From Antedon mediterranea (lineage: Eukaryota > Animalia > Echinodermata), in contig NC_092673.1 of NCBI RefSeq assembly GCF_964355755.1, positions 19,961,648 through 20,025,647 on the forward strand: a stretch of DNA of 64,000 nucleotides, read 5' to 3'. Under the pieces are notes generated by a model, which saw only the letters and a list, made by a program, of their open reading frames with translations, had not been told where the DNA came from and ran no database searches. Positions 1 to 64,000 of the stretch are shown here, one piece after another (position 1 is the first letter of the stretch; each line of letters opens with the position of its first letter). Both the position numbers and the translations under genes were made by a program.

Positions 1-1385
1 GTTGCGCAACATGACTTACGCGCGTTTTTACGAATTTCGCGTATTTAATATAGATCGAAAACCATATAACAATTTAAATTGAAACTTAACAAAAGTTTAA
101 TTTATATCTTGCGCTAACTGACTGTGGGGAAAAAATGGCATGTTTCACACGAAGTAACGCGCGCATGGGCATTTAAAATTTCAAATTGAGAAAAATCAAT
201 TTCTAATCAACTTTCTACGCGTTTCATGTCATTTTGAGCATGTCAAAATTCCCAGGCGTGCGCATTTTTTTACGCGTGCGGTGCACACGTAGCGTTGAAA
301 ACAATTTTTTTTCCGTGATTTATGTTTTTCCACCCTTTTTTAGTAATTTTACCAATTTCTAAACATTTTCGACTTAAAATCACGTCATACGGGCACGTCG
401 AATTGGATAATTTATGTGCGTTTTTGATGAAAAAGTTCAAAAATTTGTCAAAATTTGTCAAAATTATACCTTTTTTTAAACAGTCGTAGTTTCTAAACCA
501 AACGGTGAAAGTTATTTTTATTGCATATTCTGGAAGTTGATGAGTTGTAAATATCGGATCATGCATTAATATGGCTAACCGGACATTGTGACGTCACTGT
601 ATGGCCACGCGAATACAAAATTTAGGATTTTTGTATCTTTCGTCATAGCTCATCACATTTAATAGAGCGCATCTACACTTATCCGTTTTCCATTTTCACC
701 CCGATTTTGATATTGTCTAGGTCAATCAACTGTCTTTCGCATGAGTTAAAAATATTTTAATTTTTATGACGTCATCATGCCTAAAAATTTAAATTACATG
801 TTGCATAAATTTCATCTTTACAGTAAATTTTAATCTGTTATAGCTCGTAAGAATGAAATGTGATAATCACGATTAAAACGTTTTCTGGAAGCTATTGAAT
901 TGTAGATACGAAATCATGTGAACATTTTGCCAATCTGATGTTGTGAAGTCATCATATGGCCAGTTAAATAAAAAAAGTCGTATTTTTATCTTTTGCATTA
1001 TAATTCATTACATTTAAAAGAGCGCGCATCAATATTTCACGTATTCAAATTTCTTCTACATGCTAATATATTGTTGCTGAGATAATTTCCTTCCGAAATT
1101 GCTACCTTCGGGTTTCATTTTGAAACCGTCAACATGTTAAAAATTGGAATAAATAGCGGGTCCCGTAATTTCACCTATTCTACACTGTATGTGATGTATA
1201 CAGATTATACTGTGTATACTATATGACACAAAATAACAGAATTCAGCAATAATAACATAATCATATTCTTCTTCAGGTCATAATGCCATAATCTTTTTCT
1301 GTGTGCAATATTCCAACGCATGACGTGCTCGTGGCGTTTGTCGTGCGGATAACTAACTCGTCAAAGTGACGAGTTTCATGTCTAG
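1..1385 (+). mobile_element. HINE unit, subfamily C (5' part outside window)
   Basis: Ends TGCGGATAACT-AACTCGTCAAAGTGACGAGTT-TCATGTCTAG; body homologous to 1461-3056. Confidence 0.85.
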
Positions 1386-1458
1386 TTGGTTATCCGCAAC
1401 GAAGTTGCAGGATAACCTCTTGTGATTGTACGAAATCATCATCAACATCAACTTTTTA

Positions 1459-3056
1459 TTAGTTATCCGCATTCAGCGGATAACTCCTTGTAACTGTCCT
1501 GTTTCATCATCTTTTTTTTTTCTGTATTCTTCTTTCTTTCTGTCATTTTTGTGTCACGCGTAACTCAAAAACGCGTAAACATAACATTTTATAACTTAGT
1601 CAACATGTGGGCCTTCACGTGAAGTTGTGCACCTGCTATTGTGAATGACGTCAGAGTTGCGCAACGTGACTTACGCGCGTTTTTATGAATTTCGCGTATT
1701 TAACATAGATCGAAAACCATATAACATTTTAATTTGAAACTTAGAAAAACTTTAAGTTATATCTTGCGCTAACTGACTGTGGGAAAAAAAAGGCATGTTT
1801 CACACGAAGTGACGCGCGCACGCGCATTTAAAATTTCAAAATGCGAAAAATCAATTTCTAATCAACTTTCTACGCGTTTTATGTCATTTTGAGCATGTCA
1901 AAAATTCCCACACGAGCGCATATTTTTACGCGCGCTGTGCGCACGTAGCGTTGAAAACAATTTTTTTCTCGTGATTTATGTTTTTCCAGCCTTTTCAAGT
2001 ACTTTTAGCAACTTTTACACAATTTTGACTTAAAATTAACGTCATACGAGCACGTCGAATTGGATAATTTACGTACGTTTTTGATGAAAAAGTTCAAAAA
2101 TTCCTTAAAATTTGTCAAAATTTTACCTTTTTTAAAACAGTCTTAGTTTCTAAACTAAACGGTAAAAGTTATTTTTATTACGTATTCTGGAAGATGATGA
2201 GTTGTAGATATCGTATCATGCATCAATATTGCTAACAGGACATTTTGACGTCATCGTATGGCCATGCGAATATAAAATATAGGATTTTTGTATCTTTCGT
2301 CATAGAGCATCACATTTAATAGAGCGCATCTCCACTTACCCTTTTTTCATTTTAACCCAGATTTTGATATTTTCTAGGTCAATCAACTACCTTTCGCATG
2401 GGTTAAAAATATTTTAATTTTTTTGACTTCATCATGTCTAAAAATGTAAATAACGTGGGTCACTAATTTTCATCTTTACAGTAACTTTCAATCTGTTATA
2501 GCTCGTCAGAATAAAAAGCGGTAATCATGATTAAAACGTTTTCTGGAAGCTATTGTATTGTAAATACGAATTCATGTCAACATTTTTCCAATCCGACGTT
2601 GTGACGTCATCATATGGCCAGTTGAATAAAAAAAGTCGTATTTTCATCTTTTGCGTCATAGTTCATCACATTTAAAAGAGCGCGCATCTATATTTTACGT
2701 ATTCTAATTTCTTCTACATGTTAATATGTTATTACTGAGATAATATCCTTCCGAAATTGCTATCTTAGTGTTTCATTTTGATACCGTCGCCATGTTAAAA
2801 ATAGGAATAAACGGGGGTCCCGTAATTTCACCTATTTTACACTGTATGTAATATGTATACAGATTATACTGTTTCAAGTACTATATACTATATGACACAA
2901 AATTGACAGAATTCAGCACTAACAACATATCATATTCATCAGTTCAGGTCATAATGCCATAATCTTTTTCTGTGTGGAATATTCCAACGTATGACGTGCA
3001 CGTGGCGTTTGTCGTGCGGATAACTAACTCGTCAAAGTGACGAGTTACATGTCTAG
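1459..3056 (+). mobile_element. Intact HINE, subfamily C, preceded by an orphan D-like head (1388-1417)
   Basis: Head AGTTATCCGCATTCAGCGGATAACT at 1461; tail TGCGGATAACT + hairpin + CTAG at 3053-3056. Confidence 0.88.
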
Positions 3057-4637
3057 TTAGGTGATCATTTAGAATAAAATGATCACCTATTGTTATTGTA
3101 TGAAATCTTTATTTTTATTTTTTTTCTTTCTGTACACTTTTTGTGTAACAAATATCTCAAAAAGTTGAATAACAATGATCACAAAAATTTCACAATGTCT
3201 TTCAAATACTTTAACTTAGCCATAATAAGCTTTTCAGCGTGATCACTGACCCGTGACGTCACGTATACGCCATTTTGTGAAATCACATTATCAATCATAT
3301 ATCCATAATTCATTATCACATATTTATGAAATTTACTACACGTAAACTTCAGGTCAAGGGTAAAAATATTAGCAAATAAAAACGTGCGCGCACGTAGGTT
3401 TATGCGCGTGAAATCGCGCATTAAAAATTTAAAAAGCTCAAAATTACGTTTTAATCAATTTAGAGCATGAATTAGGCCATTTGCGTGTTTCAAAAAATTA
3501 CTGCGCAAAAAAATTATTTTGCGCGCGCGATACTTACAAAGTGTAAAAATTGCAATTTTTTATACAAATCGCATTCTATTCACCATCCTTAGTACATTCA
3601 CCAAATTTGAGTCAGTTCCGACTTAAAATAACGCTATACGAGCAGGTTAAAAATGACAAAATGCGCAAATTAATTGCATCAAAGTGATGAAAATGGTGAA
3701 AAATAAGGCCTTTTTAAAATGAATATAACTCTTCAGAATGGCAGGTGACCCCCAATTTTTTTAACTTATTCGGGAAGCCATTGGGTTGTAGATACATATT
3801 CATGTACACATTAGATGTACAAAATGGTATGACGTCATCAAATGGCCACTTGAATTTAAAAATTAGGAATTTTTATCTTTTTGTGAGGGTTATCACATTC
3901 AATAGAGCGCATCTCCGTTATTTGAGCCCGATTTTCGCACAACTTTTAGTATGTGCTTGCTCAATTAATTATTCTTCTAATGAGTTGTCAAAATTTTTAT
4001 TTTGATGACGTCATCACGCGTAAAAACTTGAATAACCTAGGTCGTGTAATTTCAGCTACACCATACATTTGAATATCTTATAGCTCTTCAGAATTAAAGG
4101 TGACCTTGAAGATTATAACTTATTATGAAAGCTGATGAAATGTAGATATGAATTCATATTAAAATTAAGCCTATCGGATGTTGTGATGTTATCATATGGC
4201 CAGTTGAATTTAAAAAGTAGTTTTTAAATTTCTTTAGTCAAAGTTATACAAATTTCAAAGACCGCGCATTGCGCTTCTACGTGTCAAATTTTCTTCCAAT
4301 CCTTATATTTATTTGCTCATTTCATTATCTTTCGAAATTGTCATCTTCGAGTTTATTTTGAAAATTGCATCATACCAAAAAATTAGAACACGATATGAGT
4401 CCCGTATTTTCACCTATGCTACACTGTATATAGATATACAGTATATACTGTACATATTGTATGGCATATAATAGGCACAACTCAGCACTATAAGCGTATG
4501 CATCATGTCATAGGATGGCGTACATTAACTTTTTACGATGGTATGTTAACGTACGTGCATGTTTAAAAAGTGTTAATTTCATTAAAATTATAAAAATGAT
4601 CACCTATAATTCGTCAAAGTGACGAATTAAATTCTAG
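3057..4637 (+). mobile_element. Intact HINE, subfamily B
   Basis: Head AGGTGATCATTTAGAATAAAATGATCACCT at 3059; tail ATGATCACCT-AT-AATTCGTCAAAGTGACGAATT-AAATTCTAG. Confidence 0.88.
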
Positions 4638-4753
4638 TTAGGTGATCATTTAGAATAAAATGATCACCTATTGTTATTGTACAAAATCTTTATTGTTATT
4701 AGGTGATCATTTAGAATAAAATGATCACCTATTGTTATTGTACAAAATCTTTA

Positions 4754-5965
4754 TTGGTTATCCGCACTTGGCGGATAACCTCTTGTTATTGTCAGGATCT
4801 TTTTTTTTTTCTTTTTTTTTTTTTTCTATATTCTTCTTTCTTTCCACGAATTTTGTTGCTAGTGTATCTCTAAATCTTCTTAACATAACATTGTATAACT
4901 TTATGAGAAGATTGATCTCTATTTGAAGATGTCGTAATAAGGTTTTCGGTACCGTCCGAGTTGCGCAGCGTAAGTTACGCGCGATTTTATGAATTTCGCG
5001 TATTTAATTTTGATCGAAAACTATTAAACCATTTAAATTGAAACTTGGCGGAAGTTTAATTTATATCATGCGCTAACTTTCTATGGAGAGAAAATGGCAT
5101 GTTTTACAGAAAGTTACGCGCGCACGCGCGTTTAAAATTTCAAAATGCGAAAAATCAATTTCTAATCAACTTTCTACGCGTTTCATGTCATTTTGAGCAT
5201 TTCAAAAATTCCCACGCGTGCGCAATTTTTTTACGCGCGCGTACGCACGTGGCACAAAAACATCTTTTTTTTGCTTGATTTTTGTTTTATCAGCCTTTTA
5301 TAGTAAATATACCAATTTTCAATCAATTTCGACTTAAAATCACGTCATACGAGCACGTAGAATTGAACAATTTACGCCGTTTTTTATGAAAAAGTTCAAA
5401 AATTCGTGAAAATTATGGCTTTTTAAAAAAAGTCATAGATTCTAAACTACGTGGTGAACTTTTTAAAAATTACAGATTCTGGAAGTAGATGAGTTGAAGA
5501 TATCGAATCATGCATGGATATGGCTAACCGGACATTTTGACGTCATCGTATGGCCACTCGAATATAAAATATAGAGTTTTTGTCTCTTTCGCATAGCTCA
5601 TCACATTTAATAGAGCGCATCTTCACTTATCCGTATTCCATTTCCCCCCATTTTGATATATTGTCTAGGCCAATCAATTATCTTTCGCATAATCTACCAT
5701 TTTTGAAATTGTGATGACGTCATCATGTCCAAAAGCGTCAATAACTTGGGTCCCTTATTTTCACCTATTCTGCACTGTATGTAGTACGTATACAGAATAT
5801 AGTGTATACCGTATATACTTTGACGTGACACAAAATAGAGAGCGCGCTAACATTTTTTCAATGGCATAATCGTTTTTCTGCGCGCAATATTCTAACGTAT
5901 AACGTGCACGTGGCCTTTGCGCTGCGGATAACCTAACTCGTCCGAAGTGACGAGTTCAAATCTAG
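4754..5965 (+). mobile_element. Intact HINE, subfamily A, nested behind two orphan B heads (4640, 4701)
   Basis: Head GGTTATCCGCACTTGGCGGATAACC at 4756; tail TGCGGATAACC-T-AACTCGTCCGAAGTGACGAGTT-CAAATCTAG. Confidence 0.88.
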
Positions 5966-8900
5966 TTATTATTGTTATTCTTCTTTCTGTACACTTTTTG
6001 TTCGTCAAATATCTCAAAAAGTTGAATAGCAATAATAACAAAAAATTCACAATGTCTTTCAAATACTTTAACTTAGCCATAATAAGCTTTTCAGCGTGAT
6101 CACTCATCCGTGACGTCACGTATACGCCATTTTGTGAAATCACATTATCAATCATATATCCATAATTCATTATCACATATTTATGAAATTCACTACACGT
6201 AAACTTCAGGTCAAGGGTAAAAATATTAGCACGTAAAAACGCGCGCGCACGTAGGGTCATGCGTGTGGAATCGCGCAGTAAAAATTTAAAAAGCTCAAAA
6301 TTACATTTTAATCAATTTAGAGCATGAATTAGGCCATTTGTGTGTTTCAAAAAATTACTGCGCAAAAAAAATATTTTGCGCGCGCGATACTTACAAAGCG
6401 TAAAAATTGCAATTTTTTTATACAAATCGCGTTCTACTCACCATCCTTAGTACATTCACCAAATTTGAGTAAGTTCCGACTTAAAATAACGCTATACGAG
6501 CAGGTTAAAAATAACAAAATGCGCAAATTAATTGCATCAAAGTGCTGAAAATGGTGAAAAATAAGGCCTTTTTAAAATGAATATAACTCTTCAGAATGGC
6601 AGGTGACCCCCAATTTTTTTAACTTATTCGGGAAGACATTGGGTTGTAGATACATATTCATGTACACATTAGACGTACAAAATGGTATGACGTCATCAAA
6701 TGGCCACTTAAATTTAAAAATTAGTAATTTTTATCTTTTTGTGTGGGTTATCACATTCAATAGAGCGCATCTCCGTTATTTGAGCCCGATTTTTGCCAAA
6801 ATTTTAGTATGTGCTTACTCAATTAATTATCTTTCTCAAGAGTTGTCAACATTTTTATTTTGATGATGTCATCATGTGTAAAAACTTTAATAACCAAGGT
6901 CGTATAATTTCAGCTACACCATACATTTGAATATGTTATAGCTCTTCAGAATTAAAGGTGACCTTGAAGATTATAACTTATTTTGAAAGCTGATGAAATG
7001 TAGATATGAATTCATATAAAAATTAGGCCTATCGGATGTTGTGACATTATGAAATGGTCAGTTTAAGTTAAAAGGTAGTTTTTTTCTCTCTTTCGTCAAA
7101 TTTATACAAATTTCAAAGAGCGCGCATTGCGCTTCTACGTGTCAAATTCTCTTCCAATCCTTATATTTATTTGCTCAATTCATTATCTTTCGAAATTGTC
7201 ATCTTCGAGTTTATTTTGATAATTCCATCATACCGAAAAATTTGAACATGATGTGGGTCCAGTAATTTCACCTATGCTACACTGTATATAGATATACAGT
7301 ATATACTGTACATAATAGGTACAACTCAGCACTATAAGTGTATATGCATCATGTCATAGGATGGCGTACATCAACTTTTTACGATCGTATGTTAACGTAC
7401 GTGAATGTTTAAAAAATGATAATTTCATTAAAATGATAAAAATGATCACCTATAATTCGTCAAAGTGACGAATTAAATTCTAGTTAGGTGATCATTTAGA
7501 ATAAAATGATCACCTATTGTTATTGTACAAAATCTTTATTGTTATTATTCTTCTTTCTGTACACTTTTTGTTCATCAAATATCTCAAAAAGTTGAATAGC
7601 AATGATCACAATAATTTCACAATGTCTTTCAAATACTTTAACTTAGCCATAATAAGCTTTTCAGCGTGATCACTCATCCGTGACGTCACGTATACGCCAT
7701 TTTGTGAAATCACATTATCAATCATATATCCATAATTCATTATCACATATTTATGAAATTCACTACACATAAACTTCAGGTCAAGGGTAAAAATATTAGC
7801 AAATAAAAACGCGCGCGCACGTAGGGTTAAGCGCGTGGAATCGCGCATTAAAAATTTAAAAAGCTCAAAATTACGTTTTAATCAATTTAGAGCATGAATT
7901 AGGCCATTTGCGTGTTTCAAAAAATTATTGCGCAAAAAAAATATTTTGCGCGCACGATACTTACAAAGCGTAAAAATTGCAATTTTTTTATACAATTCGC
8001 ATTCTACTCACCATCCTTAGTACATTCACCAAATTTGAGTAAGTTCCGACTTAAAATAACGCTATACGAGCAGGTTAAAAATAACAAAATGCGCAAATTA
8101 ATTGCATCAAAGTGCTGAAAATGGTGAAAAATAAGGCCTTTTTAAAATGAATATAATTCTTCAGAATGGCAGGTGACCCCCAATTTTTTTAACTTATTCG
8201 GGAAGCCATTGGGTTGTAGATACATATTCATGTACACATTAGACGTACAAAATGGTATGACGTCATCAAATGGCCACTTCAATTTAAAAATTAGTAATTT
8301 TTATCTTTTTGTGTGGGTTATCACATTCAATAGAGCGCATCTCCGTTATTTGAGCCCGATTTTCGCCGAAATTTTAGTATGTGCTTACTCAATTAATTAT
8401 TTTTCTCAAGAGTTGTCAATATTTTTATTTTGATGATGTCATCATGTGTAAAAACTTTAATAACCAAGGTCGTGTAATTTCAGCTACACCATACATTTGA
8501 ATATGTTATAGCTCTTCAGAATTAAAGGTGACCTTGAAGATTATAATTTATTATAAAAGCTGAATAAATGTAGATATGAATTCATATAAAAATTAAGCCT
8601 ATCGGATGTTGTGATGTTATCATATGGCCAGTTGAAGTTAAAACGTTGTTTTTAAATTTCTTTAGTCAAAGTTATACAAATTTCAAAGAGCGCGCATTGC
8701 GCTTCTACGTGTCAAATTATCTTCCAATCCTTATATTTATTTGCTCAATTCATTATCTTTCGAAATTGTCATCTTCGAGTTTATTTTGATAATTCCATCA
8801 TACCAAAAAATTTGAACATGATGTGGGTCCCGTAATTTCACCTATGCTACACTGTATATAGATATACAGTATATACTGTACATATTGTATATGACACATA

Positions 8901-11900
8901 ATAGGCACAACTCAGCACTATAAGCGTATATCAGGATGGTATACATCAACATTTTCCTATTGTATGTTAACGTACGTGCATGTTTAAAAAAATATTATGT
9001 CAGTAAAGCGATAAAAATGATCACCTATAATTCGTCAAAGTGACGAATTAAATTCTAGTTATTCTTCTTTCTGTACACTTTTTGTTCGTCAAATATCTCA
9101 AAAAGTTGAATAGCAATGATCACAAAAATTTCACAATGTCTTTCAAATATTTTAACTTAGCCATAATAAGCTTTTCAGCGTGATCACTCATCCGTGGCGT
9201 CACGTATACGCCATTTTGTGAAATCACATTATCAATCATATATCCATAATTTATTATCACATATTTATGAAATTCACTACACGTAAACTTCAGGTCAAGG
9301 GTAAAAATATTAGCAAGTAAAAATGCCCGCGCACGTAGGGTCATGCGTGTGGAATCGCGCAGTAAAAATTTAAAAAGCTCAAAATTACGTTTTAATCAAT
9401 TTAGAGCATGAATTAGGCCATTTGCGTGTTTCAAAAAATTACTGCGCAAAAAAAATATTTTGCGCGCGCGATACTTACAAAGCGTAAAAATTGCAGTTTT
9501 TTTATACAAATCGCGTTCTACTCACCATCCTTAGTACATTCACCTAATTTGAGTAAGTTCCGACTGAAAATAACGCTATACGAGCAGGTTAAAAATAACA
9601 AAATGCGCAAATTAATTGCATCAAAGTGCTGAAAATGGTGAAAAATAAGGCCTTTTTAAAATGAATATAACTCTTCAGAATGGCAGGTGACCCCCAATTT
9701 TTTTAACTTATTCGGGAAGCCATTGGGTTGTAGATACATATTCATGTACACATTAGACGTACAAAATGGTATGACGTCATCAAATGGCCACTTCAATTTA
9801 AAAATTAGTAATTTTTATCTTTTTGTGTGGGTTATCACATTCAATAGACCGCATCTCCGTTATTTGAGCCCGATTTTCGCCGAAATTTTAGTATGTGCTT
9901 GCTCAATTAATTATCTTTCTCAAGAGTTGTCAACATTTTTATTTTGATGACGTGATCATGTGTAAAAACTTTAATAACCAAGGTCGTGTAATTTCAGCTA
10001 CACCATACATTTGAATATGTTATAGCTCTTCAGAATTAAAAGTGACCTTGAAGATTATAATTTATTATGAAAGCTGATTAAATGTAGATATGAATTCATA
10101 TAAAAATTAAGCCTATCGGATGTTGTGATGTTATCATATGGCCAGTTGAAGTTAAAACGTTGTTTTTAAATTTCTTTAGTCAAAGTTATACAAATTTCAA
10201 AGAGCGCGCATTGCGCTTCTACGTGTCAAATTATCTTCCAATCCTTATATTTATTTGCTCAATTCATTATCTTTCGAAATTGTCATCTTCGAGTTTATTT
10301 TGATAATTCCATCATACCAAAAAATTTGAACATGATGTGGGTCCCGTAATTTCACCTATGCTACACTGTATATAGATATACAGTATATACTGTACATATT
10401 GTATATGACACATAATAGGCACAACTCCGCACTATAAGCGTATAACAGGATGGTATACATCAACATTTTCCTATTGTATGTTAACGTACGTGCATGTTTA
10501 AAAAATATTAATGTAAGTAAAGCGATAAAAATGATCACCTATAAATATTTTAACTTAGCCATAATAAGCTTTTCAGCGTGATCACTCATCCGTGGCGTCA
10601 CGTATACGCCATTTTGTGAAATCACATTATCAATCATATATCCATAATTTATTATCACATATTTATGAAATTCACTACACGTAAACTTCAGGTCAAGGGT
10701 AAAAATATTAGCAAGTAAAAATGCCCGCGCACGTAGGGTCATGCGTGTGGAATCGCGCAGTAAAAATTTAAAAAGCTCAAAATTACGTTTTAATCAATTT
10801 AGAGCATGAATTAGGCCATTTGCGTGTTTCAAAAAATTACTGCGCAAAAAAAATATTTTGCGCGCGCGATACTTACAAAGCGTAAAAATTGCAGTTTTTT
10901 TATACAAATCGCGTTCTACTCACCATCCTTAGTACATTCACCTAATTTGAGTAAGTTCCGACTGAAAATAACGCTATACGAGCAGGTTAAAAATAACAAA
11001 ATGCGCAAATTAATTGCATCAAAGTGCTGAAAATGGTGAAAAATAAGGCCTTTTTAAAATGAATATAACTCTTCAGAATGGCAGGTGACCCCCAATTTTT
11101 TTAACTTATTCGGGAAGCCATTGGGTTGTAGATACATATTCATGTACACATTAGACGTACAAAATGGTATGACGTCATCAAATGGCCACTTCAATTTAAA
11201 AATTAGTAATTTTTATCTTTTTGTGTGGGTTATCACATTCAATAGACCGCATCTCCGTTATTTGAGCCCGATTTTCGCCGAAATTTTAGTATGTGCTTGC
11301 TCAATTAATTATCTTTCTCAAGAGTTGTCAACATTTTTATTTTGATGACGTGATCATGTGTAAAAACTTTAATAACCAAGGTCGTGTAATTTCAGCTACA
11401 CCATACATTTGAATATGTTATAGCTCTTCAGAATTAAAAGTGACCTTGAAGATTATAATTTATTATGAAAGCTGATTAAATGTAGATATGAATTCATATA
11501 AAAATTAAGCCTATCGGATGTTGTGATGTTATCATATGGCCAGTTGAAGTTAAAACGTTGTTTTTAAATTTCTTTAGTCAAAGTTATACAAATTTCAAAG
11601 AGCGCGCATTGCGCTTCTACGTGTCAAATTATCTTCCAATCCTTATATTTATTTGCTCAATTCATTATCTTTCGAAATTGTCATCTTCGAGTTTATTTTG
11701 ATAATTCCATCATACCAAAAAATTTGAACATGATGTGGGTCCCGTAATTTCACCTATGCTACACTGTATATAGATATACAGTATATACTGTACATATTGT
11801 ATATGACACATAATAGGCACAACTCCGCACTATAAGCGTATAACAGGATGGTATACATCAACATTTTCCTATTGTATGTTAACGTACGTGCATGTTTAAA

Positions 11901-11970
11901 AAATATTAATGTAAGTAAAGCGATAAAAATGATCACCTATAATTCGTCAAAGTGACGAATTAAATTCTAG
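5966..11970 (+). mobile_element. Run of subfamily B units: headless 5966-7483, intact 7484-9058, headless 9059-11970 with a 1398-bp internal tandem duplication
   Basis: B bodies and tails; head present only at 7486; identical short ORFs recur 1398 bp apart (9426/10824, 9687/11085). Confidence 0.88.
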
Positions 11971-12089
11971 TTAGGTGATCATTTAGAATAAAATGATCAC
12001 CTATTGTTATTGTACAAAATCTTTATTGTTATTAGGTGATCATTTAGAATAAAATGATCACCTATTGTTATTGTATAAAATCTTTATTA

Positions 12090-13681
12090 TTAGTTATCCG
12101 CACTCAGCGGATAACTCCTTGTAACTGTCCTGTTTCATCATCTTTTTTTTTTTTCTGTATTATTCTTTCTTTCTGTCATTTTTGTGCAGAGCATATCTCA
12201 AAAAGGTGTAAAATTAACATTTCATAACTTTGTCAACATATGGGTATTCACCTGAAGTTGTGCTTTTCTATTTCTGAATGACGTCAGAATTGCACAACAT
12301 GACTTACGCGCGTTTTAACGAATTTCGCGTATTTAACATACATCGAAAACCATATAACAATTTAAATTGAAACTTAACAAAAGTTTTAGTTATATCTTGC
12401 GCTAACTGACTTTGTAAAAAAAATGGCATGTTTTACACGAAGTTACGCGCGCACGCGCGTTTAAAATTTCAAAACGCGAAAAATCAATTTCTAATCCACT
12501 TTCTACGCGTTTCATGTCATTTTGAGCAGGTAAAAAATTCCCACGCGTGCGCATTTTTTTACGCGCGCCGTGCGCACGTAGCGTTGAAAACAATTTTTTT
12601 CACGTGATTTATGTTTTTCCAGCCTTTTTTAGTAATTTTACCAACTTTTAAACGATTTAGACTTAAAATTACGTCATACGGGCACGTCGAATTGGATAAT
12701 TTACGTGGGTTTTTGATGAAAAAGGTAAAAAATTCGTTAAAATTTGTCAAAATTATGCCTTTTTTTAAACAGTCGTAATTTCTAAACTGGACGGTCAACT
12801 TTTTGTGGATGACATATTCTATAAGTTGATGAGGTGTAGATATCGGATCATGTAATAATATGGCTAACCGGACATTGTGACGTCATCGTATGGCCACGCG
12901 AATATAAAATATAGGATTTTTGTATCTTTCATCATAGCGCATGACATTTAATAGAGCGCATCTCCAATTATCTGTTTTCCATTTTTACCCCGATTTTTAT
13001 ATTATCTAGGTCAATCAACTATCTTTCGTATGAGTTAAAAATATTTTAATTTTTATGACGTCATCATGTCTAAAAATGTAAATAACGTGGGTCACTTATT
13101 TTCGTCTTTACAGTAAATTTCAATCTGTTATAGCTCGTCAGAATAAAACGTGATAATCATGATTAAAACGTTTTCTGGAAGCTATTGGATTGTAGATACG
13201 AATTTATGTAAACATTTTGCCAATCGGATGTTGTGACGTCATCATATGACCAGTTAAATAAAAAAAGTCGTATTTTCATCTTTTGCGTCATAATTCATCA
13301 CATTTAAAAGAGCGCGCATCAATATTTTACGTATTTAAATTTCTTCTACACATTAATATGTTGTTGCCGAGATAATTTCCTTCCGAAATTGCTATCTTAG
13401 TATTTCATTTTGATACCGTCGCTATGTTAAAAATTGGAATAAATGGCGGGTCCAGTCATTTCACCTATTCTACACAGTATGTAATATGTATACAGATTAT
13501 ATTGTATATATAATATGACACAAAATAACAGAATTCAGCAATAACAACATATCATATTATTCTTCAGTTCAGGTCATATTGCCACAATCTTTTTCTGTGT
13601 GCAATATTCTAACGTATGACGTCTACGTGGCCTTTGTCGTGCGGATAACTAACTCGTCAAAGTGACGAGTTACATGTCTAG
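12090..13681 (+). mobile_element. Intact HINE, subfamily C, nested behind two orphan B heads (11973, 12034)
   Basis: Head AGTTATCCGCACTCAGCGGATAACT at 12092; C tail with CTAG at 13678-13681. Confidence 0.87.
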
Positions 13682-16600
13682 TTATTATTCTTCTTTCTGT
13701 ACACTTTTTGTTCGTCAAATATCTCAAAAAGTTGAATAGCAATGATCACAAAAAATTCACAATGTCTTTCAAATACTTTAACTTAGCCATAATAAGCTTT
13801 TCAGCGTGATCACTCATCCGTGACGTCACGTATACGCCATTTTGTGAAATCACATTATCAATCATATATCCATAATTCATTATCACATATTTATGAAATT
13901 CACTACACGTAAACTTCAGGTCAAGGGTAAAAATATTAGCAAGTAAAAACGCGCGTGCACGTAGGGTCATGCGTGTGGAATCGCGCAGTAAAAATTTAAA
14001 AAGCTCAAAATTACGTTTTAATCAATTTAGAGCATGAATTAGGCCATTTGCGTGTTTCAAAAAATTACTGCGCAAAAAAAATATTTTGCGCGCGCGATAC
14101 TTACAAAGCGTAAAAATTGCAATTTTTTTATACAAATCGCGTTCTACTCACCATCCTTAGTACATTCACCAAATTTGAGTAAGTTCCGACTGAAAATAAC
14201 GCTATACGAGCAGGTTAAAAATAACAAAATGCGCAAATTAATTGCATCAAAGTGCTGAAAATGGTGAAAAATAAGGCCTTTTTAAAATGAATATAACTCT
14301 TCAGAATGGCAGGTGACCCCCAATTTTTTTAACTTATTCGGGAAGCCATTGGGTTGTAGATACATATTCATGTACACATTAGACGTACAAAATGGTATGA
14401 CGTCATCAAATGGCCACTTCAATTTAAAAATTAGTAATTTTTATCTTTTTGTGTGGGTTATCACATTCAATATTGCGCATCTCCGTTATTTGAGCCCGAT
14501 TTTCACCGAAATTTTAGTATGTGCTTACTCAATTAATTATCTTTCTCAAGAGTTGTCAACATTTTTATTTTGATGATGTCATCATGTGTAAAAACTTTAA
14601 TAACCAAGGTCGTGTAATTTCAGCTACACCATACATTTGAATATGTTATAGCTCTTCAGAATTAAAGGTGACCTTGAAGATTATAATTTATTATGAAAGC
14701 TGAATAAATGTAGATATGAATTCATATAAAAATTAAGCCTATCGGATGTTATGATGTTATCATATGGCCAGTTGAAATTAAAACGTTGTTTTTAAATTTC
14801 TTTAGTCAAAGTTATACAAATTTCAAAGAGCGCGCATTGCGCTTCTACGTGTCAAATTATCTTCCAATCCTTATATTTATTTGCTCAATTCATTATCTTT
14901 CGAAATTGTCATCTTCGAGTTTATTTTGATAATTCCATCATACCAAAAAATTTGAACATGATGTGGGTCCCGTAATTTCACCTATGCTACACTGTATAAA
15001 GATATACAGTATATACTGTACATATTGTATATGACACATAATAGGCACAACTCAGCACTATAAGCGTATATCAGGATGGTATACATCAACATTTTCCTAT
15101 TGTATGTTAACGTACGTGCATGTTTAAAAAATATTAATGTCAGTAAAGCGATAAAAATGATCACCTATAATTCGTCAAAGTGACGAATTAAATTCTAGTG
15201 AGAAATTGTTTTTGTTAAAAAAAAAATTTCTTCGCAATTTCTTTCTGTACAGATTTTGTTTAACAAATATCTCAAAAAGTTTATTGTCAATGATTACCAA
15301 AATTTCACAATGTCTTTCAAATACTGTAACTTAGTCCTAATAAGCTTTTCAGCGTGATCACTCATCCGTAACGTCATTTATACGCGATTTTGTGAAATCA
15401 CATTATCAATCATATCTCCATAATTCATTATCACATATTAATGAAATTCACTACACGTAAACTTTAGGTCAAGGGTAAAAATATTAAGAAATAAAAACGC
15501 GCGCGCACGTAAGGTTAAGCGCGTGAAATCGCGCGTTAAAAATTTAAAATGCTCAAAATTACGTTTTGATCAATTTAGAGCATGAATTAGGCCATTTGCA
15601 TGTTTAAAAAATTACTGCGCAAAAACACGTTTTTGCGCGTGCGTACATAGAAAGCGTAAAAAATAACAATTTCTTATACAAATTGCGTTCTACTCATCTT
15701 CCATAGTACATTCACCAAATTTGAGTTCATTTCGACTTAAAATAGTGCTATACGAGCACGTCAAAAATGACAAAATGCGCACATTAATTATACAAAAGTG
15801 CTAAAAATGGTAAAAATTAAGGCCTTTTTAAAACGAATATAACTCTTCTGAATGGCAGGTGACCCCCAATTTTTTTAACTTATTATGGTAGCCAATGAGT
15901 TGTAGATATAAATGTATATACACATTAGACATACAAAATGGTATTACGTCATCAAATGGCCACTTGAATTTAAAAATTAGGATTTTTCTCCGTTTTGTGT
16001 AGGTTATCACATTCAATAGAGCGCATCTCCGCTATTTGAGCTCGATTTTTGCACAAATTTCAGTGTGTGCTTGCTTAATTATTTATCTTTTTCATAAGTT
16101 GTCAGTGTTTTCATTTTGATGACGTCATCATGCATAAAAACTTGAATAACGTAGGTCGTGTAATTTCACCTTCGCCGTAAATTTGAATATCTTACAGCTC
16201 TTCAGAATTGAAGGTTACCTTGATGATTATAATTTATTATGAAAGCTGATGAAATGTAGATATGAATTCATATAAAAACCAAGCCTATCGGATGTTGTGA
16301 CGTTAACATATTGCCAGATGAAGTTAAAAAGTAGTTTTTTCTTCTTTTTCGTCAAAGTTATACACATTTCAAAGGCCGCGCACGGCGCTTCTACGTGCCA
16401 GATTCTCTTCCAATTCTTATATTTATTTGCTCAATTCATTATCTTTCGAAATTGTCATCTTTATGTTTATTTTGATAATTCCATCATACCAAAAAATTAG
16501 AACATGATGTGTGTCCCGTAATTTCACCTATGCTACACTGTATATAGATATACAGTATATACTGTACATATTGTATATGGCATATAATAGGCACAACTCA

Positions 16601-16753
16601 GCACTATAAGCGTATGCATCATGTCATAGGATGGCGTACATCAACTTTTTACGATCGTATGTTAACGTACATGCATGTTTAAAAAGTGTTAATTTCATTA
16701 AAATGATAAAAATGATCACCTATAATTCGTCAAAGTGACGAATTAAATTCTAG
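13682..16753 (+). mobile_element. Two headless subfamily B bodies (13682-15198; more diverged 15199-16753)
   Basis: B body and tail without the 5' palindrome; the second has an atypical ~40-bp leader. Confidence 0.85.
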
Positions 16754-16967
16754 TTTCACTTATTTTACACTGTATGTATGTATACATATTATACTATACT
16801 ATATGACACAAAATTGACAGAATTCAGCACTAACAAGATATCATATTCTTCAGTTCAGGTCATAATGCCATAATCTTTTTCTGTGTGCAATATTCTAACG
16901 TATGACGTGCACGTGGCGTTTGTCGTGCGGATAACTAACTCGTCAAAGTGACGAGTTACATGTCTAG
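16754..16967 (+). mobile_element. Isolated 3'-terminal ~214-bp fragment of a subfamily C element
   Basis: Aligns by eye to ~2826-3056; complete tail with CTAG at 16964-16967. Confidence 0.8.
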
Positions 16968-19900
16968 TCTTCTTTCTTTCTGTATGATTTTTGTGGAACG
17001 CTTTTCTCTAAAACTTGCAAACATAACATTTTGTAACTTTCTCAACATATCGTCATGCACATGAAGATGTGCAGCGAAGCTTTTCATGATGTTTACAATT
17101 GCGCAACGTGACTTACGCGCGATTTAACGATTGTGTCGTATTTAACATAGCTCGACAACCAAATAACATTTCAACTTGAAACTTTGCAAAAGTTTAATTT
17201 ATATCATGCGCTAACTTTCTGTTGAAAAAAAATTGCGTGTTTTACACAAAGTTACGCGCGCACGCGCATTTAAAATTTCAAAATGCGCAAAATTAATTTA
17301 AAATCAACTTTCTACGCGTTCCATGTTGTTTTAAGCATGTCAAAAATTCCCACACGTGCGCACATTTTTACGTGTGCGGTACGCACGTAGCATTGAAAAC
17401 GTATTTTTTTCGCGTGATTTATGTTTTTCCAGCCTTTTCTAGTAATTTTACCAAATTTTAAACAATTTCGACTTAAAGATACCTCATACGAGCACGTCGA
17501 ATTGGACAATTTGCGCGGGTTTTTTATGAAAAGGTTAAAAAATTCGTTTAAAATATGCCTTTTTTTAATTAGTCGTAATTTCTAAACTAGACGGTCAACT
17601 TTTTGTGGATGGCATATTCTGGAAGTAGATGAGTTGTAGATATCGGATCAGGTATTAATATGGCTAACCGGACATTGTGACGTCATCGTATGGCCACACG
17701 AATATAAAATTTAGGATTTTTGTATCTTTCGTCATAGCTGATCACATTGAATAGAGCGCATCTCCACTTATCCGTTTTCCATTTTCACCCCGATTTTGAT
17801 ATTGTCTAGGTCAATCAAGTATCTTTCGCATGAGTTAAAAATATTTTAATTTTTTTGACGTCATCATGCCTAAAAATGTAAATCACGTGTGGCATTATTT
17901 CATCTTTACAGTAAATTTTAATCTGTTATAGCTCGTAAGAATAAAATGTGATAATCACAATTAAAACTTTTTCTGGAAGCTATTGGATTGTAGATACGAA
18001 ATTATGTAAAAATGTTGCCAATCGGATGTTGTGACGTCATCATATGGCCAGTTAAATAAAAAAGGTCGTATTTTCATCTTTTGCGTCATAATTCATTACA
18101 TTTAAAAGAGCGCGCATCAATATTTCACGTATTCAAATTTCTTCTACACGCTAATACGTTGTTGCTGAGATAATTTCCTTTCGGAATTGCTACCTTCGCG
18201 TTTCATTTTAAAACCGTAAACATGTTAAAAATTGCAATAAATAGCGGGTCCCGTAATTTCACCTATTCTATGTATGTCACTGTATGTGATAGATACAGAT
18301 TATACTGTGTATACTATATATGAATTTAAATAATAAAATTCAGCAATAATAAAAACATATCATATTCTTCAGTTCAGGTCATAATGCCAACGTGAACACT
18401 TCCTTTTGTCCTCAACCTATCCCCTTAATGTTAATGTTGCACCACTTGCGCGGCGCGGCGGATAACCAAACTCGTCAAAGTGACGAGTTACATGTCTAGT
18501 CTTCTTTGTTATTCTTTCTTTCCCGGATTTTTGTGACCAGCATATCTCTATTGCTTGTGAACATAACTTTGTATAACTTGGTAAAAAGATTGACATTGAA
18601 GTGTAGATGTGCAGCCAAGCTTTTGGACGATGTCAGATATGCGTTGCGTAAGTTACGCGCGATTTTATGAATTTCTATAACTGATCATAACTTTAGAACC
18701 AACAAATATTGTTTCATGAAACTTAATAAAATTATAATTCATATCATGGGTCAATTTTCTATGGATTAAAAATGGCATGTTTTACAAGAAGTTACGCGCG
18801 CACGTGCATTTAAAGTTTCAAAATGCGCAAAATTAATTTCTAATCAACTTTCTACGCTGATCATGACATTTTGAGCATGTCAAAAATTCCTGCGCGTGCG
18901 AAAAAATTTACGCGTATGGTGCGCACGGAGTGTGAAAATCATGTTTTTTTCTCTTGAATTGTAATTTTCTAGCCTTTCCTAGTCATTTTAAAAAAGATTG
19001 ACTTAATTGCATATTAAAATGACGTCATACGAACACGTTGATTTAGACAATTTGCGTGGGTTTTAGTTGCAAAAGTGACAATTGTCAAAATTATGCCTAT
19101 TTTGAATCTATTATAGCGCCTCAGGATCATCCGTGACCCCCAATTTTTTTAATTTGATATGTAAGCAGATATGTTGTAGATATGAATTCATGCAGAATCT
19201 TTACCCCTCGGATGTTATGACGTCATCGTATGGCCACACGCATGTAAAATATAGGATTTTTGTCTCTTTCGTTATTGATTATCACATGCAAAAGAGCGCA
19301 TCTCGCTTATACGTATTCCATTTCCTCAGATATTTTAATACTGTCTCGGTCAATCAACTATCTTTCCCATGAGTTAAAAATATTTTAATTTTTATGACGT
19401 CATCGTGTCTAAAAATGTAAATAACGTGGGTCACCTTATTTCATCTTTACAGTAAATTTCAATCTGTTGTAGCTCGTCAGAATAAAAAGTGATAATCATG
19501 AATAAAACGTTTTCTGGAAGCGATTGAATTGTAGATACGAATTCATGTAAACATTTTGCCAATCAGATGTTGTGACGTCATCATATGGCCAGTTGAATAA
19601 AAAAAGTCGTATTTTCATCTCTTGCGTAAAAGTTCATTGCGTTTAAACGAGAGCGCATCTCACTTTTACGTTCCCAAAATTCATTAAATTTGTATTAATG
19701 TAATTATTTAGATAATTATCTTCTAAAATAGTTATCTTTATATGTCAATTTGATGACGTCATCGTGTTAATAATTGGATTTAAAAGATGGGTCTCGTAAT
19801 TTCGTCTATGCTACACTGTATATAAACATATACAGTGTATTCTGTAAATACTGAAATATGCTGTATGCTACAAAATAGGTACAATTCAGAACTGTAAACA

Positions 19901-22900
19901 TATTTAAATCATGTCATAGGATGGCATAATAATTGTCGAAGTTCATATATTTTAAACGTATGTGCATGTTGCGTTTGCGCGGAAACCCGAACTCGTCAAA
20001 GTGACGAGTTCAAATCTAGTTAGTTATCCGCACTTGGCGGATAACTCCTTGTTATTGTATGGGATCAATATTTTTTTCTGTATTATTCTTCTTTCTTTCT
20101 CGCTATTTTTGTGTAGAGCGTTTCTCTAAAATGTGTAAACATAACATTTTATAACTTTGACAACATGTGGGCATTTACGTGAAGTTGTGCACCTCCTATT
20201 TTTGAATTACGTCAGAGTTGCGCAACGTGACTTACGCGCGATTTTATGATTTTTTATGATTGATCATAGATTAAAAACTAAAAGTGATTTTTAATTGACA
20301 CTTTGTGAAAGTTTAATTTATATCATGCGCTAACTTTCTGTTTGAAAAAAATTGCGTGTTTTACACAGTTACGCGCGCACGCGCATTTAAAATTTCAAAA
20401 TGCGCAAAAATAATTTCTAATCAACTTTCTACGCGTTTCATGTCATTTTAAGCATGTACAAAATTACCGCGCGCGCGAAAAATATTACGCGCACGGTGCG
20501 CATAGAGCATGAAAATCATGTTTTTTTCTCTTGAATTGTGATTTTCCAGCCTTTCCTAGTCATTTTCAAAAAGATTGACATCATTTCAGATTAAAATTAC
20601 GTCATACGAACACGTTGATTTAGCCCATTTGCGCGCGTTTTAGTTGAAAAAGTTACAAAATGTTGTCAAAATTATGCCTAGTTTGAATGTTTTATAGCTT
20701 CTCAGGATCAACGATTACCCCTAATTTTTTTAACTTAATATGTAAGCAGATATGTTGTAGATATGAATTCATGCAGAATTTTTACCTCACGGATGTTGTG
20801 ACGTCATCATATGGCCACACGAATGTAAAATATAGGATTTTTTTGTCTTTCGTTATTGCTCATCACATTCAATGGAGCGCATCACGCTTATACGTATTTC
20901 TTTTTCTCCGAGATTTTAATATTGTCTAGGTCAATCAACTATCTTTCGCATGAGATAAAAATATTTTAATTTTTATGACGTCATCATGCCTAAAAATTTT
21001 AATTACGTGGGTCATTAATTTCATCTTTACAGTAAATTTTAATCTGTAATAACCCGTAAAAATAAAATGTGATAATCACGATTAAAACATTTTCTGGAAG
21101 CTCTTGGATTGTAGATATGAAACCATGTGAACATTTTGCCAATCAGATGCTGTGATGTCATCATATGGCCAGTTAAATAAAAAAAGTCGTATTTTCATCT
21201 TTTGCATCATAGTTCATTATATTTAAAAGAGCGCGCATCAATATTAAACGTATTCAAATTTCTTCTACACGTTAATATGTTGTTGCTGAGATAATTTGCT
21301 TCCGAAATTGCTATCTTAGTGTTTCATCTTGATACCGTCGCCATGTTACAAATTTGAATAAATGGCGGGTCCCGTAATTTCACCTATTCTACACTGTATG
21401 TAACATGTATACAGATTATACTGTTTGCATGTATATACTATATGACACAAAATTGACAGAATTCAGCACTAACAACATATCATATTCTTCAGATCAGGTC
21501 ATAATGCCATAATTTTTTCTGTGTGCAATATTCTAACGTATGACGTGCACCTTCTGTGTGCAATATTCTAACGTATGACGTGCACGTGGCCTTTGTCGTG
21601 CGGATAACTAACTCGTCAAAGTGACGAGTTACATGTCTAGTTTCTCTTCTTTCTTTCTGTATGATTTTTGTGGAACGCTTTTCTCGAAAACTTGCAAACA
21701 TAACATTTTGTAACTTTCTCAACATATCGTCGTGCACATGAAGATGTGCAGCGAAGCTTTTCATGATGTTTACAATTGCGCAACGTGACTTACGCGCGAT
21801 TTAACAATTTTGTCGTATTTAACATAGCTCGACAACCAAATAACATTTCAACTTGAAACTTTGCAAAAGTTTAATTTATATCATGCGCTAACTTTCTGTT
21901 GACAAAAAATTGCGTATTTTACACAAAGTTACGCGCGCACGCGCATATAAAATTTCAAAATGCGCAAAATTAATTTTTAATCAACTTTCTACGCGTTTCA
22001 TGTCGTTTTAAGCATGTCAACAATTCCCACGCGTGCGCACATTTTTACGTGTGCGGTGCGCACGTAGCATCGAAAACGTATTTTTTTTGCGTAATTTATG
22101 TTTTTCCAGCCTTTTCTAGTAATTTTACCAAATTTTAAACAATTTCGACTTAAAGATACGTCATACGAGCACGTCGAATTGGACAATTTGCGCGCGTTTT
22201 TTATGAAAAGGTTAAAAAATTCGTTTAAAATATGCCTTTTTTTAAACAGTCGTAATTTCTAACCTAAACGGTCAAATTTTTGTGGATGACATATTCTAGA
22301 AGTAGATGAGTTATAGATATCGGATCAGGTATTAATATGGCTAACCGGACATAGTGACGTCATCGTATGGCCACGCGAATATAAAATTTAGGATTTTTGT
22401 ATCATTCGTCATAGCTCATCACATTGAATAGAGCGCATCTCCACTTATCCGATTTCCATTTTCACCCCGATTTTGATATTGTCTAGGTCAATCAACTATC
22501 TTTCGCATGAGTTAAAAATATTTTAATTTTTTTGACGTCATCATGCCTAAAAATTTAAATCACGTGTGGCATCAATTTCATCTTTACAGTAAATTTTAAT
22601 CTGTTATAGCTCGAAAGAATAAAATGTGATAATCACGATTAAAACTTTTTCTGGAAGCTATTGGATTGTAGATACGAAATTATGTAAAAATGTTGCCAAT
22701 CGGATGTTGTGACGTCATTATATGGCCAGTTAAATAAAAAAGGTCGTATTTTCATCTTTTGCGTCATAATTCATTACATTTAAAAGAGCGCGCATCAATA
22801 TTTCACGTATTCAAATTTCTTCTACACGCTAATACGTTGTTGCTGAGATAATTTCCTTTCGGAATTGCTGTCTTTGCGTTTCATTTTAAAACCGTCAACA

Positions 22901-25900
22901 TGTTAAAAATTGCAATAAATAGCGGGTCCCGTAATTTCACCTATTCTACACTGTATGTGATATGGATACAGATTATACTGTGTATACTATATATGAATTT
23001 AAATAATAAAATTCAGCAATAACAAACATATCATATTCTTCAGTTCAGGTCATAATGCCAACGTGAACACTTCCTTTTGTCCTCAACCTATCCCCTTAAT
23101 GTTAATGTTGCACCACTTGCGCGGCGGATAACCAAACTCGTCAAAGTGACGAGTTACATGTCTAGTTAGTTATCCGCACTTGGCGGATAACTCCTTGTTA
23201 TTGTATGGGATCAATATTTTTTTCTGTATTATTCTTCTTTCTTTCTCGCTATTTTTGTGTAGAGCGTTTCTCTAAAATGTGTAAACATAACATTTTATAA
23301 CTTTGACAACATGTGGGCATTTACGTGAAGTTGTGCACCTCCTATTTTTGAATTACGTCAGAGTTGCGCAACGTGACTTACGCGCGATTTTATGATTTTT
23401 TATGATTGATCATAGATTAAAAACTAAAAGTGATTTTTAATTGACACTTTGTGAAAGTTTAATTTATATCATGCGCTAACTTTCTGTTTGAAAAAAATTG
23501 CGTGTTTTACACAAAGTTACGCGCGCACGCGCATTTAAAATTTCAAAATGCGCAAAAATAATTTCTAATCAACTTTCTACGCGTTTCATGTCATTTTAAG
23601 CATGTACAAAATTACCGCGCGCGCGAAAAATATTACGCGCACGGTGCGCATAGAGCATGAAAATCATGTTTTTTTCTCTTGAATTGTGATTTTCCAGCCT
23701 TTCCTAGTCATTTTCAAAAAGATTGACATCATTTCAAATTAAAATTACGTCATACGAACACGTTGATTTAGCCCATTTGCGCGCTTTTTAGTTGAAAAAG
23801 TTACAAAATGTTGTCAAAATTATGCCTATTTTGAATGTTTTATAGCTTCTCAGGATCAACGATTACCCTAATTTTTTTAACTTAATATGTAAGCAGATAT
23901 GTTGTAGATATGAATTCATGCAGAATTTTTACCTCACGGATGTTGTGACGTCATCATATGGCCACACGAATGTAAAATATAGGATTTTTTTGTCTTTCGT
24001 TATTGCTCATCACATTCAATGGAGCGCATCACGCTTATACGTATTTCTTTTTCTCCGAGATTTTAATATTGTCTAGGTCAATCAACTATCTTTCGCATGA
24101 GATAAAAATATTTTAATTTTTATGACGTCATCATGCCTAAAAATTTTAATTACGTGGGTCATTAATTTCATCTTTACAGTAAATTTTAATCTGTAATAGC
24201 CCGTCAAAATAAAATGTGATAATCACGATTAAAACATTTTCTGGAAGCTCTTGGATTGTAGATATGAAATCATGTGAACATTTTGCCAATCAGATGCTGT
24301 GACGTCATCATATTGCAAGTTAAATAAAAAAAGTCGTATTTTCATCTTTTGCATCATAGTTCATTATATTTAAAAGAGCGCGCATCAATATAAAACGTAT
24401 TCAAATTTCTTCTACACGTTAATATGTTGTTGCTGAGATAATTTGCTTCCGAAATTGCTATCTTAGTGTTTCATCTTGATACCGTCGCCATGTTACAAAT
24501 TTGAATAAATGGCGGGTCCCGTAATTTCACCTATTCTACACTGTATGTAACATGTATACAGATTATACTGTTTGCATGTATATACTATATGACACAAAAT
24601 TGACAGAATTCAGCACTAACAACATATCATATTCTTCAGATCAGGTCATAATGCCATAATTTTTTCTGTGTGCAATATTCTAACGTATGACGTGCACGTG
24701 GCGTTTGTCGTGCGGATAACTAACTCGTCAAAGTGACGAGTTACATGTCTAGTTCTGTATTATTCTTCTGTCTTTCTTCCTTTTTTTGTGAGCCCTGTTT
24801 CTCTAAAATGTGTGAACAGAACATATCATAACTTTGTCAACATATAGATATTTACGTGAAGTTGTGCACCTCCTATTTTTGAAAAACGTCAGAGTTGCGC
24901 AACGTGACTTGCGCGCAATTTTATGAATTTAAATGATTGATCATAGATTAAAAACCGAAAGTCATTTTGTATTGAGACTTGGTGAAAATTTAATTCATAT
25001 CAAGAGTCAACTTTCTGTGGATTAAAAATGGCATGTTTCACACAAAGTTACGCGCGCACGCGCATTTAAAATTTTAAAATGCGAAAAATCAATTTCTAAT
25101 CAATTTTCTACGCATTTCTTGTCATTTTGAGTATGTCAAAAATTCCCACACGTGCGCAAATTTTTACGCGCGAGGGGGGCACGTAGCTTTAAAAACATAC
25201 TTTTTTCCCGTGATTTATGTTTTTCCAGCCTTTTCTAGTAATTTTACCAACTTTTAAACAATTTCGACTTAAAATTACGTCATTACGAGCACGTCGAATT
25301 GAATAATTTGCGCGCGTATTTGATCAAAAAGCTAAAAAAATCGTCAAAATTATGCCTTTTTTTAAACAGTCGTAGTTTCTAAACTAAACGGTGAAAGTTA
25401 TTTTTATTACATATTCTGGAAGTTGATGAGTTGTAGATATCAAATCATACATTAATATGGCTAACAGCACATTTTGACGTCATCGTATGGCCACGCGAAT
25501 ATAAAATATAGGATTTTTGTCTCTTTCGTTATTGCTCATCACTTTCAATGGAGCGCATCACGCTTATCCGTATTCCATTTTCTCCGAGATTTTAATATGG
25601 TCTAGGTCAATCAACTACCTTTCGTATGAGTTAAAAATATTTTAATATTTGTAACGTCATCATGCCTAAAAATGTTAATTACTTGGGTCATTAATTTCAT
25701 CTTTACAGTAAATTTTAATCTGTTATCGCTCGTAAGAACAAAATGGGATAATCACGATTAAATGTTTTCTGGAAGCTATTGAATTGTAGATACGAAATCA
25801 TGTAAACATTTTGCCAATCGGATGTTGTGACGTCATCATATGGCCAGTTAAAAAAAAAAAGTCGTATTTTCATCTTTTGCGTCATAGTTCATTACATTTA

Positions 25901-26272
25901 AAAGAGCGCGCATCAATATTTCACGTGTTCAAATTTCTTCTACACGTTAATATGTTGTTGCTGAGATAATTTCCTTCCGAAATTGCTACATTCGCGTTTC
26001 ATTTTGAAACCGTCAATATGTTAAAAATTTGAATAAATAGCGGGTCCCGTAATTTCACCTATTCTACACTGTATGTGATATGTATAAAGATTATACTGTG
26101 TATACTATATGACACAAAATAACAGAATTCAGCAATAAAAACATATCATATTCTTCAGTTCAGGTCACAATGCCATAATCTTTTTCCGTGTGCAATATTC
26201 CAACGTATGACGTGCACGTGGCGTTTGTCGTGCGGATAACTAACTCGTCAAAGTGACGAGTTTCATGTCTAG
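16968..26272 (+). mobile_element. Six ~1.5-1.6-kb HINE units: E headless 16968-18499, D headless 18500-20019, F intact 20020-21640, E headless 21641-23165, F intact 23166-24752, C-like headless 24753-26272
   Basis: Each ends in subTIR + hairpin + CTAG. F heads AGTTATCCGCACTTGGCGGATAACT at 20022 and 23168. The E pair and the F pair are each highly similar. Confidence 0.85.
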
Positions 26273-26373
26273 TTCTGTATTATTAGTTATCCGCTTAGTA
26301 GCGGATAACTCCTTGTAATCGTCCTGTTTCATCAAATTTTTTGGTTATCCGCAACTTATGAAGTTGCGGATAA

Positions 26374-29260
26374 TTGGTTATCCGCAACTTATGAAGTTGC
26401 GGATAACCCTTGTTATTGTAAATATCTTTTTTTTTTTTTTCATCTTCTTTATTCTTCTTTCTTTCCCGGAATTTTGTTGCATGCATATCTCTCATCCTTG
26501 TCAACATATGATTTTACAACTTGGTCATCATATAGATATTTATCTGAAGTTGTGCACCTCCATATTTTGAATGACGTCAGAGTTGCGCAACGTGACTTAC
26601 GCGCGATTTTATGAATTTCAATGATTGATCATAGGATAAAAAATAAAAGTCATTTTGAATTGACACTTAGTGAAAATTTAAGTTACTAGATGGCACGCTC
26701 GCTTCGCTCGCGTACCATCTAGGTCGTGCCCACAGATGGTTCTCGAATACACAGTATTTCCAGCGAGAAAAAAATGGAGATTTCAAATGTACGTACTGCA
26801 GGACTATAATACATTGTCGTTTACAGAAACGAATAAATATACACAATGATTTATTTAGTCAACCAAAATTAGCACCCTGGGAATTACTTCCGAGAGAGAA
26901 ATAAAATGAGTCATTTTTTTTTTATTTGGACTCATTTAAACAAACCCAATTTGTGTTTTGTATGTAACATTAGGCCTAAGGGTTGAGGGATGGGGGAAGA
27001 AGATAGGTACAAAGAGGAAACATTTTAAAATATATTCTTATCCACTCAGTAACGAAATAATGTTTTTAATGTTTTAGGCCTATAAATAATATACCACTAA
27101 ATACAGTAAAACATTTACGATTTAATACTTTGTTAAAACTCTCACTGTCATAGTCGATTGAAATAGTAAAGTACATGTAACGATACACCACTACGTACGT
27201 TTATATATTTTTAAATTATTAATTAATACAAACGTTGAGAAGCAACTGTCAATAATAACGTTTATTTATTTGTATATTATATGTTTATAATCTAACAGTA
27301 GGGCCTACCCACATTCACAGTAATAAAGTTTATTTGTATATTTGTTTATATTATATCTAACAGTACCAACACTCACAGTAAGAAATTTGCGATTCAAATT
27401 GCGATCAAAAGTGGTTAATACCTTAACAGTATTGTACAGCATTGCAATACTATTTATGTTTATTCTCCAAGGGGGCCCATAAATCTAAATCTATACCTCT
27501 ATGGTTAAACCAAATAATTTGGAATGTTCCATTCATCACAAATCAATACATTTGTAAAAACGTATATTACATGTATCAAAATAGCATTTTTTAAAGAAAA
27601 TCGGCCTGTCTTCAACATTATGATGCTGTACTCGAACAGTTCAACCGGTTTTCAGCTATTAAAAATAATTATCGTAGGAGGAGATAGGAAAATGCGAAGT
27701 GTCCTCGTATTATTGTGTGCGGGTATTTTTCAAATTGACATCCATTAGACAGTGTATACCACGATCGGAAAACACCCCTATTTGGGGCAAATCGTTGAAC
27801 CTAAATTCGTTTTAATCGTCAATAACTAATTATCGAACTCAATTTAATTAGTAAACAGGGTTACATCAGGTGGTTAAAATTAATACCGAAAGTACGAACC
27901 AACTTTATATACCATCGAGTAAACATTCTAGAAATAACGCACGATTTACCGATTTTTGCCCTTACGTAAATTTATATATAGATATCAAGGGAAAACTTTC
28001 TATGGATTAAAAATGGCATGTTTCACAAGAAGTTACGCGCGCACGCGCATTTAAAATTTTAAAATGCGCAAAATTAATTTCTAATCAACTTTCTACGCTG
28101 ATCATGACATTTTTAGCATGTCAAAAATTCCCACGCGCGCGAAAAAAATTACGCGTAAGGTGCGCACGGAGCATGAAAATCATGTGTTTTTTTCTTGAAT
28201 TATGATTTTACAGCCTTTCTTAGTCATTTTAAAAGAGATTTACATCATTTCAAATTAAAATGACGTCATACGAACACGTTGATTTAGACAATTTGCGTGC
28301 GTTTTAGTTGCAAAAGTGACAAAATATTGTCAAAATTATGCCTACTTTGAATCTATTATAGCTCCTCAGGATCAACCGTTACCCCCAATTTTTTTAATTT
28401 AATATGTAAGCAGAGATGTTGTAGATATGAATTCATGCAGAATCTTTACCCCTCGGATGTTATGACGTCATCGTATGGCCACACGAATGTAAAATATTGG
28501 ATTTTTGACTGTTTCGCTATTGCTCATTACATTAAATAGAGCGCATATCGCTTATACGTATTCCATTTCCTAAGATATTTTAATACTGTCTAGGTCAACA
28601 ACTATCTTTCGCATGAGTTAAAAATATTTAAATTTTTATGACGTCATCATGTCTAAAAATGTAAATAACGTGGGTCACCTATTTTCATCTTTACAGTAAA
28701 TTTCAATCTGTTATAGCTCGTCAGAATAAAAAGTGATAATCATGATTAAAACGTTTTCTGGAAGCTATTGGATTGTAGATACGAATTCATGTGAACATTT
28801 TGCCAATCAGATGTTGTGACATCATCATATGGCCAGTTGAATTCAAAAAGTCATATTTTCATCTCTTGCGTAAAAGTTCATTGCGTTTAAACGAGAGCGC
28901 ATCTCACTTTTACGTGCCCAAAATTCTTCAAATTTGTTTTAATGTAATTATTTAGATAATTATCTTCTAAAATTGTTATCTTTATATGTCAATTTGATGA
29001 TGTCATCGTGTTAATAATTAGTTTTAAAAGATGTGTCTCGTAATTTCGTCTATGCTACACTGTATAATATATACAGTTTATTTGTAAAATACTGTAATAT
29101 GGTGTATGCTACATAATAGGTACAATTCAGCACTGTAAACACATTTATTTCATGTCATAGGATGGCATAATAATTGTCGAGGTTCATATAGTTTAAATTA
29201 TGTGCATGTTGCGTTTGCGCGGATAACCCGAACTCGTCAAAGTGACGAGTTCAAATCTAG
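26374..29260 (+). mobile_element. HINE, subfamily D, interrupted by a canonical Helitron
   Basis: Head GGTTATCCGCAACTTATGAAGTTGCGGATAACC at 26376; tail GCGGATAACCCG-AACTCGTCAAAGTGACGAGTT-CAAATCTAG; body matches 42691-44321 once 26686-27982 is removed. Confidence 0.87.
26686..27982 (-). mobile_element. Non-autonomous canonical Helitron (Helitron1 type), 1297 bp
   Basis: Minus strand starts TCTATATATAAA and ends CTAG with a GC-rich 3' hairpin (26686-26722). It is inserted between A and T with no TSD; the empty site AAGTTA|TATCAAGGG resembles sister units. Confidence 0.9.
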
Positions 29261-29335
29261 TTTTTTTCTGTATTATTGGTTATCCGCTCTTGGCGGATAA
29301 CCTTTTGTTATTGTCAGGATCTTTTTTTTTTTTTT

Positions 29336-32300
29336 TTGGTTATCCGCACTTGGCGGATAACCCCTTGTTATTGTCAGGATCTTTTTTTTTTTCTTTTTTT
29401 TTTTTTTCTATATTCTTCTTTCTTTCCACGAATTTTGTTGCTAGTGTATCTCTAAATCTTCTTAACATAACATTGTATAACTTTATGAGAAGATTGAACT
29501 CTATTTGAAGATGTCGTAATAAGGTTTTCGGTCTCGTCCGAGTTGCGTAGCGTAAGTTACGCGCGATTTTATGAATTTCAATGATTGATCATAGATTAAA
29601 AACCAAAAGTCATTTTGTATTGAAACTTGGTGAAAATTTAAGTTATATCACGCGCAAACTTTCTATGGATTAAAAATGGCAGGTTGCGCAGAAAGTTACG
29701 CGCGCACATGCGTTTAAAATTTCAAAATGCGAAAAATCAACTTCTAATCAATTTTCTACGCGTTTCATGTCATTTTGAGCATTTCAAAAATTCCCACGCT
29801 TGCGCACTTTTTTACGCGCGCGTGCGCACGTAGCGCAAAAACATCTTCTTTTTTTTAGATTTTTGTTTTTCCAGTCTTTTCTAGTAAATTTACCAACTTT
29901 CAAACAATTTGGACTTAAAATCACGTCATACGAGCACGTAGAATTGAACAATTTGCGCGCGTTTTTTATGAAAAAGTTCAAAAATTCGTGAAAATTATGC
30001 CTTTTTTTAAAAAATCATAGATTCTAAACTCCGTGGTGAACATTTTTAAAATTTCAGATTCTGGTAGTAGATGAGTTGTAGATATCAAATCATGTATCGA
30101 TATGGCTAACCGTACATTGTGACGTCATAGTATGGCCACTCGAATATAAAATATAGGATTTTTGTCTCTTTCGCATAACTCATCACATTTAATAGAGCGC
30201 ATCTCCACTTATCCGTATTCCATTTCTCCCCATTTTGTTATATTATCTAGGCCAATCAATTACCTTTCACATGATTTACCATTTTTAAAATTGTGATGGC
30301 GTCATCATGGTCAAAAGCGTCATTAACTTTGGTCACTTATTTTCACCTATTCTGAACAGTATGTAGTACGTATACAGTACATGTGTTATACCGTATATAT
30401 TTAGACGTGACACAAAATAGAGAGCGCACTAACATTTTTTCAATGGCATAATCGTTTTTCTGCGCGCAATATTCTAACTTATGTGTCATGCGCGTGGCTT
30501 TTGCGATGCGGATAACCTAACTCGTCCGTAGTGACGAGTTCAAATCTAGTTGGTTATCCGCACTTGGCGGATAATTGGTTATCCGCACTTGGCGGATAAC
30601 CCCTTGTTATTGTCAGGATCTTTTTCTATGTTCTTCTTTCTTTCCACGATTTTTGTTCGCAGCGTATCTCTAATTCTGGCCAACATATGATTGTATAACT
30701 TTGTCAAAAGATTGCCCTGTAGCTGTAGATGTGCAAGAAACTTTTTTTTTCAAATTTCGAGTCGCGCAGCGTAAGTTACGCGCGATTTTGTGAATTTCAA
30801 TGACTGATCATAGAATAAAAACTAAAAGTCGCTTGGTATTGAAACTTGGTGAAAGTTTAAGTCATATAACGCGCAAACTTTCTATGGATTAAAAATGGCA
30901 TGTTTAACAAAAAGTTACGCGCGCACGCGCGTTTAAAATTTCAAATTGCGAAATATCCATTTCTAATCAACTTTCTACGCGTTTCAGGGCATTTTGAGCA
31001 TTTCAAAAATTCCCAGGCGTGCGCAATTTTTTTACGCGCGCGTGCGCACGTAGCGCAAAAACATCTTTTTTTTGTTTGATTTTTGTTTTTCCAGCCTTTT
31101 CTAGTAAATTTACCAATTTTCAATCAATTTCGACTTAAAATTACGTCATACAAGCACGTCGAATTGAACAATTTGCGCGCGTTTTTGATGAAAAAGTTCA
31201 AAAATTTGTGAAAATTATGCCTTTCTTTAAAAAGTCATAGATTCTAAACTCCGTGGTGAACATTTTTAAAATTTCAGATTCTGGAAGTAGATGAGTTGTA
31301 GATATCGAATCATGCATCGATATAACTAACCGGAAATTGTGACGTCATCGTATGGCCATTCGAATATAAAATATAGGATTTTTGTCTCTTTCGCATAGCT
31401 CATCACATTTAATAGAGCGCATCTCCATTTATCCGTATTCCATTTCCCCCCATTTTGTTATATTGTCTAGGCCAATCAATTATCTTTCGCATGATCTACC
31501 ATTTTTTAAATTGTGATGACGTCATCATGTCCAAAAGCGTCAATAACTTGGGTCCCTTATTTTCACCTATTCTGCACTGTATGTAGTACGTATACAGAAT
31601 ATAGTGTATACCGTATACACTTTGACGTGACGCAAAATAGAGAGCGCACTGACATTTTTTCAATGGCGTAATCGTTTTTCTGCGCGCAATATTCTAACGT
31701 ATGACGTGCACGTGGCCTTTGCGCTGCGGATAACCTAACTCGTCCGAAGTGACGAGTTCAAGTCTAGTTGGTTATCCGCACTTGGCGGATAACCCCTTGT
31801 TATTGTCAGGATCTTTTTTTTTCTTTTTTTTTTTCTATCTTATTCTTCTTTCTTTCCCGGAATTTTGTTCGCAGCGTATCTCTAATTCTGGCCAATATAA
31901 GATTGTGTAACTTTGTCATAAGATTGACCTCTAGCTGTAGATGTGCAGGACGTTTCGTTTTTTAACTTTAGAGTCGCGCAGCGTAAGTTACGCGCGATTT
32001 TATGAATTTCAATGATTGATCATAGCTTAGAAATCAAAAGTCATTTTGTAATGAAACTTGGTGAAAATTTAAGTCATATCAAGCGCAAACTTTCTATGGA
32101 TTAAAAATGGCAAGTTTGACAAAAAGTTACGCGTGCACGCGCGTTTAAAATTTCAAAATGCGAAAAATCAATTTCTAATCAACTTTCTACGCGTTTCATG
32201 TCATTTTGAGCATTTCAAAAATTCCCTTGCGTGCGCAATTTTTTTACGCGCGCGTGCGCACGTAGCCCAGAAACATCTTTTTTTTGCTTGATTTTTGTTT

Positions 32301-34312
32301 TTTCAGCCTTTTCTAGTAAGTTTATCAATTTTAAATCAATTTCGACTTAAAATCACGTCATACGAGCACGTAGAATTAAACAATTTGCGCGCAATTTTGA
32401 TGAAAAAGTTCAAAAATTTGTGAAAATTATGCCTTTTTTTAAACAGTCATAGATTCTAAACTACGTCGTAAACTTTTTTATATTTACATATTCTGGTAGT
32501 AGATGAGTTGTAGATATCGAATCATGTATCAATATGGCTATCAGGACATTGTGACGTCATCGTATGGCCACTCGAATATAAAATATAGGATTTTTTTCTC
32601 TTTCGTATAGCTCATCACATTTAATAGAGCGCATCTCCACTTATCCGTATTCCATTGCCCTCCATTTCTTTATATTGCCTATGTCAATCAATTATCTTTC
32701 GCATGATTCACCATTTTAAAAATTGTTATGACGTCATCATGTGCAAAAGCCTCAATAACTTTGGTCACTTATTTTCACCTATTCTGAACTGTATGTAGTA
32801 CGTATACGGTATATAGTGTATACCGTATACACTTTGACGTGACACAAAATAGAGAGCGCACTCACATTTTTTCAATGGCATAATCGTTTTTCTGCGCGCA
32901 ATATTCCAACGTATGACGTGCACGTGGCTTTAGGACTGCGGATAACCTAACTCGTCCGTAGTGACGAGTTCAAATCTAGTTGGTTATCCGCACTTGGCGG
33001 ATAACCCCTTGTTATTGTCAGGATCTTTTTTTTTTTTTTTTTTTTTTTTTTTCTATGTTATTCTTCTTTCTTTCCCTGAATTTTGTTGGCAGCGTATCTC
33101 AAATTCTGGCAAACAAAAGATTGTGTAACTTTTTCATAAGATTGACCTGTAGCTGTAGATGTGCAGGACGTTTCGTTTTTTGACTTTATAGTTGCGCAGC
33201 GTAAGTTACGCGCGTTTTTGTGATTTTTGCGTATTTAACATATATCAAAAACCAAAAAGCAATTTTAATTGAAACTTGGCAAAAGTGTAGTTTATATCAT
33301 GCGCTAACTTTCTATGGATTGAAAATCGCACTTTTCCATAAAGTTACGCGCGCACGCGCGTTTAAAATTTCAAAATGCGTAAAATCATTTTCTAATCAAC
33401 TTTCTACGCGTTTCAGGTCATTTTGAGCATTTCAAAAATTCCCACGCGTGCGCAAATTTTTTACGCGCGCGTGCGCACGTAGCGCAGAAACATCTTTTTT
33501 TTGCTTGATTTTTGTTTTTTCAGCCTTTTCTAGTAAATTTACCAATTTTCAATCAATTTCGACCTAAAATCACGTCATACGAGCACGTAGAATTGAACAA
33601 TTTGCACGCGTTTTTGATGAAAAAGTTCAAAAATTCGTCAAAATTATGCCTTTCTTAAAACCGTCATAAATTCTAAACTATGTGGTGAACATTTTTTAAA
33701 TTACATATTCTGGAAGTAGATGAGTTGTCTTTATCGAATCTTGCATTAATATGGCTAACTGAATATTATGACGTCATCGTATGGCCACTCGAATAAAAAA
33801 TATAGGATTTTTTTCTCTTTCGTCATAGCTCGTCACATTTAATAGAGCGCATCTCCACTTATCCGTATTCCATTTCCCTCAATTTTCTTATATTATCTAG
33901 GTCAATCAATTATCTTTCGCACGATTCACCATTTTCAAAATTGTGATGACGTCATCATGTTCAAAAGCGTCAATAACTTTGGTCACTTATTTTCACCTAT
34001 TCTGCACTGTATGTAGTACGTATACAGTATATAGTGTATACCGTATATACTCAGACGTGACGAAAAATAAAGAGCACACTGAAATTGTTTCAATGATTTA
34101 ATCGTCTTTCTGCGCGCAATATTTTAACGTATGACGTGCACGTGGCCTTTGCGCTGCGGATAACCTAACTTGTACGTAGTGACGAGTTCAAATCTAGTTG
34201 GTTATCCGCACTTGGCGGATAACCCCTTGTTATTGTCAGGATCTTTTTTTTTTTTTTTTTTTTTTTTTTTGGTTATCCGCACTTGGCGGATAACCCCTTG
34301 TTATTGTCAGAA

Positions 34313-34344
<32 letters not shown>

Positions 34345-37300
34345 CTATGTTATTCTTCTTTCTTTCCCTGAATTTTGTTGGCAGCGTATCTCTAATTCTG
34401 GCAAACAAAAGATTGTGTAACTTTTTCATAAGATTGACCTGTAGCTGTAGATGTGCAGGACGTTTCGTTTTTTGACTTTAGAGTCCCGCAGCGTGAGTTA
34501 CGCGCGATTTTGTGAATTTTGCGTATTTAACATAGATCGAAAACGAAAAAGCAATTTTAATTGAAACTTGGCAAAAGTGTAATTTATATCATGCGCTAAC
34601 TTTCTATGGATTTAAAATGGCACTTTTCTTAAAAGTTACGCGCGCACGCGCGTTCAAAATTTCAAAATGCGAAAAATTCATTTCTAATCAACTTTCTATG
34701 CGTTTCATGTCATTTTGAGCATTTCAAAAATTCCCACGTGTGCGCAATATTTTTACGCGCGCGTGCGCACGTATAGCAAAAACATCTTTTTTTTGCTTGA
34801 TTTTTGTTTTTTCAGCCTTCTCTAGTAATTTTACCAACTTTCAATCAATTTCGACTTAAAATCACGTCACACGAGCACGTAGAATTGGATAATTTGCGCG
34901 TGTTTTTGATGAAAAACTTCAAAAAATCGTCAAAATTAGACCTTTTTTTAAACAGTAATAAATTCTAAACTACGAGGTGAACTTTTTTAAAATTACATAT
35001 TCTGGAAGTAGATGAGCTGTTTTTCTCGAATCATGCATTGATATGACTAACCGGACATTGTGACGTCATCGTATGGCCACCCGAATATAAAATATAGGAT
35101 TTTTTTCTCTTTCGTCATAGCTCGTCAAATTTAATAGAGCGCATCTCCACTTATCCGTATTCCATTTTACTCAATTTTTTTATATTGTCTAGATCAATCA
35201 ATTATCTTTCGCATGATTTACCATTTTTAAAATTGTGATGACGTCATTATGTTCAAATGCGTCAATAACTTTGGTCACTTATTTTCACCTATTCTGCACT
35301 GTATGTAGTACATATACAGTATATAGTGTATACCGTACACACTTAGACGCGACACAAAATAGAGGGGTCACTAACATTTTTTCAATGGCATAATCGTTTT
35401 TCTGCGCGCAATATTCTAACTTAGGTGTCATGCGCGTGGGTTTTGCGATGCGGATAACCTAACTCGTCCGTAGTGACGAGTTCAAATCTAGTTGGTTATC
35501 CGCACTTGGCGGATAACCCCTTGTTATTGTCAGGATCTTTTTTTGGTTATCCGCACTTGGCGGATAACCCCTTGTTATTGTCAGGATCTTTTTTTTTTTT
35601 TTTTTTTTTTTTCTATGTTATTCTTCTTTCTTTCCCCGAATTTTGTTCGCAGCACATCTCTATCTTGTGGCCAACATAAGATTGTATAACTTTGTCATAA
35701 GGTTGAGCTATAGCTGTAGATGTGCAGCCAAGCTTTTGGACGATTTTGGAGTTGCGCAGCGTAAGTTACGCGCGATTTCATGAATTTCAATGATTGATCA
35801 TAGAATAAAAACTAAAAGTTGTTTTGTATTGAAACTTTGTGAAAATTTAAGTGAGATCATGCGCAAACTTTCTATGGATTAAAAATGGCATGTTTCACAA
35901 AAAGTTACGCGCGCACGCGCGTTTGAAATTTCAAAATGCGAAAAATCAATTTCTAATCAACTTTCTATGCGTTTCATGTCATTTTGAGCATTTCAAAAAT
36001 TCCCACGCGTGCGCAATTTTTTTACGCGCGCGTGCGCACGTAGCGCAAAAACATCTTTTTTTTGCTTGATTTTTGTTTTTTCAGCCTTTTCTAGTAAATT
36101 TATGAATTTTCAATCAATTTCGACTTAAAATCACGTCACACGAGCACGTAGAATTGGATAATTTGCGCGTGTTTTTGATGAAAAACTTCAAAAAATCGTC
36201 AAAATTAGACCTTTTTTTAAACAGTCATAAATTCTAAACTACGTGGTGAACTTTTTTAAAATTACATATTCTGGAAGTAGATGAGTTGTTTTTCTCGAAT
36301 CATGCATTGATATGGCTAACCGGACATTGTGACATCATCGTATGGCCACCCGAATATAAAATATAGGATTTTTTCTCTTTCGTCATAGCTCGTCAAATTT
36401 AATAGAGCGCATCTCCACTTATCCGTATTCCATTTCACTCAATTTTTTTATATTGTCTAGATCAATCAATTATCTTTCGCATGATTTACCATTTTTAAAA
36501 TTGTGATGACGTCATCATGTTCAAATGCGTCAATAACTTTGGTCACTTATTTTCACCTATTCTGCACTGTATTTAGTACGTATACAGTATATAGTGTATA
36601 CCGTACACACTTAGACGCGACACAAAATAGAGGGCTCACTAACATTTTTTCAATGGCAATATCGTTTTTCTGCGCGCAATATTCTAACTTAGGTGTCATG
36701 CGCGTGGGTTTTGCGATGCGGATAACCTAACTCGTCCGTAGTGACGAGTTCAAATCTAGTTTTTTCTTTTTTTTTTTCTATCTTATTCTTCTTTCTTTCC
36801 ACGAATTTTGTTCGCAGGGTATCTCTAATTCTGGCCAACATAAGATTGTATACCTTTGTCATAAGATTCACCTATAGCTGTAGATTTGCAGCCAAGCTTT
36901 TCGACGATATCGGAGTTGCGCAGCGTAAGTTACGTGCGATTTTATGAATTTCAATGATTGATCATAGATTAAAAACCAAAAGTCATTTTGTATTGAAACT
37001 TGGTGAAAATTTAAGTCATATCATGCGCAAAATTTCTATGGATTAAAAATGGCAGATTGCGCAAAAAGTTACGCGCGCACGCGCGTTTAAAATTTTAAAA
37101 TGCGAAAAATCAATTTCTAATCAACTTTCTACGCGTTTCATGTCATTTTGAGCATTTCAAAAATTCCCACGCTTGCGCACTTTTCTTACGCGCACGTGCG
37201 CACGTAGCGCAAAAACATCTTTTTTTTGCTTGATTTTTGTTTTTTCTGTCTTTTATAATAAATTTATCAACTTTCAATCAATTTTGCTTTAAAATCTCAT

Positions 37301-40300
37301 CATACGAGCACGTAGAATTAAACAATTTGCGCGCAATTTTGATGAAAAAGTCTAAAAATTTGTCAAAATTATGCCTTTTTTTAAACAGTCATAGATTCTA
37401 AACTACGTGGTGAACTTTTTTATAATTACATATTCTGGTAGTAGATGAGTTGTAGATATAGAATCATGTATCAATATGGCTAACAGGACATTGTGACGTC
37501 ATCGTATGGCTACTCGAATATAAAATATAGGATTTTTTTCTCTTTCGTATAGCTTATCACATTTAATAGAGCGCATCTCCGGTTATCCATATTCCATTGC
37601 CCTCCATTTCTTTATATTGTCTAGGTCAATCAATTATCTTTCGCATGATTAACCATTTTAGAAATTGTGATGACGTCATCATGTCCAAAAGCGTCAATAA
37701 CTTTGGTAACTTATTTTCACCTATTCTGCACTGTATGTAGTACGTATACAGTATATAGCGTATACCGTATATAGTATATAGCGTATACCGTATATATTCA
37801 GACGTGACGAAAAATAGAGAGCACACTGAAATTGTTTCAATGACTTAATCGTTTTTCTGCGCGCAATATTTTAATGTATGACGTGCACATGGCCTTTGCG
37901 CTGCGGATAACCTAACTCGTCCGTAGTGACGAGTTCAAATCTAGTTTTTCTTTATTCTTCTTTCTTTCCACGAATTTTGTCCGCAGCACATCTCTATCTT
38001 CTGGCTAACATAAGATTGTGTAACTTTGTCATACGATTGAGCTATAGCTGTAGATGTGCAGCCAAGCTTTTGGACAATTTTGGAGTTGCGCAGCGTAAGT
38101 TACGCGCGATTTTATGAATTTCAATGATTGATCATATATTGAAAACCAAAAGTCATTTTTTATTGAAACTTCGTGAAAATTTAAGTTATACCAAGGGCAA
38201 ACTTTCTATGGATTAAAAATGGCATGTTTGACAGAAAGTTACGCGCGCACGCGCGTTTAAAATTTTAAAATGCGTAAAATCAATTTCTAATCAACTTTCT
38301 ACGCGTTTCAGATCATTTTGAACATTTCAAAAATTCCCACGCGTGCGCAAATTTTTTACGCGCGCGTGCGCACTTAGCGCAAAAACATCTTTTTTTTGCT
38401 TGATTTTTGTTTTTTCAGCCTTTTCTAGTAATTTTACCAAATTTTCAATCAATTTCGACTTAAAATCACGTCATACGAGCAGGTAGAATTTAACAATTTG
38501 CGCGCGTTTTTGATGAAAAAGTTCAAAAATTCGTCAAAATTAGACCTTTTTTTAAACAGTCATAAATTCTAAACTACGTGGTGAACTTTTTTAAAATTAC
38601 ATATTCTGGAAGTAGATGAGTTGTTTTTCTCGAATCATGTATTGATATGCCTAACCGGACATTGTGACGTCATCGTATGGCCACCCGAATATAAAATATA
38701 GGATTTTTTTCTCTTTCGTCATAGCTCGTCAATTTAATAGAGCGCATCTCTACTTATCCTTATTCCATTTCACTCAATTTTTTTATATTGTCTAGATCAA
38801 TCAATTATCTTTCGCATGATCTACCATTTTAAAAATTGTGATGACGTCATCATGTTCAAATGCGTCAATAACGTTGGTCACTTATTTTCACCTATTCTGC
38901 ACTGTATGTAGTACGTATACAGTATATAGTGTTATACCGTATATACTTAGACGCGACGCAAAATAGAGAGCGCACTAACATTTTTCAATGCCATAATCGT
39001 TTTTTTTTTTTGCGCTCAATATTCTAACGTATGACGTGCACGTGGCTTTTGCGCTGCGGATAACCTAACTCGTCCGTAGTGACGAGTTCAAATCTAGTTG
39101 GTTATCCGCACTTGGCGGATAACCCCTTGTTATTGTCAGGATCTTTTTTTTTTTTTTTTTTGGTTATCCGCACTTGGCGGATAACCCCTTGTTATTGTCA
39201 GGATCTTTTTTATTTTTTTTATTTTTTTTCTCTTTTTTTTTCTATTTTCTTCTTTCTTTCCACGATTTTTGTTCGCAGCGTATCTCTAATTCTAGTCAAC
39301 ATAAGATTCTATAACTTTGTCATAAGATTGCCCTGTAGCTGTAGATGTGCAAGAAACTTTTTTTTATGAATTTGGAGTCGCGCAGCGTAAGTTACGCGCG
39401 ATTTTATGATATTCAATGATTGATCATAGATTGAAAACCAAAAGTCATTTTCTCATGAAACTTCGTGAAAATTTAAGTTATATCATGCGCAAACATTCTA
39501 TGGATTAAAAATGGCATGTTTGAAATAAAGTTACGCGCGCACGCGCGTTTAAAATTTCAAATTGCGAAATATCCATTTCTAATCAACTTTCTACGCGTTT
39601 CAGGGCATTTTGAGCATTTCAAAAATTCCCAGGCGTGCGCATTTTTTTTACGCGCGCGTGCGCACGTAGCGCAAAAACATCTTTTTTTTGCTTGATTTTT
39701 GTTTTTTCATCCTTTTCTAGTAAATTTACCAACTTTCAATCAATTTCGACTTAAAATCACGTCATACAAGCACGTAGAATTGAACAATTTGCGCGCGTTT
39801 TTAAAGAAAAAGTTCAAAAATTTGTCAAAATTATGCCTTTTTTAAAACAGTCATAGATTGTAAACTACGAGGTGAACTTTTTTTAAATTACACATTCTGG
39901 AAGTTGATGAGTTGTAGATATCGAATCATGCATCGATATGGCTAACAGGACATAGTGACGTCATCGTATGGCCACTCGAATATAAAATATAGGATTTTTG
40001 TCTCTTTTGTCATAGCTCATCACATTTAATAGAGCGCATCTCCACTTATCCAAATTCCATTTCTCCCCATTTTTTTATATTGTCTATGCCAATCAATTAT
40101 CTTTTGCATGATATACCGTTTTTAAAATTGTGATGACGTCATCATGTCCAAAAGCGTCAATAACTTGGGCCACTTATTTTCACATATTCTTCACTGTATG
40201 TAGTACGTATACAATATATAGTGTATACTGTGTATACTTAGGCGTGACGTAAAATAGAGAGCGCACTAACATTTTTTCAATGGCATAATGGTTTTCTCTG

Positions 40301-42690
40301 CACAATATTCTAACGTATGACGTGCACGTGGCGTTTGCTCTGCGGATAACCTAACTCGTCCGTAGTGACGAGTTCAAATCTAGTTTTTTTTTTTCTTTAT
40401 TCTTCTTTCTTTCCACGATTTTTGTTCGCAGCGTATCTCTAATTCTAGCTAACATCAGATTCTATAACTTTGTCATAAGATTGCCCTGTTGCTGTAGATG
40501 TGCAAGAAACTTTTTTTTATGAATTTCGAGTCGCGCAGCGTAAGTTACGCGCGATTTTATGAATTTCAATGATTGATCATAAATTAAAAACCAAAAGTCA
40601 TTTTATATTGAAACTTGGTGAAAATTTAAATTATATCATGCGCAAACTTTCTATGGATTAAAAATGGCATGTTTCTAATAAAGTAACGCGCGCACGCGCG
40701 TTTAAAATTTCAAAATGCGCAAAATTCATTTCTAATCAACTTTCTACGCGTTTCATGTCATTTTGAGCATTTCAAAAATTCCCACGCGTGCGCAATATTT
40801 TTACGCGCGCGTGCGCACGTAGCGCAAAAACATCTTTTTTTTGCTAGATTTTTGTTTTTTCAGCCTTCTTTAGTAATTTTACCAACTTTCAATCAATTTC
40901 GACTTAAAATCACGTCACACGAGCACGTAGAATTGGATAATTTGCGCGTGTTTTTGATGAAAAACTTCAAAAAATCGTCAAAATTAGACCTTTTTTTAAA
41001 CAGTCATAAATTCTAAACTACGTGGTGAACTTTTTTAAAATTACATATTCTGGAAGTAGATGAGTTGTTTTTCTCGAATCATGCATTGATATGGCTAACT
41101 GGACATTGTGACGTCATCGTATGGCCACCCGAATAAAAAATATAGGATTTTTTTCTCTTTCGTCATAGCTCGTCAATTTATTAGAGCGCATCTCTACTTA
41201 TCCTTATTCCATTTCACTCAATTTTTTTATATTGTCTAGATCAATCAATTATCTTTCGCATGATTCACCATTTTTAAAGTTGTGATGACGTCATCATGTT
41301 CAAATGCGTCAATAACTTTGGTCACTTATTTTCACCTATTCTGCACTGTATGTAGTACGTATACAGTATATAGTGTATACCGTACACACTTAGACGCGAC
41401 ACAAAATAGAGGGCTCACTAACATTTTTTCAATGGCATAATCGTTTTCTCTGCACAATATTCTAACGTATGACGTGCACGTGGCGTTTGCTCTGCGGATA
41501 ACCTAACTCGTCCGTAGTGACGAGTTCAAATCTAGTTTTTTTTTTTCTTTATTCTTCTTTCTTTCCACGATTTTTGTTCGCAGCGTATCTCTAATTCTAG
41601 CTAACATCAGATTCTATAACTTTGTCATAAGATTGCCCTGTTGCTGTAGATGTGCAAGAAACTTTTTTTTATGAATTTCGAGTCGCGCAGCGTAAGTTAC
41701 GCGCGATTTTATGAATTTCAATGATTGATCATAAATTAAAAACCAAAAGTCATTTTATATTGAAACTTGGTGAAAATTTAAATTATATCATGCGCAAACT
41801 TTCTATGGATTAAAAATGGCATGTTTCTAATAAAGTAACGCGCGCACGCGCGTTTAAAATTTCAAAATGCGCAAAATTCATTTCTAATCAACTTTCTACG
41901 CGTTTCATGTCATTTTGAGCATTTCAAAAATTCCCACGCGTGCGCAATATTTTTACGCGCGCGTGCGCACGTAGCGCAAAAACATCTTTTTTTTGCTAGA
42001 TTTTTGTTTTTTCAGCCTTCTTTAGTAATTTTACCAACTTTCAATCAATTTCGACTTAAAATCACGTCACACGAGCACGTAGAATTGGATAATTTGCGCG
42101 TGTTTTTGATGAAAAACTTCAAAAAATCGTCAAAATTAGACCTTTTTTTAAACAGTCATAAATTCTAAACTACGTGGTGAACTTTTTTAAAATTACATAT
42201 TCTGGAAGTAGATGAGTTGTTTTTCTCGAATCATGCATTGATATGGCTAACTGGACATTGTGACGTCATCGTATGGCCACCCGAATAAAAAATATAGGAT
42301 TTTTTTCTCTTTCGTCATAGCTCGTCAATTTATTAGAGCGCATCTCTACTTATCCTTATTCCATTTCACTCAATTTTTTTATATTGTCTAGATCAATCAA
42401 TTATCTTTCGCATGATTCACCATTTTTAAAGTTGTGATGACGTCATCATGTTCAAATGCGTCAATAACTTTGGTCACTTATTTTCACCTATTCTGCACTG
42501 TATGTAGTACGTATACAGTATATAGTGTATACCGTACACACTTAGACGCGACACAAAATAGAGGGCTCACTAACATTTTTTCAATGGCATAATCGTTTTT
42601 CTGCGCGCAATATTCTAACTTAGGTGTCATGCGCATGGGTTTTGCGATGCGGATAACCTAACTCGTCCGTAGTGACGAGTTCAAATCTAG
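29336..42690 (+). mobile_element. Run of eleven ~1.15-1.3-kb subfamily A units (single-headed, double-headed and headless)
   Basis: Tails at 30549, 31767, 32979, 34197, 35491, 36759, 37944, 39097, 40383, 41535, 42690. Heads at 29338, 30552/30577, 31770, 32982, 34200/34271, 35494/35545, 39100/39162. Confidence 0.88.
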
Positions 42691-44321
42691 TTGGTTATCC
42701 GCAACTAGTAAGTTGCGGATAACCCTTGTGATTGTAAATATCTTTTTTTAGTTGCGGATAACCCTTGTGATTGTAAATATCTTTTTTTTCATCTTCTTTG
42801 TTATTCTTCTTTCTTTCCCGGATTTTTGTGCGTCGCATATCTCTCATCCTTGTCAACATAAGATTGTATAACTTTGTCAAAAGATTGACCTGCAGCTGTA
42901 GATGTGCAAGAAACTTTGTTATATGACGTTAGAGTTGCGTTGCGTAAGTTACGCGCGATTTTATGAATTTCAATGATTCGTCATAGATTATAAACCAAAA
43001 GTCGTTTTGTATTGACACTTGATGAAAATTTAAGTCATATCAAGGGCAAACTTTCTATTGATTAAAAATGACATGTTTCACAAGAAGTTACGCGCGCACG
43101 CGCATTTAAAATTTCAAAATGCGCAAAATTAATTTCTAATCAACTTTCTACGCTGATCATGACATTTTTAGCATGTCAAAAATTCCCACGCGCGCGAAAA
43201 AAATTACGCGTAAGGTGCGCACGGAGCATGAAAATCATGTGTTTTTTTCTTGAATTATGATTTTACAGCCTTTCTTAGTCATTTTAAAAAAGATTTACAA
43301 CATTTCAAATTAAAATGACGTCATACGAACACGTTGATTTAGACAATTTGCGTGCCTTTTAGTTGCAAAAGTGACAAAATATTGTCAAAATTATGCCTAC
43401 TTTGAATCTATTATAGCTCCTCAGGATCAACCGTTACCCCCAATTTTTTTAATTTAATATGTAAGCAGATATGTTGTAGATATGAATTCATGCAGAATCT
43501 TTACCCCTCGGATGTTATGACGTCATCGTATGGCCACACGAATGTAAAATATTGAATTTTTGACTGTTTCGCTATTGCTCATTACATTAAATAGAGCGCA
43601 TATCGCTTATACGTATTCCATTTCCTAAGATATTTTAATACTGTCTAGGTCAACAACTATCTTTCGCATGAGTTAAAAATATTTTAATTTTTATGACGTC
43701 ATCATGTCTAAAAATGTAAATAACGTGGGTCACCTATTTTCATCTTTACAGTAAATTTCAATCTGTTATAGCTCGTCAGAATAAAAAGTGATCATCATGA
43801 TTAAAACGTTTTCTGGAAGCTATTGGATTGTAGATACGAAATCATGTAAACATTTTGCCAATCAGATGTTGTGATGTCATCATATGGCCAGTTAAATTCA
43901 AAAAGTCATATTTTCATCTCTTGCGTAAAAGTTCATTGCGTTTAAACGAGAGCGCATCTCTCTTTTACGTGCCCAAAATTCTTCAAATTTGTATTAATGT
44001 AATTAATTAGATAATTATCTTCTAAAATTGTTATTTTTGTATGTCAATTTCATGATGTCATCGTGTTAATAATTGGATTTAAAAGATGGGTCTCGTAATT
44101 CCGTCTATGCTACACTGTATATAACATATACAGTGTATTCTGTAAATACTGTAATATGATGTATGCTACAAAATAGGTACAATTCAGCACTGTAAAAATA
44201 TTTATTTCATGTCAAAGGATGGCATAATAATTGTCGAGGTTCATATAGTTAAGTATGTGCATGGATGCGTTTGAATTGCGCGGATAACCCGAACTCGTCA
44301 AAGTGACGAGTTCAAATCTAG
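42691..44321 (+). mobile_element. Intact HINE, subfamily D, with partial head duplication
   Basis: Head GGTTATCCGCAACTAGTAAGTTGCGGATAACC at 42693; D tail with CTAG at 44318-44321. Confidence 0.87.
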
Positions 44322-44365
44322 TTGGTTATCCGCACTTGGCGGATAACCCCTTGTTATTGTCAGGA

Positions 44366-44396
<31 letters not shown>

Positions 44397-47300
44397 CTAT
44401 GTTCTTCTTTCTTTCCACGAATTTTGTCCGCAGCATATCTCTATCTTCTGGCTAACATAATATTGTGTAACTTTGTCATAAGATTGACCTACAGCTGCAG
44501 ATGTGCAGCCAAGCTTTTGGACGATGTCGGAGATGCGCAGCGTAAGTTACGCGCGATTTTATGAATTTCAATGATTGATCATAGATTAAAAACTAAAAGT
44601 AATTTTGTATTGAAACTTGGTGAAAATGTAAGTCATATCATGCGCAAACTTTCTATGGATTAAAAATGGCATGTTTCACATAAAGTTACGAGCGCACGCG
44701 CGTTTAAAATTTCAAAATGCGTAAAATCAATTTCTAATCAACTTTCTACGCGTTTCAGGTCATTTTGAGCATTTCAAAAATTCCCATGCGTGCGCAATTT
44801 TTTTACGCGCGCGTGCGCACTTAGCGCAAAAACATCTTTTTTTTGCTTGATTTTTGTTTTTTCAGCTTTTTCTAGTAAATTTACCAATTTTCAATCAATT
44901 TCGACTTAAAATCACGTCATACGAGCACGTAGAATTGAACAATTTGCGCGCGTTTTTGATGAAAAATTTCAAAAATTCGTCAAAATTATGCCTTTTTTAA
45001 AACAGTCATAGATTCTAAACTCTGTGGTGAACTTTTTTAAAATTTCAGATTCTGGAAGTAGATGAGTTGTAGATAACAAATCATGCATCGATATGGCTAA
45101 CCGGACATTGTGACGTCATCGTATGGCCACTCGAATATAAAATATAGGATTTTTGTCTCTTTCGCATAGCTCATCACATTTAATAGAGCGCATCTCCACT
45201 TATCCGTATTCCATTTCCCCCCATTTTGTTATATTGACTAGGCCAATCAATTATCTTTCGCATAATCTAGGATTTTTTAAATTGTGATGACGTCATCATG
45301 TCCAAAAGCGTCAATAACTTTGGTCCCTTATTTTCACCTATTCTGCACTGTATGTAGTACGTATACAGAATATAGTGTATACCGTATACACTTTGATGTG
45401 ACGCAAAATTGAGAGCGCACTAACATTATTTCAATGGCGTAATCGTATTTCTGCGCACAATATTCTAACGTATGACGTGCACGTGGCTTTTGCGCTGCGG
45501 ATAACCTAACTCGTCCGTAGTGACGAGTTCAAGTCTAGTTGGTTATCCGCACTTGGCGGATAACCTCTTGTTATTGTCAGGATCTTTTTTTTTTTTCTTT
45601 TTTTTTTTTTTCTATCTTATTCTTCTTTCTTTCCCGGAATTTTGTTCGCAGCGTATCTCTAATTCTGGCGAATATAAGATTGTGTAACTTTGTCATAAGA
45701 TTGACCTCTAGCTGTAGATGTGCAGGACGTTTCGTTTTTTAACTTTAGAGTCGCGCAGCGTAAGTTACGCGCGATTTTATGAATTTCAATGATTGATCAT
45801 AGATTAAAAACCAAAAGTCATTTTGTATTGAAACTTGGTGAAAATTTAAGTCATATCATGCGGAAACTTTCTATGGATTAAAAATGGCATGTTTAACATA
45901 AAGTTACGCGCGCACGCGCGTTCAAAATTTCAAAATGCGCAAAATTCATTTCTAATCAACTTTCTACGCGTTTCATGTCATTTTGAGCATTTCAAAAATT
46001 CCCACGCGTGCGCACTTTTTTTACGCGCGCGTGCGCACGTAGCGCAAAAACATCTTTTTTTTGCTTGATTTTTGCTTTTCCAGCCTTTTCTAGTAAAATT
46101 ACCAATTTTCAATCAATTTCGACTTAAAATCACGTCATACGAGCACGTAAAATTGAACAATTTGCGCGCGTTTTTGAAGAAAAAGTGCAAAAATTCGTCA
46201 AAATTATGCCTTTTTTAAAACAGTCATAGATTGTAAACTACGAGGTGAACTTTTTTTAAATTACACATTCTGGAAGTTGATGAGTTGTAGATATCGAATC
46301 ATGCATCGCTATGGCTAACCGGACATTGTGACGTCATCGTTTGGCCACTCGAATATGAAATATAGGATTTTTGTCTCTTTCGTCTTAGCTCGTCACATTT
46401 AATAGAGCGCATCTCAACTTATCCGTATTCCAATTTCCCCCATTTTTTTATATTGTTTAATTCAATCAATTATCTTTCGCATGATTCACCATTTTTAAAA
46501 TTGTGATGACGTCATCATTTTCAAAAGCGTCAATAACTTTGGTCACTTATTTTCACCTATTCTGCACTGTATGTAGAACGTATACAATATATAGTGTTAT
46601 ACCGTATATACTTAGACGTGACGCAAAATAGAGAGCGCACTAACATTTTTTCAATTCTAACGTATGACGTGCACGTGGCTTTTGCGCTGCGGATAACCTA
46701 ACTCGTCCGTAGTGACGAGTTCAAATCTAGTATTTATTTGTTTCCTTCCACCCTTCTCCCCCATTTTTTGTGCGCAGCGTATCTCTAATTCTGGCCAACA
46801 TATGATTGTATAACTTTGTCAAAAGATTGCCCTGTAGCTGTAGATGTGCAAGAAACTTTTTTTTTCAAATTTCGAGTCGCGCAGCGTAAGTTACGCGCGA
46901 TTTTGTGAATTTCAATGATTGATCATAGAATAAAAACTAAAGGTCGTTTTGTATTGAAACTTGGTGAACATTTAAGTCATATAATGCGCAAACTTTCTAT
47001 AGATTAAAAATGGCATGTTTCCTAAAAAGTTACGCGCGCACGCGTATTTAAAATTTCAAAATGCGAAAAATCAATATCTAATCAACTTTCTACGCGTTTC
47101 ATGTCATTTTGAGCATTTCAAAAATTCCCACGCGTGCGCAATATTTTTACGCGCACGTGCGCACGTAGCGCAAAAACATCATTTTTTTGATTGATTTTTG
47201 TTTTTCCTGTCTTTTTTAGAAAATTTACCAACTTTCAAACAATTTCGACTTAAAATCACGTCATACGAGCAGGTAGAATTAAACAATTTACGCGCATTTT

Positions 47301-49091
47301 TGATGAAAAAGTTCAAAAATTTGTCAAATTTATGTCTTTTTTTAAACAGTCATAGATTCTAAACTACGTGGTGAACTTTTTTATAATTACATATTCTGGT
47401 AGTAGATGAGTTGCAGATATCAAATAATGCATCAATATGGCTAACCGGACATTCTGACGTCATCGTATGGCCACTCGAATATAAAATATAGGATTTTTGT
47501 CTCTTTCCTCGTAGCTCGTCACATTTAATATAGCGCATCTCCACTTATTTGTATTCCATTTCCCCCCATTTTCTTATGTTGTCTAGGTCTATCAATTACC
47601 TTTCGCACGATTGACCATTTTCAAAATTGTAATGACGTCATCATGTTCAAAAGCGTCAATAACTTTGGTCACTTATTTTCACCTTTTCTGCACTGTATGT
47701 AGTACGTATACAGTATATAGTGTATACCGTATATACTCAGACGTGACGAAAAATAGAGAGCACATTGAAATTGTTTCAATGACTTAATCGTTTTTCTGCG
47801 CGCAATATTTTAATGTATGACGTGCAAGTGGCCTTTGCGCTGCGGATAACCTAACTCGTCCGTAGTGACGAGTTCAAATCTAGTTGGTTATCCGCACTTG
47901 GCGGATAACCTCTTGTTATTGTCAGGATCTTTTTTTTTTTTTTTTTTTTTTTCTATGTTATTCTTCTTTCTTTCCCTGAATTTTGTTGGCAGCGTATCTC
48001 TAATTCTGGCAAACAGAAGATTGTGTAACTTTTTCATAAGATTGACCTGTAGCTGTAGATGTGCAGGACGTTTCGTTTTTTGACTTTAGAGTCGCGCAGC
48101 GTAAGTTACGCGCGATTTTGTGAATTTTGCGTATTTAACATAGATCAAAAACGAAAAAGCAATTTTAATTGAAACTTGGCAAAAGTGTATTTTATATCAT
48201 GCGCTAACTTTCTATGGATTTAAAATTGCAGTTTTCCAAAAAGTTACGCGCGCACGCGCGTTTAAAATTTCAAATTGCGAAAATTCAATTTCTAATCAAC
48301 TTTCTACGCGTTTCAGGTCATTTTGAGCATTTCAAAAATTCCCACGCGTGCGCAATTTTTTTACGCGCGCGTGCGCACGTAGCGCAAAAACATCTTTTTT
48401 TTGCTTGATTTCTGTTTTTCCTGTCTTTTTGTAGTAAATTTACCAACTTTTAAACAATTTCGACTTAAAATCACGTCATACGAGCATGTAGAATTGAACA
48501 ATTTGCGCGCGTTTTTGATGAAAAAGTTCAAAAATTCGTGAAAATTATGCCTTTTTTAAAACAGTCATAGATTGTAAACTACGAGGAGAACTTTTTTTAA
48601 ATTAGATATTCTGGAAGTTAATGAGTTGTAGATATCGAATCATGTATGAATATGGCTATCCGGACATTGTGACGTCATCGTATGGCCACTGAAATATAAA
48701 ATATAGGATTTTTGTCTCTTTCGCATAGCTCATCACATTTAATAGAGCGCATCTCCACTTATCCGTATTGCATTTCCCCCATTTTGTTATATTGTCTAGG
48801 CCAATCAATTATCTTTCGCATAATCTACCATTTTTTAAATTGTGATGACGTCATCATGTCCAAAAGCGTCAATAACTTTGGTCACTTATTTTCACCTATT
48901 CTGAACTGTATATAGTACGTATACAGTATATAGTGCATACTGTATATACTCAGACGTGACACAAAATAGAGAGCGCACTAACATTTTTTCAATGGCTTAA
49001 TCGTTTTTCTCTGAGCAATATTCTAACGCATGATGTGCACGTGGCGTTTGCGCTACGGATAAGCAAACTCGTTCGTAGTGACGTGTTCAAA
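44322..49091 (+). mobile_element. Four subfamily A units (44322-45538, 45539-46730, headless 46731-47883, 47884-49091 with decayed tail)
   Basis: Heads at 44324, 45541, 47886. The last tail reads TACGGATAAGC-AAACTCGTTCGTAGTGACGTGTT-CAAAT and lacks CTAG. Confidence 0.85.
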
Positions 49092-50770
49092 TTTATTTAT
49101 TTATTTATTTTTTTTTTTTTTATATTCTTCTTTCTTTCCACGAATTTGTTCGCAGTGTATCTGCATTGTATAACTTTGTCAAAAGATTGACCTGTAGCTG
49201 TAGATGTGCAATAAACTTCGTTATATGATGTTAGAGTCACGCAGAGCAAGTTACGCGCGATTATATAGAATTTTATGGTTGCTCATAAATTTTCAACACA
49301 AATTTATTTTTCAATAAAACTTTACGAGAGTGTATTTTATAATATTTATCAAATTTTGACATGATAAAAATTTCTAATTAATTCGCGTACATTTCAGGTC
49401 ATTTTGCGCATTTTAAAATTTTCTAAATTATTTGCGTTTTGCGAACGCATTTGTGCGTACAGCTCGTACAAAGCGTAGAAAAATGTGTTTTGTAATTGAT
49501 TTTTGTTGGTCATAGTCGTTTAATAGTAGATTTCACTCATTTTCATGAACTTTTATTGTAAATTAACGATGCACATGCACGTTGAACTTTAGAAATCCTG
49601 TGCTAAAGAATGACTAATATAATGCAAATTTGTGAAAAAATATACCTATTTTTATTCAGTTATAGCTCCTCAGTATGGCAGGTTACCCTATTTTTTGTTA
49701 ATGTATTATAGAAGCTAATGAGTTGTAGATATCAATTCATGTACAATTTGTACCTAAAGGATGTTCTGACGTCACCATATGGCCACTCGAATTTTTAAAA
49801 TAGATTTTTTTCTCTTTTGTATTATTTGATCCCATTTAATAAAGCGGATCGCGCTAGATTTTAATATGTTCTTGACAAATCAATTATCTTTCACATGAGT
49901 TAACAAAGTGACCACGTGATTAAAACTTATGGAAATTGTTGAATTGTAGATATGAATTCATATACAAATTTTGTTTATATGATGTTGTGACGTCCTCATA
50001 TGGCAGTTGTTCAACAAAAAGTCAGATGTTTATCTCTTTCGTAAAAAATCATCGCGTTTAAAATAGAGCGCATCTCAGTTTCACGTTCCGAAATTTTTAA
50101 AATTTGTATGTGTATATTATAATGTAATTATTTAGATAATTAAATTATATAACATATATAGTGTATTCTGTAATATGCTGTCAACACTGTAAACATATTT
50201 ATGTCTTACTCATAGGATGGCATAAAAATTGCCGGCGTGCTCAAAATTCTTCAACTTCTAAGAATGTATTTACTTAGATAATTATTCTCTAAAATTGTTA
50301 CCTTCATGTATAATAAAAATAAAATATAGGTCTCGTAATTTTTTCTGTGCTTTACTGTATATAAGTATATACTAGACGTATGACACAAAATAGGCACAAT
50401 TCAATAAATAAACCGCGCCTTTCACTTTTATCTGCCTTAATTTCCTCAAAATGCCAACATTTTGTTGCTCATAAAAATGTTCCTATCGGATGCTGTGAGG
50501 TCATGCTATGGGGTCATGCTATAAGGTGCTATGGCCAGTAATTGGAAAGGTAGGATTTTTATTTGTTTTTTGTCATAGTTCATCACTTCAACATATTACG
50601 CATCTCAGTTGTACGTGCCAAATTTCCTTTTAAAATAAAACGTATTATGTTATCGTTGAGATGAATTATTTTCCGAAAATGGACATACTTTTATGTTTCA
50701 TTTTGATGACATCAAACAATATTGTTCCCGTAATTTCATTTCTATACACCATAATATACTACAGTACAAC
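49092..50770 (+). mobile_element. Highly diverged HINE-homologous segment at the right edge of the array, no recognisable termini
   Basis: Retains body motifs (AAGATTGACCTGTAGCTGTAGATGTGC, GTTACGCGCGA, GTTGTAGATAT...GACGTCA..ATATGGCCA, CCCGTAATTTCA). The right boundary is approximate. Confidence 0.6.
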
Positions 50771-51369
50771 CAGTTACATGTGTGAATAATAATAATTACA
50801 ATTTCTTGTCTCCTCTGCTCTGTGATTTGATCTAATGGATTAATGATATTTATCTCAGTTACCGGTGAAAATTGCTCCAATAGATATAATATTTCTGATG
50901 AAACTAATATTATCACACCATAACTGTTAAAAATAATCTTTTATTTTAAACAAATTGAAGAAATCACACAAATCTGTATAAAATGTGTACCGGTATTTAT
51001 AAAAGCTTTCATTGGTTATTGCAAATGGTACAAAATTGTCAACATATAGTAGGCTGTTCATACTATACAGTAGTTCATCAACATTTTGGTGATCAGTAAT
51101 TTTACTTAGTACATTATTTAAATGATAATTTGTTAGTTGAGGATTCATTAAACGCATATTTATTGATCTATTTATAGAAGATTCTTATTTTTTAACAGTC
51201 ATTAACATGATTAATAATTTAATCATTTGCCGCGTTTAGACAATTGTTATGAAAGAATGACTGCATTAGTGGATGCCTAAAACTCCGGATCCCATTATAA
51301 TTGAAGAGATGAAACCATTCCATTGAACACCTAAAAACCAAAACAAAATAAATTAATTATTCTTGCAAA

Positions 51370-52085
51370 TGAGTAGATTACTGTATTAGTAAATTCATGT
51401 GGACCTGTATTGATAGAAAAAAAAATGAAATTATGTATAGAATGAAGTATTGGTAATCGTATAAAATAAAACGTATTTTCTTCTTCTGTAAACTTTTTAT
51501 TTTTAACATTACTTGAATACCGGTAGATATTGAAAGATTTTTATCTGCACAGATTGCAACATTGCATATTCAAATCCAGAACAATATTTATAATAATATA
51601 ACTCACATAAAAACAAGATTAAAATGTGTTTACTCACCAGATATTGTTTCTCCTATACAGGAGAATGACATGGGTTGAAATTACAGATTATTCGCTGCCC
51701 CTCTTGCATCGATAATAAATTGATTATTTTTCCAATTGAGTAAATTACTGTATTAGTAATTTCATGTGGACCTGGATAGAAAAAAAAAAGAATTATACAA
51801 CTGAAATTATGTATAGACCTAATGAAGTATTGGTAATCGTATAAAACAAAACGTATTTTCTTCTTCTGTGAAACTTTTTATTTTCAACATTACTTGAATA
51901 CTGGTAGATATTGAACGATTATTATGTACAGAGATTGCAACATTGCATATTCAAATTCAGAACAATATCTATAATAATATAACTCACATAAAAACAAGAT
52001 TGAAATGTGTTTAGACACCAGATATTGTTTCTCCTATATAGGAGAATGACATGGGTTGAAGTTACAGATTACTCGCTGCCTCTTG
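51370..52085. repeat. Two diverged direct repeats of ~340 bp (51370-51706, 51737-52085) downstream of the RepHel stop codon
   Basis: Both begin TGAGTA(G/A)ATTACTGTATTAGTAA and end CGCTGCC(CC)TCTTG. Confidence 0.85.
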
Positions 52086-52220
52086 TGCTTAGAGGGTCAT
52101 AATGATTTTCAGCTTGTTTTTACCAAATTGTTTTTTTTTTATTTGTATCCAGTTCTATTTTCATTTCCTAAAAAGTTTTTACAGAAATATAATTCAAATA
52201 CTTAAAAACCATTGATGCAA

Positions 52221-55200
52221 TTAAAATTTAATTTGAATGGCTTCATGATAGCTATAATAAATTGGAATTACTTCAGCCTGTACTGAATCAAGACCTTTGC
52301 TATAAACATGATCAATCAATGTATTGTTTTCAGTTGTAGAACATGTAACATGTTGTTTGTACTCATTCTCTGCCATTAAATTATTCACTCTGGAAGATTG
52401 TTTGAAAAGATTTTCATTAAAATCACCCATTACAATACATTTTGTGCTCATTTTATGTAACTCTTCCAAATGTTTTCTCAAATTTTGACAGAATTGATTA
52501 ATATCATAACTTGGGGGTCGATAAATTACTGACACGGCAACAGAAATCGGACTTGTTATTAAAAATGAAACTGCTTCTATATCATTATTACATATGTTTA
52601 ATCTGCTTGAAGACGTATTCTTTGCATACACTGCAACGCCACCATGAGCCTGATGTTTTATTTTGGAACTGAGATCATTTGTATTAGAATACGAATCATA
52701 CCTTGCTTGGTGATACAATTTATACGGCTCAATGCGTACGTCAAAAAAATCATCATCCTTGTTTAACCATGTTTCAGTTAGACATATGACATTAGAATTC
52801 ATAAACAAATCATTACACTGAAGATCAACAAAATGTTGTTTAAGCCCTTGGATGTTATGTAACATTATTGAAAATCTAGAAGCCGAATCATGACCTTGTT
52901 TATCACATTGTACGTATGAATCCATATTATTTAAGCACTTCTTTATGTTTGGATCACAATAAATCAGACTAGGTTTAAAATTTTCAATAGTAAGTCCAGT
53001 TATTGAAGAAACACGACTGAGGCCTACATATGCTTGACCATGCGTAAAAGTATCTTTAAGGCAAACCACTGCTTTATCCATTGTCATTCCTTGCACTTTA
53101 TGAACTGTGCATGCATATGCTAATTTGAGAGGAAATTGTTTTCGACTGTATTTTTTCCCCATAGATTCTTTAAACATTTCAATTGCCTGAATACCAATGT
53201 CATTATTGTCAAATTTTACTTTAATAGATACTGGTTCGGTGTTATGATCAGGTTTGACTATTTCATCAACATGTCCCATACATCCATTCGTTAAGCCTTT
53301 TTTAACATCTACATTTTTAATCAACATCACTCTGGCATTAATTGCAATCCACAAATAATTTAGTAAACTAGTTTGACGTGAATTCCGAGGTTTGTCACAA
53401 TTTTTGCTCTTTTTCTTGCTATTTACTACACTATCTTCTGCTTTAATGCATACAATGTCTGTACAGGTTTTGTGCAACATTTTTTTATTCCATTCATCAA
53501 CTTGTTTGTTGCGTGGGTAAATATGAACAGCATCTTCACATTCTTCACCTGTTTCACGTGATTTTAGAACTAATAAATCGTTATCAGACAAACAATCATG
53601 TTTTTCTTTTGTACGCAATTTGTTTAACAATAAAGCAAATTGTTTATCTTCTTTTTGCCTCATGATTTGATCTAAGTGTACTTGCTTAAAGTTATCTATC
53701 CACAGTGAGCTTTCCAATGTGTCTTTATATAACGAACTGCCCATCACCGGGGGTAACTGATAAAAATCACCAACAGCAATTACTGAAATGTTACCAAATG
53801 GACTATCGTTGCGTACTTGTTTTATTTGCCTTAATCTTCCGTGGATATACCAAAGTAACCTTTGATTTACCATTGATATTTCATCTATAATAACAATTTG
53901 CAACTGGCCCAATTTATTACGAAGTGCACTTATTTTTTCTTCTCCAAGTGGTTGATACGGAAGTAAAATATTAATCGGGATAGACAAAGCGCTATGAATT
54001 GTTTGGCCTTTAATATTATATGCTGCGATTCCTGTAGGAGCTAATTTCAATATTGACAAATCATCGGGATTTTCCATAATCTTTCCAAGAATACGTGTCG
54101 CTTCATTATAAATACAATTTACCAAATGACTTTTTCCTGTACCAGCGCCTCCAGTTATGAAAGTGTAAAATGCTTCAGGTTTTTTACCATTAACTTTGTC
54201 TAAACACCATTGTCTTGTCTTATAATATATATGTTGTTGTTTTACATTTAAAGATCGAATCATTTTGTTCAATTCTGGTCTTGGAATATTAGATGAATTA
54301 GACTCTACTTTAGATGTAGGATTTTTTTGAATTCCAAAATCTGGAATGAAAAATTCATCTTCTTCATCATCAACCTCTACATTTGGCTTTGGGTTGTCTA
54401 ACCTTTCTTTTTCGCTTTCTGGACATAATAGGCTCCATGCATCTTCTTGTGGTCCAAATTTTGATAAACATTCCTGTGCTTCTTCAACATCATCAGCACT
54501 TTTTTCATATTGTTCCCTGTTTCCATGAACTATTGACTTTACCGTTTTTAATTGACAGCCACATAATTTCACACATCCTTCCTCATGAAAATGTTCGTAC
54601 GTTTCAAAATTTGGAGGTTTTAACTGTTCATCTTTTCGAAATGGTAAAAATAACTGAAGTATACTCAAAAAATATTTCTCAGGTGCTGTATCCATTGGAA
54701 ATCGAGGGTATCTTACTATAGCATTACAAGTTCGTGTTCTTTTTTGGATGAATCCCAACTGTTTTTTTAACTGAAATACATTCTTTTTTTGTTTGTTTCC
54801 TTTCATTTCTGATGAACTCAATATTCTATATTCTGAACAAAATTTTGCAAGGCACATTTTATTAAATTCAGAACTATTAGGTCGAGCTTTATATTTGTCG
54901 ATCTTATTTGGCAACCATGCACTTACATCATCATCTGCTTTGTTTTTAATTACACTTAGTGGTAAACTCATTCTGACAGGATTAGGTCCTACTGGGATAA
55001 ATTCAACTTTCCTTGAACATTCTTTTAATCTTAAACTACAAACACGATAAATACTTTCTTGTGCAGACACTTCTCGGTTATTCATATAAACATTACCAAG
55101 TTTTCGCAAACTTTGCCTAGCATCTTCATTGCCTTCTTTTACTTCTGATGCTGCATGAGATAACAGTAAGCCCATTTCTCGTTCAGATTTAGACATATAT

Positions 55201-58200
55201 CCTATAACGTAAATAATACATGCATATACATTTGTAATATACTGAATATCCATATTAGCATTCCATGCTCTCAATAAGGAAGGATTATATTGATTTACCC
55301 ACACATCTTGAGGGTTTCTTTTTATAACAATTTTTTCCTCAGTAGCTACACAATTATTTGCTTTCTCAAATGCACTCTGTGTAATACCTAAACTTTGGAA
55401 AAGTTCTATTGCATTTTGATATGTTTCTTCATTAGTCACAGCATTTTTTACCGAGGTTAATAGCTCCGTTGCTTGTTTATTGTCATCATTATCATCACTA
55501 TCTTTATCCACAATTGTAGGTCTCATAACAAATGTATTTCCAGAAGGTTGTCTGGGGAAGTGAAATCTGCAGTTTGTTCCCTTTTTTTTACATGATTTAG
55601 AATGTCTTTTACTGTGAATTTGCACACTTTTAACAATTTCATTCAGCTCAGGATCTACAGTTTCACATGGTACAGCACAAGAAATATATTTATCGACAAA
55701 ATTAATAACGTCGTTATCTTTATCTGTACCAAAAATAGGAGCATTTTCAACCCATACTAACATATGAACATGTGGACTTCCTCTCATTTGAAATTCAATT
55801 CGGTAAAAATAATCTATGACTTTACCAATCGGCTGTGCTTCAGACAAAATTACATTTTTCAAAAAAGTATGAAAGCGCTTGTCAAACATTCTGGCAACAG
55901 TCACTGGATTTGATTTTAACAAATTACATTTATCTGCCCATTCCAATTCTTCAATGTTTCTTTGGTCTCCTGTCTGACTTAACAATGTCGTCATTATTTC
56001 TTTCCAACGGAAGTCTGCACTAGAGAATGAAAGAAAGAATGTTGGCTTTCCAATCTGTCTAACCATTGCTATTACATCTTTCTGTGTAGCTTGCCAGTAC
56101 GGTGGAGTTCCACGAATTTGTTTTAAAAATTTATAACCCCTATCAGATTTTAAAATTTCCTCAATTTTGGTAACATTTTTTAAATCGGACACAGTAACTT
56201 TACTAAAGTCATCCTTTTTACTTGACCCTTTTCGCAATGCAATGGAAATACTTGATAAAATTTGTTGAAGTTCATATAAAGATTGAGCATAAAAAATGAA
56301 TTCTGTATTTTGTGCAAACCTGTTATCTATATGCATTAATCTATTATGAAAATAACGTCCGAGTGTTATTTTAACATCTCTTGTATCATGAAATGTTGGT
56401 TGGCCTGTTGGAAATAACACTGGAAATGATTTTGCTTCATTACTTTTATTACTTAATAATGCAATAGGGCTATTATTTTCACACGGTGCACAACAAATTA
56501 TGTCATTAAAATATTCATCAACCAGATTTTGTCGCCTGTCAACAGGTTGGAGACTTGTATCAAAGATAGCACCACACAATCGGTCTTCTACTTCTTCCTC
56601 TTCTTCTTCATTGTTTTCTACACATGTGTGATTTTCATGTACATTATTATTTGCATTTTCGATGTTTTCTTCAGATAAATAATTATGCCATTCTTCATTA
56701 ATAGCTATATCAAAATAGCACTTGTTATGGTCTTGTAAATATCTAAGAGCTTGAATAACATTAGCAGTGTTAACAAATTTATATTTGTAATAACCTTTGT
56801 AAGACAACTTTCGCTTCAATTTTACGGATATTAATTGATCATCAACCTCTGGTCTAGGGAGCATTTTTACAGTTTCTATAGTATTTGATGGTACACATAC
56901 GACTGGTCCATGTATTCCATGCTGTCCACCTTTCGGTAAATTCATTAATTTCATAAAAGGAATGTTTAATCCAATCAAATGCTGCTCTAAATTATTTAAA
57001 CACCTGAGCTCAGGAGGAATATCGTGTAGTTGTAAATTGTTTGAATTGGCTTCTGCAGGAACATTCCCGTTTAACAATTTCCTGTGGCATGTGAAACAAA
57101 TCCATAAATGACACCTTGGTGACTCGACAAATTGACAAGGTTTATTACATTCATTATTGCAAATATGCAAATACTTTTCATTTATACAAGCCTTATTTTT
57201 GTATTTAGCTTTGATGCACTTCATAACTTGATCTTTGAATAACAATTTAAAGCATACACAACAAACATATTCAGGACCATGAGAAACTGTTTTCCTGAAG
57301 TTTTCTAAAACAAACGCAAAATTAGTGTTTTTTCTTTGGATTTTTTCCCGATTCTTCATGTTTTTGTTCATAATTTTTTTTCGGAACCCTTCATCGCCAT
57401 GATACTTTTCTGTAAATTTTTCCTTACACCTTTGACGGAATTTTAAATTACCTTGATATTTCTCAGCCAATTTTAGTTTACAATTTTGTCTAAATTTCAA
57501 ATTACTCCGATACTTTTCTGCCAATTTTTCTTTGCATTTTTGTCTAAATTTCAAATTACTCCGATACTTTTCTGCCAATTTGTTTTTGCATTTGTGTCTA
57601 AATTTCAAATTACTCCGATACTTCTCAGCCAATTTTTCTTTACAGTTTTGTCTAAATTTCAAATTACTCCGATACTTCTCAGCCAATTTTTCTTTACAGT
57701 TTTGTCTAAATTTCAAATTACTCCGATACTTCTCTGCCAATTTTTGGGTAACGTTTTCTCTGAATTTTGAATTATTACAATACTTCTCTGCTAATTTTTG
57801 CTTCAAGTTTTGTCGAAATGTTGGATCATTGTGATACTTTTCTTTATTTCTTTGATTATTTTTTTGCATAGTTTTACGCCTAAAGATTGTGTCATTGTTG
57901 TATTTATTCTTCTTTATTTCTTTCAAATTTTGCGCAAATTTTTCATTAAATTTATAATTTAACAAATTGTTGAATTTTTTGGTTGTTCGGTAATCAAAAT
58001 CAATGTTGTAGTTATGTTTAGCTTTATTTCGTACATTAACATTATATTCAGGTTCACATCTATACTTTTTGTGTTGTCTTTCTCTGTTTTCTTTCCTTTT
58101 TTGGAATTTATAATTATCATCACCATATCTTATTTTGTGTGCCTCTTTTGCTTTACGTTTCTTTTTCTCTCTGTATACAGAATCACTTTGATATTTGTTT

Positions 58201-61200
58201 CCGATTTCATTTGTTTCTTCTGATTTATTTTTTTCTTCTTTTTCCCGTTTAATTCTCTGTCGATTCTTTTCTCTTTCTTTTTTAATTCTATAAGATTGTT
58301 TTCGTTTTCCGCTCAATATTTTTACTTTGCTTTCTGAACAAGGTCTTTCACCAGTTTTACTCTGTTTGTGTTTTGGTTCTATATCTTCAAATGTGTCACA
58401 AGTTTCATTTCCCGTTTGCTTTCGTTTCTTTGTTGTAGAATTCTTTACAGAAAAATTCGCCTCTGTATTTGACAGTTTATTGTGCGATGTCACATTCATA
58501 TCAACTTGTCCTGTTGTTTCCTGAACATTATTTTGACTGACATTAACAGATTCCACTACATTAAAATGCACATTCATGGTGTACAAAATATATATACCAT
58601 TGTCAGTTGTAACATCATCTATTCCTCCCGGCTTTTTAGCAGAAAACAATTGCCACGTCAAAAGTTGATCATTAAATGAATAAATATCTGTATTAAGCAA
58701 GTTTGCCATTGCACTTATTTCAGTATTGGATGCCCACGTTCCATTATCCATTACTCTTTTTTTTAACACATATTCCTTAACTGATCTATATTCGTGACTA
58801 AATGTATTAATAAACAAGTCACCAGTCTCCAATAAATGATTAGTAATTGCTCTTCTTAAAAGAAAATGATTATCTTCAGTACCAGAAATAATGTATGAAA
58901 TTGCACGATAAAAACAATTACCATCACCTGTAATATTCGTAATTTGAAGAGGATGTCCAATCTGACTAGCTCTGTTAATACCACAATTCATATCGGTATG
59001 TTCACAATGAATGCCTACTTCATTACACATGTTTTTCTTTTGTGCTTCTGAGATAGGAATAAATTTAAAATTCTTGTCAGGTCTTTCTCCATACTGAACA
59101 TTAACAATTTCAATATCACTATCACTTTGCCATCCATTACTTGATGAAACATGACCTTCTTTATTATGTTTTTTGCCTTTAACGTTAGAATCAATATTCT
59201 TGTCTGGTAATCTTGTACTACATTTATACTGATAAGACGTACTAGGTTCATCAACATCGACGTTTCCCAAGTTTCTTTGTTCACAATTATCATCGAGCAC
59301 AGAAGCGGAACATAACATCATAGACTTATTTTCAATATTTACACCAGTCAGTTCAAACTCGGTTTCATGTAAATTACAGTTCATTGACCTTGCTAATCTT
59401 ATACAATAATCGTACACACCTTGCCAAGATGGACTGTAAATTAAAATACTCTTTCCATGTTCACTAACACAACCAAATCGATCTCTTGCATGTGGATCAA
59501 ATATAAGAAATCCATTTACACGTTTGATAATAGAAAATGTGCTTCTGTTGAAATTCATAAAAAATGCATCATGTTGATGTAATTCTTGTTCAAGAGCTTG
59601 GTTTAATGACAAGGCTCCATATTCAGCCATAAATTCGAGATTCCCATCTATTATGCCAAAAACTGATTCTTTTGGAGATATTACAAATGTGTTATCCAAG
59701 ATATCCAATTCTTTCGGCAGTTCAGAAATCATCAAAAGGTCCTCATGCATAGTGGAATCTTTCTGAATGTAACGGTACAACTCGTTTCCAAGAGTCAATA
59801 TTGTATCAAGGTCTTTGGTGTAAAATTCATTTCCATTTATCTTTGTAGAATAAAGAATAGCTACAAGACTATTTGCAACACACTGTTTACCACCTGCAAA
59901 GCCAAATCTATAATTCCCTTGATTGAAACTACCCTGTGCTATAGTTATATTATTATCATTACTATTATATAGTTGCAATTCATTTATTGATTGTGTATTC
60001 TGCCTTATTGGTGCATTCTTTTGTTTTGATCTCTCATCGATTATCAATTCTTCCGAAAAATTATTTTTTGTTAAAACTTCAATATCCACATCGATAGCAT
60101 GTTGGTCACATTTAGGTTTAGTATGGGACCTAATTTTTTCAGTCACTGCTTTTTTAGATCCGTCATCAATTATCGATACTTCGTTTTCGTCAAATTCACA
60201 ACTTTTATGATCTGTACCATTACTATCAATTATTCTACTTCTGTCATTCATTTTGCTATTATTTTGTGCTTTCGCATCGTCAGTCGCTGTGTTGTCGTTT
60301 TCTACAGTACATTTCATTTTAAAATCCTCGTCAGTTTTCGTTTCAGAATTGTCATTATTACCCATGTTCTTTATATCTTTCATAGTATCGCAATCATTCT
60401 TTAAATTCACATTACCTTGTGCTTTTTTGTTATCAATCTTCTTAGTTTTGACAAAACGACCTTTGTTATTTCGTAAACGTTTCGAACCACCACCTGATTG
60501 TTGTTGTATTCCGTTTGTTACTTTGGTATTTTTCAAAACATCACACATAGGCCTACCACTGTCATCAATTATTGTTTGTGAATTTCCCAATACATTCGTT
60601 TTAGCATTTTCTTTGTTGTATTCTCTGTAAGTATTTGTATTCATATTCCATTCCATTTTGTTATTATTTCGTCTTTCATAGAAATCTTTTACACCTTTGC
60701 CAATATATTTTACACCTGGTTCTATACTTATACCATTTATAACGCGCTTTCTCCTTTTCTTATTTCCTCTATTTTTACATCTTTTTTTTCTGTTGTCGGT
60801 TGTTTTCTTTGATTTTACCCTTATCCAATCACTACCAAGTAAATCTTCACTTCCTGTTTGTTGACATTTTTTTAATTTGGCATTATTACGTTTTTCCTTA
60901 TTTTTCGTTAAGTCTGCAGTGACAGATTCATCAGGTTCTAGAATCGTATATCTATTGAAATGACAGGGAATACCTATTTCACCCAACATGTTATCAACAA
61001 AATTACTATTCCCACACATTGAACAAATCCAAATTACCCTGGAATTACATAGTTTGTCTTCAAAAACATCTCTTACACATTTCACATGAAAATATTGACT
61101 ACAACAGTCACATGTTATGCAATTGTCGTCTGCTTTCACTTCAATACTACACAAATCGCATGTATCATCAAACTCTGAAGTGACCTGTGTACCATAAGAT

Positions 61201-61538
61201 AATATGTTTATGATATCATCAATTATTTCTTTAAATTCCGTTGTATCTTTGATAACTTCACAATCGACATTACCTGTATCATCATTTTCCAGTTTTATAG
61301 TGCTCATGTCTTTGACATTCTTAGATAAGCAACATTGGTCAAGTAGGTCCAAGATTTCATCAATGACTGTTTCAAATTCTGTTGTATCTATAATACCACT
61401 ATCAACATTACCAGCTGTATTGACATTATTGTACTCTTTATTTGTATTTTCTTTATTATTCTTAAAAAAGCACCATAACATTAAGAAGAACATTAAAAAC
61501 AACATACCAATAATAAAGATTATTAATAGTGTATCCAT
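52221..61538 (-). CDS. Helentron (Helitron2/HLE2) RepHel transposase with C-terminal AP-like endonuclease and N-terminal PHD, C76-like and OTU cysteine-protease domains, 3105 aa
   Basis: HUH Rep motifs GKPTFFLSFS, YFYRIEFQMRGSPHVHMLVW and YVIGYMSK (~55190-56050). PIF1/SF1B helicase GGAGTGKS, IIDEISMV, VGDFYQLPPV, TVHKVQGMT, QAYVGLSRV (~52960-54260). EEP/APE motifs HNIQGL, CLTETWL, YRPP, GDFN, IDHVY, SYH (~52224-52870). OTU GDGNCFYRAIS...W...HF (~58550-58940). C76-like GSFNQG...QC...FDPH (~59340-59945). PHD C4HC3 (~61010-61160). The ORF is uninterrupted. Confidence 0.95.
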   Translation of the reverse strand: MDTLLIIFIIGMLFLMFFLMLWCFFKNNKENTNKEYNNVNTAGNVDSGIIDTTEFETVIDEILDLLDQCCLSKNVKDMSTIKLENDDTGNVDCEVIKDTTEFKEIIDDIINILSYGTQVTSEFDDTCDLCSIEVKADDNCITCDCCSQYFHVKCVRDVFEDKLCNSRVIWICSMCGNSNFVDNMLGEIGIPCHFNRYTILEPDESVTADLTKNKEKRNNAKLKKCQQTGSEDLLGSDWIRVKSKKTTDNRKKRCKNRGNKKRRKRVINGISIEPGVKYIGKGVKDFYERRNNNKMEWNMNTNTYREYNKENAKTNVLGNSQTIIDDSGRPMCDVLKNTKVTNGIQQQSGGGSKRLRNNKGRFVKTKKIDNKKAQGNVNLKNDCDTMKDIKNMGNNDNSETKTDEDFKMKCTVENDNTATDDAKAQNNSKMNDRSRIIDSNGTDHKSCEFDENEVSIIDDGSKKAVTEKIRSHTKPKCDQHAIDVDIEVLTKNNFSEELIIDERSKQKNAPIRQNTQSINELQLYNSNDNNITIAQGSFNQGNYRFGFAGGKQCVANSLVAILYSTKINGNEFYTKDLDTILTLGNELYRYIQKDSTMHEDLLMISELPKELDILDNTFVISPKESVFGIIDGNLEFMAEYGALSLNQALEQELHQHDAFFMNFNRSTFSIIKRVNGFLIFDPHARDRFGCVSEHGKSILIYSPSWQGVYDYCIRLARSMNCNLHETEFELTGVNIENKSMMLCSASVLDDNCEQRNLGNVDVDEPSTSYQYKCSTRLPDKNIDSNVKGKKHNKEGHVSSSNGWQSDSDIEIVNVQYGERPDKNFKFIPISEAQKKNMCNEVGIHCEHTDMNCGINRASQIGHPLQITNITGDGNCFYRAISYIISGTEDNHFLLRRAITNHLLETGDLFINTFSHEYRSVKEYVLKKRVMDNGTWASNTEISAMANLLNTDIYSFNDQLLTWQLFSAKKPGGIDDVTTDNGIYILYTMNVHFNVVESVNVSQNNVQETTGQVDMNVTSHNKLSNTEANFSVKNSTTKKRKQTGNETCDTFEDIEPKHKQSKTGERPCSESKVKILSGKRKQSYRIKKEREKNRQRIKREKEEKNKSEETNEIGNKYQSDSVYREKKKRKAKEAHKIRYGDDNYKFQKRKENRERQHKKYRCEPEYNVNVRNKAKHNYNIDFDYRTTKKFNNLLNYKFNEKFAQNLKEIKKNKYNNDTIFRRKTMQKNNQRNKEKYHNDPTFRQNLKQKLAEKYCNNSKFRENVTQKLAEKYRSNLKFRQNCKEKLAEKYRSNLKFRQNCKEKLAEKYRSNLKFRHKCKNKLAEKYRSNLKFRQKCKEKLAEKYRSNLKFRQNCKLKLAEKYQGNLKFRQRCKEKFTEKYHGDEGFRKKIMNKNMKNREKIQRKNTNFAFVLENFRKTVSHGPEYVCCVCFKLLFKDQVMKCIKAKYKNKACINEKYLHICNNECNKPCQFVESPRCHLWICFTCHRKLLNGNVPAEANSNNLQLHDIPPELRCLNNLEQHLIGLNIPFMKLMNLPKGGQHGIHGPVVCVPSNTIETVKMLPRPEVDDQLISVKLKRKLSYKGYYKYKFVNTANVIQALRYLQDHNKCYFDIAINEEWHNYLSEENIENANNNVHENHTCVENNEEEEEEVEDRLCGAIFDTSLQPVDRRQNLVDEYFNDIICCAPCENNSPIALLSNKSNEAKSFPVLFPTGQPTFHDTRDVKITLGRYFHNRLMHIDNRFAQNTEFIFYAQSLYELQQILSSISIALRKGSSKKDDFSKVTVSDLKNVTKIEEILKSDRGYKFLKQIRGTPPYWQATQKDVIAMVRQIGKPTFFLSFSSADFRWKEIMTTLLSQTGDQRNIEELEWADKCNLLKSNPVTVARMFDKRFHTFLKNVILSEAQPIGKVIDYFYRIEFQMRGSPHVHMLVWVENAPIFGTDKDNDVINFVDKYISCAVPCETVDPELNEIVKSVQIHSKRHSKSCKKKGTNCRFHFPRQPSGNTFVMRPTIVDKDSDDNDDNKQATELLTSVKNAVTNEETYQNAIELFQSLGITQSAFEKANNCVATEEKIVIKRNPQDVWVNQYNPSLLRAWNANMDIQYITNVYACIIYVIGYMSKSEREMGLLLSHAASEVKEGNEDARQSLRKLGNVYMNNREVSAQESIYRVCSLRLKECSRKVEFIPVGPNPVRMSLPLSVIKNKADDDVSAWLPNKIDKYKARPNSSEFNKMCLAKFCSEYRILSSSEMKGNKQKKNVFQLKKQLGFIQKRTRTCNAIVRYPRFPMDTAPEKYFLSILQLFLPFRKDEQLKPPNFETYEHFHEEGCVKLCGCQLKTVKSIVHGNREQYEKSADDVEEAQECLSKFGPQEDAWSLLCPESEKERLDNPKPNVEVDDEEDEFFIPDFGIQKNPTSKVESNSSNIPRPELNKMIRSLNVKQQHIYYKTRQWCLDKVNGKKPEAFYTFITGGAGTGKSHLVNCIYNEATRILGKIMENPDDLSILKLAPTGIAAYNIKGQTIHSALSIPINILLPYQPLGEEKISALRNKLGQLQIVIIDEISMVNQRLLWYIHGRLRQIKQVRNDSPFGNISVIAVGDFYQLPPVMGSSLYKDTLESSLWIDNFKQVHLDQIMRQKEDKQFALLLNKLRTKEKHDCLSDNDLLVLKSRETGEECEDAVHIYPRNKQVDEWNKKMLHKTCTDIVCIKAEDSVVNSKKKSKNCDKPRNSRQTSLLNYLWIAINARVMLIKNVDVKKGLTNGCMGHVDEIVKPDHNTEPVSIKVKFDNNDIGIQAIEMFKESMGKKYSRKQFPLKLAYACTVHKVQGMTMDKAVVCLKDTFTHGQAYVGLSRVSSITGLTIENFKPSLIYCDPNIKKCLNNMDSYVQCDKQGHDSASRFSIMLHNIQGLKQHFVDLQCNDLFMNSNVICLTETWLNKDDDFFDVRIEPYKLYHQARYDSYSNTNDLSSKIKHQAHGGVAVYAKNTSSSRLNICNNDIEAVSFLITSPISVAVSVIYRPPSYDINQFCQNLRKHLEELHKMSTKCIVMGDFNENLFKQSSRVNNLMAENEYKQHVTCSTTENNTLIDHVYSKGLDSVQAEVIPIYYSYHEAIQIKF
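57375..57850 (-). repeat. In-frame 54-bp tandem repeat encoding ~8 copies of an 18-aa basic unit (KLAEKYRSNLKFRQNCKE)
   Basis: TGTCTAAATTTCAAATTACTCCGATACTT recurs every 54 bp, and the translation shows the repeat. Confidence 0.9.
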
Positions 61539-61740
61539 TATGTATGGTTAATCAAATCCAGAAATTGTTTTCAAATTCTATACAATTGATGTATTCTACT
61601 TCGTAATTACTTTATACAAATATGTTTTTTTTCCTGCTAAACTTATATTTATCTTTCCAAATTGTGTTTCGAGACAACTAATGTTTATATTCACTACGCC
61701 TAACTTTTTTGGTTCTGCAAAAGCCTTGATAAAGTTTCTA

Positions 61741-61787
61741 TAGATAATAGAAAGATAGATAGATTTAGATAGATAGATAGATAATAG
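61741..61787. repeat. Imperfect (GATA)n microsatellite
   Basis: TAGATAATAGAAAGATAGATAGATTTAGATAGATAGATAGATAATAG. Confidence 0.75.
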
Positions 61788-61920
61788 ACTGCTGTCTATA
61801 AAAAGATTTGAGATTTCGTTTTATTCATCCAGTGGAGATAATGCTTAAAATAATTCATCCAGTGGAGATTTTGCTTTAAATTTGCTTTCGTTGTTGCTGT
61901 TTTGTAATACTTATAATCGG

Positions 61921-62000
61921 TTAATCCTCGTTGGTACTCTCTTTCGGAGAGCAGGATCTCTTTCGGAGATCCGGGTCTCTTCTGAGACCCAGCGGATTAA
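61921..62000. other. GC-rich cluster of three adjacent stem-loops inside a TTAATCC...GGATTAA outer inverted repeat
   Basis: CTCTC-TTTCG-GAGAG (61937-51), GGATCTC-TTTCG-GAGATCC (61954-72), GGGTCTC-TTCT-GAGACCC (61973-90). Function unknown. Confidence 0.6.
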
Positions 62001-62012
62001 TTCTTCAAAACT

Positions 62013-62036
62013 CTGCAATAAAAGAGAAAGAAAAAT
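62013..62036 (-). promoter_or_regulatory. Candidate splice acceptor upstream of the RepHel ORF
   Basis: Minus strand TTTTTCTTTCTCTTTTATTGCAG, a polypyrimidine tract plus CAG ~475 nt upstream of the ATG. Usage is unproven. Confidence 0.35.
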
Positions 62037-62572
62037 TATTAATAATGTTATATATATTTTTTCTCTACCCCATGACTTATAAGAGAAAATTCTTGCATAG
62101 TATTAGTAGGCATGCTCAAGCAGCATAATTGTAATACGCATGATATAATCATTCACTTCACAATCTTTGTGCGATTTAATCGCTTAATTAAACTCATTAG
62201 TCGTTAAAGATGATAGATCAAAGAAACATACTATGTTGTGAGTCATAACTTGAAAATAATGTAGTCCAAACTATATGATTCTAGTTGGTATCTTTTACAT
62301 AACCCAATTTTTTTTATAGGTTAAAATAAACTACAAAAACTAATGTATTTTTTTAATAAGGCCCTGTCATAGGTATCATGTAAAATGAATAATAATGATT
62401 AATCGGCAGCACACGTGACTCATAATACACAAAATACTGTATAACACATTTCATGGTACCTGTAGTAGATTTTACCGATTTTAAATGATGTAAACTTTAT
62501 TTTGCATTTTTAACAATTTTTAATGTATTTGTTTTATCACATCTTGATATTAACTGTATCAAGGGGTGTAAT

Positions 62573-63103
62573 TGCTTCTTAATCAATGTCTGAAAAATTA
62601 ATAAATTTCCTCAAAATGACTTTGGGTATGAGACGGCTGATTAGGGCCTACATGTAGTCTCAATGCTAATTTCATTTAATATTCACAAACAATAAAATCT
62701 GAATTATGTAAATGTTTCATAATAGAAAATGCCTACAAAATAACAGGCAACAGTTCACAAAGTAAGGAAAATATGTTTTCTCCGTTTAACAGATAATCTA
62801 CTAATACTCACAGCTGTAGCTGACACTGTAGGCCTATATTTTCTACAATCTAAAAAATACAAGTAAAAACATTAATAATGGCAATAAACAACATAAAAAC
62901 TTTTTCCAAATCAACATGCTTCTTAATCAATGTCTGAAAAATTAAGAAATTTCCTCAAAATGACTTTGGGTATGGGCCGGCTGATTACATGTGGTCTCAA
63001 TGCTAATTTCATTTAATATTTTAATCACAAAAAATAAAATCTGAATTATGTAAATGTTTCATAATAGAAAATAATGCCTAAAAAATAAAAGGCAACAGTT
63101 CAC
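62573..63103. repeat. Two ~186-bp direct repeats (62573-62758, 62917-63103)
   Basis: Both run TGCTTCTTAATCAATGTCTGAAAAATTAA ... GGCAACAGTTCAC. Confidence 0.88.
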
Positions 63104-63309
63104 TCCCAATCATGAGGCCATTAATCATCTCTACAAATTATTTATTTTAATTCATGTACACTACTTACGATATTCTAGAGATTATGAAGTAAAAACAATG
63201 TTATTACACTATTGTTTATCTCTTCCAACAGCTACAAGACAAAAATATATTCTATAAAATATATTATAAAAATCAATACAAATTGTGATCAAAACAGCCA
63301 CAACATTTG

Positions 63310-63888
63310 GGCGCTAGTTCTGTTTCGCACCTGTCATTTATTTCGATTCAAAATTTGTTTAGTAACTTTATCGTGAGTACCACACCTTAGAATTAGGCCT
63401 CAAATACTTTTATGAAGGAGATCACACAAAAAGTAAAAAATAAATCCTTTAAATTGATGAATTTACAGACGTGTTTCTCGCACATCGGTTCGTGAATTTC
63501 GCATAGGCCTACGCCATGTTCAATGTTGTTGTGTCTATGGAGCGCCAATTGACATTGGCAAAATATATTAAAATTGAACGTAATTTTCACTAATAAATGC
63601 ATTAAATATACGCATTATAATAATTGAGTTTTCAGCTCTCTATTATGATTGCTCTTTTGGCGCTCCATAGAAACAACAACATTGAATGCAAAATTCACTA
63701 ACCGATGTGCGATAAGCACGTCTGTAAATTCATCAATTAAAAAAATTTATTTGTTACTTTTTGTGTGATCTTCTTCGTAAAAGTATTTTTGCGGCCTAAT
63801 TCTAAGTTGTGGTACTCACGATAAAGTTACTAGGCCTAAACAAATTTTGAGTCGAAATAAATGACAGGTGCGAAACGGAACTAGCGCC
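63310..63888. mobile_element. Foldback MITE with ~235-bp TIRs and an 8-bp TSD, probably Merlin superfamily (MULE not excluded)
   Basis: Arms 63310-63548 and 63657-63888 (GGCGCTAGTTC...GAACTAGCGCC); TSD AACATTTG at 63302-63309 and 63889-63896. GG termini with an 8-bp TSD fit Merlin/IS1016. Confidence 0.8.
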
Positions 63889-64000
63889 AACATTTGTAAC
63901 AATGAGATAAGACAGGTGCGAAAGGGAACTACGCTGACCTACACTAGTACTACTAGGACTACTAGACTGACCTACAACATGCTATAATTGTAAGCTCATT

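Follow-up and report, generated by a model that had tools for sequence, protein, structure and literature searches.

How does a stretch of at least 49 kb come to consist of little but transposable elements that point one way? The locus lies in a window of 64,000 nucleotides (the whole stretch of Antedon mediterranea DNA analysed), in which self-BLAST gave 2066 same-strand matches against 2 on opposite strands. Same-strand repeats cover 97.4% of positions 1-49100, the sole uncovered run there being 26686-27966, which bears out the claim of an earlier note that essentially no host DNA separates the elements. Counting as intact any tail with a 3′ inverted repeat, a hairpin and CTAG, we find 33 intact tails plus a degenerate one at 49066-49096, all on the plus strand and none on the minus. 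The nest of more than 50 kb and about 35 elements reported in that note is therefore real, and since four tails have no head inside the window it extends beyond the left edge. Its proposed reach to 50770 holds for 1..49096, the remainder (49097-50773) being a divergent, tail-less unit; likewise, its single orientation is true of every tail but not of a 1297-bp canonical Helitron1 on the minus strand. The features are as follows.

1..49096, plus strand: nest of non-autonomous Helitron2/HINE elements of families A-D, 1.15-1.65 kb each, running on leftward.
1386..18499, plus strand: host element Ax, whose head (1386-1458) is separated from its body and tail (16968-18499) by 15.5 kb of inserts.
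4638..11970, plus strand: three-deep nest, in the order B head, B head, whole C element, B body, whole B element, B body.
9145..11942, plus strand: exact tandem duplication within one B body, with a period of 1398 bp and zero mismatches in 9146-10543; either a recent duplication or an assembly artefact.
11971..16753, plus strand: second three-deep nest, in the order B head, B head, whole A element, B body, divergent B body.
16754..16967, plus strand: final 214 bp of an A element after a B tail, the single insertion into a body.
18500..26272, plus strand: bodies of D, Ax and A without their heads, which fall beyond the left edge of the window, and two whole A-type elements (20020-21640 and 23166-24752, 99% alike).
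26283..29275, plus strand: A-type head into which a whole D element (26341-29260) has inserted; the body of this head is absent from the window.
26686..27982, minus strand: canonical non-autonomous Helitron1 of 1297 bp, which starts with TC, ends in hairpin-CTAG and sits in A/T.
29276..49096, plus strand: C-family block of 15 C bodies and one D element (42691-44321), with four orphan C heads and five headless C bodies, one of them a 99% duplicate.
49097..50773, plus strand: unit E, headless and tail-less, with its pieces out of order.
52221..61547, minus strand: uninterrupted RepHel frame, 3108 aa from stop to stop, recognised by its Pfam domains.

Clustering of the 36 bodies gave five clusters at 80% identity (A with nine members, B seven, C 16, D three, and the single divergent E), six at 85% and 28 at 95%; satellite DNA, as a homogenised tandem monomer, was rejected on the last figure. 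The nest elements thus fall into four families, A to D. The six subfamilies with different subTIRs of the earlier note were an overstatement, there being two subTIR cores (GTTATCCGC, common to A, C and D, and GGTGATCATTT in B) and five tail types. Unit E, about 60-66% alike to families A-D, is either an old copy or the 5′ arm of an autonomous element.

By their ends, the elements are Helitron2-like. A 5′ asymmetric inverted repeat of 10-14 bp at an offset of 0-2 was present in all 17 pairs examined (the Helitron2/HINE criterion is 8-15 bp, 0-2 bp from the end), and it pairs downstream into a 5′ hairpin with stems of 8-12 bp, as read at the junctions. The 3′ repeat lies 29-32 nt from the end, just ahead of a hairpin with an 8-10 bp stem, where the criterion puts it about 20-30 bp from the end and right before a hairpin. 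Insertion is into TT without target duplication, with T after all 33 tails and TT after 29. No frame of at least 150 aa occurs in 1-52000, so that the nest is without coding capacity. In end repeats, hairpins, insertion site and non-coding nature alike, the nest elements fit non-autonomous Helitron2/HINE. The minus-strand Helitron1, placed in a D body away from any end, is an internal control.

The 33 tails are followed by a head in 17 cases, by a head's T-rich linker in 15 and by a body in one, so that insertions within the locus are concentrated at resident ends and the two junction types proposed earlier (CTAG-TT-head, and insertion into the T-rich tract behind a head) account for 32 of 33. 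The tail at 26272 is scored here as linker on a 10-nt linker remnant in the sequence; the automatic pattern had scored it as body. All 17 tail-head joints read exactly CTAG-TT-head, with two T. Four of them cross families (A-B, D-A, C-D and D-C) and two cross subfamilies; the tail at the A-B joint is purely of family A as far as CTAG, so that a crossover would have had no more than about 7 shared bases.

Heads and delayed bodies close in bracket fashion. Immediate head-tail pairs match in 19 of 19 cases, and delayed pairs in 8/10 with none set aside or 9/9 with two tails set aside, a test that is flattered by the spatial clustering of families. The stacked orphan heads and headless bodies noted before are in this way paired with one another; one head has no body in the window. 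Empty sites, rebuilt by eye, were restored in 8 of 10 cases and two fail. For the Ax host, bracket parse and empty site agree and the 12-bp inverted repeat of head and tail matches; in the nest at 4638..11970 an intact B linker is restored at both empty sites, and in that at 11971..16753 the outer site fails to rebuild. Exact joints, brackets and empty sites together uphold the central proposal of the earlier note, namely many independent insertions at pre-existing element ends, fixed in orientation and with a readable history.

Contigs from public short-read runs place these junctions in a wider setting. Tail-head joints are bridged by contigs from two runs, and head-T5-head and head-T8-head joints, spacings absent from the window, occur at several times single-copy depth; a model lacking junction-spanning words fits worse (R2 0.67-0.91 versus 0.97-0.99). 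The share of C tails followed by a C-like head is estimated at only about 14-36% in two runs and 51-63% in a third, from summed depths rather than copy numbers. In run X1, an exact 58-nt tail-head piece has a depth of 85 against 245 for the tail piece, a hint only, as it has 17 letters on the tail side (below the 31-letter rule for a bridge) and runs X1-X3 hold a small share of the stretch. Contigs aligned to a whole unit show a high-copy family, and 2 of the 15 joints listed are tail-to-body or body-to-head. Copies are also dispersed: per run, 20-24 contigs exit a tail into unlike, T-rich DNA and 22-36 enter a head from such DNA.

We put slightly better than even confidence in the reading that many separate insertions built the nest and that each was probably directed by a RepHel attached to the 5′ end of a resident copy. 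Tethering of the enzyme to resident ends is likely, with a plain preference for T tracts as the alternative. The latter, which we think possible but doubtful, supposes that the enzyme merely prefers a strand-specific T- or pyrimidine-rich microsatellite and needs no hairpin recognition: each element carries its best tract of this kind after the 5′ hairpin, which would make every copy a target for those arriving later, and local hopping with tolerance of a gene-free region would, again rather doubtfully, account for the rest. It agrees with the targeting of T-rich sequence by Helentrons and HINEs (PMC4067079), insertion of a Chlamydomonas Helitron2 after TTTT (PMC3627910), the strand-specific repeat target that orients Paramecium Helitrons (PMC13085455), the T-rich flanks of dispersed copies, and the location of half of the plus-strand T7 runs of intact units in their first 100 nt. 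However, T runs of 5-27 offer many registers and yet there are exactly two T in all 17 joints; in a genome of 33% GC, T tracts abound, so that heads would be expected to form a small share of targets. Moreover, 14 of the 15 non-boundary insertions are in a head linker, with P = 2e-16 against TT on both strands, 7e-13 for TT on the plus strand only, 5e-4 for plus-strand T7 runs and 1e-5 under the most generous model (TTATT or T7, plus strand only), values that assume independent events, four representative units and a locus picked for being a nest. Roughly half of the linker sites fall within T runs, and several are plain TTA/TT, which is frequent in bodies on both strands.

Homogeneity would be expected had the array been copied from few founders by rolling-circle concatemers, tail read-through and unequal crossing-over, with head duplications and deletions producing the orphan heads and headless bodies. 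A circle junction would indeed look like tail-TT-head, Helitrons do occur in tandem arrays (PMC5876387, PMC12001565), B copies are 94-98% alike, head duplications of 25, 33 and 39 bp are present, an A-type subfamily has a mosaic structure in which the middle is D-like, and four pairs look like recent local duplicates (9059a/b, 100%; 20020/23166, 99%; 40384/41536, 99%; 16968/21641, 97%). Within family C, however, divergence is 10.9% in bodies against 1.8% in heads and 1.9% in tails. Neighbouring C bodies are 90.0% alike versus 89.2% when shuffled, slightly more than chance (p = 0.03; 0.006 including the duplicate), and range over 87-92% with one pair at 99%. Since neighbours differ by about 10% and their ends by 2%, the array is not a one-donor rolling-circle concatemer, a candidate that the cross-family joints also reject. 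Those joints have pure ends, hosts interrupted by another family's elements can be restored without a seam, and 28 clusters are left at 95%; with just four pairs being recent duplicates, local duplication of few founders, an outcome that by the earlier note would have refuted its reading, fails, and concatemers with crossing-over are improbable, being largely refuted as the chief mechanism. That the array is an artefact of assembling a high-copy repeat family, to which the exact 1398-bp duplication and the lack of a contig spanning a 1.5-kb test stretch might point, is very improbable and was rejected as the main explanation, because most units are 85-94% alike to their best match and can be separated by an assembler, nested closure over 15 kb is unexpected from an artefact, and contigs of two runs bridge tail-head joints.

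A frame for an enzyme of this kind lies near the nest. The RepHel frame has Herpes_teg_N (PF04843), OTU (PF02338), DUF6570 (PF20209), Rep (HUH, Y2; PF14214), PIF1 helicase (PF05970) and C-terminal AP endonuclease (PF03372) domains, with Rep and helicase motifs present by patterns of our own choice. DUF6570, Herpes_teg_N, OTU and the endonuclease are Helentron markers (PMC11417382), and by its predicted protein the frame matches that of an autonomous Helentron (HLE2 with endonuclease). Its first ~970 aa are 95% identical to an Antedon mediterranea protein. The intact RepHel claimed to adjoin the nest is thus uninterrupted and endonuclease-bearing, but it is antisense to the nest and lacks matching ends in the window: no tail or head matching the nest elements occurs between 49100 and 64000 on either strand, and the element may extend past the window.

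In the mechanism that we propose, RepHel would bind the inverted repeat and hairpin at a resident 5′ end, which are also where it starts. It would then nick the T-rich strand, either at the boundary or 50-75 nt past it, and joining of the incoming strand to the nick would fix the orientation of the insert. Neighbours would already have been divergent upon arrival. Helraiser's proposed pathway includes cleavage at joined circle ends (PMC5876387), and the HUH proteins TrwC and AAV Rep integrate site-specifically (PMC6049929). The joined ends of a transposon circle, where the enzyme cuts, would be the same as a tail-TT-head joint, so that each joint would invite the next insertion. Tail read-through and a few local duplications may later have moved some blocks. 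We speculate further, with somewhat less than even confidence, that any resident relative, whatever its family or subTIR type, offers RepHel an attachment site at its 5′ end (the nicking origin being the target), that joints draw the next insertion, that self-growing, polarised, multi-family islands are general in animal Helentrons, and that the host on the very outside could be the antisense RepHel next to the nest, its head filled with tens of kb of passengers.

Some side observations touch on homing to ends. The Helitron1 in the same block entered a body, on the other strand, which favours it; against it are the dispersed copies, the half or so of linker sites in T runs, the two unrebuilt empty sites and the preference of Helentrons for T-rich targets (PMC4067079).

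Among metagenome contigs, an exact search for the tail motif returned 0 matches. At 55 metagenome loci with RepHel relatives there was no convincing head-tail pair (one chance-like match, at L053) and no significant similarity to the nest (best E 0.008, in simple sequence). One of these loci, L008, ends in a T16 run, and the antisense sequence after it presumably resembles a HINE front end, which profile searches do not confirm; it is a weak hint of antisense frames in this clade. A centromere atlas lists Helitrons among the colonists of centromeres and makes no mention of Antedon or echinoderms.

The earlier note held such a system to be undescribed, a claim that does not survive the literature (cited here from the available portions of each paper): Helitron2-type self-insertion into 5′ ends, with stacked 5′ termini, has been published for Fusarium (PMC5148889, PMC13342296). 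FoHeli1 of Fusarium oxysporum, also a Helitron2, has up to five stacked 5′ ends within less than 200 bp, attributed to self-insertion, and in one case a copy has landed 2 bp upstream of the 5′ end of another; Metarhizium has three tandem copies (PMC5148889, PMC13342296). There, however, the stacked heads belong to single elements, and in the portions available self-insertion is proposed from few cases with no claim of targeting, whereas the nest keeps hosts and inserts together, lets interrupted hosts be rebuilt, combines four families and has 17 exact joints. HINE/DINE-1 elements share the 5′ hairpin-forming repeat, its 3′ copy before a hairpin, the T-rich tract, TT insertion and lack of coding, but are described as interspersed in T-rich sites (PMC3627910, PMC4067079); in the nest, nearly all insertions are at another element's front end, across families and over at least 49 kb. 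In Drosophila, tandem transposons come about when one target site is used more than once, and they can give rise to satellites (McGurk & Barbash 2018, PMC5932611). Reuse of a preferred site is common to both, but that work deals with dimers and with elements that have target duplications, and the nest has no duplication and targets the element's own end; the words "Helitron" and "DINE-1" are absent from the text of that paper.

Telomere-targeted Paramecium Helitrons have an absolute orientation bias, a proposed target strand and an ORF that may be antisense to the ends, but they form a third clade and target a host telomeric repeat rather than their own end (PMC13085455). Maize Helitrons, which are Helitron1, are nested and clustered with multiple termini (PMC3288121) and prefer the neighbourhood of other Helitrons (PMC12477314, citing Yang & Bennetzen 2009), and HelenXT233 of Xenopus has two left ends (PMC11417382); neither exact-boundary stacking nor a long multi-family nest is reported for these in the available text (PMC3288121, PMC12477314, PMC11417382). 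TrwC and AAV Rep, in which an HUH enzyme with a helicase integrates at its own target, offer a functional model for homing to ends, although they are plasmid and viral proteins characterised biochemically and our RepHel is known from sequence (PMC6049929). A habit already on record from fungi is probably carried to an extreme in the nest; the scale, the stacking across families and the exact-boundary joins are new.

Target choice and joining are open in Helitrons, integration being listed as a question in the Helraiser paper (PMC5876387). With some 30 integration events in which host and insert lie side by side, target choice becomes measurable here base by base. For annotation, orphan heads and headless bodies are a warning, as they are split elements and not decay. 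If homing to ends holds, it would account for the stacked 5′ ends in fungi and frogs, would turn a transposon into a satellite-like block without concatemers, and would suggest a rolling-circle integrase with a short, portable attachment site.

The first 49 kb of the window are made up of non-coding elements of 1.15–1.65 kb, and the polarised Helentron nest of more than 50 kb described in the earlier note is borne out with small corrections. Intact elements begin with TT, a 10–14 bp repeat folded as a hairpin and a T-rich linker (the 5′ end being the head), and end with an inverted copy of the 5′ repeat, a hairpin and CTAG (the tail), a layout that matches the Helitron2/HINE build in the available text of Bao and Jurka (PMC3627910) and Thomas et al. 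(PMC4067079). All tails, 33 intact and one degenerate, are on the + strand, self-BLAST of the window gave 2066 same-strand vs 2 opposite-strand matches, and repeats cover 97.4% of 1–49100. The single gap is a 1297-bp element of another group:

26686–27982, − strand, a canonical non-autonomous Helitron1 that begins with TC, ends in a hairpin and CTAG and sits between A and T within a Helitron2 body

Both groups of Helitron have been active in this genome, whether now or in the past, and the single-strand claim holds for the Helitron2 tails but not for this copy. At 80% identity the 36 bodies comprise families A (9), B (7), C (16) and D (3) plus a divergent unit, E; at least six subfamilies with different subTIRs had been claimed, and the nest contains two subTIR cores. 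Its right edge is a C element (47884–49096) with a perfect head and a tail that has about seven changes and no CTAG. Exact duplications of 33, 25 and 39 bp, without matching body, lie in 5′ hairpin regions at 26341–26406, 30550–30599 and 42711–42788, and may stem from slippage or from starts aborted at the head.

What follows the 33 tails is a head in 17 cases, a linker in 15 and a body in one (one row reclassed by eye). Every one of the 17 tail-head joints has exactly two T; four unite different families and two different subfamilies. Linker insertions sit 51–73 nt behind the start of the host element. For linker vs body events (14:1, one duplicate dropped), P is 2e-16 against TT sites on both strands, 7e-13 against TT sites on the + strand, 1e-5 against TTATT or T7 sites and 5e-4 against T7 runs on the + strand, these values being based on four representative units, a locus picked for nesting and events taken as independent, of which two B-in-B stacks may be one.

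When each head is taken to open a bracket and each tail to close one, with family labels given by eye (that of head 1386 is supported by a 12-bp match with the tail at 18499), families agree in 19/19 immediate head-tail pairs and in 9/9 delayed pairs once two items, a 214-bp tail fragment and a 99% duplicate, are left out (8/10 with nothing left out). The permutation P values (5e-6 and 0.0015) are too generous because families cluster in space. Within the window, four tails lack a head, and for one head the body is missing. Rebuilding of empty sites is stronger evidence of nesting: an intact linker, judged by eye, was restored in 8 of 10 (11971 and 29276 fail), among them sites where the host and the element that splits it belong to different families (C in B, A in B, D in A) and the A-type host Ax, split by 15.5 kb.

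Seven public short-read runs were found, four with about half of the sampled words, and four were compared: X4, X5 and X6 from one sample and X1 from another organism. Contigs set against one unit indicate a high-copy family, and two of the 15 joints displayed are single-copy tail-to-body or body-to-head. By a rough deconvolution, whose summed depths do not equate to copy numbers and whose single-copy depths (about 300, 46 and 43) are assumed from joint rows, words spanning the joint amount to 14–36% of those from the tail in X5 and X6 and to 51–63% in X4; random TT insertion would give ~1e-4 (estimated by taking 181 TT+AA per kb over a few hundred Mb). R2 falls from 0.97–0.99 with joint-spanning words to 0.67–0.91 without them. 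X4 contigs also contain head-T5-head (depth 2907) and head-T8-head (depth 1792) joints, missing from the window, where head-head spacers are T7, T16, T18 and T27 only; head stacks therefore exist elsewhere and may be double-headed elements moved as units.

Per run, 20–24 contigs exit a tail into unlike T-rich DNA and 22–36 enter a head from such DNA, which counts against exclusive landing at element ends. The main rival is a plain strand-specific preference for the T-rich tract borne by every element; it accounts for the linker sites and for the T-rich flanks of dispersed copies but leaves the 17 exact tail-head joints unaccounted for, and we hold it possible, if doubtful. A concatemer plus recombination is a weak, improbable builder of the nest. 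Mean divergence in the C family is 10.9% for bodies, 1.8% for heads and 1.9% for tails; neighbouring units likely differed already on arrival, since decay in place would strike ends and bodies equally, and conversion confined to element ends is a possible other cause. Neighbours are 90.0% identical vs 89.2% when shuffled (p = 0.03; with the duplicate, 90.6 vs 89.4, p = 0.006), which amounts to a slight local signal. Recent local duplication is suggested for four pairs, one of them an exact 1398-bp repeat, and A-type elements at 20020–21640 and 23166–24752, with a D-like middle (87–90%) and an A-like 3′ end (91–96%), form a recombinant (mosaic) subfamily. Duplication and recombination contributed to the nest, yet did not build it. 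Mis-assembly is likewise weak and most improbable: contigs of X4 and X6 bridge a 112-bp tail-head joint. Depth does not drop at this joint.

Beside the nest lies the window's only long frame, the 3108-aa RepHel (52221–61547, − strand), with Herpes_teg_N, OTU, DUF6570, Rep, PIF1 and AP-endonuclease domains. The most similar proteins come from Antedon mediterranea (65–96% in the searched region); the one compared with it reaches 95% over the first ~970 aa. In P0006, the closest RepHel relative, the Herpes_teg_N-OTU module is doubled in the predicted protein, through either a gene-model artefact or internal duplication. A 54-bp in-frame repeat (7.8 copies, 57401–57819, − strand) encodes basic 18-aa repeats just before DUF6570/Rep. 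Direct duplications flank the frame at 51347–52083 (about 367 bp, 89%) and 62573–63103 (about 190 bp, 89%). Two adjacent small hairpins at 61954–62030 adjoin what looks, by eye, like a minus-strand splice acceptor, which would shift the RepHel promoter further right. Upstream of the frame, a long imperfect inverted repeat (63300–63897), which matches its reverse complement at 78%, is likely a MITE-type element. A metagenome contig with a RepHel relative (L008) terminates in an A16 run about 4 kb after the frame; its 7600–7781 stretch, read antisense, appears similar to the front end of a HINE, which weakly hints that frames in the RepHel clade can be antisense. No matching head or tail for RepHel was found between 49100 and 64000. 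In 55 metagenome loci that carry relatives of RepHel, neither a convincing head-tail pair nor significant similarity to the nest (best E 0.008, on simple sequence) was seen. Because antisense frames are known in Helitron2, a zebrafish Helentron included (PMC3627910, PMC5148889), the polarity of RepHel may be that of the nest; unit E (49097–50773) could then form its 5′ arm, with the RepHel tail lying past the window's edge.

Partial precedents appear in the available text of several studies. Fusarium Helitron2 elements bear multiple short 5′ termini, with self-insertion proposed, and one copy has inserted 2 bp ahead of the 5′ end of another, on its upstream side (Chellapan et al., PMC5148889); the maximum number of 5′ termini was later put at five (PMC13342296). 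Multiple termini of maize Helitrons are attributed to nesting (PMC3288121), and these elements favour each other's neighbourhood (PMC12477314). Xenopus provides an HLE2 with two left ends (PMC11417382) and tandem arrays of 2–7 units (PMC12001565), Drosophila demonstrated tandems via repeated site use (PMC5932611) and Paramecium Helitrons polarised at telomeres (PMC13085455); text on oyster HINE showed internal repeats rather than nests (PMC7492417). Among the open-access articles searched, we found neither a multi-family, exact-boundary nest nor a test of end-homing; a supplementary Fusarium table of multiple termini could bear on novelty.

The available text of two further papers describes Helraiser's proposed pathway, in which the enzyme makes its nicks at the left end and where the ends of circles are joined (PMC5876387), and site-specific integration by the HUH proteins TrwC and AAV Rep (PMC6049929). 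The earlier interpretation, independent insertions homing to resident element ends, is supported in part. Our best reading, held with moderate confidence, is that RepHel would sit bound at a resident element's 5′ hairpin, nick at the element boundary or in the tract behind the hairpin, and join the incoming strand at the nicked site.

Follow-up and report, generated by a model that had tools for sequence, protein, structure and literature searches.

The first 49,095 positions of the window, that is, of the whole 64,000-nucleotide stretch of DNA analysed, are occupied by a stack of non-autonomous Helentrons (HINEs) that all run in one direction, and whose start lies before the window. The stack holds 31 heads and 34 tails, every one of them on the forward strand (31/31 and 34/34), and its units are non-coding and 1.2-1.6 kb each. 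The families were named B, A1 (with A1b and A1c), A2 and A3, where A1 to A3 subdivide the A of an earlier A/B scheme. Each complete copy is built as TT, a head palindrome, a spacer of ~18 nt, a T tract, the body, a subterminal inverted repeat (subTIR), a hairpin and a terminal CTAG. The subTIR measures 13 bp in B, 11 bp in A2, 14 bp in A1 and 10 bp in A3; GCGGATAAC is common to A1, A2 and A3, and ATGATCACCT is found in B. The GAT-ACC core is the only part that A and B subTIRs have in common, and the hairpin and CTAG are common to all families. The head hairpins, formed by a 5′ subTIR that is palindromic as in HINEs, have stems of 10-13 bp, and the hairpins after the 3′ subTIR (n = 34) have stems of 8-10 bp. 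The 3′ subTIR starts 42-44 nt from the element's 3′ end, TT stands ahead of all 31 heads, and a T follows each of 33 CTAG ends.

These elements have subterminal inverted repeats of the HINE kind (~11-15 bp, with the 3′ copy ~38-60 nt from the end), and T-flanked ends, a T-rich target and no target duplication. In 1-52 kb, no frame reached 150 codons between two stops. In total, five of six HINE features were found (subTIRs, 5′ palindrome, 3′ stem-loop, T flanks and target, no coding), and we conclude that the array elements are HINEs, i.e., non-autonomous Helentrons. A canonical Helitron (HLE1; 5′ TC, no terminal inverted repeats) was ruled out by the TT/CTAG ends and the subTIRs, and the likeness to HLE1 is confined to the CTAG end and the W|T register. 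The bodies of all families contain internal repeats of ~170-350 nt and ~70% identity (e.g., 528-697 and 871-1042) that resemble the central repeats of HINEs. To the eye, the spacer of 18-20 nt that separates the head palindrome from the T tract seems conserved among families whose subTIRs differ, both in the window and in three metagenome contigs (L010-L012, see below). It starts with TTG and ends near GATC or GATT, and could be a true recognition element.

The features described next are on the forward strand unless stated otherwise. An orphan A3-like head at 1386-1460 carries an A1 element inserted 43 nt past its second arm (arm 2), and at 3057-3058 an A1 tail is joined exactly to a B head of a different subTIR class. 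The B tail at 4594-4637, with its 3′ subTIR, hairpin and terminal CTAG, makes an exact joint to the next TT-head. This is the first of two orphan B heads (4638-4698: TT, palindrome at 4640-4669, spacer and the left part of the T tract), whose body resumes at 9059. The second (4699-4753) was inserted 31 nt past arm 2 of the first, and its body resumes at 5966. A complete A2 element (4754-5965) follows as a cross-family insertion 25 nt past arm 2 of this second head. Beyond it lie a headless B body that completes the second orphan head (5966-7483), a complete B with an exact tandem joint to the tail at 7483 (7484-9058), which was used as the intact reference for a B head tract, and a headless B body that completes the first orphan head (9059-11970). 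The last of these contains an internal tandem duplication of 1.4 kb, 100% identical (9145-10544 = 10543-11942) and with breakpoints in mid-element; 9145-11942 is either a recent unequal exchange or an assembly artefact.

A second nest of B head, B head and A1 (11971-15198; gaps of 31 and 28) is closed by a headless B body at 13682-15198, and its first head (11973) is letter-identical to 4640-4700. At 16754-16967 the last 214 nt of an A1 body lie behind a B tail, ~1340 nt behind the head, and the junction at 16754 could be an insertion or a deletion. The stretch 26273-26410 consists of a tail, 10 host bases, an A1 orphan head and an A3 head that breaks off where arm 2 ends and then occurs again, with a 1-nt gap at 26376. 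The A2 cluster (29261-47883) has A2-in-A2 nests in poly-T at 29338, 34271, 35545 and 39162, and also holds tandem joints that are exact, a near-identical headless pair (40384/41536) and, at 30577, the second of the head repeats with a 1-nt gap. In both head repeats, which belong to two families (26343-26410 and 30552-30600), the repeat is exact from the 5′ TT to one base before the end of arm 2, and both copies of each have the same loop; they may reflect abortive initiation and restart. An A3 body harbours, on the other strand, a 1.3-kb insert (26686-27982) that is flanked by A|T and has TC at its 5′ end and a hairpin with CTAG at its 3′ end. Oriented opposite to the array, it looks like a non-autonomous canonical Helitron (HLE1).

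The stack is followed by a degenerate headless body (49096-50740) that starts in a T tract, has patchy likeness to HINE bodies and lacks a tail. It is possibly the outermost host of the stack. From 49096 this body fades, without a tail, into the DNA ahead of a reversed open reading frame (ORF), and a large element that includes that ORF may carry the stack in its head tract (49096-61547). The ORF itself (52221-61547, reverse strand) is uninterrupted over 3108 codons, with the first Met at codon 4, and its Pfam matches are Herpes_teg_N, OTU, DUF6570, Helitron_like_N (Rep), PIF1 helicase and Exo_endo_phos. DUF6570 is described as a marker of HLE2, and Herpes_teg_N as typical of its subgroup b, in the part of the source available (PMC11417382). 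By its predicted domain layout the ORF is an HLE2/Helentron transposase (RepHel). A sixth HINE feature would be termini shared with an autonomous Helentron; no array-like head or tail was found around the ORF within the window and, since the termini of the ORF-bearing element were thus not located, its link with the array is putative. Direct repeats in two copies of ~380 and 344 nt flank the ORF (51347-52093 and 62573-63103). Further on, at 62279-62315, TCTAG-TT precedes a weak palindrome resembling a head, and then a T run; this might be a junction of the array kind that has decayed. The segment 63305-63893 consists of long MITE-like inverted repeats with several arms that are 90-97% complementary.

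The original prediction was that both kinds of junction obey one rule, namely integration a short distance 3′ of a resident subTIR on the same strand. A census of the 31 heads gave 17 exact CTAG-TT-head joints, 2 heads preceded by a tail plus 10-15 host bases, 10 nested heads and 2 heads at 1 nt. The nine nested gaps that had been quoted (25, 26, 28, 31, 32, 35, 37, 43 and 46) were all present, exactly at their coordinates; counts start from the 10-nt arm, and A gaps measured from the 9-mer read 1 nt longer. The list was correct in its entries, but had omitted a further 31-nt case (12002-12034) and the gaps of 44, 50, 1 and 1. The first two of these belong to the inexact tail-preceded heads at 26285 and 29278, which are separated from the tail by 10-15 host bases, and the last two to the heads at 26376 and 30577, which lie 1 nt past a second arm and so fall outside the proposed 25-46 nt. 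The ten nested heads lie 25-47 nt past the second arm of a head (mean 34.0, SD 7.3 nt). The tandem spacing of 32 nt plus TT is right for B, A2 and A3, whereas A1 has 31 nt plus TT. Three of the longer gaps span poly-T, as had been proposed, but that at 1417-1461 spans a CATCAA-type repeat. Body T-runs were indeed almost unused: the 18 full copies contain 194 runs of at least 5 T, and a single family junction (16754) lies in a body.

The mean nested gap of 34.0 nt (n = 10) equals the tail gap (34-35), which fits arm 2 acting as a false tail, but the position of the tract constrains this mean. The 17 tandem joints cannot be read as 17 measurements of a distance, because the tail gap is the fixed distance from subTIR to end, a matter of element anatomy. 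The excess at the head zone and the similar mean gap support the prediction, but a single rule for both junction types is not supported: tandem joints are exact and nested sites scatter. The reading as a whole, integration a short distance 3′ of a resident subTIR, is partly supported.

To rebuild the hosts, each inserted element was excised from its TT-head to CTAG. This rejoined orphan heads with headless bodies in last-in-first-out order in nine reconstructions. The empty site of 4640+9059 matched the intact copy at 7486 seamlessly across the joint. The reconstructions 4701+5966, 12034+13682, three A2 pairs and 26285+29261 fitted except in tract length, 1388+18500 was a loose fit, and one of the nine (11973+15199) did not fit. 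We conclude that nesting by insertion is real. The rejoining of heads with bodies also led us to reject slippage duplication of heads as a general source of the orphans. The two T's of an element can be assigned to either end, and because of this ambiguity insertion is at W|T or, equivalently, at T|T or T|C, without duplication. The four bases ahead of the last T at 14 non-tandem heads were TTAT (7), TTTT (5) or TAAT (2), all of which conform to T-N-W-T; at tandem heads they were TAGT in 17 of 17.

Position was compared with T content by conditional-logit models in which every W|T site of the rebuilt hosts, on either strand, was a candidate. Of the sixteen sites modelled, 12 have a visible head; for the other 4, seen only from the headless side, an intact head was borrowed, and several of the host pairings were assumed. 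Outside the model were the exact joints (17) and the 1-nt repeats (2), along with the bodies at 15199, 46731 and 49096, which have unmapped starts, 41536 as a duplicate, and any body whose orphan had already been counted. Fifteen of the 16 mapped non-tandem sites fell 20-55 nt past arm 2 of a head, a zone that holds 3.0% of the W|T sites and that was defined after the data were seen, on a small sample. The −lnL was 105 for a uniform model, 61-67 for T fraction and 55 for the zone. T-run length alone, at 96-97, explains little and was rejected as the site determinant, so that the insertion zone goes beyond run length, as the original prediction had it. The 20-55 zone improved on T fraction plus the TTWT motif (p 1e-5 to 0.003; n = 15, post hoc), as did a 0-100 zone (p 5e-5 to 0.024; n = 15, post hoc), and the zone term helped in all 12 settings (with the possible copy 12034 dropped and motif terms added). 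T fraction added to motif and zone gave no gain (p 0.24-0.98; n = 15). The hot spot behind the head is thus a strong observation.

Composition by itself is the obvious competitor. According to this explanation, which we regard as rather unlikely, RepHel picks T-rich, easily melted TTWT DNA anywhere, and an element's own head pad is simply the best target. T fraction alone does recover most of the signal, and the best composition models come to within only 4-5 log-likelihood units of the positional one. In 17 of 18 copies no window is richer in T than the head tract, which also surpasses every A-rich window in richness. According to published accounts, available in part, HINEs have T-rich targets (PMC4067079, PMC7492417), and AT-rich 3′ flanks have been described for Helraiser (PMC4778049). 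As the zone coincides with the 30 nt richest in T in 17/18 copies, the subTIR, head palindrome, spacer and T tract travel together in the array. Yet position added beyond composition in 12/12 settings. In addition, the A2 bodies contain windows with 20-22 T of 30 that were never used as sites, although they are richer than the B pad (19), which has no run of five T. In B hosts, TTA|TY sites number 3-4 in the zone, 12-15 in the body and 8-11 on the other strand, with one at +7. All four B-host events (three if 12034 is a copy) were in the zone, and none was at the 20-24 other TTA|TY sites. The same explanation would have a pad on one strand fix both place and direction, and would treat tandem joints as pad reuse plus end joining, a proposal that we rate no higher; composition does not predict the 17 exact joints, which are at low-T sites.

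The exact joints were analysed separately. Of the 19 heads preceded by a tail, 17 are joined to it exactly, and in 6 of these 17 exact joints the partners belong to different families (A1 to B in one case). Exact A2 neighbours (8 pairs) are 0.104 apart, compared with 0.106 for all pairs. A rolling-circle monomer concatemer was rejected, given that neighbours are ~10% apart and 6/17 joints are cross-family. Sixteen tails without a directly following head have 7-13 usable sites at 25-47 nt, so that equal use would place ~11% of events at the exact site; an exact joint begins 7 of 9 first sibling events (7 groups and 2 inexact siblings, parsed manually; p ~6e-6 under equal use). Since diffuse use of 25-47 nt would give only ~11% exact joints, exactness needs an end-specific process. 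The rightmost member had the smaller nearest-neighbour distance in five of six tandem groups, scored by hand; one pair is common to two of the groups, and the proxy fails in a nest where host 9059 is nearer its cluster than its child 5966. This proxy would favour addition at a resident tail. Shuffling of adjacencies, with near-identical duplicate pairs included, gave p values of 0.003 for A2, 0.024 for B and 0.65 for A1.

Could few targeting events and much copying account for these joints? One or two early nests would then have been multiplied as double-headed composites transposed, as rolling circles read through, and as the shared ends crossed over unequally; double-headed Helitron2 copies do transpose as units in Fusarium, according to the portion of the report available (PMC5148889). 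Copying has certainly taken place: the 100% 1.4-kb duplication (9145/10543), the 99% headless pair 40384/41536 and the identical heads 4640/11973 are duplicates, because of which the junctions are not all independent, and two heads (26376 and 30577) are repeated exactly from the 5′ TT. As the main source of the pattern, however, we consider copying improbable. The B and A2 orphans match headless bodies in last-in-first-out order, the donors vary (A1, A2, A3 and B) over at least 8 distinct positions, tandem neighbours differ by ~10% with 6 of 17 joints cross-family, and a crossover that produced the A1-to-B joint at 3059 would have to fall within ~5 shared bases. A single double-headed A2 master was also rejected, since the four A2-in-A2 children come from different parts of the tree and form no clade.

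Related DNA was found elsewhere. The tail pattern retrieved three metagenome contigs (L010-L012) that have related bodies and other subTIR sequences. All four of their tails are followed by DNA of their own family, two by exact heads and two by bodies that resume in a T tract, in low-coverage assemblies that may favour repeated, high-copy joints. No subTIR was found within 75 nt upstream of the L010 and L012 heads (2 of 4 heads), the best matches having 2 and 4 mismatches of 9; the L010 head lies in a body and that of L012 at apparent host DNA. A subTIR upstream is therefore not required, and the body site 16754, the two 1-nt gaps and published solo HINE insertions also go against the subTIR as an obligatory anchor. 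Public contigs matching 1450-4645 numbered at least 24,705 (X4), at least 5,368 and at least 6,156 (X5 and X6, from one sample) and at least 852 (X1), which confirms that the families of the array are very common in public-run contigs. Among the matches listed was a joint of an A1 tail (3057) into an A1 T tract (1529). The full tail pattern had no match in viral contigs, a pattern scan of genome contigs likewise gave none, and a short pattern gave 9 single matches in viral contigs, which were taken as chance.

We favour, at about even confidence, a reading in which RepHel engages the subTIR-bearing ends of resident copies, with an exact cut at the tail and a loose cut in the T tract behind the head. 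RepHel would load on these ends and use them as integration sites. In the exact mode, the resident end would be a site that RepHel naturally cleaves (at the tail CTAG|T, at the head the base ahead of TT), and strand transfer there would leave a zero-base joint in the same orientation, across families too. The Helraiser transposase cleaves both ends precisely in vitro, on single strands, as described in the available part of that study (PMC4778049), and this suggests that a resident end may be a ready substrate. In the loose mode, RepHel bound to a head would have no hairpin plus CTAG to fix the cut, which would fall at a TTWT site in an easily melted tract, 25-47 nt away. The head might be engaged because arm 2 is mistaken for the subTIR of a tail, or as a plain loading origin, and unequal exchange would add some duplicates. 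As each newcomer carries a fresh pad, the stack would feed itself. We counted in favour of this reading the hot spot, the exact cross-family joints, the metagenome repeats and the HLE1-like insert, which sits in a body and on the other strand; counted against it were the overlap of zone and T tract, the post hoc zone, the subTIR-free heads of L010 and L012, the junction at 16754 in a body, and the duplicates.

A stricter version, which is possible though we hold it only tentatively, makes RepHel of this lineage a motif-guided integrase that binds the resident GAT-ACC core and cuts the same strand ~30 nt downstream. Under the same tentative version, the cut would be exact where hairpin plus CTAG follow and loose where they do not. 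The original prediction had also allowed that a complementary single-stranded end of the donor might recognise the resident subTIR; in this version the incoming 5′ end would pair with it and so set the site. The guide sequences of IS608 are a precedent for site choice by base pairing. Over 10-14 bp, arm 1 of the head is the complement of the subTIR, and a B subTIR precedes 5 of 6 B heads and an A subTIR 23 of 25 A heads, a family clustering that can also come from activity waves or local donors. Against such pairing, three junctions combine A with B (3059, 4756 and 12092) and have only the GAT-ACC core in common, arm 1 is tied up in a hairpin of its own (about −11 kcal/mol), and a fixed offset would be expected where a spread of 25-47 nt was found. 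It is very improbable that the donor end sets the site in this way.

Clustering, nesting and several 5′ ends of Helitron-like elements have been described without a cause, as far as the accessible literature goes. The array gives base-level sites that argue against T-run length and monomer concatemers, and defines substrates that can be tested directly. If resident ends steer RepHel, this would explain self-feeding repeat blocks in animal genomes and would suggest that rolling-circle integration can make use of landing pads. If the motif-guided version is true, a eukaryotic rolling-circle transposon would home to a pad that it carries itself and build ordered arrays of tens of kb, and RepHel could be steered by the placement of subTIRs. 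If composition suffices, the array is an elegant but unexceptional example of an element that brings its target along.

In the Helitron literature covered, with most subscription papers outside its scope and other sources available in part, no subTIR- or head-anchored site rule was found. The closest relatives in anatomy are HINE/DINE-1 elements such as the oyster Cg_HINE (PMC4067079, PMC7492417), which share the 5′ subTIR with an inverted repeat, a microsatellite-like tract behind it, a 3′ hairpin, a 3′ subTIR ~43 nt from the end, T at both ends, a T-rich target and no duplication; their clustering is mentioned in the same accounts. The array elements differ in that they end in CTAG and that the tract behind the head is the T-rich target itself, and the nested stack, the positional rule and the exact cross-family joints are not described in the portions of those accounts available. 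FoHeli1, a Helitron2, inserts into itself near the 5′ end, so that its first 31, 65, 73 or 85 nt are repeated and up to five termini are stacked (PMC5148889, PMC13342296). FoHeli1/2 insert after TNAT (PMC5148889), which matches the T-N-W-T of the array; the tail distance of 51 nt in FoHeli1, set beside the four head-repeat lengths, is a lead only for a ruler that holds across families. The fungal copies are dispersed composites, whereas the array keeps heads and headless bodies in a 49-kb nest, and the available text of the FoHeli1 reports proposes no subTIR-anchored cause.

Precise CTAG-to-5′ head-to-tail junctions, an A|T target and an AT-rich 3′ flank are shared with Helraiser and tandem Helitron arrays (PMC4778049, PMC5876387). 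The arrays in those reports are credited to circles and read-through of one element, whereas the neighbours here differ by ~10% and in many cases come from different families. Maize Helitrons show a preference for one another, landing close to or within other copies (PMC3288121), and HelenXT233, a Xenopus HLE2, has two left ends that arose from nesting (PMC11417382), in both cases without a base-level hot spot in the descriptions available. For the Paramecium Helitrons, orientation has been proposed to come from a strand-specific target (PMC13085455). AAV Rep78/68 at AAVS1 and TrwC at oriT are HUH nucleases that integrate at a resident copy of their own binding and nick site (PMC6049929); these are viral and plasmid enzymes with biochemical proof, whereas the mechanism proposed for the array is drawn from genome anatomy and has a loose second mode. 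Published already, in the sources as available, are the HINE anatomy, T-rich targets and self-insertion with stacked 5′ ends. What the array adds is a base-level, head-proximal hot spot beyond run length together with exact cross-family end joints, repeated in related families.
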